NCBI RefSeq assembly: GCF_044704955.1
Contig: NC_091984.1
Span: 145,576,001-145,640,000, forward strand
Origin: Pristiophorus japonicus
Taxonomy: Eukaryota
Direction: 5' to 3'
Length of the DNA stretch: 64,000 bases
Every line of letters starts with the position of its first letter. Position 1 is the first letter of the stretch. Positions 1 through 64,000 of the stretch are shown here, one piece after another. A program made the position numbers and the translations under genes. The notes under the pieces were generated by a model. That model saw only the letters and a program-made list of their open reading frames with translations. It did no database searches and was not told where the DNA came from.

Positions 1-320
1 CCACAGGGGCTACATGGAGGGAGTTCCTCAGTAACTGAGAATGATCCAGGGGAACCAACAGGGGCTACATGGACTTCCTCAGTAACTGAGAATGATCCAG
101 GCGAACCCAACAGGGTCTACATGGACTTCCTCAGTAACTGAGAATGATCCAGGGGAACCAACAAGGGCTACATGGACTTCCTCAATAACTGAGAATGATC
201 CAGGGGAATCCCACAGGGGCTACATAGACTTCCTCAGTAACTGAGAATGATCCAGGGGAACCCAACAGGGGCTACATGGACTTCCTCAGTAACTGAGAAT
301 GATCCAGGGGAACCAACAGG
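1..320. repeat. Minisatellite, ~52-53 bp unit, ~6 copies (runs off the window start)
   Basis: GGGGCTACATGGACTTCCTCAGTAACTGAGAATGATCCAGGGGAACC(C)AACA recurs at ~6, 61, 113, 166, 216 and 269. Confidence 0.95.
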
Positions 321-1556
321 AACATACCTTTATTGTCCCCGAGGGGGGCAAGAGGAGAGGGAAAGGTGAGGAACATACCACTAATTTCCCCAGGGGGGAG
401 AGGAGAAGGAGAGGTGAGGAACATACAATTGTTTTCATTGTGGGGGGAGAAGAGGTGAGTACAGACCATTATTTTCCCCGGGGGAGGGAGCGAATGGGGA
501 GAGGTGAGGAACATACCATTATTGTCCCCGGGGGAGGGGACGGGGGGGCGAGAGGAGAGGGAGAGATGCGGAACATACCATTATTGTCCACAGGGGTGGG
601 GGTGGTGAAGAGGAGACGGAGACTTGAGGAACATACAATTATTGACCCGGGGAGACGAAGAGAGAGAGCGGTGAGGATTATACCATTATTGTCCCTGGGG
701 TGGGGGAGAGGGAGAGGTGCGGAACATACCATTATTTTCCCAGGGAGGGAGGGGGTAGAGGAGAGGGAGAGGTGAGAAACATACCATTATTGTCTCCGGG
801 GGGGCGAAGAAGGAGAGCGGGTTGACTTATGAGGAATGGTTGAGTAGGTTGGGCCACCACTCATTGGAATTCAGAAGAATGAGAGGTGATCTTATCAAAA
901 CATATCAGATTATGAGGGGGCTTGACAAGGTGGATGCAGAGAGGATGTTTCCACTGATGGGGGAGACTAGAACTAGAGGGCATAATCTGAGAATAGGAGG
1001 CCGCCCATTTAAAACTGAGATGAGGAGGAATATCTTCTCTCAGAGGCTGGTGGATCGGTGGAATTCGCTGCCTCAGAGAGCTGTGGAAGCTGGGACATTA
1101 AATACATTTTAGACAGAAATAGAGTTTCTTAAATGATAACGGGTTATGGGGAACCGGCAGGGCAGTGGACCTGAGTCCATGATCGGATCAGCAATGATCG
1201 TATTAAATGGCGGAGCAGGCTCGAGGGGCGGTGTGGCCTACTCCTGGTCCTATTTCTTCAGTTCTTATGAGAGGTGAGGAACATACCATTATTGTCCCCG
1301 GGAGGGGGTGGGAGAGGAGAGGGAGAGGTGAGGAATAAACCATTATTGTCCCCGGGAGAGGGTGGGAGAGGAGAGGGAGAGATGAGGAACATCCCATTAT
1401 TGTCCCCGGAGGGACAGGAGAGGGAGAGGTGAGGAGCATACCATTATTGTCCCCGGGTGGGGGGAGGGAGGGAGAGAGAGAGAAAGAGAGAGGAAGGGGA
1501 GCGTTGAAGAACATACGTTATTGTCCTGGGGGCGGGGGGGTGAGTGGAGAGGTGAA
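311..1556. repeat. G/purine-rich minisatellite (~60 bp unit) split by a CR1 insertion
   Basis: Repeated core GAGGTGAGGAACATACCATTATTGTCCCCGGG plus a variable G/A-rich spacer at 311-820 and 1269-1556. Confidence 0.9.
821..1268 (+). mobile_element. CR1 LINE 3' fragment
   Basis: ORF 822-1112 (YEEWLSRLG..SLEFRRMRGDLI..TRGH..FKTEMRRN..WNSLP) is the CR1 ORF2 C-terminus, followed by the CR1 3'UTR. Confidence 0.9.
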
Positions 1557-1560
1557 GAAT

Positions 1561-2630
1561 TGTAGCTCCAGCTTTCTGGCCATTTCTATCAACAATACTT
1601 TAAATCCTTAAATCCAAATCCCCAAGAAAGAACTGTACTGTTTGGCGAGCTTGTGAGGGTGGCATTGAGGTGCATTCATATACAACCGGACATTTCACAC
1701 TGACAGGCTGGGTGGCAGGGAACCCAGGCCCATTGATGTCATCACCATCTAAAGTGATTACTGAGAACAATACCCCGAGAGGTAACTCAGAGACACTGTG
1801 CCTTCGCATTGTTAAAGCACAGTCACCACTCAGTCCCAACCCAAACTGGTGCAAGGCAGGAAATGGCCGGGCCATTGTCTTCCAGGAGATAAGCCGGTTA
1901 AGCAAGATCGGTTTGTGATCGAAACCCATTACCTGCTAATGGGGGCCATCAACTCAGGAAACGACAGACATCCAGTAATCAGCACCCATTGTCTCTCCAG
2001 ATGCGAGGCCTGGGAGCGGGAAAACAAAACACAATTTTTCACAAAGATTTCAAAGGCTACGAGCCGCTCCAGGACACGGGGAGGTGGGGGGTCCAAACAG
2101 ATCACCGGAGTCAATCCATCGGTCAGTATTGGCGGGAGGAAAGGTGATGGGTTTTGGGGATATAAGGAGCCGCTTTCCAAAAAGCTCCAGCTCAGGAGGA
2201 AGAACGCTACGGAAAAAGCTCAGGAAAAAGCCCAGGAAAAAGCTCAGAAAAAACCCAGGAGTGAGACGTTCAGGAAGAAGCTGCAAGCAAGACAACGGGC
2301 AATCAGGGTGAGCATATTAGCTGTGTGAGGGGGTGATTGTAAGTCCCAACCAAACCCAAGGGGTTTAGTGCTGCGGGGGGGTCCTGTGTTAGTTTATTTC
2401 ACGGGAGGTTGCTTTTATTAAGCCGTGGTAACTTAGCACAGCAGGGCTTATTGGACAAGCCAGGGTTGTACTGTTTTGCACTGTTTATGAGTGGTGTTGT
2501 TAATCTTATTCAACATAATACAGTTGAACCTGAAAAAAATGTGCCCGAGTCTGATCTATCCATATAATCCCTATCGTCCAGAACCTGTAGTAGGAGGTGC
2601 ATTTACGTTACGCCCAAGAAAACCACCGAC
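1561..2630 (+). mobile_element. Possible solo-LTR-like element (unclassified)
   Basis: ~1.07 kb non-coding block starting TGT and ending ACA, TATA-like TATAAG at 2161, internal ~12-bp GCTCAGGAAAAA repeats; no target-site duplication seen. Confidence 0.25.
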
Positions 2631-3040
2631 AGGCACCCCCTCAGTACTGCCTCTCCGATAGTGCGGCACTCCCTCAATACTGCCCCTCCGGCAGTGCGGC
2701 ACCCCCTCAGTACTGCCAATCTGACAGCGCGGCACTCCCTCAGTACTGTCACTCTGACAGTGTGGCACTCCCTCAGTACTGCCCCACCAACATTGCGGCA
2801 CTCCCTCAGTACTGACGCTCCGACAGTGCGGCACTCCCTCAGTACTGCCATTCTGACAGCATGGCACTCCCTCAGTACTGCCCCCCTGACATTGCAGCAC
2901 TCCCTCAGTACTGCCCCCCTGACAGTGCAGCACTCCCTCAGTACTGCCCCTCCGACAGTGCAGCACTCCCTCAGGACTGCACAGTAGTGTATGTCTTTAT
3001 TTTACACTCAGGTCCCTGGAGTGGGGCTTGAACCCACGAT
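2631..3040 (-). repeat. 33-bp tandem array expanded from within a SINE
   Basis: ~10 copies of GTGCGGCACTCCCTCAGTACTGCCCCTCCGACA (11-aa periodicity in the ORF track); the same motif occurs once in the SINEs at ~13815 and ~49475; followed by the reverse-complement SINE B-box (GGGCTTGAACCC). Confidence 0.85.
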
Positions 3041-3755
3041 ACAACATTACATCACTGGATGCTGCACAGTCTGAGCTGTGAGTCATATCCCGACCTCAGT
3101 TGGAACAGCTAACTTAGAACAAACAACAACAGCAACTTTTATACAGCACCTTTAACACAGTAAAACTCCCCGAGCGCTTCACAGGAGCGTTATAGAATAA
3201 AGATTGACAGCGAGCCACGTAAGGAGACATTGAAAATTGCAGCTCAGTCAAATTGTGAGGGAAATTGACAGTGCTGTCTTCATACCAAAAGGGGGGCGAT
3301 GTTGCTTCTGAAAAGACCAAATTTTTTGACAATTTCTGTGTCACGCAATTGATTGGTTTGTAAAACCCGTTTGTACCAAACCTCCAGTCAGGTTTGCAGA
3401 ATCATTTCCAGTTTCCCACGTGTCATTTGATGGTGGATCTCAGCGTGTATCTCCTCGTCCGCTCGTGAGGCGGTGTCTCAGACCGATTGGTGGGTCAGCA
3501 GCCACTCCGCACTGCAGCGAGCATCGGCAGGCCATTCCACTGTGGGAGGCCTCACCGCGGAGCTCGGTGCACGGGCTATATCCACACAGAGATGCTCTGC
3601 CGCCAGGTACAGCAGCAACAACCTGCATTGCTATAGCAACTGGAACATTGGAACAACATCCCAAGGCAGCTGACACAGGCGTAATCTGGTCAAAGTGGTG
3701 CTGAGCCAAAGGGGGAGGGGCTGGGAGGGTGATCAAAACGCTCAGTCGTAGATTC

Positions 3756-4340
3756 GTTGCTACAGTTGTACAGGGCATTGGTGAGGCCACACCTGGAGTA
3801 TTGTGTACAGTTTTGGTCTCCTAACCTGAGGAAGGACATTCTTGCTATTGAGGGAGTGCAGCGAAGGTTCACCAGACTGATTCCCGGGATGGCGGGACTG
3901 ACCTATCAAGAAAGACTGGATCAACTGGGCTTGTATTCACTGGAGTTCAGAAGAATGAGAGGGGACCTCATAGAAACATATAAAATTCTGACGGGGTTAG
4001 ACAGGTTAGATGCAGGAAGAATGTTCCCAATGTTGGGGAAGTCCAGAACCAGGGGTCACAGTCTAAGGATATGGGGTAAGCCATTTAGGACCGAGATGCG
4101 GAGGAACTTCTTCACCCAGAGAGTGGTGAACCTGTGGAATTCTCTACCACAGAAAGTTGTTGAGGCCAATTCACTAAATATATTCAAAAAGGAGTTAGAT
4201 GAAGTCCTTACTGCTAGGGGGATCAAGGGGTATGGTGAGAAAGCAGGAATGGGGTACTGAAGTTGAATGTTCAGCCATGAACTCATTGAATGGCGGTGCA
4301 GGCTAGAAGGGCCGAATGGCCTACTCCTGCACCTATTTTC
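3756..4340 (+). mobile_element. Young CR1 LINE 3' end
   Basis: Uninterrupted ORF 3757-4260 (LYRALVRPHLEYCVQFWSP...WNSLPQ) and (TTTCTATG)n tail; nearly identical to 56644-57247. Confidence 0.95.
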
Positions 4341-5004
4341 TATGTTTCTATGTTTCTATGAAGGGAGGTCTTAAAAGAGGAGAGGGGTGGAGTGGCAGAG
4401 AGGTTTAGGGAGCAGGGAGTTAGGACCCAGGCAGCTGAAGGCACAGCCCCCAATGGAGGGGGAAGGGAAGGGGGGGATGGAGAAGAAGCCTGAGCCAGAT
4501 ACAGCGGCCCCTGAATACAACAACAACTTGTATTTATATAGCGAGTGTTGTGACAATGACAGACAGCGAGAATATAACCCTGATAATGTAACACAGTATT
4601 TGCAGCACTTGACACTGTGGGGAAAGCTTGTAATTTGAAATCCATGAGCTGTACATAAGCGAGAGCAGGACCTGTTTGTGGCCGGTGCGGAGATCACCAC
4701 TTACAGAAGGTAGTTACTGCAGAGAATTCAGGGCCACAGTGACCTCCTGGACTAGTTTCCATCGCCTGGTGGCGGGGGATGGTCGGAGAGGAGTTTCCCA
4801 GATTTATTTCCCCCAATGGGTTTTTTCCCTGGTTTTTTGCCTCTCCCAGGAGGTCAGGTAGTTTTGGGTGGGGTGGAGAGTCTATACTGTGATACACAAG
4901 GTATCACAAATGTGTGGGACGGGCTGGATTGACCACAGGGTCTTTACCTGTCCGTCTCTGTCCGCGGGTTTGGGTTTCAAAGATGTAGAGCTGAATTGGA
5001 AAGA

Positions 5005-5940
5005 AGGACTTGCATTTATATAGCGCCTTTCACTACCTCAGGACATCCCAAAGAGCTTTACAGCCAATGAAGTACTTTTGAAGTGTAGTCGCTGTGGTAA
5101 TGGAGGAGACACGACAGACAGTGTGTGCACAGCAAGCTCCCACAAGTTACTTTGGGCCCAAATTATAACTTTTCCATGCCGAATTCCCGCCCCAGAAGCA
5201 AAATTGGGGTCACAGCCCCTGACAGGAAGTGGAGTGCAATGTGGTGTACAGCATTTCCCCTGGGGGCGGGCTCAGGGGCCAGTGTCAGGCTGCACCATCG
5301 CGGCACTGACCCCGTCACATCGGCATAGAAAGGCCTGACCGGTTAGTTGTCCAAAACAAATGTCGGGGCGCAGAGGCGCGCACTGCCTGTAACTTTCACC
5401 CCGTGAGTGAAATGCGGCCCGGTTCATGACCCACAGGCCTGTTGCGGACACGGCTCACGGGGCACTCTCCGTTTCGCGTCTCTGCTAAATCGCACGGGTA
5501 GCTCCCCCCCGCAACCGCCACTCCATACCCTCGGGGAAAACACTGTCACACCCCATAAGCGCCCTCTGGAGGCACTAATGGCAGGCACACAGCGGGGGAA
5601 TTTCATCCTCAGTCTCTTTTTGTGATGTTGATTGAGGGATAAATATTGATCAGGATACTGGGGAGAACTCCCCTGCTCTTCTTCAAAACATTGGCATGGG
5701 ATCGTTAACGCCAACCTGAGAGAGCAGATGGGGCCTTGGTTTAACCTCTCGCCTGAAAGACGGCCCCTCCGACAGTGCGTCACTACCTCAGTTCTGCACT
5801 GGGACTGTCAGTGTGGATTTCTGAGAGTCTCTGGAGTGGACCATCTCTCCAGCCACGCATTCATCTATTCTATCCTCCTATTCTGGAGTGGACCTTCAGA
5901 CTCAGAGGTGAGTGTGCTGCCCATTGAGCCACAGCTGACT
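5005..5940 (-). mobile_element. Deu-domain SINE (SacSINE1/AmnSINE1-like) interrupted by a ~460 bp insertion
   Basis: L2-like tail (TTGCATTTATATAGCGCCTTT), Deu core (CACAGCAAGCTCCCACAA) and SINE body resuming at ~5615. Confidence 0.75.
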
Positions 5941-6046
5941 GAGCTGGAAACTTAAGGCTCATTAATGGCCCATCAACGGTGTTCGCCCTCAGTGGGGTGA
6001 ACAAATCCAGAAATTATGGCCAGAATGATGTAGGCTAGGCCATTAT

Positions 6047-7270
6047 TTGCTTTTTTTTAGTTTTAAATTTATTTCTGCTAAGTTAGTTCTCAGTCTATTA
6101 AATAGAGGCATGGCAGGGCAGTTCTGTCCCGTGGAGAGCACATCCTGTGCCATGTGGGAAGTCCTGGACACTTCTCGTGGCCTGGACGACCACATGTGCA
6201 GGAAGTGTCACCAGCTACAGCAACTCGAGCTCCGCGTTTCGGAGATTGAGCGGCGGCTGGAGTCACTGCGGTGCAGCCGCGAGGCTGAGAACTTCGTGGA
6301 TAGCACGTTTCTAGAGGTGGCCACCCCGCAGCTTAAGAGTGTGCAGGCAGAGAGGGAATGGGTGACCACCAGACAGAAGAGGAGGTCCAGGCAGGTAGTG
6401 CAGGAGTCCCCTGAGTCCATCTCACTCTCCAACCAGTATTGTGTTCTGAATACTGATGTGGGGTGATGGTTCCTCCAGGAAGTTCAGCCAGAGCCAAGTC
6501 CACGGCACCACGGGTGGCTCAGCTGCACAGCGGGGAGGAAGAAGAGTGGAAGAGCAATAGTGGTAGGGGATTCGATAGTTAGGGGAACAGACAGACATTT
6601 CTGCGGCCGCAGACATGACTCCAGGATGGTATGTTACTTGCCTGGTGCCAGGGTCAAGGATGACACTGAGTGGCTGCAGTACATTCTGACGGGGGAGGGT
6701 GAACAGCCAGAGATTGTGGTCCATATCGATACCAATGACATAGGTAGAAAGAAGTATGTGGTCCTACAGGCAGAGTTTAGGGAGCTAGATTAAAAAGCAA
6801 CACAGCAATGGTAGTAATCTCCAGATTACTCCCGGTGCCACGTGCTAGTGAGTACAGAAATAGGAGGATAGAGCAGATGAATGTGTGGCTGGAGAGATGG
6901 TGCAGGATGGAGGGCTTTAGTTTCCTGAGGCATTGGGACCATTTCTCGGGGAGGTGGGACCTGTCCAAGTCAGACGGGTTACACGTCAACAGAGCCGGGA
7001 CCAATATCCTCGTGGGGGGGTTTGCTAGTGTTGTTGGGGAGAGTTTAAACTAGCTTGGCAGGGGGATGGGAACCGGAGAATAAATTCAGTGGGGCGAGAA
7101 GCAAATCTGGAATTGGAAAGCAGAAAAGTAGTAAGTAAATTTGGAAGACAGAGGAAACAAAGCCCAGAAAATAGACAGCAAAGATGGTTGGCAATGTTAT
7201 ATACTTCAATGCAAGGAGTATAGTGAATATTGCAGATGAGCTGAGAGCACAGATAGACGATTGAGAGAAC
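6047..7270 (+). mobile_element. CR1 ORF1 (Cys-rich/coiled-coil N-terminus plus SGNH/GDSL esterase domain), degenerate
   Basis: MAGQFCPVESTSCAMWEV..CRKC..LELRVSEIERRL, VGDSIVRGTDRHFCG and HIDTNDIG motifs across frameshifted ORFs. Confidence 0.85.
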
Positions 7271-7823
7271 GATATTGGGATGGAAATTCTGACGTGTCCG
7301 GGCCTGTACGTAGTTTCTACGGACCCGGGAAGGCATCGGAAAAGCCGGTTTTCAGCGTGCAATGCGCATGCACTGAAAACCTGCTTTTCCGATCTGTCAA
7401 GCTGGAGCTGGAGAGATCGTAGCCAGATCATGAGCGAGGACATTTGTACGGGCAAGATGGGACTATTTATCCATATCTTGCCCAGCAAATGTCCTGAATT
7501 ATAGACATATAGTTTATTGTTCAAAAACCTCCCCACTACAGTAAGTTTATTACCATAATTAAAAAAACTTTTTTAGCAATCGGGAACATATTTTATTTCT
7601 ATAAGACATAATAACTTTAATTTCAAATCATTTTAAATATCTGTGGTCTGTTTTTTAGTTTTTATTATTTTGTGTGTTTGGTTTTGTCACCATTAATAGC
7701 ACTGAGAACTGGTAGATACGCGAGTCTTAGTGCTATTAATGGGAACCTGTGAACTACCAACCTGATTGGCTGAGCAGCCACACATGACTGCATCTTCTGC
7801 GTGGGAACCCTCTGGACTGGATC

Positions 7824-10335
7824 GTGCTTAAATGCATTCAGGAGAATTTTATCAATGAGTATGTAACAAGTCCAACAAGGGAGGGGACGGATCTGGACTT
7901 GGTTTTGGGGAATGAAGAGGGGCAGGTGGAAGGGGTATCAGTGGGAGAGCATTTTGGCGCCAGTGATCATAATTCAGTTAGATTTAGTGTAGTTATGGAA
8001 AAGGACAAAGATAGACCAGGAATAAAAGTTCTCAGTTGGGGAAGAGCCAATTTTGCTGAGCTGAGATGAGATTTGGCCAAAGCGGACTGGAAACAGCTAC
8101 TTGATGGTAAATCAGTGTCAGAGCAGTGAGAGGCATTCAAGGAGGAAATCCTGTGGTTTCAGAGTAAGTCTGTTCCCTTAAAGAAAAATGTGGGACTAAA
8201 AATCCTAGGGGCCCTGGATGTCAAGGGATATACAGTGTAGGATAAAGTAAAAAAGGGAGGCTTATGACAGATACCGAGGGCTCAAAACTGCAGGAACTTT
8301 AGAGGGGTATAGAAAGTGCAGGGTGCAATTAAAAAGGAAATTAGGAAAGCAAAGAGAGAGCATGAAAACATTTTGGCAAGTAAAATCAAGGAAAACCCAA
8401 AGATGTTTTATAAATACATTAAGAGCAGGAGGATAATTAAAGAAAGTGTAGAGCCTATTCGAGACCATAAAGGTAATCTGTGTGTGGAGGCGTAAGACGT
8501 GGGTATGTTTCTGAATGAATACTTTCTGTCTGTTCTCACAAAAGAGAGAGGCAATGCAGACATTGCAATCAGGGAGGAGGAGTGTGAAATATTAGATGAA
8601 ATAAACATCGTGAGAGAGGAAGTATCAAGGGGCTTAGCAGCTTTGAAAGTGGATAAATCCCCTGGCCCTGATAAAATGTATCCCAAGCTGTTAAGTGAAG
8701 CAAAAGAGGAAATAGTACAGGCTCTGACCAACATTTTCCAATCCTCTCTGACTGCACGTGTGGTGCCAGAGGTCTGGAGGACTGCCAATGTTGTACCTTT
8801 GTTTAAAAAGGGAGAAAGGGATAGATCGAGTAATTGTAGGCCAGTTAGCCTAACCTCATGGTGGGAAAGTTAATGGAAAAATTTCTGAGAGACAGGATAA
8901 ATCTTCATTTAGAAAGACATGGATTAATCCAGGACAGTCAGCATGGGTTTGTAAAGGGAAGGTCGTGTCTGACTAACTTAATTGAATTCATCAAGGAAGT
9001 AATAAGGAGGGTTGATGAGGCCAGTGCGTATGATGTAGTGTAGATAGATTTTTGCAAGACTTTTGGTAAGGTCCTACATGGCAGACTGGTCATGAAAGTA
9101 AAACCCCTTGGATCCAGGGCAAAGTGGCAAGTTGGATCCAAAATTGGCTCAGAGGCAGGAAGCAAAGGGTAATGGTTGGTGATTTAATGACTGGAAAGCT
9201 GTTTCCAGTGGGGTTCCGCAGGGCTCAGTACAAGGTCATTGCTTTTTGTGGTATATATCAATGATTTAGACTTGAATGTAGGGGGCATGATAAAGAAGTT
9301 TGCAGATGATACTAAAATCGGCCGTGTGGCTGATAATGAAGAAGAAAGCTGCAGACTGCAGGAAGATATCAATGAAATGGTCAGGTGGGCAGAACAGTGG
9401 CAAATAGAATTTAATCCAGAGAAGTGTGAGGTAATGCATTTGGGGAGGGCTACCAAGGGAAGGGAATACACATCAAATGGTAGGATACAGAGAAGTGTAG
9501 AGGAACATATCCACAGATACCTGAAGGTAGCAGGCCAGGTAGATGTGAGGTTATCCACTTTGGCAGAATGAATAGAAAAGCAAATTATTTTTTAAATGGA
9601 GATTTATTGCAAACTGCTGCAGTACAGAGGGATTTGGGGGTCCTTGTGCATGAAACACAAACACTTAGAATGTAGCAAGTAATCAGGAAAGCAAATGGAA
9701 TGTTGGCCGTTATTGCAAGGGGGGTGGAGTATAAAAGCAGGGAAGTCCTGCTACAATTGTACAGGGTATTGGTGAGACCTGGAGTACTGTGTGCAGTTTT
9801 GGTCTCCATATTTAAGAAAGGATATCCTTTCATTGAAGGCAGTTCAGAGGAGGCCCACTAGGTTGATTCCAGAGCTGAGGGGGTTGACTTATGAAGACAT
9901 GTTGAGTAGGTTGGGCCTATACTCATTGGAGTTCAGAAGAATGAGAGTTGATCTTCTCGAAACATATAATATAATGAGAGGGCTTGACAAGGTGGATGCA
10001 GAGAGGATATTTCCACTCATAGAGGAAACTAAAACTAGAGGGCATAGTTTCAGAATAAGGGGTCGCCTATTTAGAACTGAGATGAGGAGGAATTTCTTCT
10101 CTCAGAGGGTTGTAAATCTGTGGGATTCTCATGCCGCAGAGAGCTGTGGAGGCTGGGTCCTTGAATATATTTAAGGTAGAGATAGACAGATTTTTGAACA
10201 ATTAGTGGATAAAGGGTTATGGTGAGCAGGCAGGGAAGTGGAGCTGAGTCCACGATCAGATCAGCCAAGATCTCATTGAATGGTGGAGCAGGCTCGAGGG
10301 GCCAAATAGACTCCTGCTCCTATTTCTTATGTTCT
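7824..10335 (+). mobile_element. Degenerate CR1 ORF2 (endonuclease/RT), mosaic of two subfamilies joined at ~9545
   Basis: SDHNSVRF, KSPGPD, SQHGFVKGRSCLTNL, YINDLD..KFADDTK motifs; stops and frameshifts; 3' tail at ~10330. Confidence 0.9.
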
Positions 10336-11022
10336 TAATCCGTAATACCCTTACCCAACAGGGTGCTGATGATGCCGGAGAACCAGCCTGAGCCTCAGAT
10401 CCTGAACTGTCCACTGCAACACTGGACTGAGACACAGAGGGAGCAGAGTGTGTGCAAAGTGGTGACTGGCTGGTCCGCTGGTCCCCGAGACCCCTCCCCG
10501 ACCCCACAGTCCCAACAGGATCCCCCCCCTCGATACCCAGCACCCAGTCCCACCAGAGCCCCTGACCTCCCCGTGACCCCCATGATCCCCCACCCACCGA
10601 TCACGCCGGTCCCCCCCGTTCCACGCACAGTCAGCCCCCGATAAAGCCCACCCTCCCCCGGCCCGGTCTCCCCTCTCCTGGGTAACAGTCTTGCACACAC
10701 ATACACACACCTACAGACAGTGCTGGGTAACAGTCACACACACACACACACACACACACCTACAGGCAGTGCTGGGTAAGTCACACTAACACTCAGGGAC
10801 ATGTACACGGTGATACACTGACTGCTCCTCTCCCTAAGCTGAGGCCTCACTTGGTACAGTTTTGTGCTGCTGCCATGAGCCACACGTTAAGGAGAGAGAA
10901 TGCAACATTGTGACTGTGGCCTCCTGCCCCCAGATTGCTCCCAGCAGTCAGCACATGGTGGGATCGCACTGTGCACTATCGGGGGCAGCCCCAACAATCC
11001 CAGTGTGCAGAGTGAGAGCCAA

Positions 11023-12131
11023 CAAGCTCCCCGCTGGAGTGGAACTAAACCAAAGAACCAGTGGGAACCTGTTCAACCTGCACAGTCTCCAGGCCAGATC
11101 CAAGGCCACTCCAACCTCTGTCGTCGAGCTACAGTATGTGGACGATGTCCGCATCTGCGCACATACAGAGGACGCACTCCAGGACATAGTCGACGTATTT
11201 ACTGAGGCGTACGAAAGCATGGGCCTTACGCTAAACATCTGTAAGACAAAGGTCCTCCACCAGCCTGCCCTCATCACACAGCACTGCCCCCAGTCATCAA
11301 GATCCATGGCGCTGCCCTGGACACCGTGGACCACTTCCCATATCTCGGGAGCCACCAATCAACAAGAGCAGGTATTGACGACGAGATCCAACACCGCATC
11401 CAGTGCGCCAGTGCAGCCTTCGGTCACCTGAGGAAAAGAGTGTTTGAAGACCAGGCCCTCCAAACTGCCACCAAGCTCATGGTCTACAGGGCTGTAGTAA
11501 TAGCTGCCCTCCAATATGGCTCAGAGACATGGACCATGTACAGCAGACACCTCAAGTTGCTGGACAAATATCACCAACGATGTCTCTGCTAGATCCGACA
11601 AATCCCCTGGGAGGACAGGCACACCAACATCAGCGTCCTCAGTCAGGCTAACATCCCCAGCATTGAAGCACTGCCCACACTCGATAGCTCCGCTGGGCAG
11701 GCCACATAGTCCGCATGCTAGACACGAGACTCCCAAAGCAAGTGCTCTACTCGGAGCTCCTTCATGGCAAACGAGCCAAAGATGGGCAGCGGAAACGCTG
11801 CAAGGACACCCTCAAAGCCTCCCTGATAAAGTGCAACATCTCCACTGACACCTGGGAGTCCCTGGCCCAAGACCACCCTAAGTGGAGGAAGTGCATCCGA
11901 CAGGGCGCTGAGCACCTCGAGTCTCGTCGCCAAGAGCATGCAGAAACCAAGCGCAGGCAGCGGAAAGAGCGTGCGGCGAATCTGTCCCCACCCACCCCTT
12001 CCCTCAATGACTGTCTGTCTCACCTGTGACTGAGTCTGTGGTTCTCGTATTGGACTGTTCAGCCACAAAAGAACTCACTTCAGGATGGAAGCAAGTCTTT
12101 CTTGATTCCGAGGGACTGCCGATGATATGAT
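11023..12131 (+). mobile_element. RTE-clade LINE 3' fragment
   Basis: ELQYVDD..AHTEDALQ..GLTLNICKTKVL, FPYLGS, LQYGSETWT and RLPKQVLYSEL motifs; (TGA)n-like tail; absent from the paralogous site at ~51257. Confidence 0.9.
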
Positions 12132-12270
12132 GAGACTGGGAGGGTTTAATCCCAGCAGCTTTTAGTGTCTCTGTGTTTAATCTTGTGCACTCCAGGGGTT
12201 CGAGGTCAAATTGATCGTTTTAAAATGATTGATAATTGGCTTTGAATCAAATCTCCTGCCGACATGCCAT

Positions 12271-12354
12271 TGATTGACAGCCCACTCAGCCAATCAGGAC
12301 AGACACTTACTGAAATGCAGCCAATCCAGCTGAGGGGGAAGGTGGGACATTTCC
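12271..12354 (+). promoter_or_regulatory. Candidate PBX-PREP/MEIS decamer + double CCAAT + kB-like module 3' of the left C exon
   Basis: TGATTGACAG 12271-12280, CCAAT 12290-12294 and 12321-12325, GGGACATTTCC ~12344-12354; retained in the paralog at 51034-51116. Confidence 0.45.
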
Positions 12355-12486
12355 AAAGCACTCGCCAGACACAGACTGAATATTATTCACGTTTATTGCC
12401 TTTTACAGATTCACATTTAGAGAAACAAGACTTGAATAAACAGCCCAGCGAGAGCGAGCTGGAGACATTCACAGGGAGAATGCAGC

Positions 12487-12492
12487 TTTATT
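12487..12492 (-). terminator. Polyadenylation signal of the left C exon (second AATAAA at 12392-12397)
   Basis: TTTATT on the + strand ~430 nt downstream of the stop; positionally conserved with 50896-50901. Confidence 0.65.
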
Positions 12493-12921
12493 AAAACAGT
12501 TGTGGGGATTTTCGCCACACCGTGAGAAACCTGTCCCTTTAAACGGGGACTAAACATTGAATTGTAACAGCAGGGTGAGCAGGGAGGGGGTCTGCTTACT
12601 GAAGCGGCACTTCGTAGTTTAACATTAGTTTTACTCTGCTGACAGTCTTCAGCATTTTTGAGAGGTTTTACTTGGCAGCACGAGTCAACACTGTCCCATC
12701 AAACCCTCCCAGGGCAGGTACAGCACGGGTTAGATACAGAGTAAAGCTCCAATGACACTGCCCCAATAACGTGCCTTCCCCCTGACCCTCAGATGCTTTC
12801 CCTGACCCAGTCCCGAGAAGGAAGAGAGTAGAAATGCAGTGCTGACAATGACCTTTGCCCTCCCGGCTCACCCCCTGTTCTATTTAAAGTTGTGTCTCCC
12901 CCGCGGACTGTCCCTGACACA

Positions 12922-13250
12922 CTACGCACATTCTGCTCTCCTGACTCCCTTGCTGAGGGGAGAGGAGAGGCTCTCGTGGGTGAGGCTGCAGGAGAAGCTG
13001 GCGTTGGACTCCCAGTCGGAGCCAGAGAGGGTCAGCAGGCTGCTGACACTGTAGGTGTTGTCCGAAGCTCGCAGGTAGTCGCTGGTCTGGACCCCGGCCG
13101 AAATGGTCGCCCCGTCCTTCTTCCACTCCATCTCCACCGCATCGGGGTAGAAGTGATCGGCGAGGCACACCAGGGTGGCAGTGCCCTTGGTCGTGACCTC
13201 CTCCGGGGAGGGGGGCAGCAGGGTCAACGTGGGTGGTGTCTTCCCTCGGC
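12922..13250 (-). CDS. IGKC: Ig kappa-type light-chain constant exon, intact, apparently orphan (C-left)
   Basis: Acceptor tctatttcag|GC CGA; (S)RGKTPPTLTLLPPSPEEVTTKGTATLVCLADHFYP..VEMEWKKDG..YSVSSLLTLS..W..FSCSLTHESLSSPLSKGVRRAECA*; C1-set Cys/Trp/Cys and penultimate Cys. Confidence 0.95.
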
Positions 13251-13499
13251 CTGAAATAGAGGAGAAGGATCTTTAGTAGGTGTATATTAGTGTGTGTGTG
13301 TGTGTCTCTGTGGGTGTTTCCGTGTGGGGATAATTCACATCTGATAACGGAGAGTTGGGTTAATGAACTCCTGGCTGGCGATTAACCATTAGAGGTGAGC
13401 AACACTAATTCTTAATCTTCTTTGCCTCGCTTGATAAGTTTAATATAAATGTAAATGCGTTTGAAGTTAAGGTTTTTAAAAAAAAAAAATCTTTCATTT

Positions 13500-13948
13500 C
13501 TATTATGCCTTTCACAACCACCGGACATCTCAAAGCACTTTTCAGCCAATGAAGTACTTTTGGAGTGTCGTCACTGTTGTCATGTGGGAAACACAGCAGT
13601 CAATCTGCGCACAGCAAGCTCCCACAAACAGCGATGTGATAATGACCTGATAATCTGTTCTTTTGTCATGTTGGTTGAGGGATAAATATTGACCAGGGCA
13701 CCGGGGAGAACTCCCCTGCTCTTCTTCAAAATAGGGGCATTGGATCTTTTACATCTATCTGAGAGGGCAGACGAGGCCTCAATTTAAAATTTCATCTGAA
13801 AGACGACACCTCCAACAGTGTTGCACTCCCTCAGCACTGCCCTGCAGTGTTAGCCTAGATTTTTGTGCTCAAATGCCTGGTGTGGGATTTGAACCCACAA
13901 TATTCTGAATCAGAGGCGAGAGTGCAACGCACTGAGCCACGGCTGATG
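13500..13948 (-). mobile_element. Deu-domain SINE in the C-proximal intron (paralogs 49370-49830 and 59890-60186)
   Basis: tRNA-like head with B-box (GGGTTCAAATCCC on the - strand), Deu core, L2-like tail. Confidence 0.8.
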
Positions 13949-14864
13949 CTCAAAATCATACTGGGGTGAGGTCAAGGGTGAGGCTACAATTAGCCTCAGT
14001 GTTCCAGGGTCAGGCAGGGTCACTGCTCCCAATGATCCCGTGACCTCCTGGAAGGTCAGAGTGCATGGACAATGGCCGAGGGTCAGGATCAGGGCCCTCC
14101 CACTTCAATGAAAGAAAGCCTTGAATTTATATCGCGCCTTTCACAACCTCAGGATGTCCCAAGGTGCTTTACAACCAATTGTACACAGGGAGATTTACGA
14201 GGATGTTGCCTGGACTGGAAAATTTTAGCTATGAAGAAAGATTGGATAGGCTGGGGTTGTTTTCTTTGGAATAGAGGAGTCTGAGGGGAGACCTTATTGA
14301 GTTGTATAATATTATGAGGGGCCGAGATAGAGTGGATAGGACGGACCTATTTCCTTAAGCAGATTGGCCAACAACCAGGGCATAGATTTTAAAGTAATTG
14401 CTCGGAGGTTTAGAGGGGATTTGAGGGGAAATGTCTTCACCCAGAGCGGGTGGGGGGTCTGGAAGTCACTGACTGAAAGGGTGGTAGAGGCAGAAACTCT
14501 CATCACTTTAAAAAATTACTTGGATGTACACTTGAAGTGCTGTAACCTACAGGGCTACGGACCAAGAGCTGAAAAGTATGATTAGGCTGGATAGATCTTT
14601 GCCGGCCAGTGCAGACACGATGGGTCGAATGGCCTCCTTTCACGCTGTAAATTTCTCTGATTCTATGAAGCTCCCAGACTGCAATGAGATCATGACCAGA
14701 TCATCGGCTTTAACTATGTTAGTTGTGGGATAAATATTGGCCAGGACACTGAGAAGAACCCCCATGCCCTTCCAATAATGATTATGAGATCTTTCATGTT
14801 CACTTAAGAGGGCAGATGGGAATTCGGTTTAACGTCTCATCTGAAAGACGGCACCTCTGACAGA

Positions 14865-17800
14865 GGGAGGATATGTTTGAAGGATCATCAAATGAGGCCA
14901 TATGGTTTAAACTGATGAACAGAAAAGGGACGATCACACTGCTGGGAGTGTACTATCGACCCCTAAACAGTCAGAGGAAGATAGAAGAGAAAATATGTCG
15001 GCAAATTGCTGAGAAGTGCAAAAACAATCGGGCAGCAATAGTCCCCTCACATTAACTGGGATGGAATCATGTCAAAGGTATAGAGGGTGCAGAATTCTTC
15101 AAATGAATTCAGGAGAACTTTTACAGCCAGTACGTAGCAAGCCCAGCAAGGGAGGCACAGTTCTGGGCTTAGTTTTTGGGAATGAAGCTGGGCAGGTGGA
15201 AGGGAGATCAGTGAGAGAGCATTGTGGTGCTCGTGATCATAATTCAGTTAGATTTAGTGTAGTTATGGAAAAGGACAAAGGTAGAGCAGGAATAAAGGTT
15301 CTCAATTGGGGAAAGGCCAATTTTACTAAGCTGAGAGGTGATTTAGCAAAAGTGGGCTGGAAACAGCTACTTGAAGGTAAATCAGTGTCAGAGCAGTGGG
15401 AGGCATTCAAGGGGGAGATAGTGAGGGTTCAGAGCAAGTATGTTCCCACAAAGGAAAAGGGTGGCACTCCCAAATCTAGAGCCCCCTGGATGCCAAAGGG
15501 CATACAGGATAGGTTATGGCAAAAAAGGGAAGCTTATGTCAGATACCCAGAGCTAAATACTGCAGAAAGCCCAGAGGTGTATAGAAAGTGCAGGGGTGAA
15601 ATTAAAAAGGAAATTCGAAATGCAAAGAGAGGGCATGAAAAAATACTGCCAAGTAAAATCAAGGAATACTCAAAGATGTTTTATAAATACATAAAGAGCA
15701 AGAGGATAACTAAAGAAAGAGTTGGGCCTATTGGAGACCAAAAAGGTACCCTGTGTGTGGAGGCGGAAGACGGGGGAATGGTTCTTAATGAATATTTTGC
15801 ATCTGTCTTCACAGAAGAGAGGGACGATGCAGACATTGTAATTAAGGAGGACAAGTGTGAAATATTAGATGAGATAAACATAGTGAGAGAAGAAGTATTA
15901 AGGAGCTTAGCATCTTTGATCGTAGAAAAATCACCAGGCCCGGATGAAATGTATCCCAGACTTTTAAGAGAAGCAAGCGGGGATATAGCAGAGGCCTTGA
16001 CCATCATTTTCCAATCTACTCTGGCTACAAGTGTGGTGCCGGAGGACTGGAGGACTGCTAACGTGTACCTTTGTTTGAAAAGTGAGAACGGGATAGACCG
16101 AGTAATTACAGGCCAGTCAGCCGAACCTTGGTGGAGGGAAAATTATTGGAAACAATAATTGTCATATAGAAAGGGACATATTAATCAAGGACAGTCAGCA
16201 TGGATTTATTCAGGGAAGGTCGTGCCTGACTAACTTGATTTAATTTTTTGCGAAGATAACAAGGAGAGTCGATGAGTTTTGCATCTTTGATGTCGTACAC
16301 ATGGACTTTTGCAAGGTTTTTGGTGAGGTCTCACATGGCAGAAAAGTAAAAAGCCCAGGGATCCAAGGGAAAGTGGCAAGTTGGATCCAAAATTGGCTCA
16401 GTGGCAGGAAGCAAAGTGTAATGATCAACGGGTGTTTTTGTGACTGGAAGGCTGTTTCATGTGGGGTTTCAAGCCAGGTTTGCTGATAATACAAAGATGG
16501 GAGGAAAAGCAATGTGTGATGAGGATACAAAAAACCTGCAAAAAGACAGACAGGCAAAGTGAGTGGGCAAAAATTTGGCAGATCGAGTATAATGTTGGAA
16601 AGTGTGAGGTTATGCACATTGGCAGAAAAAAAATCAAAGAGCAAGTTATTATTTCAATGGAGAAAAATTGCAAAGTGCTGTAGTACAGCGGGACCTGGGG
16701 GTACTTGTGCATGAAACACAAAAGGATAGTATGCAGGTTCAGCAAGTGATCAGGAAGGCCAATGGAATCTTGGCCATTATTGCAATGGGGATGGAGTATA
16801 AAAGCAGGGAAGTCTAGCTACAGTTATACAGGGTATTGGTGAGGCCATAGCTGGAATATTGCGTGCAGTTTTGGCTTCAATATTTAAGAAAGGATTGACT
16901 TGCTTTGGAGGCAGTTCAGAGAAGGTTCACTAGGTTGATTCCAGAGATGAGGGGGGTTGTCTTTTGAAGAAAAGTTGAGTAGCTTGGGCCTCGACTCATT
17001 GGAATTCAGAAGAATGAGAGGTGATCTTATCACATGTAAGATTATGAGGTGCCATGCAAGGTGGATGCAGAGAGGATGTTTCCACTGATAGGGGAGACTA
17101 GAACTAGGGGGCTTAATCTTAGAATAAGTGGCCGCCCATTTAAAACTGAGATGAGGAGGAATTTCTTCTCTCAGAATCTTTAATCTCTAAGTATTCTCTA
17201 ATCTCCAGATTACTCCCGGTGCCACGAGCTAATGAGTACAGAAATAGGAGGATAGAGCAGATGAATGCGTGACGGGAGAGATGGTGCAGGCGGGATGCTT
17301 TAGTTTCCTGAGGCATTGGGACCGCTTCTGGGGGAGGTGGGACCTGTACAAGCCGACCGGGTTGCTCCTCAACAGAGCCGGGACCAATAGCCACGAGTGG
17401 GGCATTTGCTCGTGCTGTTGGGGAGGGTTTAAACTAGCTTGGCAGGGGGATGGGAACCGGAGAATAGATTCAGTAGGGAGGCGAGTAAAGCTGGAATTAG
17501 AAAGCAAAAATAAGGAAAGTGAGTTTGAAGGAGAGAGGAAACAAGCAGATAAAAAGGGTAAAAAAACAAATTTAAAGGCACTTTGCCGAAATAACAAAAT
17601 AGCTGAGTTGATGGCACAAATAGATAAAATGAATATGATCTGATAGCCATTACAGAGACGTGGTTGCAAGGTGACCAGGACTGAGAACTAAATACTCAGG
17701 AGTCCTTGACAATCCGGAAAGGACAGACAGAAAGGTAAAGTAGGTGGGGTAGCTCTGTTGACAAAGGATGGAATTACTGCAATAGTGAGAAATTATATTG

Positions 17801-19028
17801 GCTCAAATGATCAGGATGTTGAAACTGTTTGGGAGGAGATGAGGAATAATAAGGGGAAAAAGTTACTGGTGGGCATAGTCTATAGGTCCCCTAACAGTAG
17901 CAACTCTGTTGGTCGGAGTATAAACCAAGAAATAGTGGGGGCTTGTAAAAATGGAACAGCAATAATTATGGGTGATTTCAACCTCCACATTGATTGGATA
18001 AATCAAATTGGTCAGGGTAGTCTTGAGGAAGAGTTCATAGAGTACATAAGGGACGGGTTCCTTGAGCAGTCTATAATGGAACCACCCAGGGGGCAGGCTA
18101 TCTTAGATCTGGTCCTGTGTAATGAGACAGGATTAATAAACAATCTCCCAGTAAAGGATCCCCTTGGACTGAGTGATGATAACATGGTTCAATTTCAAAT
18201 TCAGATGGAGGGTGAGAAAGATGGATCTCTAACCAGCTTACTAAGCTTAAATAAAGGAGACTACAAAGGTATAAGTGCAGAATTGGCTAAAATGGACTGG
18301 GAAAATAGATTAAAGTGTAGGACGGCTGATGAACAGTGGCGTACATATGAAGGAGATATTTCACAACTCTCAAGAAAAATATATTCTAGTGAGGAGGAAA
18401 GGGTGCAAAAGAAAAAAGATAGCCATCCGTGCCTAACTGAAGAAATAAAGAAAGGTATCCAATTAAAAACAAGGGCATACAAAGTGGCCAAAACTAGTGG
18501 AAGGACAGAAGATTGGGAAGCTTTTAAAAGCCAACAAAGAATGACTAAAAAAATGATTAAGAAAGGGAAGATAGACGATGAAAGTAAACGAGCACAAAAT
18601 ATAAAAACAGATAGCAAGAGTTTCTATCGGTATATAAAAAGGAAAAGAGTGGCCAAAGTAAATGATGGTCCCTGAGAGGACAAAACCAGGGAATTAGTGA
18701 TGAGGAACATGGAGATGGCAGAAACTCTGAACAAAGATTTTGTATCAGTCTTTACGGTAGAGGACACTGAGATGAGGAGGAATTTCTTCTCTCAGAGGGT
18801 TGTAAATCTGTGGAATTTGCTGCCTCAGAGAGCTGTGGAGGCTGGGTCATTGAATATATTTAAGACAGAGATAGACAGTTTCATAACCAATAAGGGAATA
18901 AGGGGTTATGGGGAGCGGGCAGGGAAGTTGACCTGAGTCCATGATCGGATTGGCCATGATCGTATTAAATGGTGGAGCAGGCTCGAGGGGCTGTGTGGCC
19001 TACTCCTGCTCCTATTTCGTATGTTCTT
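14865..19028 (+). mobile_element. Stack of degenerate CR1 fragments (junctions at ~16465, ~17180, ~18765)
   Basis: Endonuclease motifs (GVYYRP, IIMGDFN, LDLVLCN), RT motifs and an ORF1 remnant; abrupt VEDT|EMRRNFF junction indicates an internal deletion. Confidence 0.9.
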
Positions 19029-19123
19029 AAAATGAGGAGGAGTGGGACTAATTGGGTAAATCTTTCAAAGAGCCGGCACAGGCATGATGGGCCGAATGGC
19101 CTCCTTCTGTGCTGTAAGATTCT

Positions 19124-19365
19124 AGGCTGTGAGCGCGGTTCACAGTTTTCTCCCGTGTCATTAACAAACATACAGCTGTGACAACCTCTTTCTTTCACTT
19201 CCTCTGTGGGTGAAGTTTCATTCTTCCGATCTGACAATCTCTTCAGTTATTCTTTGCACGGGGGATTTCTGCTGTGGTCTGAGTCTCTAATAATAACCGT
19301 CCAATCAGGCAGAATAACAGCAGCTCGGACCGGCTAGGACAGCGGACCCAGGCTCAGTGCTGACC
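19124..19365 (-). promoter_or_regulatory. Candidate B-cell regulatory module, mirror copy
   Basis: Ets-IRF composite TTTCACTTCCTC 19193-19204, E-box CAGCTG 19173-19178, kB-like GGGGATTTCT 19261-19270, CCAAT 19301-19305; inverted paralog of 29315-29552. Confidence 0.5.
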
Positions 19366-19599
19366 CTGCAACGTCCTCCTTACCAACATCTGGGGACTTG
19401 TGCCAAAAGTGGGAGAGCTGCCCCACAGACTAGTCAAGCACCAGTTTGACATAGTCCTGCTCACAGAATCATACCTTTCAGCCAATGTCCTACTGCACTC
19501 CCACCACTGACCTTCCTGCCCCCGAAATCCCTGAATCCTTAAACAGGAACCCGTTTGAAGAACAGTTTGTATTGAAGTTCTGGGTGTGAAAGAGTCTTT

Positions 19600-22500
19600 G
19601 CTGAGAAAACAATCACTATCACGAGAGAAAAAGTTACTCGGTAAAATAATGGAACTAAAGGTGGACAAGTCCCCTGTACCTGATGGCCTGCATCCTAGGC
19701 TCTTAAATGAAGTGGCTGCAGAGATAGTGGATGCATTGGTTGAAATGCATCAGAGGGTCTAGTGAGGAGGAGGAACTGAAGGATATCCTTGTTCGGCGGG
19801 AAATTGTGTAAGTGAAATTGATGGGATTGAAGGCCGATAAATCCCCGGGGCCTGATAGTCTGCATCCCAGAGTACTTAAGGATGTGGCCCTAGAAATAGC
19901 GGATGCATTTGTGATAATTTTCCAACAGTCTACTGACTCTGGATCAGTTCCTTTGGACTGGAGGGTAGCTAATGTAACACCACTTTTTAAAAAGGGAGGG
20001 AGAGAGAAAGTGGGTAATTATTGATCGGTTAACCTGACATCAGTAGTGGGGAAAATGTTGGAATCAATTATTAAGGATGAAATAGCAGCGCAATTGGAAA
20101 GCAGTGACAGGATTGGTCCAAGTCAGCATGGATTTATAAAGGGGAAATCATGCTTGACAAATCTTCTGGAATTTTTTGAGGATGTAACTGAGAGTAGACA
20201 AGGGAGAACCAGTGGATGTGGTGTATTTGGACTTTCAAAAGGCTTTTGACTAGATCCCACACAGGAGATTGGTGTGCAAAATCAAAGCACTTGGTATTGG
20301 GGGTAATATACTGATGCGGATAGAGAACTGGTTGGCAGACAGGAAGCAGAGAGTCGGGATAAATTGGTCCTTTTCAGAATGGTAGGCAGTGACTAGTGGA
20401 GTGCCACAGGGCTCAGTGCTGGGACCCCAGCTCTTTACAATATACATCAATGATTTGGATGAAGGAATTGAGTGTAATATCTCCAAGTTTGCAGATTACA
20501 CTAAACTGGGTGGCAGTGTGAGCTGTGAGAGGGACGCTAGGAGGCTGCAGGGTGAATTGGACAGGTTAGGTGAGTGGGCAAATGAATGGCAGATGCAGTA
20601 TAATGTGGATAAATGTGAGGTTATCCACTTTGGGGGTAAAAATGCGAAGACAGAATATTATCTGAATGGTGGCAGATTTGGAAAAGGGGAGGTGCAACGA
20701 GACCTGGGTGTCATGGTTCATCAGTCATTGAAAGTTGGCATACAGGTACAGCAAGCAGTGAGGAAGGCAAATGGTATGTTGGCCTTCATTGCTAGGCGAT
20801 TTGAGTACAGGAGCAGGGAGGCCTTACTGCAGTTGTACAGGGCCTTAGTGAGGCCTCACCTGGAATATTATGTTCAGTTTTGGTCTCCTAATCTGAGGAA
20901 GGACGTTCTTGCTATTGAGGGAGTGCAGCGAAGGTTCATCAGACTGATTCCCGGGATGGCTGGACTGACATATGAGGAGAGACTGGATCAACTGGGCCTG
21001 TATTCACTGGAGTTTAGAAGGATGAGATGAGATCTCATAGAAACATATAAAATTCTGACGAGACTGGACAGGTTAGATGTGGGAAGAATGTTCCCAATGT
21101 TGGGGAAGTCCAGAACCAGGGGACACAGTCTTAGGATAAGGGGTAGGCCATTTAGGACTGCGATGAGGAGAAACTTCTTCAATCAGAGAGTTGTTAACCT
21201 GTGGAATTCCCTGCCGCAGAGATTTGTTGATGCCAGTTCATTAGGTATATTCAAGAGGGAGTTAGATATGGCCCTTACTGCTAAGGGGATCAAGGGATAT
21301 GGAGAGAAAGCAGGAAAGGGGTACTAAGGGAATGATCAGCCATGATCTTATTGAATGGTGGTGCAGGCTCGAAGGGCCGAATGGCCGACTCCTGCACCTA
21401 TTTTCTATGTTTCTATGTAAATCGACCAAAGTTCCCTGGATTCTGGAGATGTCCCAGCAGATTGGAAAACCGCAAATATAACGACCCTATTTAAAAAAGG
21501 AAGGAGACAGAAAACAGTAAACTATAGACCAGTTAGCCTAACATCTGTCGTTGGGAAAATGCTGGTGTCCATTATTAAGAAAGCAGTAATAGGACATTTG
21601 GAAAAGCATAATTCAGTCAAGCAGAGTCAGTATGGACTTATGAAAGGGAAATCATGTTTGACACATTTGCTGGAGTTCTTTGAGGAAGTAATGTGCAGGG
21701 TGGATATGGGGGAACAAGTGGATGCAGTGTATTTGGATTTCCAGAAGGGATTCAATAAGGTGCCACATAAAAAAATACCGGACACGATAAGAGAACACGG
21801 GGTTGGTGCTAATATATTAGCATGGTTAGAGGATTGGCTAACTAACAGAAAACAGAGAGTCAAGATAAATGGGTCATTTTCTGGTCAGCAACCAGTAACT
21901 CGTGGGGTTTCACAGGGATCGGTGTTGGGGCCTCACCTATTTACAATCTATATTAATAACTTGGATGAATGGAATGAGTGTAAAAAATCGAAGAGCAAAT
22001 TATTATTTAAATGGAGAAAGATTACAAAATGTTGTGGGACAGAGGGACCTGGGGGCCCTTGTGTATGAAACACAAAAAGTTAGTATGCAGATACAGCAAG
22101 TCATCAGGAAGCAAATGGAATGTTGGCCTTAATTGCAAGGGGGATGGAGTATAAAAGCAGGGAAGTCCTGCTACATCTGTACAGGGTATTGGTGAGACCA
22201 CACCGAGAGTACTGTGTACAGTTTTGGTCTCCTTATGTAAGGAGGGATATATTTGCACTGGAGGCAGTTCAGAGAAGGTTCACAAGGTTGATTCCTGAGA
22301 TGAAGGGGCTGACTTATAAAGAAAGGTTGAACAGGTTCATCAGAACATAAGAAATAGGAACAGGAGTAGGACATACGGCCCCTCCGCCATTCAATAAGGT
22401 CATGGCTGATCTGATCATGGACTCAGCTCAACTTCCACGCCTGCTCCACATATTCTTGTAAACTCCAAAGAGTATGAGAGGTGAACTTATTGAAACATAT

Positions 22501-22875
22501 AAGATTCTGAGGGGACTCGACAAGATAGATGCAGTGAGGATGTTTCCACTCATAGGGGAACCTAGAACGAGCGGGCAGAGTTTAAGTATAAGGGGTCGGT
22601 CATTTGGAACTGAGATGAGGAGGAATTTCTTCTCTCAGAGGGTTGTAAATCTGTGCAATTCTCTGCCCCAGAGAGCTGTGGAGGCTGGGTCATTGAATAT
22701 ATTGAAGGTGGCGATAGACGGATTTTTGAACGATAAGGCAGTAAAGGGTTCTGGGTAGCAGGCAGGGAAGTGGAGCTGAGCCCATTATCAGATCAGCCAT
22801 GATCTTATTGAATGGCGGAGCAGGCTCGAGGGGCCAAATGGCCGAGTCCTGCTCCTATTTCTTATGTTCTTATGA
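19600..22875 (+). mobile_element. Tandem CR1 ORF2 fragments (young subfamily to ~21420, older subfamily after)
   Basis: GVPQGSVLGPQLFTIYINDLD..KFADYTKL RT core (20389-21030); 3' tails at ~21415 and ~22870. Confidence 0.9.
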
Positions 22876-23360
22876 TTCTTTGGCCTAGAATTTCCCTGGT
22901 CTAGCACCAGCCAATAAGAGGGTTTTGTTCAAATAATCGCAGCCACCTTGCTTGCGGCCCGGGACACGTCATCCACCATTTTGGTAAGGGCCGTACCGCT
23001 GTCGTTGGCAGCACTCGCCTCACAATGTGGATTGTCAGATGGTGACACCAATGCCTGGCTCGAGCCACGACTGTTAATTGGGGCGTTTGCGCTCACCATA
23101 TGGCCCTGCCCTAAGCACACACAGAAAAGCAGGCATGAAGCAGCCCTGCACAGATGCTGTTGGTGCTTCTTAACGGGGCACACATCTTTCAGGTATGTTT
23201 GCATTTAAGCTCTGGTCTGTTTTAAACAATATATTTTATGGAAGTAGTAGCTTGGTGCAATAAATGTTAAATATTTTCTCAGTGTGCAGGGAATGCAAGG
23301 GGTGCTGCTGGACGTGTTCAAGGCCTTGGGTGGTAAAGAAAGGTCCCTGGAAAGACTGAG

Positions 23361-23490
23361 AATGCTGGAAATACTCAGCAGGTCAGGCAGCATCCATGGA
23401 GAGAGACAGAATTAACGTTTCAACTCAAGCTGCTGTCTGACCTGCTGAGTATTTCCAGCATTTACTGTCTTTATTTCAGATTTCTAGCTT
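23361..23490. repeat. Palindromic repeat fragment, probably a Penelope-like terminal repeat
   Basis: 31-bp inverted arms 23361-23391 and 23432-23462 (1 mismatch) around a 40-bp loop. Confidence 0.6.
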
Positions 23491-24139
23491 CTGCTCCAAA
23501 GGGAGGAGGAGGAAGTGGAAGGAAGGAGGCAACCCAGACAGCCACTTCATGGCCGGGATATCCGGGATCGAATCATCCGCCTGTGGTCCCAGTGACCACA
23601 TCCCCAATCCCCTTTCAACATTAGTCCCATACCTTACCGTCCCTCTGTTACTGACCATCACAGCGTCCTCTTGGCCACAGTGCTGAAATAAAATCGTGAA
23701 TCTTCGGAAATCTCTATTCCAGAGAGCTGTGGAGGCTAGGTCATTGAATATATTTAAGATGGAGATAGACAGATTCTTGAACTACGGGGAGTCACAGGTT
23801 GTGGGGAACAGGTGGGGAAGTGGAGTTGAGGCCAAGATCAGATCAGCCATTACCTTATTGAATGGTGGACCAGCTCGAGAGGCCGTACGGCCCACTCCTG
23901 TTCCTTTCCCTTATATTCTTGTGTATGAGTCCTGATTGCTAGAGTTTGTTGGTAGGTGGGTGATGGGAGCGTGGTGCATTGAGCAGCGTGTGAGGCTAGT
24001 GGTGCTGTTGGTGGGACACGGACTTTGAAGATGAATTTGCCGACCTTGACCACTCCGTTAGGTCATTGAACATTTGGTGGCACTGTATCCAGGTCCTCAG
24101 GTCCTGGTCTCACTGCCTTTGAAACGTTTGTCTGGTGCA

Positions 24140-25195
24140 GCCTCCTCGCCCCCTTGGATAGAGAACATCTCTACCCCCTCTGCACCTCCTCGCTTGGTGG
24201 CAACACTGTTTCAGACCCTGATGAGTTCCTGGTAAAAGACATGCAGCCCCGCATGGTGCTCCTGATGACCCTAGGCTCACAAACAGGAGCTGCGTGTCAT
24301 AATTGAGGCAGTACTGCTGGCGGAAGAAATATGTCATCAGCGCACACCATCTCGGAAGGGGCTCGACGTACAGGTATCTCTGCAGGATCTGAAGACGGAA
24401 AGTCGCATGCTGGGTACTGACGCACACCAACGCCTGACCGCCCTCCCTAAGTAGGAGACTCAGAACACAGCAGAGACCCAGTGCTTCCTGTTATCCAGAA
24501 GAAGTCCACCAGCTTCTTCTGTATCTTGGCGACAAAAGCAGGGCCGGGGGGGGGGGGGGGCAAAGTGACCAGCCAGTACCACAGCATAGCGGCCACTAGC
24601 TGGTTTATGACTAGCGCTCGACCCCTGTAGGACAGCACTTGGAGCAGTCCTGTCCAGCGCCCTCGGCGAGCGGCAACTTTGTCCTCCAGCTCCTGCTAGT
24701 TCACCGGCCAGGCTTCCTCATCAGGGCTAAGGTAGACTCCCAGATAGAGGAGATGGGTCATGCTCCAGGCAAAAGACCTGAACTCCTCTGGCAGGGAGTT
24801 CATCTGCCAGTGACCGACCAGGAGTCCGGAACATTTCTCCCAATTGATCCTGGCGGAGGATACTGCTGAGTAAATCTCCTGGCACTCATGCATCCTCAGT
24901 AGGTCAATGGGATCCTCGACCATGAGGAGCACATCATCTGTGTAAGCTGAGAGGACAACCTCCACGCCCGGCCCTCACAGAGCCAGTCCTGTCAACCTCT
25001 TCCGCAAGAGGCGCAGGAAAGGCTCCACGCAGATGGCATATAACTGGCCAGACATTGGGCATCCCTGGCACACCCCTTTCCCAAAGCGAAGGGACGCCAT
25101 CAAAGACCAGTTAACCGTAATCAGACAATCCATGGCGGCATACAAAAGTCAAATCCGGGCGACGAAATGTGTCCCAAACCCGAAAGCATGCAGAG
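24140..25195 (-). mobile_element. Tx1-like L1-clade RT fragment
   Basis: LSAYTDDV, SARINWEKCSGL, YLGVYL, LSYRGRALVINQLVAAMLWY; homologous to 43975-45715. Confidence 0.85.
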
Positions 25196-26310
25196 CCTCT
25201 CTGGCTACAGGTGTGGTGCCGGAGGACTGGAGGACTGCTAATGTTGTACCTTTGTTTAAAAAGGGAGAAAGGGATAGACCGAGTAATTACAGGCCAGTCA
25301 GCCTAACCTCAGTGGTGGGGAAATCCTGAGGGACAGGATAAATCTTCATTTAACAAGACACGGATTAATCAAGGACAGTCAGCATGGATTTGTTAAGGGA
25401 AGATCGTGTCTGAATAAAGTGAATTTTTTGAGGAGGTAACCAGGAGGATTGATGAGGGCAGTGCATATGATGTAGTGTGTATGGATTTTAACAAGGCTTT
25501 TGATAAGGTCCCACATGGCAGACTGCTCATGAGAGTAAAAGCCCATGGGTTTCAGGGCAGTGACAAGTTGGATCCAAAATTGGTTCAAAGGCAGGAAGCA
25601 AAGGGTAATAGTTAACGGGTGTTTTTGTGACTGGAAGGTTGTTTCCAGTGGGGTTCCGCAGGGCTCAGTACTAGGTCCCTTGCTTTTTGTGGTATATATC
25701 AATGACTTGGACTTGAATGTAAGGGGCATGATCAAGAATTTTGTAATTGAAACTAAAATTGGCCGTGTGGTTGATAATGAAGAAGAAAGCTGTAGACTGC
25801 AGGAAGATATCAATGAAATGGTCAGGTGGGCAGAACAGTGGCAAATGAAATTCAATCCAGAGTAGTGTGAGGTAATGCATTTGGGGAGGGCTAACAAGGC
25901 AAGGGAATACACATTAACTGGTATGACACTGAAAAGTGCAGAGAAACAAAGGGACCTTGGAGTACAGGTCCACAGATTCCTGATGGTAGCAGGTCAGGAA
26001 GGTAAGATGGTTAAGAAGGCATATGGAATACTTGCCTTTATTAGACGAGGCATGAATACAAGAGCAAGGACATTATGCTTGAACTGTATAAAACACTGGT
26101 TAGGCCACAGCAGGAGTACTGCGTGCAGTTCTGGTCACCACATTACATTACATTACAAGAAAGATGCGATTGCACTGGAAAGGGTGCAGAGGATGCAGAG
26201 GTTACAGGGCTACGGACAGAGAGCTGGAAAGTGGGATGAGGCTGGATAGCTCTTGGTTGGCTGGCGTAGGTCAAAACGGATTCCCTCCGTGCTGTGAATT
26301 TCTATGATTC
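25195..26310 (+). mobile_element. CR1 RT fragment
   Basis: VPEDWRTANVVPLFKKG..NYRPVSLTS and SGVPQGSVLGPLLF. Confidence 0.9.
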
Positions 26311-27814
26311 TATCATGGACAGATGCATCTACAACAGGCAGATTGTTGAGGACGAGGTCAAGTAGGTTTTTCCCTCGTGTTGGTTCTCTCACCACCTGCT
26401 CTGGGCCCAGTCTGGCAGATATGTCATAGAATCACAGAGGTTTACAGCACAGAAGGAGACCATTTCAGACCATCATATCCGCGCCACCCAACAAAGAGCT
26501 ATTCAGCCTAATCCCACTTTCCAGCTCTGGGTCCATAGCCCTGCAGGTTACGGAACTTCAAGTGCACATCCAAGTACTTTTTAAATGTGGTGAGGGTTTC
26601 TGCCTCTACTGATGAAGGACCTAATATTCCAGGTCCTGACCTACATCCTGAAGGGTGGAGGATGCTTGTGCGTGGATTTTTTTTAACATGTGGTGACCGT
26701 TGCACACCAGCCTTCACACGGGCTCGACAGAGCTAGGTCTTGGCCCAGTGGCAAGGATTAACCAGGACGACTGGAGACCTGCTCTGCTGTACGGACCGAG
26801 TGTGCACACATATCGCAGTGTGGGCTGGCCCGTGCTACCCCTGGGCCCCTGGCCACACCCCCACAACCCTCTGGGTGAAGAAATTTCCCCTCAAGTCCCC
26901 TCTAATCACTTTAAATCTATGCCCCCTGATTGTTGAGCTGGAGGAGGAAATTCAGAAACTCCAACCCTGAGTTCAAGCACAGACCATTGCTTCCTTGAGT
27001 ATGAATTGAAGCATAATTAAAGTTACATGCTCTGTTGAAGATTTTGTACATGGGAATAAAACTTATTTTATTGTAGGAGAGAGCAATTTCAGGTAATATT
27101 TTTGTGCCTGGCTAACAGAAATAGGTCCATCCTACCAACTCTTTCCATAATTTTATACACCTCAATCAGGTCTCCCCTCAGCCTCCTCTGTCCAAAGAGA
27201 ACAAACCCAGCCTATCCCATCGTTCCTCAGAGTTAAAATTCTCCAGTCCAGGCAACATCCTCATATATCCTCTCTACCCTCGGTTTAATGTCTCATCCGA
27301 AGAAATCGTACTGTTAATGAAACACTGAAGGCAAGAACTTTGAAGTGGTGGGAATACTCAATGTATCAAGACAGGAACATTGTAAACATTGATTGTGACA
27401 TCATGCACTCACAACCTCCCCATAGTATGCACAATGTGAGCACCAGACCCGAGGACAGAACCCAAGGAGATGTGCCCAGCACCAATCCAGGACAATGATC
27501 AATGTAAAGCCAAAGCTGAATGTTATCAGGGCTGCTTTGCCGATGATTGCCCTGTGATCACGGGCACCAGCAGCACACACACCTCTTGTGGGTACAGTCG
27601 TGTTGTGGTTATGTTGCTGCAGAGCACTCCACAGGCCTGCACTAATAATCCCCACAATCTCACCATGGCCCTTTGACTATTTCAATTCAGCTCTTTTTTA
27701 AATGCTGGAAATAAAAAGCTGGTCTCAGTAAAAGTGACCACAAAGCTGTCAAATTGTCACAAAAGCCCAATTGGTTCACTGACATCCTTTTGGGAAGGAA
27801 ACCTGCCGTCCTTG

Positions 27815-29315
27815 ACACATAAAAGGTTACTGCCCAAGATAAGAGCTCATGGGGTTGTGGGTAATATATTAGCATGGATAGAGGATTGGCTAACTAACAG
27901 CAAACAGAGAGTCAGAATAAATGGATCATTTTCAGGTCGGCAAATTGTAATTAGTGGGGTGCCACAGGGATCAGTGCTGGGGCCTCAACTATTTACAACC
28001 TATATTAATGACTTGAATGAAGGGACCGAGTGTAATGTAACCAAATTTGCTGATGTACAAAAGATAGGTGAGAAAGCAAGTTGTGAGGAAGACACAAAGA
28101 TTCTGCAAATGGATATAGACAGGCTGAGTAAGTGGACAAAGATTTGGCAGATGGAGTATAATGTTGGAAAATGTGAAGTTATCCACTTTGGTAGGAAAAA
28201 TAAAAATTATTATTTAAATGGGGAGAGATTACAAAATGCTGTGGTACAGTTCATTGATATCTTCCTGCAGTCTACAGCTTTCTTCTTCATTATCAACCAT
28301 AGCCGAGTTTAGCATCATCTGCAAACTTAGTATCATCTGTAATCATTCTCCCTACATTCAAGTCTAAATCATTGATATATACCACAAAAAGCCAGGGACC
28401 CAGCACTGATCTCTGCCGAGCCCCACTGGAAACAGCCTGCCAGTCACAAAAACACCCATCAACCATTACCCTCTGCTTCCTGCCTCTGAACCAATTTTGG
28501 ATCCAATTTGTCACTTTGTCCTGGATCCCATGGGCTTTGTGACCAGTCTGCTGTGTGGGACCTTCTCAAAAGCCTTGTTAAAATCCAAATACACTGCATC
28601 ATATGCACTGCCCTCATCGACCCTCCTGGTTATCTCCTCAAAAAATTCAATCAAGTTATTCAGACACGACCTTCCCTTAACAAATCCATGCTGACTGTCC
28701 TTGATCAATCCGTGTTTTGTTAAATGAAGATTCCTCCTATCCCACCCCCGAGGTTAGGCTGACTGACCTGTAGTTACTCGATCTATCCCTTGCTCCCTTT
28801 TCAAACAAAGGTACCACGTTTGCAGTCCTCCAGGCCCCCGGTACCTGGGATTGCAATGTCAGCATCGCCCCTCTCGGCCAGCTCGGTCAGTAGTGGTGCT
28901 ACCGAGACACTCTTGGTGATGGACAGTGAAGTCCCCCACCCAGAGTACATTCTGTGCCCTTGCTACTCTGCGTGCTTCTTCCAAGTGGTGTTCAACATGG
29001 AGGAGTACTGATTCATCAGCTGAGGGAGGGCGGGAGGTGGTAATCAGCAGGAAGTTTCATTGACCGTGTTTGACCTGATGCCATGAGACTTCATGGGGTC
29101 CGGAGTCAATGTTGAGAACTCCCAGGGCCACTCCCTCCCGACTGTATACCACTGAGCTGCCACCTCGGGTGATGGAGGAGTCTGGGACATTAGCTGAAAG
29201 GTCTGATTCTGTGAGTAGGACTATGTCAGGCTGATGCTTGACTAGTCTGTGGGGCAGCTCTCCCACTTTTGACACAAGTCCCCAGATGTTGGTGAGGAGG
29301 ACGTTGCAAGGTTAG
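27815..29315. mobile_element. CR1 fragments (+ 27815-28248; - 28250-28830) and a divergent CR1-clade endonuclease fragment (- ~28850-29315)
   Basis: RT motifs on both strands; PDIVLLTES..GGSSVVYSREG endonuclease-like motif. Confidence 0.75.
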
Positions 29316-29552
29316 CACTGAGCCTGGGTCTGCTGTCCTAGCCGGTCCGAGCTGCTTTTATTCTGCCTGATTGGACGGTTATTATTAGAGACTCAGACCA
29401 CAGCAGAAATCCCCCGTGCAAAAAATAACTGAAGAGACTGACAGATCGGAAGAATGAAACTTCACCCACAGAGGAAGTGAAAGAGGGAGGTTGTCACAGC
29501 TGTACGTTTGTTAATGACACGGGAGAAAACTATGAACCGCGCTCACAGCCTC
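29315..29552 (+). promoter_or_regulatory. Candidate upstream B-cell enhancer/regulatory module ~7 kb 5' of V
   Basis: GAGGAAGTGAAA 29471-29482, CAGCTG 29497-29502, AGAAATCCCC 29405-29414, ATTGG 29370-29374; non-repeat block conserved in the inverted copy. Confidence 0.5.
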
Positions 29553-30169
29553 GAATCTTACAGCACAGAAGGAGGCCATTCGGCCCATCGTGCCTGTGCC
29601 AGCTCTTTGACAGAATTACCCAATTAGTCCCACCCCCCTCTCTTTCCCCGTAACCCAGCAAATTGATCCTTTTCAAGTATATATCCAATTCCCTCTTGCA
29701 GACCTGGGCCCACAGCATTAGACTGCCCCTAACCCGGGCACAACATTGGCATCTCATTCATTCACTGGGGCAGGAAATGCCTGGTGTGGGAAATGAAGTC
29801 CAGGGCTCTGAACATTCCCTCTCCTCTCCTGAGGAAGGCTTCATGCTGGGGTCCAGTTCCATGGGTCCCAACAGCACATTCCGACCTCACCTATTTCCTC
29901 ATTCCACGTGTGTAAGCCTGGACCCTATCACCAGGATATCTGACTGCAGGAGGCCTCACCACTGTGTCCAGCATTGTCCTCACCCGAAATCCACACACAG
30001 TCTGCATTGATCTGGGGCCTTTAGCGTGCCAAAGGTCACAAGACACTTCACATCGCTGCTGTAAGAACGTGGGGAGCGGGGGTTCGGGGGGCTTTAGGAA
30101 GGGTGATTGAAGGCCTGGGTGAAAGGATGGCGTTAGATGGAGGAGAGAGAGCTGGAGAGGGGGAGGGAT

Positions 30170-32630
30170 TAGAACATAAGAAATAGCAGGAGTAGGCCTA
30201 CGGCCCCTCGAGCCTGCTCCGCCTTTTAATATGATCATGGTTGATCCGATCATGGACTCAGGTCCACTTCCCTGCTTGCTCTCCATAACTCCTTATTCCC
30301 TTATCGGTTAAGAAACTGTCTATTTCTGTCTTAAATTTATTCAATGACCCATCTTCCACAACTCTCTGAGGCAGCGAATTCCACAGATTTACAACCCTCA
30401 GAGAAGAAATTCCTCCACATTTCAGTTTTAAATGGGCGGCCCCTTATTCTAAGATTATGCCTCCTAGTTCTTGTCTCCCCTATCAGTGGAAACAGCCTCT
30501 GCATCCACCTTGTCAAGCACCCTCATAATTTTACATGTTTCGATAAGATCACCTTTCATTCTTCTGATTTCCATTCAGTATAGGCCCAACCTACTCAACC
30601 TTTCCTCATAAATCAATACCCTCATCTACGGAATCAACCTAGTGAACCTTCTCTGAATGCCTCCAAACCAAGTGTATCCTTTCTTAAATATGGAAACCAA
30701 AACTGCACGCAGTATTCCAGTTGTGGCTTCACCAATACCCGGTATAACTGTAGCAAACACTTCCTTGCATTTATACTCTATCCCCTTTGCAATAAAGGCC
30801 AAGATTGCATTGGCCTTCCTGATCACTTGCTGAACCTGCATAATAAACTTTTGTGTTTCATGCACCAGGACCCCCAGTTCCCGCTGCACTGCAACACTTT
30901 GTTATTTTTCTCCATTTAAATAATAACTTGCTCTTTGATTTTTTTCTGACAAAGTGTATAACCTCACACTTTCCAACATTATATTCCATCTCCCAAATTT
31001 TTGCCCTTTCACTTAGCCTGTCTATGTCCTTTTGCAGGTTTTTTGTTTCCTCCTCATACCTTGTGTTTACTCCTTTCTTTATATTGTAGGCAAACTTGGC
31101 TACATTACACTCGGTCCCTTCTTACAAGTCGTTGCTATAGATTGTAAATAATTGGGGTCCCAGCACTGATTCCTGCAGCATCCCACTAGTGACTGATTGC
31201 CAACCCGAGAATGAACCATTTATCACGACTCTGTTTTCTGTTAGTTAACCAATCCTCTATCCATGTTTATATATTACCCCCAACTCCGTGAACTTTTATC
31301 CTGTGCCTTTAATGTGGCACCTTATTGAATGCCTTCTGGAAATCCAAATACACCACATCCACTGGTTCCCCTTTATCCACCCTGCTCATTACATCCTCAA
31401 AGAATTCCAGCAAATTTGTCAAACATGACTTCCCCTTCATGAATCCATTCTGACTCTGCCTGACTGAATTATGATTTTCCAAATGTCCTGCTACTATTTC
31501 TTTAATATTTTCCCAACTGTTCTATAGTTTCCTGTTTTTTGTCTGCATCCTTTTTTTAATATGGGCATTACATTTGCAGTTTTCCAATCTGCTGGGATCT
31601 CCTCAGAATCCAGGGAATTTCGGTAAATTACAACCAGTGCATCCACTATCCCTGTCGTTACTTCTCTTAAGACCCTAGAATGCAAGCCATCAGGTCCAGT
31701 GGATTTATCCGCCTTTAGTCCCATTATCTTACTGAGAACCACCTCCTTAGTGGTTGTGATTGTGTTAAGTTCCTCCCCCCACCCCCCCATAGACCCCTGA
31801 CTATGCACTGTTGGGATATTTTTAGTGTCCTCTACTGTGAAGATTGCTACAAAATATTTGCTCAGTGTTTCTGCCATCTCCATGTTCCCCATGTTCCCCA
31901 TGACTAATTCCCCGGTCTCGTCCTCTAAGGGACCAACATTTATTTTACCCGCTCTTTTCCTTTTTATATACCTGTAGAAACTCTTGCTATCTGTTTTTAT
32001 ATTTTGTGCTAGTTTACTTTCATCTTCCATTTCTTTATCATCTTTTTAGTCATTCTTTGCTGGATTTTAAAAGCTTCCCAGTCTTCTGTCCTCCCACTAA
32101 TTTTGGCCCTTGTATGCCCTTGTTTTTAAATTGGATACCGTCTTTTATTTCTTTAGTTAGCCACGGATGGCTATCTTTTCTTTTACATCCTTTCCTCCTC
32201 ACTGGAATATATTTTTCTTGAGAGTGATTAAATATCTCCTCAAATGTACGTCACTGTTCATTAACCGTCCTACATTTTAATCTATTATCCCAGTCCACTT
32301 TCACCAACTCTGCCCTCATACTTTTGTAGTCTCCTTTATTTAATCTTAGTATACTAGTTTGAGATTCAACTTTCTCGCCCTCGATCTAAATTTGAAATTC
32401 AACCATGATATGGTCACTCATTCCAAGGGGATCGTTTACTGGGAGATTGTTTATTAATCCTGTCTCATTGCACAAGACCAGATCTAAGATAGCCTGCCCC
32501 CGGTTAGTTTCTTTACATACTGTACAAGGAACCCGTCCCTTATGCACTCTATCAACTCTTCTTCAAGGCTACCCTGACCAATTTGATTTGTCCAATCAAT
32601 GTGCAGGTTAAAATCACCCACTACAATCAT
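30170..32630 (-). mobile_element. Degenerate CR1 ORF2 with 3' tail
   Basis: VGDFNLHIDW endonuclease to WNSLP C-terminus on the - strand. Confidence 0.9.
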
Positions 32631-32639
32631 ACCATGAGA

Positions 32640-33338
32640 ACTTCCAGCGCGAGCTGCTCCAAGTGAGCGATGGCTTCGAGGTGGGTGATTGGGTGATGTC
32701 ATCAGGACCCAGGTCGGCATTTGGAGCATGGGCAGGAACATCGGCGGACCCAGGTAAAGCAGAGGAGTGGGAAGGTCGCGGGGAGGTGTGGCGAGTGATC
32801 AAGGTGGAGGAGCGATGAGGGATCGTGGCTGAGATTCGGTTGGTGATCGTGGCGGAAGTCCGGCAAATGTTTGGTGCGGAGGTGCGGCGGGAGATCGTGG
32901 TGGAGGTCAGGCGACTGTTTGGCGCAGAGGTGCGGCGAGAGATCGTGGCGGAGGTGCGGCGAATGTTGGTGGCGGAGGAGCGGTGAGGGATCGTGGTGGA
33001 GGTGCGGCAAATGAGGGTTCGGGGCCCAAAAGAGCCGAGGGCCCAGGGGCAGCACGGGCCAGCCCACACTGCGATATGTAAGCGCACTGGGTCCGTGCAG
33101 AGCAGGCCTCCAGTCATCCGGGTTAATCTTTGCCACTGGATAAAGGCCTCGCTCTGTCAAGCCCGTGTGGTGGCTGATGTGCAACGGTCACACATGTTAA
33201 AAAAAATCCACGCACAGGCATCTTCCAGCCCCTCAATTGGAGTTCAGGACTGGATCATCGGGTCCTTCATTGAAACATCTGTGAACTCATTTGGAAGCAA
33301 GTCATCCTCGTTCGAGGGACCGCCAATGATGATGATGA
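32640..33338 (+). mobile_element. Non-autonomous retroposon with an RTE-type 3' tail and internal GC-rich repeats (partial copy at 26610-26860, - strand)
   Basis: Ends GGAAGCAAGTCATCCTCGTTCGAGGGACCGCCAATGATGATGATG, like the RTE tail at 12087-12131; the body recurs inverted at ~26610-26860. Confidence 0.65.
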
Positions 33339-34009
33339 GTAGGTCAGTGAGGTGAGAGGTAGTAGGTCAGTGAGGTGAGAGGTAGTAGGTCAGTGAGGAC
33401 AGGGGCAGTTGGTCAGTGAGGTCAGGGTTCATATTGGAGTGAGGCAGGGTACGGACACTGCATTTTGGAAAGTTGGGGTTTATGGAGAGCGGATGAAGGA
33501 AGCCAGGAGGGGACAACGAAATAATCAAGTTTAGAGATGAGACTGCACACAGGGAGGTTAAAGTAATAGTGACCTCAGTCTTTATCAAGACACTCCAGAG
33601 TGAGGAACTGGCCTTAGAGGCTGGCTGATATACAGTGCTCCCAAGGGATGCTGGGATCCCTTGGGACTTCAGGGGATGTGCTCCCTGGTGGCAGAACATG
33701 GAAGTGCATGCTTTACAGATACACAACAGAGCCAAGCAGAGCCATGGGTTTCTTCCATCAAGTGGCTGATGTAGGGCGGAGATGGGCAACGTTGGAGATG
33801 GAAATAAGAGGATGTGGCGTTTGAAGCTCAGTCTTTGGAGAACCAATAGGAAGGAGCCATGTTTCCTGGTCTCTAGTGGAGGAGCGGCACCCTTCAGTGA
33901 GAAAACCAAGGCCTGTCTGAGGGCAGGTATTGTGACGGTCAGAGGTCCATTTTGTGGAAGGAGGAAAGGTCAGAGAGACCACAGACATTGTGCTCACCAT
34001 GGACTCCGC

Positions 34010-34215
34010 CGCTGAGTGGGGTCAGCGGCCGGAAGGAGGCCCGAGCGTCGCCGGGGGCGAGGGAGGCACGAGCGTCGCCAGGGGGGGGGCGGGGGGAGGG
34101 AGGGAGGCCCGAGCATCGCCGGGGGCGAGGGAGGCACGAGCGTCGCCGGGGGGGGGGGCGGGGGGAGGGAGGGAGGCCCGAGCATCGCCGGAGGGGGAGG
34201 GAGGGAGGGAGGCCC
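34010..34215. repeat. GC-rich tandem repeat with long G-runs
   Basis: GGAGGCCCGAGCATCGCCGGGGGCGAG units alternating with G-tracts. Confidence 0.8.
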
Positions 34216-34537
34216 GTACTTTAGGGTGAGGAGTGAAGGTCGGGCCCAAACCTGTGGATGGGGCGGGTCGGAGGCTCACAGCCGTTGAGTTCGCCGGGAT
34301 AGGTTGGAGCAGCTGAGTCGGCCAATGGGGAGTGAGCAGCGAGGGTCCAGCTCGAGGGACATGGCAGCAGGCAGGTCGACCTGGAAGGTAGGCCGAGGAT
34401 GGGCGATGGGTAGTGGGACCTTGCGTTCCGGATTTTAGGGATTTCGGGGTAGGTAAAATACTTACACCGCAGTCAATCCACCTACGGCCCAAGCACCCAA
34501 GGCCCCACCCCACTGCTGGCCAAGAACGAGGAGACAC

Positions 34538-35350
34538 CCATCAAGGACACTGAGGCAGTCAGAACCTGCTGGAAGGAACACTTTGAAGATCTCCTTAATC
34601 GAGAATCTGCCTTAGATCTGAGTGTCCTCGACTCTATCCCGCAGCACGCTACCCATCACCTTCTCAGTAAAACCCCAGCCCTGCACGAGGTTGAAAAGGC
34701 CATCTGTCAGCTCAAGAACAATAAGGCATCGGGGACGGATGGAATCCCCGCTGAGGCATTAATGTATGGCAGAGCGTCACTGTTGACATGAATGCATGAC
34801 CTCATCTCTCTCATCTGGAGGGAGGAGAGCATGCCGGGAGATCGCAGAGATGCAGTAATCGTGATCCATCTTTAAAAAAGGGGACAAGTCCGACTGCGGC
34901 AACAGCAGAGGAATCTCCCTGTTATCAGCCATTGGGAAAGTCATCGCTAGAATCCTCCTCAACCGTCTTCTCCCTGTGGCTGAGGAGCTCCTGCCGGAGT
35001 CACAATGCGGATTCCGTCCACTACGGAGTACAACGGACATGATATTTACGGCGCGACAACTGCAAGAGAAAAGCAGGGAACAGCACCAACCCTTGTCCAT
35101 GGCCGCCTTTGACCTTACAATGGCCTTTGACACTGTTAACCGCGAGGGTCTGTGGACCATCCTCCTCCATTTCGGCTGCCCCCAAAAGTTTGTCCCCATT
35201 CTCAGCCTGCACCACGACGACATGCAAGCCATGGTCCTAACCAACGGATCCATCATAGACGCAATCCACATTCGGACCGGAGTCAAGCAGGGCTGCATTA
35301 ACGCACAAACCCTATTCTCGATCTTCCTGACAACAATGCTCCACCTCACA
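34538..35350 (+). mobile_element. RTE-clade RT fragment
   Basis: LLPESQCGFRPLRSTTDMIFTARQLQEK..FDLTMAFDTVNREGLW..GVKQGC. Confidence 0.9.
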
Positions 35351-35351
35351 C

Positions 35352-35857
35352 TATTGGAGAACCAGTAGGAAGGAGCCATGTTTCCTGGTCCCTATTGGAG
35401 GACCAATAGGAAAGAGCCATGTTTCTTGGTCCCTATTTGGGGATCAACAGGAAGGGGCCATGTTTCCTGGTTCCTATTGGGGGACCAATAGGAAGGTATC
35501 ATGTTTCACGTGACCTATTCGAGGACCAATAGGAAGGAGCCATGTTTCCTGGGCCCTATTGGAGGACCAATAGGAAAGAGCCATGTTTCTTGGTCCCTAT
35601 TTGGGGATCAACAGGAAGGGGCCATGTTTCCTGGTTCCTATTGGGGGACCAATAGGAAGGTATCATGTTTCACGTGACCTTTCGAGGACCAATAGGAAGG
35701 AATCTTGGTTCCTGGTCCCTATTGGGGGACCAATAGGAGCGATCGATGTTTCCTGGTCCCTATTGGGGGATCAAAAGGAAGGAGCCATGTTTCCTGGCCC
35801 CGATTGGAGGACCTATTGGAAGGGGCTATGTTTTGTGGGCCCTATTGGAGAACCAGT
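35352..35857. repeat. 41-bp minisatellite, ~12 copies, upstream of the V promoter
   Basis: GACCAATAGGAAGGAGCCATGTTTCCTGGTCCCTATTGG(A/G)G units; isolated monomer at ~33836-33880. Confidence 0.92.
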
Positions 35858-36390
35858 GGGATGTGGAGTGTGCATCCTTCCTGTTGTCAATGTTGGATCG
35901 TCGGCACCTGATCCCAGCAAAAACTCCTGACCTGGAGCGGGACCATGGAAGGGGAAAGGAGTTGTAGGTGTTCTGAACGGACAGGATGGGGCAGTGGGTC
36001 AGATACTGTCCTGTCGCTCCAGCTCACACTGATGGGGTGAGGATCTCCTCCCTCTGCTGGGCCTTCATGAAATCAGCTTTCTGTCCAAACTGGTCTCCAC
36101 TGAGAAAAGGCCCTTAATTGGGCAATAAACAGCCAGTGTACTGAGAGAGGCCAAGGGATGGCCACTGTGGGGAATGGGGCCTTACTCCAGGAGAATGCAT
36201 GCTCTGGGGTCAAGGGTTAACACCCATTGATGGGGCAGGGCACAGGGAGGTTTACTCTGCATTTCAGTGTGCTGCACCGGGGAGTCTCTGGGGAAGGGAG
36301 AGTGACACAGAGAGTGAAACGGGGAGAGAGAGGCTATGAATCAGAGACAGAGAGGTGTAGAGGAAAGCTGTGAGACATAGGGCAATGAAG

Positions 36391-36425
<35 letters not shown>

Positions 36426-36469
36426 GGGAGAGGGAGTGGAACCGCGAAGGAGATGGAGGGAGAGAAGAA

Positions 36470-36566
36470 GAGGAAGTGAAATGTGCTGACGTGGCTTTCT
36501 CTGTGTGAAGACATTTACATACTGAGGGATGGGCAGTGAGACTCTCACAGGCTGCAGGTTTATAAA
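36470..36566 (+). promoter_or_regulatory. V-kappa promoter
   Basis: Ets-IRF composite GAGGAAGTGAAA 36470-36481, CRE-like TGACGTGG 36487-36494, octamer variant ATTTACAT 36513-36520, TATAAA 36561-36566 (60 nt before the ATG). Confidence 0.8.
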
Positions 36567-36625
36567 GCAGAGCCCAGTGAAGGGCAGTTTATCAGTAAGC
36601 AGGCACAGGGACAGGAGCAGACACC

Positions 36626-36674
36626 ATGATTTCACCCATCCAGCTGATCTGGCCTCTGGCATTTTGCATCGCAG
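36626..36674 (+). CDS. IGKV: Ig light-chain leader exon (L-part1)
   Basis: ACACCATG context; MISPIQLIWPLAFCIA(G) hydrophobic signal; phase-1 donor G|GTACC; 175-nt intron to the acceptor ccccctcag ending at 36849. Confidence 0.92.
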
Positions 36675-36849
36675 GTACCAATCTCTCTCCTTCCACGTTC
36701 AATATCTCCCTGCTGTCGATTTCTGTCCAACTCTACTGACCAGTGATTGAAGGGCAAATGCTGACACTCGAGGAGAGCTCAGTGTCTCGTTTTACAGCGT
36801 CTTTCTGTGACAGTGCTTATTTCACTTTCTTTCCCCATTTCCCCCTCAG

Positions 36850-37148
36850 GTATCAGTGGGGACATCATCATGACCCAGTCTCCCCCGGTGCTGTCAGTGA
36901 GTGAGGGACAGACTGCAACCATCACCTGTACCGCCAGTGCATCTGTTAGCAGTTATGTTGCTTGGTACCAGCAGAAAGCCGGGCAGAAACCCACTCTGCT
37001 GATCTATGCAGCAACAGCTCGTTTCACTGGAACCTCCAATCGCTTCACCGGCAGTCAAAAGTCCAACATGTTCACCCTGAGCATCAGCAACGTGCAGAGC
37101 GAGGATGTCGCAGACTATTACTGTCAGCAAGGTCAAAGCTTCCCTCTA
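36850..37148 (+). CDS. IGKV: Ig kappa-type V exon, germline (unjoined), open frame
   Basis: (G)[99 protein letters not shown]; conserved Cys, WYQQ and DYYC. Confidence 0.97.
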
Positions 37149-37176
37149 CACTGTGATACACAGCCGTACAAAAACC
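37149..37176 (+). other. V 12-RSS
   Basis: CACTGTG + 12-nt spacer ATACACAGCCGT + consensus nonamer ACAAAAACC; a 12-spacer on V is the kappa-type configuration. Confidence 0.95.
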
Positions 37177-37183
37177 TCAATAT

Positions 37184-37570
37184 ACACAGCCCCACCTCCT
37201 GTACTGACTCACCCCACAGTTATATATAATATATAATAATGGACACACAGCCCCACCTCCTGTACTGACTCACCCCACAGTTATATATAATATATAATAA
37301 TGGACACACAGCCCCACCTCCTGTACTGACTCACCCCACAGTTATATATAATATATAATAATGGACACACAGCCCCACCTCCTGTACTGACTCACCCCAC
37401 AGTTATATATAATATATAATAATGGACACACAGCCCCACCGCCTGTACTGACTCACCCCACAGTTATATATAATATATAATAATGGACACACAGCCCCAC
37501 CTCCTGTACTGACTCACCCCACAGTTATATATAATATATAATAATGGACACACAGCCCCACCTCCTGTAC
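37184..37570. repeat. 61-bp minisatellite, ~6.3 nearly identical copies, directly behind the V RSS
   Basis: ACACAGCCCCACCTCCTGTACTGACTCACCCCACAGTTATATATAATATATAATAATGGAC. Confidence 0.97.
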
Positions 37571-38044
37571 GGTTTTACACATGACTGACACACAGCTCGA
37601 TGGGAGTGACGGCAGGAATATTCAGCTGGAAGCTGCAGTGAATTGGGAAAGGATGGAGTGGGTCAGAGAGGAGTTGGGGCTGTGTCTTCATCACTGACAA
37701 TCTCACAGCTCTACTCTGTACATTCAGACAGCACGGAGACACTGGGTGGTCCTGTGTCCTCAATCCAAATAATCTCACAAACCCCCCACTATTGAGAGGG
37801 CCACAACTTATTAAACCCAAAGCATAAACATGAAAGGAAAGTGAACAAGTGAAATGGTCGTGCTCTTTCCCTGCCCACCCCACACTCCAGGCCCTGCGGT
37901 GCCCACCCATCGCAGAAGGCCTCAGGCCTACCCTGGGCTCCATCCCCAGGGCCACCCGGGTGTGGACAACGCCCCCGAAGGGAGACAGGCAGGCAGTGCG
38001 ACCACCCCATGGGCCCCGTCCAACTGCGACCTGTGAATGGTCAC

Positions 38045-38620
38045 CTCCGACCTGCCCACTCCACCCGCACTGGGTGACCAGACCCAGGAGCAGGCCCACG
38101 GGGAAGCCCTCCGACCTGCCCACTCCCCCGGCACTGGGTGACCAGACCCAGGAGCAGGCCCACGGGGAGGCCCTCCGACCTGCCCACTCCACCCGCAGCG
38201 GGTGACCAGACCCAGGAGCAGGCCCACGGGGAGGCCCTCCGACCTGCCCACTCCACCCGCAGCGGGTGACCAGACCCAGGAGCAGGCCCACGGGGAAGCC
38301 CTCCGACCTGCCCACTCCCCCGGCACTGGGTTGCCAGGCCCAGGAGCAGGCCCACGGGGAGGCCCTCCGACCTGCCGACTCCCCCCGCACCGGGTGACCA
38401 GGCCCAGGAGCGTGGGACTGAAGTGGATCCAGAAATCGAGGAGCAGCCCCTTCAAATAGTGGAAGAGGGGCTGCATCCTCTCACACTCCACGTACACACG
38501 ATTCACGGACTGAGGAAACAGGTTTCTAAAGCCCCTGAAACTCGTTATTTTATAATGATCCCCGAGGAAGGCCTGTGTCAGCAACACAAACATCTCGCTT
38601 GCAGACGGAGCCCGTTGTTC
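38045..38620 (-). mobile_element. Tx1-like L1 3' ORF fragment with a 64-bp tandem expansion (38045-38411)
   Basis: VYVECERMQPLFHYLKGLLLDFWIHFSPTLL..GRSEGLPVGLLLG matches the ORF at 44900-45712; units start at 38045, 38109, 38173, 38237, 38301 and 38365. Confidence 0.85.
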
Positions 38621-38779
38621 AAGGGGCACAAAGAGGTGAGCCCTGTGTGATGGGGACTTTCATTCTCCAGCAATTCCGTGGCCCCAGGGTTACCGTCTGA
38701 TGGGGCGGGAAGGGCAGCTGGGAGATTTGTCCCAAACACGTTGGATCTCCCGGGCACTGCCACAGGCAACTCGGACACA

Positions 38780-39060
38780 GGGAGAGGGAGGGAGAGAGAG
38801 AATGAGGGAGGGAAGGAGTGAGAGTGAAGGAGTGAGAGAAAGAGAGTGAGAGGGAAGGAAAGAGAGACTGAGGGAGAGAGAGAGAGAGAGGGAGTGAGTG
38901 AGGGGAAGATGCAGAGAGAGAGTGAAGGAGAAAGGTGAGAGAGAGAAAAAATGAAAGAGTGAGAGAGAAACCGAGAGAGCAACAGATAGAGTGAGACACT
39001 GAGAAAGAGACAGAGGGAGACACACACACAGACAGAGAGAGGGGTAGAGAGACTGAGTGA
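38780..39060 (+). repeat. GA-rich polypurine tract immediately 5' of the J RSS
   Basis: ~280 nt of (GA)n-like low-complexity sequence. Confidence 0.85.
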
Positions 39061-39072
39061 GCCAGGGACGGA

Positions 39073-39111
39073 GGATATTGTACAGCCGCTGCACTGGAAG
39101 CTGTCACTGTG
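39073..39111 (-). other. J 23-RSS
   Basis: GGATATTGT (nonamer, 7/9) + 23-nt spacer ACAGCCGCTGCACTGGAAGCTGT + CACTGTG (consensus heptamer on the - strand). Confidence 0.9.
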
Positions 39112-39146
39112 GCTCACGTTCGGTAAAGGAACCAAGCTCAGACTGA
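39112..39146 (+). CDS. IGKJ: Ig kappa-type J segment
   Basis: G CTC ACG TTC GGT AAA GGA ACC AAG CTC AGA CTG A|GTAAGT = LTFGKGTKLRL(S); FGxGT motif; the phase-1 donor fits the C acceptor. Confidence 0.95.
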
Positions 39147-40231
39147 GTAAGTAAACCCCAATGCTCCGTTGTTAACACTTTAAATACTGAATCTTTCTTA
39201 GACACAAATGCTGAATATGCGAAGGTGTTTGTTTACATATGATTACGTTTGATCCTCCCATCTTTCCTCATCTAAATCTATCAGCATAACCCTCTATTCC
39301 CTTCTCCCTCATATCCCTGTCTAGCCTCCCCTTAAATACATCGATACTATTCACTTCAATCACTCCCTGTGGTAGCCAGTTCCACATTCTCACCAGTCTC
39401 TGGGTAAAGAATGTTCTCCTGAATTACCGATTGGATTTCTTGCTGACTATCTTATATTGATGGCCTCTAGTTCTGCTCTTCCCCACAAGTGGAAACACTC
39501 TCTCTGTATCCACTCTATCAAATCCTTTCCTAATGTAAAAGAACTCTATCAGGTCACCCCTCAGCCTCAAGAGAAAAGAGCCCCAGCCTGTTCATCCTTT
39601 CCTGATATGTATATCCTCGCATTTCTGGTCCCATCCTTGTAAACCTTTACTGCACCCTCTCCAGTGCCTGTGTATGGGTTTTATAATGTGGTGGGGAGCT
39701 GCGGTGAATGAAAGGGTTAATTGAAGAATGCTGTGTATGACAGGGAGCCCGGCTGTATTCCTTTACCCACACTCCCCCTTCACCCAGCAAAGTATAAGTA
39801 ACGAACTGTTACCCACCGTGTGGAGGAGATCTGGACGTTGGCACACTGCGGTCCCATCCCTGCACCATCCCCGGAAATCGCTCCCGAGCCTCCTGCCTGT
39901 CTCAGTGTGACAGACACGGTGTGTGAGACACGGTCAGAGTGTGGGTGTGAGTGAGTGAGCTCGCTGGGGGCAGTCTGTGCTCCTGTCACAGTCTCTGATA
40001 TAACTGGGCTCAGCCTCAGCACACTGACGCTCCCGAGGTCCCACCTCCCCCAGCTCCAACTCTGATCTGTCCAGCCCCCGCTCACCTCCTGTCCAACTTC
40101 TGATCACAAACAGGGGCAGCAGGGCTCGCAATCCGGCGGCTGCAGTGCTCCAGGGTTGTGGGGAGACTCTCAGTTGCTGTTTCTGTGGCTCGAGTTCAGG
40201 CCGATATTTATCCCTCAAACTACATCACTTA

Positions 40232-42172
40232 AACATAGAAAATAGGAGCAGTAGTAGGCCATTCAGCCCTTCGAGTCTGCACCGACATTCAATATGATCA
40301 TGTCTGATCCCCTGTCTCAACACCATATTCCCTCTTTTTCCCTATACCCTTTGATGCCTTTTGTAAGCCAAGGGGGAAGCCATTTAGGACCGAGATGAGG
40401 AGAAACTTCTTCACCCAGAGAGTGGTGAACCTGTGGAATTCTCTACCACAGAAAGTTGTTGAGGCCAATTCACTAAATATATTAAAAAAGGCGTTGGATG
40501 AAGTCCTTACTACTAGGGGGATCAAGGGGTATGGCAAGAAAGCAGGAATGGGGTACTGAAGTTGCATGTTCAGACATGAACTCATTGAATGGTGGTGCAG
40601 GCTAGAAGGGCCGAATGGCCTACTCCTGCACCTATTTTCTATGTTTCTATGTTTCTAGAAATCCATCTATCTGCCTCTTAAATATATTCAGTGATTTGGC
40701 CTCCACAGCCTTCTGTGGTGGAGAATTCCACAGGTTCTCCACCCTCTGAGTGAAAACATTTCTCCTCATCTCGGTCCTAAATTTCCTGCCTCGTATCCTG
40801 AGATTGTGACCACTTATTCTAAACTTCCCAGCCCGGGAAAACATCCTCCCCAGATCCAGTCTATCCAACCCAGTCAGAATTTTATATGTTTCAATGAGAT
40901 CCCCTCATTCTTCTAAACTCTAGTGACTGCAGGCCCAGTCGACCCAATCTCTTTTTATACGACAGTCCTGCCATCCCAGGAATCAGTCTGGTGAACCTTC
41001 GCTGCACTCCCTCTATGGCAAGGATATCCTTTCTTAGGTAAGGAGACCAAAGCTGCACATAATACTCCAGGTGCGGTCTCACCAAGGCCCTGTAGTAAGA
41101 CCTCGTTGCTCAAATCCTCTTCCAATGAAGGCCAATGTACCATTTGCTTTCCTAACTGCTTGCTGCACCTGTATGTTTGCTTTCACTGACTGGTGTACAA
41201 GAACACCCAGGTCCCTCTGTACATCGACACTTCACAAACCATCACCATTTAAATAATACTTTGTCCTTATGTTTTTCCTACCAAAGTGAGTAACTTCACA
41301 TTTATCCACAATATGTTACATCTGTCATGTGTTTGCTCACTCATTCAACCTATCTAAGTTTCATTGCATCCTCCTCACAACTCATAATCCCATCTAATTT
41401 TGTGCTGTCAGCAAACTTGGAAATATTACATTTGGTTCCCTCATTCAAATCATTTATTTATACATTGTGAATATCTGGGGCCCAAGCACTGATCCCTGTG
41501 GTACCCCACTCGTCACTGCCCGCCACCCTGAAACACACCCATTTATTCCGACTGTTTCCTGTCAGTTAACCAATTTTCAATCCATGCCAATACATTACCC
41601 ACAATCCTATGTGCTTTAATTTTGCACACTAACTTCTTATGTGGGATTTTTATCGAAAGCCTTCTGAAAATCCAAATACACAACATCCACTGGTTCTCCA
41701 TTATATATTCTATCAGTTAGATCCTCAAAAAACTCCAGTAGGTTCCTTTCATAAATCCACGTGACTGTCTTTAACCCCGTTGATGTTATCTAAGTGCGCC
41801 GTTATCACATCCTTTATAATAGACTCTAGCATTTTCCCTATTAATGACCGGTCTGTAGTTCCCCGTTTTCTCTCTCTCTCCCTCCTTTTTTAAATAGTGG
41901 GGTTACATTTGCCACCCTCCAATCTGCAGGAACTGTTCTATAATCTATAGAATTTTGGAAGATGACAATCAATGGATCTACTATTTCCACGGCTACCTCT
42001 TTTAATACTCTGGGATGCAGATCATCAGACCCTGGGGATTTATCGGCCTTCAGGCCCATTAGTTTCTCCAGCACTATTTTCTTACTAATAATCATTTCCT
42101 TTAATTCCTCTTGTTCACTGGACCCATGGTTCACGAGCATTTCTGGGAAGTTATTTGTATCCTCCTCCGTGA
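40232..42172 (-). mobile_element. CR1 ORF2 fragment with a nested young + strand CR1 3' end (~40365-40635)
   Basis: KSPGSDDLHPRVLKE and VRPHLEYYVQLWSP on the - strand; nested piece ends in (TTTCTATG)n. Confidence 0.88.
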
Positions 42173-42896
42173 AGAGAACATTTATCTCAGTGCTGTGTGT
42201 GGGAGCTTGCTGTGCACAATTTGGCTCCCGTGTTGGCCACATTACAACAGTGACTACACTTCAAAATGTACTTCATTGGCTGTGAAGCACTTTGGAACAT
42301 CCTGAGGTGTGAAAGGTGCTATATAAATGCAGGTCTTTCTTTAATTTCTCTTTTCTTTTTGTTAACTGGGACTCGCACAATTCCCCTGCTGATTAAACTT
42401 GGACCCAGCAGAAAATCCTCAGATCACGGACTAACGTTCCATAAGAACATGGGAATTAGGAGCAGGAGGAGGCCATTTGGCCCCTCGAGCCTGCTCCACC
42501 ATTCAATGAGATCATGCCTGTCTTCTACCTCAACTCCACTTTCCTGCACTGTCCCCATATCCATCGATCCCTTAATATCCAAAAATCTATCGATCTCCGG
42601 AATATACTCAAGGACTGAGCCTCCACAGCCCTCTGGGGTAGAGAATTCCAGAGATTCACCACCCTCTGAATGAAGAGGTTTCTCCTCATCTCAGTCCTAA
42701 ATGGTCGACCCCTTATTCTGAGACTGTGACCCCTGGTTCTAGACTTCCCAGCCAGAGGAAACATCTTCCCTGCATCTACCCTGTCAAGCCCTGTCAGAAT
42801 ATTGTATGATTCAATGAGATCCCCTCTCATTCTTCGAAACACTAGAGAATATAAGCCTAATATACTCGATCTCTCCATAGGACAATCCCCCCATCC

Positions 42897-43130
42897 CAGA
42901 TGTCCGTCTGATGTGTTTGCGTGTTTGTCACACGTGACGGAGCAGATGTTCCACCAGCAACACAGGACGTTACCTCAGTGCCCGGCCCACTTTCCCCATC
43001 CACTTACCACATTCTTACAGGTAAACGGGCTCAGCACCTGCCCTCGGCCGGTGAAATGTCTCCCCTCTACACCACAGGCTGCCCGTCATCTGCTCCCAAT
43101 CTCACTCCTGAAGGCACTACCTCTGGCTGG
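42897..43130 (+). promoter_or_regulatory. Candidate J-C intronic enhancer (E-box cluster)
   Basis: CAGATG 42897, CACGTG 42931, CAGATG 42943, CACCTG 43035 and CATCTG 43087 in a non-repeat block duplicated at ~54411-54650. Confidence 0.4.
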
Positions 43131-43142
43131 GGCTCAGCTCCT

Positions 43143-43322
43143 CTCCCCAAGTGGGCTCACTGTCCCAGTGTGAGCCTAGAGACTGAGCTCCCCAAGTGGG
43201 CTCACTGTCCCAGTGTGAGCCCAGAGACTGAGCTCCCCAAATGGCCTCATTGTCCCAGTGTGAGCCCAGAGACTGAGCTCCCCAAGTGGGCTCATTGTCC
43301 CAGTGTGAGTCCAGAGAGTGAG
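43143..43322. repeat. 45-bp tandem repeat x4 with an internal inverted repeat
   Basis: CTCCCCAAGTGGGCTCACTGTCCCAGTGTGAGCCCAGAGACTGAG; single copy in the paralog at ~54666-54710. Confidence 0.9.
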
Positions 43323-43974
43323 CGTGTCAGGCTAATCGACCGTGAGGTGTCAGCCGTGGCTCAGTCGCTAGCATGCTCGGTTCTGAGAAAAGGAAGATTT
43401 GCATTTATATAGCGCCTTTCACGACCACCAGACATCCCAAAGTGCTTTACAGCCAATGAAGTACTTTTTGAAGTGTACTCACTGTTGTAATGTGGGAAAC
43501 TCAGCAGCCAATTTGTGCACAGCAAGCTCCCACAAACAGCAATGTGCTGATGACCAAATAACCTGTTTTTGTTCCGTTGATTGTGGGATAAATATTGGCC
43601 AGGACACCGGAGTTTGATTAGAACCCACAATCTCTGACTCAGAAGCGAGGGTGGTTCCAACTGAGCCACTGGCTGATACCATTCGGCCCATCGTGTCCGT
43701 GCCAGCCGACAAAGATCTATCCAGCCTAATCCCACTTTCCAGCTCTGGGTCCGTAGCTCTGTAGGTTACGGCACTTCAAGTGCACATCCAAGTACTACTT
43801 AAATGTGGTGAGGGTTTCTGCCTCTACCACCCTTTCAGGTAGTGAGTTCCAGACCCCCACCACCCTCTGGATGAAAAGGATTCTCCTCAACTACCCACTA
43901 ATCGTTCTATCAATTACTTTAAATCTGTGACACCTGGTTAGTGACCCTGCTGCAGAGGGAAATAGGTCTTGTCC

Positions 43975-45830
43975 GCATCCTCCGCCAGGATCAACTGGGA
44001 AATGTTCCGCACTCCTGGTGGGTCAGTGGCAGGTGGACTCCCTGCCGGAGGAGCTCAGGCCTTTTGCCTAGAGCACAACCCATCTCCTCTATCTGGGAGT
44101 TTACCTGAGCCCTGACGAGGAAGCCTGGCCGGCGAACTGTCAGGAGCTGGAGGCCAAAGTCGCCGCTCACCTAGGGCGCTAGACAGGACTGCTCCGAGTG
44201 CTGTCCTACAGGGGTCCAGTGCTAGTCATAAACCAGCTGGTGGCCTCCATGCTGTGGTACCGGCTGGTCACTTTGACCCCTCCCCCTGCGTTTGTCGCCA
44301 AGATACAGAAGAAGCTGGTGGACTTCTTCTGGAACAACAGGAAACATTGGGTCTTTGCTGCGGTTTTAAGTCTCCCGCTTAGGGAGGGTGGTCAGGCGTC
44401 GGTGTGCATCAGTACCCAGCATGCGACTTTCCGTCTTCAGACCCTACAGAGATACCTGTATGTCGAGCCCCCTCCTAGGTGCATTGGGGACGTATTTCTT
44501 CCGCCAGCAGTACTGCCTCAATTATGACACGCAGCTCCTGTTTGTGAGCCTGGGAGGCATCAAGACCCCCATACAGGGGCTTCCTGTCTTTTACCAGGAA
44601 TTCATCAGAGTCTGGAACAGTGTCGCCACCAAGCGCAGGTCTCCCCCGTCTGGAGTGGCAGCTGTCCTGCAGGAGCCGCTGCTCAGGAATCTGTACCTCC
44701 ATGACCGCGGTTTTAGGTGGCAGGCAGACGAGAGTGCTGTGGCTGGCGAGGTGACCAGGATCAGGGATCTGCTCGATGGCGGAGGAGCGGGCTGGATGGT
44801 GCCAGACGTGGTCGGACGTTGCCTAAACTGGGTCAACATCCAGCGCGCGGCCAATGCCATCGAGTCGCTAAAAACAGCACTGGTCCCTGACTCCGTTAGG
44901 TGTGCCGTGGAGGCTCAAGCACGTGGGCCGATCCCCTCCGAACTGACCCCCGTCCAGACAGAATTCCTCATCGCACCAAGCCCCGAAACCTCCTTTGGGA
45001 GCCGGCGCCTCCCAACTTGAGCCTCCTCGGGGAAATCCCCTCCGTGCCTTTCAGTTCCGCGCGGAGGGGTTTCCTGTACGGGCTGCTCCTGCACACTCTC
45101 AACCTTGCCATCCTCGTCTGCCGTCCAGACATGCCATGGCGTACCATCTTGTCGTCCGGAGGAGGCGGGGGTCCCCAGTGGAGTGCACTCTACGCAGGAG
45201 TCCTCCCTCTATTTATTGGGGACTTGGCCTGGAGGGTGTTGCACGGAGCACTCCCATGCAATAAGTTTTTAAGTCGGTTCACGGGCTCCCAGGCCGCCTG
45301 CAATTTCTGCTGTCTGGAAGAGTCCGTGTTCCTTGTTTTTATGGAGTGTGTGAGGTTGCAGCCCCTCTTCTGTTATTTGAAGGGGCTGCTCCTCAAATTC
45401 TGGTTGCACTTCAGTCCCATACTCCTGATCTTTGGGCACCCTGTGCGGAGAGGAGCGGGCAGATCAGAAGGCCTCCCCGTAGGACTGCTCCTCGGCATGG
45501 GCAAGGGGGCCATTAGCCGGTCCAGGCAGCGGGCGGTCGAGGGGGTTGTTCATCCTGACTGCCTGCCTCTCTTCCTCGGTTACATCCGAGCCAGGGTATC
45601 CCTGGAGCTGGAGCACGCGGTGTCCACCGGTACGCTCGCGGCCTTCCACGAGAGGTGGGCACCGGAGGGACTGGAGTGCATCATCACCCCCGGCAACCAA
45701 ATTTTAATTTGATCATTTAATTTTATAGTTTAATTTGTTTAATTTGCCAGTTTTAGTGCCCCCCCCCCCTTTTTGGCCCAGGGAACACTTGTATAATTTG
45801 TGTGTTGGTGCCCTCAAAAAAAAAAAGGGC
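43975..45830 (+). mobile_element. Tx1-like L1-clade element, 3' part (RT C-terminus plus zf-RVT-like Cys motif)
   Basis: LSYRGPVLVINQLVASMLWY, DLAWRVLHGALP..CNFCCLEESVFLVFMEC; frameshifted; A-run at ~45816. Confidence 0.85.
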
Positions 45831-45914
45831 ACTGGAAAAATGTATCTTGGTGTATGACCCTCCCCCCGCCCCCCTTCAGGGGGCATTTGTTTAAAGTGCA
45901 CAAATAAAATAGTT

Positions 45915-48145
45915 GTGGGAAATAGGTCCTCCTTAACCACTCTATCTCGGCCCCTCATAATTTTATACACCTCAATTAAATCTCCCCTCAGCCTCCTCTG
46001 CTCCAAAGAAAATAACCCAGCCTATCCAATCTTTCATCATAACTAAAATTTTCCAGTCCTGGTAACATCCTCGTAAATCTCCTTTGTACTCTAGCTGTGG
46101 CCGAACTACTATTTTAAACAGTTATAGCATAACCTCCCTGCTCTTATATTCAATGCCACGACTAATAAAGGCAAGTGTCCCATATGCCTTCTTAGCCACC
46201 TTATCTACCTGGCCTGCTACCTTCAAGGGATCTGTGGTCCTGCACTCCAAGGTCCCTTTGTTCCTCTACACTTCTCAGGGTCCTACCATTTAATGTGTCT
46301 TCTCTTGCCTTGTTAGCCTTCCCCAAATGCATTACCTCACAGTTCTCTGCATTGAAATCCATTTGCCACTGTTCTGCCCACCTGACCAGTCCATTGATAC
46401 CTTCCTGAAGTCTACAGCTTTCTTCCTCACTATCATCTGCAAACTTCTTAATCATGTTCCCGAAATTGAAGTCTAAATCATTGGTGTATATTACAAAGAG
46501 TAAGGGACTGAGTACTGAGCCCTACGGAACCCCACTCGAAACAGCCTTCCAGTCACCAAAACACCCGTTGACCATTACACTTGGCTTCCTGCCACTGAGC
46601 CAATTTTGGATCCAACTTGCTACTTTCCCTTGGATCCCATGGGCTTTTACTTTTCTGCCACATGAGACTTTGCCAAATGCCTTGCAAAAATCCATGTAGA
46701 CTACATCAAAGGTGCAACACTCATCGACCCTCCTTGTTATCTCCGCAAAAAATTCACTCAAGTTAGTCAGGCACGACCTTCCCTTAACAATTCCACGCTG
46801 ACTGTCCTTGATTAATCTGTCGCTTTCTATATGACAATTTATCCTCTCCCTCAGAATTGTTTCCAATAATTTTCCCACCACCGAGGTTAGGCTGACTGGC
46901 CTGTAATTACTCGGTCTATCCCTTTCTCACTTTTTAAACAAAGGTACACGTTAGCAGTCCTCCAGTCCTCCGACACCACACCTGGAGCCAGAGAGGATTG
47001 GAAAATGATGGTCATAGCCTCTGCTATTTCCTCCCTTGCTTTTCTTAACAACCTGGGATACATTTTGATCTGGGCTTGGTGATTTATCCATTTTCAAAGC
47101 TGCTAAGCCCCTCAATACTTCCTCTCTCGCTATGTTTATCTTATCTCATATTTCACACTTCTCCTCCTGAATTACAATGTCTGCATCGTCCCTCTCTTCT
47201 GTGAAGACAGATGCAAAGTATTCACAAAGAACCATACCCACGTCTTCCGTCTCATCACACAGGTTATCTTTTTGGTCTCCAATAGGCCCCACTCTTGCCT
47301 TGCTCTTTATGTATTTATAAAACATCTTTGGGTTTTCCTTGATATTACTTGCCAATATGTTTTCATGCCCTCTCTTTGCATTCCTAATTTCCTTTTTAAT
47401 TTCACCCCTGCACTTTCTAAACTTCTCTGGGCTTTCTGCAGTATTTAGCTCTGGGTATCTGACATAAGCTTCCCTTTTTTGCCTTATCCTACCCTGTATG
47501 CCCTTTGCCATCCAGGGGCTCTAGATTTGGGAGTGCCACCCTTTTCCTTTGTGGGAACATACTTGCTCTGAACCCTCACTATCTCCCCGTTGAATACCTC
47601 CCACTGCTCTGACACTGATTTACCTTCAAGCAGCTGTTTCCAGCCCACTTTTGCTAAATCACCTCTCAGCTTAGTAAAATGGGCCTTTCCCCAATTGAGA
47701 ACCTTTATTCCTGCTCTATCTTTGTCCTTTTCCATAACTACGCTAAATCTAACTGAATTATAATCACTAGCACCAAAATGCTCTCCCACTGATACCCCTT
47801 CCACCTGCCCAGCTTCATTCCTTAAAACTAAGTCCAGAAACGCCCCCTCCCTTGTTGGGCTTGCTACGTACTGGCTATAACAGTTCTCCTGAATGCATTT
47901 GAAGAATTCTGCGACCTCTGTACCTTTGACACTGATTCCATCCCAGTTAATGTGAGGGGAGTTGAAATCCCCGACTATTGCTGCCCGATTTTTTTTGACC
48001 TTCTCAGCAATTTGCCGACATGTTTTCTCTTCTATCTCCCTCTGACTGTTTAGGGGTCGATAGTACACTCCCAGCAGTGTGATCGCCCCTTTTCTGTTCA
48101 TCATTTTAACCCATATGGACTCATTTGATGATCCTTCTAACATAT
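45915..48145 (-). mobile_element. Degenerate CR1 ORF2
   Basis: ORFs 47484-48143 (endonuclease) and 46522-46881 (RT); mirrored at 14865-16465. Confidence 0.9.
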
Positions 48146-50069
48146 CCTCCCTCTGTCAGAGGTGCTGTCTTTCAGATGAGACGTTAAACCAAAGTCCCGT
48201 CTGCCCTCTCAGGTGGACATGAAAGATCCCATAATTACTACTGGAAGGGCAAGGGGGTTCTTCCCAGTGTCCTGGCCAATATTTATCCCACAACAAACAT
48301 AGTTAAAACTGATGATCTGGTCATGATCTCATTGCAGTCTGGGAGCTTCATAGAATCAGAGAAATTTACAGCCTGAAAGGAGGCCATTCAGCCCATCGTG
48401 TCTGCGCCGGCCGACAAAGATCTATCCACCTTATCCCAGCTCTTGGTCCGTAGCCCTGTGGGTTACGGCATTTCAAGTGTACATCCAAGTACTTCTTAAA
48501 TGTGCTAAGAGTTTCTGCCTCTACCATCCTTTCAGGCAGTGAGTTCCAGACCCCCACCACCCTCTGGGTGATGACATTTCCCCTCAAATCCCCTCTAAAT
48601 CTCCGACCAATCACTTTAGATCTGTGCCCTGGTTATTGAGCCCTATGCTAAGTGAAATGGGTCCGTCTTATCCTTGCTATCGAGGGCCCTCATAATTTTA
48701 TACACCTCAATAAGGTCTCCCCTCAGCCTCCTCTGTTCCAAAGAAAACAACACCAGCCTATCCAATCTTTCCTCATGGCTAAAATTTTGCAGTCCAGGCA
48801 ACATCCTCGTAAACCTTCCTGTGTGCAATTGGTTGTGAAGCAACTTCGGAAGTCCTGAGGTTGTGAAAGGCGCTATATAAATTCAAGGCTTTCTTTCATT
48901 GAAGTGGGTGGGCCCTGATCCTGACCCTCAGCCATTGTCCGCGCACTCTGACCTTCCAGGAGGTCACGGGATCATTGGGAGCAGTGACCTTGCCTGACCC
49001 CTGTACACTGAGGCTAATTGTAGCCTCACCATTGACCTCACCCCGGTGCTGGGCAGCAAGCTTTTAAATGCAATCTAGAAGCTTCTACACCGACACCAAC
49101 ATGAAGCCTTGCTGAAGTGTGTTGAGACAAGTGTGCCGCAATGTTCCCGGATAAAGTTCTCCCGATCTGTGTGTGATCTGAGATTTCTCACTGCTGAGCC
49201 TGTTTCCCCTGTATCCACCCATCTACAGTTCGAGCTTCCTGCCAGTGAACAGTGTCTTAACGGGACACTCAGTCTTTACCGACTCTTACTGTTAACCATT
49301 TCAGTGCTGAATGTGTGCCAACCCTGCACTGCAGATGTTTATACAACAGTCCAATCTGATTTTGAGTATCAGCTGTTGCTCAGTGTGTTGCACTCTCGCA
49401 TCTGAGTCAGAAGGTTGTGGGATCAAGTCCCACTCTACGGACTTGAGCACAAAAATCGAGGCTGACACTCCAGTGCAGTGCTGAGGGAGCGCCGCACTGT
49501 CGGAGGGGCCGTCTTTCGGATGAGATGTAAAACCGAGGCCCCGTCTGCCCTCTCAGGTAGATGTAAAAGATCCCATGCCACTATTTTGAAGAAGAGCAGG
49601 GGAGTTCTCCCCGTGTCCTGGTCAATATTTAAACCTCAACCAACATGACAAAAGAACAGATTATCAGGTCGTCATCACATCGCTGTTTGTGGGAGCTTGC
49701 TGTGCGCAGATTGGCTGCCGTGTTTCCCACATTACAACAGTGACTGCACTCCAAAAGTACTTCATTGGCTGTAAAGTGCTTTGAGATGTCCGGTGGTTGT
49801 GAAAGTTGCAATATAAATGCAATATTTCCTTTTTTTTTTTAATCACCTTAATATCAAACGCATTTATATTTCGATCAAACTGATCAAGTGAGGCATAGAA
49901 GATTAAGAATTAGTGTTGTTCGCCTCGAATGGTTAATCACCAGCCAGGAGTTCATTAACCCAACTCTCCGTTATCAGATGTGAATTATCCCCACACGGAA
50001 ACACCCACAGTGACACACACACACACACACTAATATACACCTATTAAACATCCTTCTCCTCCCTTTCAG

Positions 50070-50398
50070 GCCGAGGGAAGACACCACCCACGCTGACCCT
50101 GCTGCCCCCCTCCACGGAGGAGGTCACGACCAAGGGCACTGCCACCCTGGTGTGCCTCGCCGATCACTTCTACCCCGATGCGGTGGAGGTGGAGTGGAAG
50201 AAGGACGGGGTGACCATTTCGGCCGGGGTCCAGACCAGCGACTACCTGCGAGCTTCGGACAACACCTACAGTGTCAGCAGCCTGCTGACCCTCTCTGGCT
50301 CCGACTGGGAGTCCAACGCCAGCTTCTCCTGCAGCCTCACCCACGAGAGCCTCTCCTCTCCCCTCAGCAAGGGAGTCAGGAGAGCAGAATGTGCGTAG
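50070..50398 (+). CDS. IGKC: Ig kappa-type light-chain constant exon of the V-J-C cluster (C-right)
   Basis: Acceptor ccctttcag|GC CGA; in frame with J (..KLRL-S-RGKTPPTLTLLPPSTEEV..CLADHFYP..W..FSCSLTH..AECA*). Confidence 0.97.
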
Positions 50399-50895
50399 TG
50401 TGTCAGGGACAGTCCGCGGGGGAGACGCAACTTTAAATAGAACAGGGGGTGAGCCGGGAGGGCAAAGGTCATTGTCAGCACTGCATTTCTACTCTCTTCC
50501 TTCTCGGGACTGGGTCAGGGAAAGCATCTGAGGTTCAGGGGGTAAGGCAAGTTATTGGGGCAGTGTCAGGGGAGCTTTACTCTGTATCTAACCCGTCCTG
50601 AACATGCCCTGGGAGTGTTTGATGGGACAGTGTAGAGGGAGCTTTACTCTGTATCTAACCTGTGCTGTACCTGCCCTGGGAGGGTTTGATGGGACAATGC
50701 TGACTCGTGCTGCCAAGTAAAACCTCTCGAAGATGCTGAAGACTGTCAGCAGAGTAAAACTAATGTTAAATTGCAAAGTGCCGCTTCAGTAAGCAGACCT
50801 CCTCCCTGCTCACCCTGATGTTGCAATTCAAGGTTTAGTCCCCGTTTAAAGGGACAGGATTCTCACGGTGTGGAGAAAATCCCCACAACTGTTTT

Positions 50896-50901
50896 AATAA
50901 A
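50896..50901 (+). terminator. Polyadenylation signal (second AATAAA at 50991-50996)
   Basis: AATAAA ~500 nt after the stop, followed by GT-rich sequence; conserved in the left copy. Confidence 0.65.
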
Positions 50902-51033
50902 GCTGCATTCTCCCTGTGAATGTCTCCAGCTCACTCTCACTGGGCTGTTTATTCAAGTCTTGTTTCTCTAAACATGAATCTGTAAAAGGTAATAAACGTG
51001 AAGAATATTCAGTCTGTGTCTGGCGAGTGCTTT

Positions 51034-51116
51034 GGAAATGCCCCTCCTCCCCCTCAGCTGGATTGGCTGCATTTCAGTAAGTGTCTGTCCTGATTGGCTA
51101 GGTGGGCTGTCAATCA
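51034..51116 (-). promoter_or_regulatory. Candidate PBX-PREP/MEIS decamer + double CCAAT + kB-like module 3' of C-right
   Basis: CTGTCAATCA 51107-51116, ATTGG 51093-51097 and 51062-51066, GGAAATGCCCC ~51034-51044. Confidence 0.45.
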
Positions 51117-51709
51117 GTGGCACGAGAGCAGGAGATTTGTTTTGAAGCCAATTATCAATCATTTTAAAACAATCAATTTGACCTCGAACCCCTGGAGTGC
51201 ACAAGATTAAACACAGAGACACTAAAAGCTGCTGGGATTAAACCCTCCCAGTCTGAGCATTGGTTCTCACTCTGCACACTGGGGGTGTTGGGACAGCCCC
51301 GATAGTGGGATCGCACTGTGCACTTGTGCTGACTGCTGGGGGGAAATCTGGGGGCAGGAGGCCAAGGTCACAACGTTGCATTCTCTCTCCTTAACGTGTG
51401 GCTCGTGACAGCAGCACAAAACTGTACCGAGTGAGGCCTCAGCTTCGGGAGAGGAGCAGTCAGTGTATCACTGTGTACATGTCCCTGAATGTTAGTGTGT
51501 CTTACCCAGCACCGCGTGTAGGTGTGTGTGTGTGTGTGTGTGAGTGTTACCCAGCACTGTTATGTCGGCCTGAGGAGTGCTCCGCGGTGATGCGGTCTTT
51601 AAGGGACTGTGAGGGAGCAGGGGAGTGGAGGGGTGACCAGGGCGATGATCAAGGGCTGACCATGTGTGGAATGGTGGGGACCAGGGCGATCGGGGGGGTG
51701 TTCTCAGGG

Positions 51710-53760
51710 AGTCTCACCAATACCCTGTGCAGATGTAGCAGGACTTCTCTGCTTTTATACTCCATCCCCCTTACAATAAAGGGCAACATTACATTAGCTT
51801 TCCTGATCACTTGCTGTACCTGCATACTAACTTTTTGTGTTTCATGCACCAGGACCCCCAGATCCCTCTGTATTGCAGCAGTTTGCAAGTTTTCTCCTTT
51901 TAAAAAATAAATTGCTTTCCTATTCTTTCTGCCAAATGGATAGCCTCACATTTTCCCACATTATACTCCATCTGCCAACGTTTTGCCCACTCACTGAGCC
52001 TGTCTATAGCCCTTTGCAGATTTTTAGTGTCCTCCTCACAATTTGCTTTCCCAGCCACCATCATAGGCAGTCCCTCGGAATCGAGGAAGACTTGCTTCCA
52101 ATCTTAAAATGAGTCGTTAGGTGACTGAACAGTCCAATACGAGAACCACAGTCCCTGCTACAGGTGGAACAGACAGTCATTGAGGGTAAGGGAGGGTGGG
52201 ACAGGTTTGCTGCACATTCCTTCCGCTGCCTGCACTTGATTTCTGCATGCACCACGGCGAAGAGATGCGAAGTGCTCAGCGCCATCCCAGATACATTTCC
52301 CAGATCCACTTCGGGAAGTCTTTGGCCAGGGTCTCCCAGGTGTCAGTGGGGATTTTGCACTTCATCAGGGAGGCTTTGAGGGTGTCCTTGTAACGTTCCT
52401 CTGCCCACCTTTGGCTCGTTTGCCGTGAAAGAGTTCCGAGTAGAGCGAGTATTCAAAAAGGAGTTAGATGTAGTCCTTACTACGAGGGGGTCAAGGGGTA
52501 TGGCGAGAAAGCAGGAATGGGGTACTGAAGTTGCATGTTCAGCCATGAACTCATTGAATGACGGTGCAGGCTCGAAGGGACGAATGGCCTACTCCTGCAC
52601 CTCGTTTCTATGTTTCTATGTTTGGGTGTCTTGTATCTGGCATGTGGACAATGTGGCCTGCCCATGGAGCTGATCAAGCGTGGTCAGTGCTTCAATGCTG
52701 GGGATGTTGGCCTGGTCGAGGACACTAATGTTGGTGTGTCTGTCCTCCCAGCAAATTTTGCTACTTTACACTCAGTCCCTTCATCATTAATAGAGATTGG
52801 AAATAATTGAGGCCCCAGCACCGATCCCTGTGGCACCTCACTAGTTATTGTTTGCCAAAGGGAAAATGACCCATTTATCCTGATTCTCTGTTTTCTGTTA
52901 GTTAGCCAATCTTCTATCCATGCTAATATATTACCCCCAACCCCGTGAACTTTTATCTTGTGCCTTTTATGTGGCACCTTATCGAATGCCTTCTGGAAAT
53001 CCAAATACACCACATCCACTGGTTCCCCTTTATCCACCCTGCTCGTTACTTCCTCAAAGAATTCCAGCAAATTTGTCAAACATGATTTCCCTTTCATAAA
53101 ACCATGCTGACTCTGCTTGATTGAACTACGCTTTTCCAAATGTCCTGCTACTGCTTCCTTAATAATGGACTCCAGCATTTTCCCAATGACAGATGTTAGG
53201 CTAACTGGTCTATAGTTTCCTGCTTTCTGTCTGCCTCCTTTTTTAAATAGGGACGTTATATTTGCTGTGCGTGCTTTGGAGAGGGCGTTAAAAGGAGCGG
53301 CGACATCCAGAATACCAGATTTTGCCTCAATTCAACAACAACAACCTGTATTTATTTAGCGCCTTTAACATAGTGAAACGTCCCAAGGCACTTCCCAGGA
53401 GTATTATGAGATACAAAATTTGACACCGAGTCACATAAGAAGAAATTAGTGTAGGTGACCAAAGAGGTATGTTTTAAGGATCGTCTTGAAGGAGCAAAGA
53501 GAGGTAGAGAGGTGGAGAGTTTAGGGAGAGAGTTCCAGAGCTTGGGGTCTCGGCAACAGAAGGTACGGCCACCAATGGTTGAGCGATTATAATCAGGGAT
53601 GCTCTGGAGGAAAGAATTGGAGGAGCACAGACATCTCGGGGGCTTGTGGGGCTGGAGGAGATTACAGAGATAGGGAGGGTCAAGGCCATGGAGGGATTTG
53701 AAAACATTGATGAGAATTTTAAAAATCGAGGCATTGCTTAACCGGAAGCTGATAATGGTC
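51710..53760 (-). mobile_element. Nested cluster: CR1 (-) interrupted by an RTE 3' fragment (~52055-52750, itself holding a + CR1 tail at ~52450-52620), then an L2 3' fragment (~53340-53760)
   Basis: CR1 RT ORF 52684-53178; RTE tail CATCATAGGCAGTCCCTCGGAATC; L2-type IFKILINVFKSLHGLDPPYL..LWNSLP. Confidence 0.8.
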
Positions 53761-53979
53761 TCTACCCTCCCCTTTCCCCCGCCCCCCCCGAGCTGCTCCC
53801 AAGCCTCGTCCCTCCCCTCCCTCACTCCTGCCCTCCTCACACCCCATCCCTCCTTCTCCCTCCCCCAAATCCCAATCCTCCCATCCATCACCCTGCACTC
53901 CCTCCCCACCTCTGTGCCCCACTACCTCACATGCCCCTCCTCCCCCCCCATCCCCTCCGTCCCTCCCAAACTGGAGTAG

Positions 53980-55275
53980 CCCATTCGGCCCCTCGAGCCT
54001 GCTCCACCATTCAATGAGATCATGGCTGATCATTTATCACAACTCCACTTTCCTGCACTGTGCCCATATCCCTCGATTCCCTTAATATCCAAAAATCTAT
54101 CGATCTCCGTCTTAAATATACTCAACGACTGAGCCTCCACAGTGCTCCGGGGTAAAGAATTCCAACGAATCACTACATTTTCTGAGTGAAGAGGTTTCTC
54201 CTCATCTCAGTCCTAAATGGAGGACCCCTTATTCTGAGACTGTGACCCCTGGTTCTAGACGCCCCAGCCAGAGGAAACATCCTCCCTGCATCTACCCTGT
54301 CAAGCCCTGTCAGAATTCTGTATGTTTCAATGAGATCCCCTCTCATTCTTCGAAACACTAGAGAGTATGGGTCTAGTCTACTCAATCTCTCCAAAGGACA
54401 ATCCCCTATCCCAGATGTTCGTCTGATGTGTCAGCGTGTTTGTCACACGTGACGGAGCAGACAGCAGGAGTTCCACCAGTAACACAGGACGTTACCTCAG
54501 TGCCCGGCCCACTTTCCCCATCCACTTACCACATTCTTACAGGTAAACGGGCTCAGCACCTGCCCTCGGCCGGTGAAATGTCTCCCCTCTACACCACAGG
54601 CTGCCCGTCATCTGTTCCCCATCTCACTACTGAAGGCACTACCTCTGGCTGGGGCACAGCTCCCCTCCCCAAGTGGGCTCACTGTCCCAGTGTGAGCCCA
54701 GATACTGAGCATTTCAGGCTAATCGACCATGAGGTGTCAGCCGTGGCTCAGTCACTAGCACGCTCGGCTCTGAGAAAAGGAAGAAAGACTAGCATTTATA
54801 TAGCGCCTTTCACAACCACCAGACATCCCAAAATGCTTTACAGCCAATGAAGTAATTTTTGAAGTGTACTCACTGTTGTAATGTCGGATATGCAGGAGCC
54901 AATTCTTGCACAGCAAGCTCCCACAAACTGCAATATGATGATGACCAAATAACCTGTTTTTGTTATGTTGATTGAGGAATAAATATTGGCCAGGACACCG
55001 CAGTGGGATTTGAACCCTCAAATTCTGACTCAGAGACTAGGGTGCTACCAACTGAGCCACTGGCTGACTCCATTTGGCCCATCTTGTCCGCGCTGGCCGA
55101 CAAAGGGCTATCCAGCCTAATCCCACTTTCCAGTTTTGGGTTCGTAGCCCTGTAGGTTACGGCACTTCAAGTGTATATCCAAGTACTTCTTAAATGTGGA
55201 GATTGTTTCTGCCTCTACCACCCTTTCAGGCAGTGAGTTCCAGACCCCCACCATCCTCTGGGTGAAGGCATTTCA
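53980..55275 (+). repeat. Direct duplicate of J-C intron segment ~42470-43880
   Basis: Same CR1-to-unique, unique-to-SINE and SINE-to-CR1 junctions; shared unique core. Confidence 0.9.
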
Positions 55276-58200
55276 TAAGAACATAACAACATAAGAATTA
55301 GGAACAGGAGTAAGCCATCTAGCCCCTCGAGCCTGCTCCACCATTCAACAAGATCATGGCTGATCTGGCCGTAGACTCAGCTCCACTTACCCACCCGCTT
55401 CCCAGAACCCTTAATTCCCTTATTGGTTAAAAATCTATCTATCTGTGATTTGAATACATTCAATGAGCTAGCCTCAACTGTTTCCTTGGGCAGAGAATTC
55501 CACAGATTCACAACCCTCTGGGAGAAGAAATTCCTTCTCAACTTGGTTTTAAATTGGCTCCCCCATATTTTGAGGCTGTGCCCCCTAGTTCTCGTCTCCC
55601 TGACCAGTGGAAACAACCTCTCTGCCTCTATCTTGTCTATCCCTTTCATTATTTTAAATGTTTCTACAATATCACCCCTCATCCTTCTGAACTCCAACGA
55701 GTAAAGACCCAGTCTACTCAATCTATCATCATAAGGTAACCCCCTCATCTCTGGAATCAACTGAGTGAATCGTCTCTGTACCCCCTCCAAAGCTAGTATA
55801 TACTTTTTAAAAAAGGAGGGAGAGAGAAAACGGAATTATCGACCGGTCAGTCTGACCTCAGTAGTGCGTAAAATGATGGAATCAATTATTAAGGATGTCA
55901 TAGCAGCGCATTTGGAAAATGGTGACATGATAGGTCCAAGTCAGCATGGATTTGTGAAAGGGAAATCATGCTTGACAAATCTTCTGGAATTTTTTGAGGA
56001 TGTTTCCAGTAAAGTGGACAAAGGAGAACCAGTTGATGTGGTATATTTGGACTTTCAGAAGGCTTTCGACAAGGTCCCACACAAGAGATTAATGTGCAAA
56101 GTTAAAGCACATGGGATTGGGGGTAGTGTGCTGACGTGGATTGAGAACTGGTTGTCAGACAGGAAGCAAAGAGTAGGAGTAAACGGGTACTTTTCAGAAT
56201 GGCAGGCAGTGACTAGTGGGGTGCCGCAAGGTTCTGTGCTGGGGCCCCAGCTGTTTATATTGTACATTAATGATTTAGACGAGGGGATTAAATGCAGTAT
56301 CTCCAAATTTGAGGATGAACACTAAGTTGGGTGGCAGTGTGAGCTGCGAGGAGGATGCTATTAGGCTGCAGAGTGACTTGGATATGTTAGGTGAGTGGGC
56401 AAATGCATGGCAGATGAAGTATAATGTGGATAAATGTGAGGTTATCCACTTTGGTGGTAAAAACAGAGAGACAGACTATTATCTGAATGGTGACATATTA
56501 GGAAAAGGGAAGGTGCAACGAGACCTGGGTATCATGGTTCATCAGTCATTGAAGGTTGGCATGCAGGTACAGCAGGCGGTTAAGAAAACAAATGGCATGT
56601 TGGCCTTCATAGCGAGGGGATTTGAGTACAGAGGCAGGGAGGTGTTGCTACAGTTGTACAGGGCCTTGGTGAGGCCACACCTGGAGTATTGTGTACAGTT
56701 TTGGTCTCCTAACTTGAGGAAGGACATTCTTGCTATTGAGGGAGTGCAGCAAAGGTTCACCAGACTGATTCCCGGGATGGTGGGACTGACCTATCAAGCA
56801 AGACTGGATCAAATGGGCTTGTATTCACTGGAGTTCAGAAGAATGAGAGGGGACCTCATGGAAACGTTTAAAATTCTGACAGGTTTAGACAGGTTAGATG
56901 CAGGAAGAATGTTCCCAATGTTGGGGAAGTCCAGAACCAGGGGTCACAGTCTGAGGATAAGGGGTAAGCCATTTAGGACCGAGATGAGGAGAAACTTCTT
57001 CACCCAGAGAGTGGTGAACCTGTGGAATTCTCTACCACAGAAAGTAGTTGAGGCCAATTCACTAAATATATTCAAAAGGGAGTTAGATGAAGTCCTTACT
57101 ATTCGGGGGATCAAGGGTTATGGCGAGAAAGCAGGAAGTGGGTACTGAAGTTTCATGTTCAGCCATGAACTCATTGAATGGCGGTGCAGGCTAGAAGGGC
57201 TGAATGGCCTGCTCCTGCACCTATTTTCTATGTTTCTATGTTTCTATACTTCCTTAATTAAGGTGACCAAAACTGCATGCAGTACTCCAGGTGCGGCCTC
57301 ACCAATATCCTGTACATTTGCAGCAGGACCTCCCTGCTTTTGTACTCCATCCCTCTCGTAATGAAGGCCAACATTCCATTCGCCTTCCTGATTACCTGCA
57401 AACTAACTTTTTGGGATTCATGTACAAGGACCCCCAGGTCCCTCTGCACCGCAGCATGTTGTAATTTCTCCCCATTCAAATAATATTTCCTTTTACTGTT
57501 TTTTTTTCCAAGGTGGATGACCTCATATTTTCTGACATTGTATTCCATCTGCCAAACCTTAGCCCATTTGCTTAATCTATCTAAATATCTTTGCAGCCTC
57601 TCTGTGTCGTCTACACAACCCGCTTTCCCACTAATCTTTGTGTCATCTGCAAATTTTGTTACGTTACACTCTGTCCCCTCTTCCAGGTCATCTATGTACA
57701 TTGTAAACAGTTGTGGTCCCAGCACCGATCCCTGTGGCACACCACTAACCACTGATTCCAACCCGAAAATAATCCATTTATCCCGAATCTCTGCTTTCTG
57801 TTAGCCAGCCAATTCTCTATCCATGCTAATACATTTCCTCTGACCCCGCGTACCTTTATCTTCTGCAGTAACCTTTTGTGTGGCACCTTATTGAATGCCT
57901 TTTGGAAATCTAAATACACCACATCCATCGGTACACCTCTATCCACCATGCTCGTTATATCCTCAAAGAATTCCAGTAAATTAGTTAAACATGATTTCCC
58001 CTTCATGAATCCATGCTGCGTCTGCTTGATTGCACTATTCCTATGTAGATGACCCGCTATTTCTTCCTTAATGATAGCTTCAAGCATTTTCCCACTACAG
58101 ATGTTAAACTAACCGACCTATAGTTACCTGCCTTTTGTCTGCCCCCTTTTTAAAACAGAGGCGTCACATTAGCTGCTTTCCAATCCGCTGGTACCTCCCC

Positions 58201-59090
58201 AGAGTCCAGAGAATTTTGGTAGATTGTAACGAATGCATCTGCTATAACTTCCACATCTCTTTTAATACCCTGAGATGCATTTCATCAGGACCAGGGGACT
58301 TGTCTACCTTGAGTCCCATTAGCCTGTCTAGCACTACCCCTCTAGTGATAGTGATTGTCTCAAGGTCCTCCGTTCCCACATTCCCATGACCAGCAATTTT
58401 TGGCATGGTTTTTGTGTCTTCCACTGTGAAGACCGAAGCAAAATAATTGTTTAAGGTCTCAGCCATTTCCACATTTCCCATTATTAAATCCCCCTTCTCA
58501 TCTTCTAAGGGACCAACATTTACTTTAGTCACTCCTTTCAGTTTTATATATCGGTAAAATCTTTTACTATCTGTTTTCATGTTTTGCGTAAGTTTACTTT
58601 CGTAATCTATCTTTCCTTTCTTTATTGCTTTCTTAGTCATTCTTTGCTGTCGTTTAAAATTTTCCCAATCTTCTAGTTTCCCACTAACCTTGGCCATCTT
58701 ATACCCATTGGTTTTTAATTTGATACTCTCCTTTATTCCTTGGTTATCCACGGCTGGTTATCCCTTCTCTTCCCGCCCTTCTTTTCACTGGAATATATTT
58801 TTGTTGAGCACTATGAAAGAGCTCCGTCCAGTCCTCCACTGTTCCTTAATTGTGCCACCGTTTAGTCTGTGTTTCCAGTCTACTTTAGCCAACTCTGCCC
58901 TCATCCCTCTGCAGTCCCCTTTGTTGAAGCATAGTACGCTCGTTTGAGACACTACTTCCTCACCCTCAATCTGTATTACAAAATCAACCATACTGTGATC
59001 ACTCATTCCGAGAGGATCTTTTACTTTGAGATCGTTTATTATTCCTGTCTAATTACACAGGACCAGATCTAAGATAGCTTGCTCCCTGCT
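55275..59090 (-). mobile_element. CR1 ORF2 (-) interrupted by a young + strand CR1 (55808-57247)
   Basis: Host ORFs 55377-55790, 57258-57761, 57692-58087 and 58242-58751; the insert has RT ORFs 55765-56325 and 56309-57148 separated by one frameshift. Confidence 0.92.
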
Positions 59091-59119
59091 CCCTTCTCCT
59101 CACATACCCTCGAAGCTTC

Positions 59120-60186
59120 TGACCAATTACTTTAAATCTATGCCCCCTGGTTATTGACCCCTCTGCTAAGGGAAATAGATCCTTCCTATCCACTCTATTT
59201 CAGCCCCTCATAAGTTTATACACCTCAATAAGGTCTCCCCTCAGCCTCCTCTGTTCCACGGAAAACACCCCCAGCCTATCCAATCTTTCCTCATGGCTAA
59301 AATTTTCCAGTCCAGGCAACATCCTCGTAAATCTGCCTATGTGCAATTGGTTGCAAAGCACCTTGGGATGTCCTGAGGTGGTGAAAGGCGCGATATAAAT
59401 TCAAGGCTTTCTTTCATTGAAGTGGGAGGGCCCTGATCCTGACCCTCACCCATTGTCTGCGCACTCTGACCTTCCAGGAGGTCACGGGATCATTGGGAGT
59501 AGTAACCCTGTCTGACCTCGGTATTTTGAGGCTAATTGTCGCCTCACCCTTGACCTCACCCCGGTGCTGGGCAGCAAGCTTTTAAATACAATCTACAAGC
59601 TTCTACACCGTCACCCAACATGAAGCCTTGCTGAAGTGTGTTTATACAAGTGTGTCGCAATGTTCCCGGATAAAGTTCTCCCGATCTGTGTGTGATCTGA
59701 GCTTTCTCACTGCTGAGCCTGTTTCCCCTGTATCCACCCATCTACAGTTCGAGCTTCCTGCCAGTGAACAACGTCTTAACGGGACACTCAGTCTTTACCG
59801 ACTCTTACTGTTAACCATTTCAGTGCTGAATGTGTGCCAACCCTGCACTGCAGATGTTTATACAACAGTCCAATATGATTTTGAGTATCAGCCGTGGTTC
59901 AGTGCGTTGCACTCTCGCCTCTGAGTCAGAAGGTTGTGGGTTCAAGTCCCACTCCAGGGACTTGAGCACAAAAATCTAGGCTGACACTGCAGTGCAGTGC
60001 TGAGGGAGAGCTGCACTGTTGGAGGGGCTGTCTTTCGGATGAGATGTTAAACCGAGGCCCCGTCTGCCCTCTCAGGTGGATGTAAAAGATCCCAGGACAC
60101 TATTTTGAAGAAGAGCAAGGGAGTTCCCCCCGGTGTCCTGGTCAATATTTATCTGTCAAGCAACATGACAGAAGAACACATTATCA
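59120..60186 (+). repeat. Direct duplicate of C-proximal intron segment ~48600-49670, ending ~400 bp short of where a C exon would be
   Basis: Unique 49047-49370 block and flanking CR1/SINE junctions recur at 59566-59890. Confidence 0.9.
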
Positions 60187-63100
60187 CCACCCTCTGAGTG
60201 AAGATGTTTATCCTCATCTCAGTTCTAAATGGCTGGCCTCTTATTCGGAGACTGTGACCCCTGGTACTTGACTCCCCAGCCAGAGGAAACATCCTCCCTG
60301 CATCTACCTTGTAAAGCCCTGTCAGAATTGTATATGTTTCAGTGGGATCTCTTCTCATTCTTCGAAACTCTCGAGAGTATAGGCCTTGGAACTTGCGGAA
60401 CCAGGCGGGTAGATGGAGTTCAGATACAGATGAGCAATGATCTGATTGAATGGGGGAACAGGCTCGAAGGGCTGAATGGCCTCCTCCTGTTCATTGTGTC
60501 CAACAGCAGCTGTGTACCTCTCCGCAACCTCATCTTGACTTTTATCCGTCACATCAGAGCCTTGATTCCCTCACCAGGGGGCTGGTGTTTCCAGATCAAT
60601 GTCCAGCTGATCGATGCCATGAGTCAGACTCAGTGAGCGCTGTCAGCGGGTGGAAAGGCTGCTCTAACTGCAGCCTTGTTCTAATGCATTTGGGGAGGGG
60701 CAACAAGGCAAGGGAATACACAATAAATGGGATGGTACTGAGAGGGGTGGAGGAACGGAGGGACCTTGGAATGCATGTCCACAGATCCCTGAAGGTAGCA
60801 GGCCAGGTCGATAAGATGGTTAAAAAGGCATACGGAATACTTGCCTTTATTAGCTGAGGCATTGAATACAAAAGCAGGGAGGTTATGCTTGAACTGTATA
60901 AAACACTAGTTAGGCCACAGCTAGAGTCCTGCGTGCAGTCCTGGTCACCACATTACAGGAAAGATGTAATTACAGAGGAGATTCATGAGGATGTTGCCAG
61001 AACTGGACAATTTTAGCTCTGAGGAAAGATTGGATCTGCTGGGGGTGTTTTCTTTGGAACAGAGGAGGCTGAAGGGAGACCTTATTGAGGTGTGTAAAAT
61101 GATGAGGGGCCTAGATAGAGTGGATAGAATGGACCCATTTCCCTTAGCAGAGGCGTCAACAACCAGGGGGCATAGATTTAAAGTAATTGGTGGAAGGTTT
61201 AGAGGGGAGATGAGGAAACAATTCTTCACCCAGAGGGTGGTGGGGGTCTGGAACTCACTGCCTGAAAGGGTGGTAGAGGCAAAAACTCTCACCACATTTA
61301 AAAAGTACTTGGATGTGCACTTAAAGTGCCGTAACTCACAGGGCTACGGACCCAGAGCTGGAAAGTGGGATTAGGCTGGGTAGCTCTTTGTTGACCGGCG
61401 CGGACATGATGGGCCGAAATGGCCTCCTTCCGTCCTGTAATTTTCTGTGATTCTATGACCGTGCTGGTGGTGTTGACCACTATAAAAGACGCAGCATACA
61501 TTTTATTGAAACTATTTCCGTTCCCGGTTTCCCCACTGCCAATAATTGGATCAATTGATGCTGCAGCGCCTCCTTGTGGTACATCTATATGTGCTCCACC
61601 CAAACCCCTGCTTGCAACCCTTGAACCCATATTGCCTACGCTAGCTGGAGCTCCGCTCCTTTATCACAGCATCTCACAGCACAGAGGGAGGCCATTCGGC
61701 CCATCAAACCTGTGCTGGCTCTTTGAAAGAGCTGTGGACTACAATGGCCTAGACTAATGATCCAGAGACACGAGTTCAAATCCCACCACGGCAGCTGGGG
61801 AATTTAAATTCAGTTGATTAAATAAATTTGGAATAAAAAGCTAGTGTCAGTAATGGTGACCATGAAACTGCCGGATTGTTGCAAAAACCCACCTACCTGG
61901 CCTGCTACCTTCAGGGATCTGTGGACATGCAAATCAAGGTCCCTTTGTTCCTCTACACCTCTCAGTGTCCTACCATTTAATGTGTATTCCCTTGCCTTGA
62001 TAGACCTCCCCAAATGCATGACCTCACACTTCTCCGGATTAAATTGCATTTGCCACTGTTCTGCCCACCTGACCATTTCATTGATATCTTTCTGCAATCT
62101 GCAGCTCTTTTCTTCATTATCAACCACACGACCGATTTTAGTGTCATCTGCAAACTTCTGAATCATTCCCCCTACATTCAAGTCCAAATGATTGATATAT
62201 ACCACAAAAAGTTAGGGACCTAGTACTGACCTCTGCGGAACCCCCCTGGAAACAGTCTTCCAGTCACAAAAACACCCATCAACCATTACCCTTTGCTTCC
62301 TGCCTCTGAGCCAATTTTGGATCCAACTTGCAACTTTGCCCTGGATCTCATGGGCTTTTACCTTCGTGACCAGTCTGCAATGTGGCACCTTATCAAAAGT
62401 CTTGCTAAAATCCATATATACTACATCAAATGCACTACCCTCATCGACCCTCCTTATTACTTCTTCGGTGAATTCAATTAAGTTTGTCAGACACGACCTT
62501 CCCTGAACAAATCCATCCTGACTGTCCTTGATTAATCCCTCTATCTTAATGAAGATTTAACCTGTCTCTCAGGAGTTTTTTCCAATAATTTTCCCACCAC
62601 TGAGGTTAGGCTGACTGGCCTGTAATTACTCGGTCTATCCCTTTCTCCCTTTTTAAACAAAGATACAATGTTAGCAGTCCTCCAGTCCTCCTGCACCACA
62701 CCTGTAGCCAGAGAGGATTGGAAAATGATGGTCAGAGCCTCTGCTATTTCCTCTTTTGATTCTCTTAATAGCCTGGGATACATTTCATCCGGGCCAGGGG
62801 ATTTATCCACTCTCAAAGCTGCTAAGCTCCTTAATACTTCCTCTCTCACTATGTTTCTTTCATCTCATATTTCCCACTCCTCCTCCCTGATTGCAATGTC
62901 TGCATCGCCCCTCTCTTTTGTGAAAACAGACGCAAAGTGTTCATTAAGAACCAGACCCACGTTTTACGCCTCCACACACAGATTACCTTTGGTCTCTTAT
63001 AGGCCCAACTCTTTCTTTAATTATCCTCCTGCTCGTAATGTATTTGTAAAACATCTTTGGGTTTTCCTTGATTTTACTTGCCAAAATGTTTTCATGCTCT

Positions 63101-64000
63101 CTCTTTGCTTTCCTAATTTCCTTTTTAATTGCACCCATGCACTTTCTATACCCCTCTAAAGTTCCTGCAGTATTGAGCCCTTGGTATCTGTCATAAGCCT
63201 CCCTTTTTTACTTTATCCTACACTGTATTTCCCTTGACATCCAGAGGCCTGAGATTTGTTAGTCCCACCCTTTTTCTTTAAGGGAACAGACTTACTCTGA
63301 AACCACAGGATTTCCTCCTTGAATGCCTCCCACTGCTCTGACACTGATTTACCTTCAAGTAGCCGTTTCCAGTCCACTTTGGCCAAATCTCATCTCAGCT
63401 CAGCAAAATTGGCTTTTCCCCAACTGAGAACTTTTATTCGTGCTCTATCTTTGTCCTTTTCCATAACTACCCTAAATCTAACTGAATTATGATCACAGGC
63501 ACCAAAATGCTCTCCCACTGATACCCCTTCCAACTGCCCCTCTTCATCCCCCCAAAACCAAGTCCAGAACCGTCCTCTCCCTTGTTGGGCTTGTTACAAA
63601 CTGGCTAAAAAAGTTCTCCTGAAGGCATTTTAGGAATTCCGCACCCTCTATATCTTTCACACTAATTTTATCCCAGTTAATATTAGGGTAGTTGAAATCC
63701 CCTGCTATAACTGCCCTATAGTTTTTGCACTTGTCAGAAATGGGCCTACATATTTGATCTTCTCTCTCCCTCTGACTGTTTGGGGTCTATAGTACACTCC
63801 CAGCAGTGTGATTACCCCTTTTTTGTTCTTCAATTCGACCTATTTGGCCTCATTTGATGATCCTTCCGACATATCATCCCTCCTCACAGCTGTAATTGTT
63901 TCTTTCAATTGTTTCAGAACTGCGACCCCCTCCTTTTTTATCCCCCTCTCTATCCCGTCTGAAAACCCTGTAACCAGGAATGTTGAGCTGCCATACCTGC
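60187..64000. mobile_element. CR1 fragments (- 60187-60490; + 60683-61455; - 61890-64000) and a short SINE (~61740-61890)
   Basis: RT/endonuclease motifs; the 61890-63640 piece is the same subfamily as 7824-9545. Confidence 0.85.

What the first reader, a model, noticed from the sequence alone, without database searches (positions are those of the whole stretch)
10690..51560. One V-J pair between two oppositely oriented, intact C-kappa exons: geometry of an invertible V-J cassette
Seen: ~5-6 kb inverted arms (10690-16465 and 46525-51560) each carry an intact C exon with acceptor, stop and poly(A) signals, plus >3 kb of shared J-C intron. Only one promoter-L-V-J lies between them. Established: cartilaginous-fish light-chain genes are normally self-contained V-J-C clusters. 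Inference: one crossover between the intronic parts of the arms (13253-16465 x 46525-50067) would invert the ~30 kb interior and place the same V-J in correct splicing orientation to C-left. That could be a germline inversion polymorphism or a somatic flip between two C allotypes. Nothing in the sequence shows that this inversion actually happens.
Basis: partly seen in the sequence, partly recalled or inferred. Interest (0 to 1): 0.8.

Follow-up and report, generated by a model that had tools for sequence, protein, structure and literature searches.

The report
Inverted orphan C-kappa beside shark cluster
A normal shark-type kappa antibody light-chain gene (one V, one J, one C) has a second, intact but V-less and J-less constant exon lying backwards 23 kb upstream in an old mirror-image copy; it is most likely an unused leftover kept fresh by copying between sister genes, not a DNA switch.

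Summary
The window has one unrearranged L-V (12-RSS), one J (23-RSS) and C-right on the + strand. A second intact C exon, C-left, lies on the - strand in an inverted copy of about 5-7 kb that is 89-94% identical to the right arm. No other V, J, C or RSS exists in the 64 kb.

Nothing shows that this inversion happens, and several results speak against a purposeful switch:
- The intronic arms are mostly LINE fragments, about 9% diverged, with perfect tracts of 71 nt or less.
- The arms carry no RSS.
- The two C exons differ by only 3 residues.
- Three RNA-like runs read V, not C-left's M, at codon 40.

C-left's intactness does not need function. Exon divergence is 1.2% at silent and replacement sites alike, against 9.3% in the intron, which points to homogenisation. 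Where C-left is in the genomic minority, C-right carries the majority letter.

This scan had already noted the same architecture on other DNA of this genome (about -0.88 Mb and -1.74 Mb). The whole unit therefore appears to have been copied en bloc. Orientation could not be tested, because the available contigs are only about 80 nt long.

The parts
9543..16468 (-). Left arm: an inverted partial copy of a kappa cluster (3' part of the J-C intron, C exon, 3'UTR and 3' flank). The flank at 9543-12132 is rearranged relative to the right arm.
   Evidence: blastn self-comparison and arm-to-arm comparison; MAFFT alignment of the arms
12922..13250 (-). C-left exon including the TAG stop. It is an intact C1-set domain with no V or J upstream on its strand.
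   Evidence: Sequence; Pfam C1-set E=1.3e-23; 105/108 aa identical to C-right; 4 nt differences
12492..12497 (-). AATAAA 429 nt after the C-left stop, in a context conserved with the right arm
13251..16468 (-). Left copy of the 3' part of the J-C intron. It is mostly LINE fragments, including a 380-aa ORF at 15016-16158 on the + strand.
   Evidence: very high k-mer depth in the DNA run
36513..36566 (+). V promoter elements: octamer-like ATTTACAT (36513) and TATAAA (36561)
   Evidence: sequence
36626..36674 (+). Leader exon (ATG at 36626, donor GT at 36675)
   Evidence: sequence
36850..37148 (+). V-kappa-like exon, unrearranged. It has the [10 protein letters not shown]1 motif, WYQQK and YYCQQ.
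   Evidence: Pfam V-set E=3.2e-18; best solved-structure matches are V-kappa-type domains (DIQMTQSP...YYCQQ)
37149..37176 (+). V 12-RSS: CACTGTG, 12 nt, ACAAAAACC
37184..38411 (.). V-J spacer enlarged by tandem arrays: 61 bp x6.3 at 37184-37570 and 64 bp x5.8 at 38044-38411
39073..39111 (+). J 23-RSS: nonamer GGATATTGT, 23 nt, CACTGTG
39112..39146 (+). J segment (LTFGKGTKLRL) with donor GTAAGT at 39147
39147..50069 (+). J-C intron of the complete cluster (10.9 kb, TE-rich). Its last 3.5 kb is the right arm's intronic part.
46528..51951 (+). Right arm, the counterpart of the left arm
50070..50398 (+). C-right exon including the TAG stop
   Evidence: Pfam C1-set E=1.9e-24
50896..50901 (+). AATAAA 497 nt after the C-right stop

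Best explanation
The window holds one ordinary, apparently functional cartilaginous-fish kappa-type minicluster: promoter, L-V with 12-RSS, J with 23-RSS, a 10.9-kb TE-filled intron, and C-right. About 23 kb upstream, on the opposite strand, lies the 3' portion of an old mirror-image copy of such a cluster: distal intron, C-left and 3' flank.

C-left has no V, J, RSS or recognisable promoter on its strand, so it cannot make a light chain on its own. It is an orphan. Whether the copy was truncated when it was made, or was a head-to-head sister cluster that later lost V-J among LINE insertions, is not resolved.

Inference: the exon is still intact because the C exon and 3'UTR of this multicopy family are homogenised by gene conversion (concerted evolution), not because C-left is used. 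A further inference from depth figures and earlier notes is that the whole unit, inverted C plus cluster, was later copied en bloc several times along the chromosome.

A crossover between the arms is geometrically possible and would simply swap which C is the orphan. If it ever happens, it should be a rare, neutral structural variant.
For: Shown here:
- Only one V, one J and two C exons are present in 64 kb. Only two good RSS are present, those of V and J. The region from the V promoter to 40370 has no second copy in the window.
- The arms are 89-94% identical with 63 or more gaps. Their intronic parts carry LINE endonuclease/RT fragments.
- Arm-to-arm divergence is 1.2% in the C exon (pS=0.0123, pN=0.0124), 4.2% in the 3'UTR and 9.3% in the intron. 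P(1 or fewer silent differences at the intron rate) = 0.003; P(4 or fewer differences in 324 nt) = 1e-9. The equal deficit at silent and replacement sites and in the UTR fits homogenisation, not protein-level selection alone.
- In DNA run X1, an exact 97-nt unitig of the exon has depth about 1780, against about 50 for the arm-specific unitigs of lowest depth. That indicates tens of near-identical C copies.
- At all 10 places where C-left's letter is the minority in X1, C-right has the majority letter. No sign therefore points to exchange specifically between the two arms.
- RNA-like runs X5, X6 and X8 (exon covered, adjacent intron bin at depth 0) carry V, not C-left's M, at codon 40.

Leads not checked here: earlier notes of this scan describe the same architecture about 0.88 Mb and 1.74 Mb upstream and on another piece of this genome. 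Exact arm unitigs at depth 150-207, against 48-68 for others, fit 3-4 near-identical unit copies (tentative).
Against: - C-left shows no decay at all. Acceptor, frame, stop and poly(A) signal are intact, and it is closer to the family majority (1 private exon change) than C-right is (3). That would also fit a used gene.
- The three or so sister units reportedly all keep an intact inverted C.
- Contigs drop rare variants, so the absence of the M variant from RNA contigs is not evidence of silence.
- Orientation was never tested with spanning reads.
- Copy numbers rest on an assumed single-copy depth of about 50.
Confidence: 0.72

Rival explanations
1. Germline inversion polymorphism. Non-allelic homologous recombination between the inverted arms occasionally flips the ~30-kb interior. 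Some haplotypes or sister units then have V-J facing C-left, and the two states are selectively equivalent.
For: - The inverted arms of 5-7 kb lie 30 kb apart, and the geometry is right.
- A 215-nt perfect tract (12894-13108) and 97-99.5% identity over about 500 nt around the exon could support exchange.
- Both products would be functional, so nothing selects against either state.
- The family shows signs of ongoing gene conversion.
Against: - Intronic identity is only about 91%, with perfect tracts of 71 nt or less and many indels.
- From my own knowledge, recurrent NAHR inversions such as FLNA-EMD and F8 int22h use repeats more than 99% identical.
- There is no sign of exchange specifically between the two arms.
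- The sister units noted by the scan are described with the same orientation (unchecked).
Confidence: 0.1
2. Programmed or somatic flip in B cells. The V-J cassette is inverted during B-cell development or response, so that the same V-J is expressed with the alternative C allotype.
For: Only the geometry. By analogy, inversional rearrangements between IgL clusters exist in zebrafish (PMC3014032), and switching between IgH clusters is reported in sharks (PMC5192425).
Against: - There is no RSS or other recombination signal in or near the arms, and C-left has no J. The zebrafish mechanism needs V and J RSS of opposite polarity.
- The two C regions differ by 3 conservative residues, so there is no functional pay-off.
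- The M variant of C-left was not seen in RNA-like contigs of three samples.
- Reviews state that shark V-J joining stays within a cluster and is deletional.
Confidence: 0.02
3. Assembly artefact. The left arm is a mis-joined or falsely duplicated copy of another kappa cluster's 3' end, placed in inverted orientation by the assembler in a highly repetitive multicopy region.
For: - The region belongs to a family of tens of near-identical copies embedded in very abundant TEs, a setting prone to mis-joins.
- The only DNA run with a large share is probably the assembly's own source, and its contigs (about 80 nt) cannot confirm the joins.
Against: - The arms differ by about 9% with many indels and a rearranged flank. 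This is not a fold-back or a haplotype duplicate.
- Arm-specific exact unitigs and the C-left M-codon letter are present in the reads.
- The same architecture with the same 23-kb spacing is reported at other places in the genome (unchecked).
Confidence: 0.05

Closest known systems
Cartilaginous-fish IgL kappa (type III / NS4-like) V-J-C minicluster
   Same: One L-V with 12-RSS, one J with 23-RSS and one C1-set C exon, all in the same orientation and unrearranged in the germline. It belongs to a family of many copies; nurse shark has about 60 kappa genes (PMC5192425).
   Different: - The V-J gap is 1.96 kb, against the 250-500 bp cited for sharks. Two tandem arrays enlarge it.
- The J-C intron is 10.9 kb and full of LINEs.
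- An additional inverted C exon without V-J lies 23 kb upstream. I found this described in none of the papers I could search.
Zebrafish/teleost IgL clusters with opposite polarity and inversional inter-cluster rearrangement (Zimmerman et al. 2008, PMC3014032)
   Same: Closely linked IgL elements lie in opposite orientation, and inversion can re-pair a V(-J) with a different C.
   Different: That mechanism is RAG-mediated joining of a V RSS to a J RSS of opposite polarity. Here the inverted element is a bare C exon without J or RSS, so RAG cannot do it. Only homologous recombination or break-and-rejoin in the intron could.
NAHR inversion polymorphisms between inverted segmental duplications (e.g. 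human FLNA-EMD 11.3-kb repeats, F8 int22h; from my own knowledge)
   Same: Two multi-kb inverted repeats flank a tens-of-kb segment. One crossover flips the interior without loss of sequence.
   Different: The known recurrent cases have repeats of about 99% identity or more. Here identity is 89-94%, with short perfect tracts. No second orientation has been observed.
Orphan or pseudogene constant-region copies in duplicated Ig loci (e.g. catfish IGH duplicates with pseudo-Cmu; J-C lambda pseudogenes in mammals, from my own knowledge)
   Same: A constant-region exon copied without a working V(D)J partner, as a by-product of segmental duplication.
   Different: This copy is inverted, fully intact and very close to the family consensus, apparently refreshed by gene conversion.

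Membership tests
Kappa-type Ig light-chain minicluster (cartilaginous fish) | Split leader plus a V-set exon with conserved Cys23, Trp41 and Cys104 and kappa-like framework motifs | tested here: met
   Sequence; V-set E=3.2e-18; best solved-structure matches are V-kappa-type domains (DIQMTQSP...YYCQQ)
Kappa-type Ig light-chain minicluster (cartilaginous fish) | 12-RSS on V and 23-RSS on J (the kappa polarity), in the same orientation, so joining is deletional | tested here: met
   37149-37176 has a 12-nt spacer with 1+0 mismatches; 39073-39111 has a 23-nt spacer with 0+2 mismatches
Kappa-type Ig light-chain minicluster (cartilaginous fish) | Single C1-set C exon downstream of J, with acceptor, stop and poly(A) signal | tested here: met
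   C-right 50070-50398, C1-set E=1.9e-24, AATAAA at 50896
Kappa-type Ig light-chain minicluster (cartilaginous fish) | Phylogenetic placement of C with kappa and not with lambda, sigma or sigma-2 | not tested
   No tree was built. The word-index protein search returned only two mislabelled fragments. The isotype call rests on the V motifs and the RSS polarity.
C-left as a self-contained cluster | Own V and J (or a joined VJ) upstream on the same strand | tested here: not met
   No V or J on the - strand anywhere from 13251 to 64000. No RSS there. The J-like motifs at 25071-25184 are LINE reverse-transcriptase sequence.
Invertible DNA element (NAHR-type inversion polymorphism or programmed switch) | Inverted repeats flanking the invertible segment | tested here: met
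Invertible DNA element (NAHR-type inversion polymorphism or programmed switch) | Both orientations observed in reads, individuals or cell types | tested here: inconclusive
   The single read-laying run returned only contigs of about 60-520 nt. None spans an arm.
Invertible DNA element (NAHR-type inversion polymorphism or programmed switch) | Recombination substrate: long tracts of near-perfect identity, or specific recombinase/RAG signals at the arm ends | tested here: not met
   Intron divergence is 9.3%, with perfect tracts of 71 nt or less; the only 215-nt tract lies in the exon and UTR. No RSS in the arms.
Invertible DNA element (NAHR-type inversion polymorphism or programmed switch) | The two states differ in output | tested here: not met
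   The C exons differ by 3 of 108 residues (P/T, M/V, A/V), and each state occurs elsewhere in the family.
Teleost-type inversional inter-cluster V-J rearrangement | V and J RSS of opposite polarity in neighbouring clusters | tested here: not met
   Only one V RSS and one J RSS are present, facing each other for deletional joining.

The most novel reading that the evidence does not exclude
The inverted-C architecture is a real flip-flop. Recombination between the arms, or break-and-rejoin within the two J-C introns, inverts the V-J cassette in the germline of some animals or in some B cells, so that one V-J can be expressed with either of two C exons. The architecture would be retained in several sister units because of this. 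It would be the first antigen-receptor locus in which the constant region is chosen by homology-driven inversion and not by RAG or class-switch deletion.
Probability: 0.06. Interest if true: 0.75.

Novelty: new variant of a known kind. Interest (0 to 1): 0.3.

Why it matters
Shark light-chain genes are textbook self-contained V-J-C cassettes, all in one orientation. A recurring unit with an extra, intact, backwards C exon shows two things. The clusters grow by messy inverted and en-bloc segmental duplication, and gene conversion keeps even unusable C exons looking functional. That is a warning for gene counts based on 'intact C exons' in shark genomes. If, against the odds, the cassette does flip, it would be a new way to pair a V-J with a constant region.

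Tried and rejected
I stopped that step.
2. Looked for a second V or J, or their relics: tblastn at E up to 50, blastn of 36000-46600 against the window, strict and relaxed RSS scans. Nothing was found. The FGxG-like motifs at 25071-25184 (-) are LINE reverse-transcriptase sequence.
3. Tested a large, strictly colinear palindrome (a head-to-head sister cluster). Extra inverted matches exist (24188-24861 with 44639-43977; 25196-26119 with 46996-46086), but their order is not colinear. The origin is left open.
4. Read laying for orientation: all four runs are Logan contigs, and the DNA contigs are about 80 nt, so no join could be verified.
5. The search for homologous proteins with the C-left exon, to reach sister loci: it returned only two fragments filed under Aeromonas and Salmonella, at 81-84% identity. 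Full-length light chains fall outside the length window for a 108-aa query.
6. Orphan 23-RSS behind C, a lead from earlier notes: absent behind both C exons here.
7. Literature: I found no paper describing inverted orphan C exons in shark IgL clusters.
Full report
OBSERVATION

The window contains one complete, unrearranged kappa-type light-chain cluster on the + strand. Its parts are:
- an octamer-like ATTTACAT (36513) and TATAAA (36561);
- leader exon 36626-36674 and V exon 36850-37148;
- a 12-RSS at 37149-37176 (CACTGTG, 12 nt, ACAAAAACC);
- a 23-RSS at 39073-39111;
- J 39112-39146 (LTFGKGTKLRL) with donor GTAAGT;
- C-right 50070-50398 after a 10.9-kb intron.

A second C exon, C-left, lies on the - strand at 13250-12922. 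Its polypyrimidine-AG acceptor, reading frame and TAG stop are intact. AATAAA lies 429 nt downstream in a context conserved with the right copy. Pfam calls both C exons C1-set (E about 1e-24) and the V exon V-set. The V aligns best with V-kappa-type domains (DIQMTQSP...YYCQQ) of solved antibodies. The 12/23 polarity is that of kappa.

tblastn of each exon separately against all six frames found no other V, J or C.

I stopped that step and worked exon by exon from coordinates.

THE ARMS

Self-comparison gives 12133-16468 against 51254-46528 at 89-94% identity. A more sensitive comparison extends a colinear inverted chain to 9543 on the left and 51951 on the right. Within it, the 3' flank is locally rearranged: left 11023-12132 matches right 52060-52751.

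The arms are not a clean pair of unique sequences:
- Their intronic parts carry LINE endonuclease/RT fragments.
- Further partial copies lie at 7827-9507, 25196-26119, 59094-60186 and 61893-63882.
- In the DNA run, most intronic bins have enormous k-mer depth.

Still, the two arms are colinear and closer to each other than to the other in-window copies (81-84%). They therefore descend from one inverted duplication that already contained those elements.

IS THERE A PARTNER FOR C-LEFT?

No. On the - strand between 13251 and the window's end there is no V, no J and no RSS. The region from the V promoter to 40370 has no second copy in the window. Two J-like motifs at 25071-25184 are LINE reverse-transcriptase sequence. 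C-left is an orphan.

Some inverted matches lie deeper in the interior: 24188-24861 with 44639-43977 at 87%, and a LINE copy at 25196-26119. GC skew is also mirror-imaged, positive over 14-24 kb and negative over 40-50 kb. Both would fit a former head-to-head sister cluster with a long intron. However, the order of the matches is not colinear. I therefore leave open whether V-J was lost later or was never copied.

WHY IS C-LEFT INTACT?

Arm-to-arm divergence, by region:

| Region | Divergence | Detail |
|---|---|---|
| Shared intron | 9.3% | 298 mismatches, 370 gap columns |
| 3'UTR | 4.2% | |
| C coding exon | 1.2% | 4 differences in 324 nt: 3 replacement, 1 silent; pS=0.0123, pN=0.0124 |

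- At the intron rate, one or fewer silent differences has P=0.003.
- At the intron rate, four or fewer differences in the exon has P=1e-9.
- Identity peaks at 99.5% over 12829-13128, which runs into the UTR. The longest perfect tract, 215 nt, is 12894-13108.

A deficit that is equal at silent and replacement sites and spills into the UTR is the signature of homogenisation (gene conversion, concerted evolution). It is not the signature of selection on the protein alone.

The laid runs add the family context:
- In DNA run X1, an exact 97-nt exon unitig has depth about 1780, against about 50 for the least abundant arm-specific unitigs. The C exon therefore exists in tens of near-identical copies. 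This rests on an assumed single-copy depth.
- At codon 40 (place 13131), about 96% of the DNA depth and all three RNA-like runs read V (GTG), not C-left's M (ATG).
- At the P/T, A/V and silent sites (13206, 13109, 13227), no other letter reaches 10%. C-left's states are therefore the family majority there, and C-right's are private or rare.

On their own they cannot assign a transcript to C-left or C-right.

At all 10 places where C-left's letter is the minority in X1, C-right has the majority letter. I see no sign of exchange specifically between the two arms.

EXPRESSION

Runs X5, X6 and X8 come from the same organism but from other samples. They cover the C exon and 3'UTR, with zero depth in the adjacent intron bin. 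They therefore behave like RNA, although their kind is not on record. Their contigs differ from C-left at 4-12 places and carry V at codon 40. C genes of this family are expressed, but nothing shows expression of C-left. Contigs drop rare variants, so this is not proof of silence.

ORIENTATION AND ASSEMBLY

No arm or join could be bridged. An artefact is unlikely for three reasons:
- The arms differ by about 9%, with many indels and a rearranged flank.
- Arm-specific exact unitigs and the M-codon letter are present in the reads.
- Earlier notes of this scan report the same architecture elsewhere in this genome.

RECURRENCE

These are leads from the scan's own notes, not verified here.
- Notes s1-874485 (about 0.88 Mb upstream) and s1-874513 (about 1.74 Mb upstream) describe the same 'one V-J between two inverted intact C' geometry. 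A follow-up of s1-874485 read it as an inert leftover with the same 23-kb spacing.
- s1-876546 describes a similar case on another piece.
- s1-874790 describes a 'ghost' about 0.86 Mb downstream.

The near-regular spacing of about 0.86-0.88 Mb suggests en-bloc copying of large units. In X1, exact arm unitigs fall into depth classes of about 48-68 and about 150-207, and the M-codon letter has depth about 171. That would fit 3-4 nearly identical unit copies. This is tentative. If it is right, the recurrence reflects recent copying, not independent maintenance.

COULD IT FLIP?

Geometrically, yes. An exchange anywhere between the shared intron and the 3'UTR would put J about 10.6 kb upstream of C-left and would make C-right the orphan.

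Mechanistically the substrate is poor:
- Identity in the intron is about 91%, with perfect tracts of 71 nt or less.
- From my own knowledge, known recurrent NAHR inversions use repeats of about 99% identity.
- RAG cannot do it, because the arms carry no RSS and C-left has no J.

Functionally, the two C regions differ by three conservative residues, so there is nothing obvious to gain.

Reviews state that shark V-J joining is deletional and stays within a cluster, and that teleosts, not sharks, use inversional rearrangement. I found no paper describing inverted orphan C exons beside shark clusters.

VERDICT

- The best reading is an orphan C exon in an old inverted partial cluster copy, kept intact by family-wide homogenisation and propagated by en-bloc duplication (confidence about 0.7).
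- A neutral germline inversion polymorphism remains possible (about 0.1).
- A programmed somatic flip is very unlikely (about 0.02).
- An assembly artefact is unlikely (about 0.05).
- The scan had already found this architecture on other DNA of this genome.

Noticed in passing
window 37184-37570 and 38044-38411: Two tandem arrays lie between V and J: 61 bp x6.3 at 99% identity, starting 8 nt after the V nonamer, and 64 bp x5.8 at 93%. With a GA-rich tract at 38782-39052, they stretch the V-J gap to 1.96 kb, against the 250-500 bp cited for shark clusters. Each 61-bp unit carries a weak heptamer-like CACAGTT.
   Followed up: partly
window 19034-19490 and 29185-29640: An inverted pair of 452-457 nt at 94% identity, 9.7 kb apart inside the interior. 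It has no match to the V-J region or to the arms. Another first-reader note (s1-874860) calls part of it a non-repeat module with an Ets-IRF site. Its nature is unknown.
   Followed up: no
window 7830-9507 and 61946-63630; 59094-60186: A second, outer inverted pair of LINE copies at 90% identity has the same relative orientation as the inner arms. A third copy of the proximal J-C intron piece (91% to 48578-49666) is not followed by any C exon. This hints at a larger, degraded nested palindrome or at a 'ghost' cluster fragment downstream of C-right.
   Followed up: partly
proteins P0001 and P0002: The only database proteins of 59-189 aa matching the C exon (84% and 81% identity) are filed as Aeromonas veronii and Salmonella enterica proteins on contigs of 507 and 990 nt. 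They are almost certainly fish or shark light-chain contamination in bacterial assemblies.
   Followed up: no
window 14000-24000 versus 40000-50000: Strand composition is mirror-imaged. GC skew is +0.16 to +0.33 on the left and -0.03 to -0.33 on the right. This is as expected if TE orientation relative to an old - strand transcription unit was copied or retained on the left.
   Followed up: no
window 15016-16158 (+): A 380-aa open frame lies in the left arm's LINE copy and has no Pfam hit. The shorter homologous frame in the right arm (47484-48143, -) matches the endonuclease-RT family.
   Followed up: partly
window 35351-35855: A 41-bp x12 tandem array (higher-order period 164 bp) lies about 0.8 kb upstream of the V promoter, in a GC-rich stretch.
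   Followed up: no
window 12556, 12615, 12656, 12659, 12893, 13131: Six C-left letters are the minority in the DNA run. Five of them are T where the family has C on the + strand, that is G-to-A on the C-left coding strand. This is a transition-only pattern of private change.
   Followed up: partly
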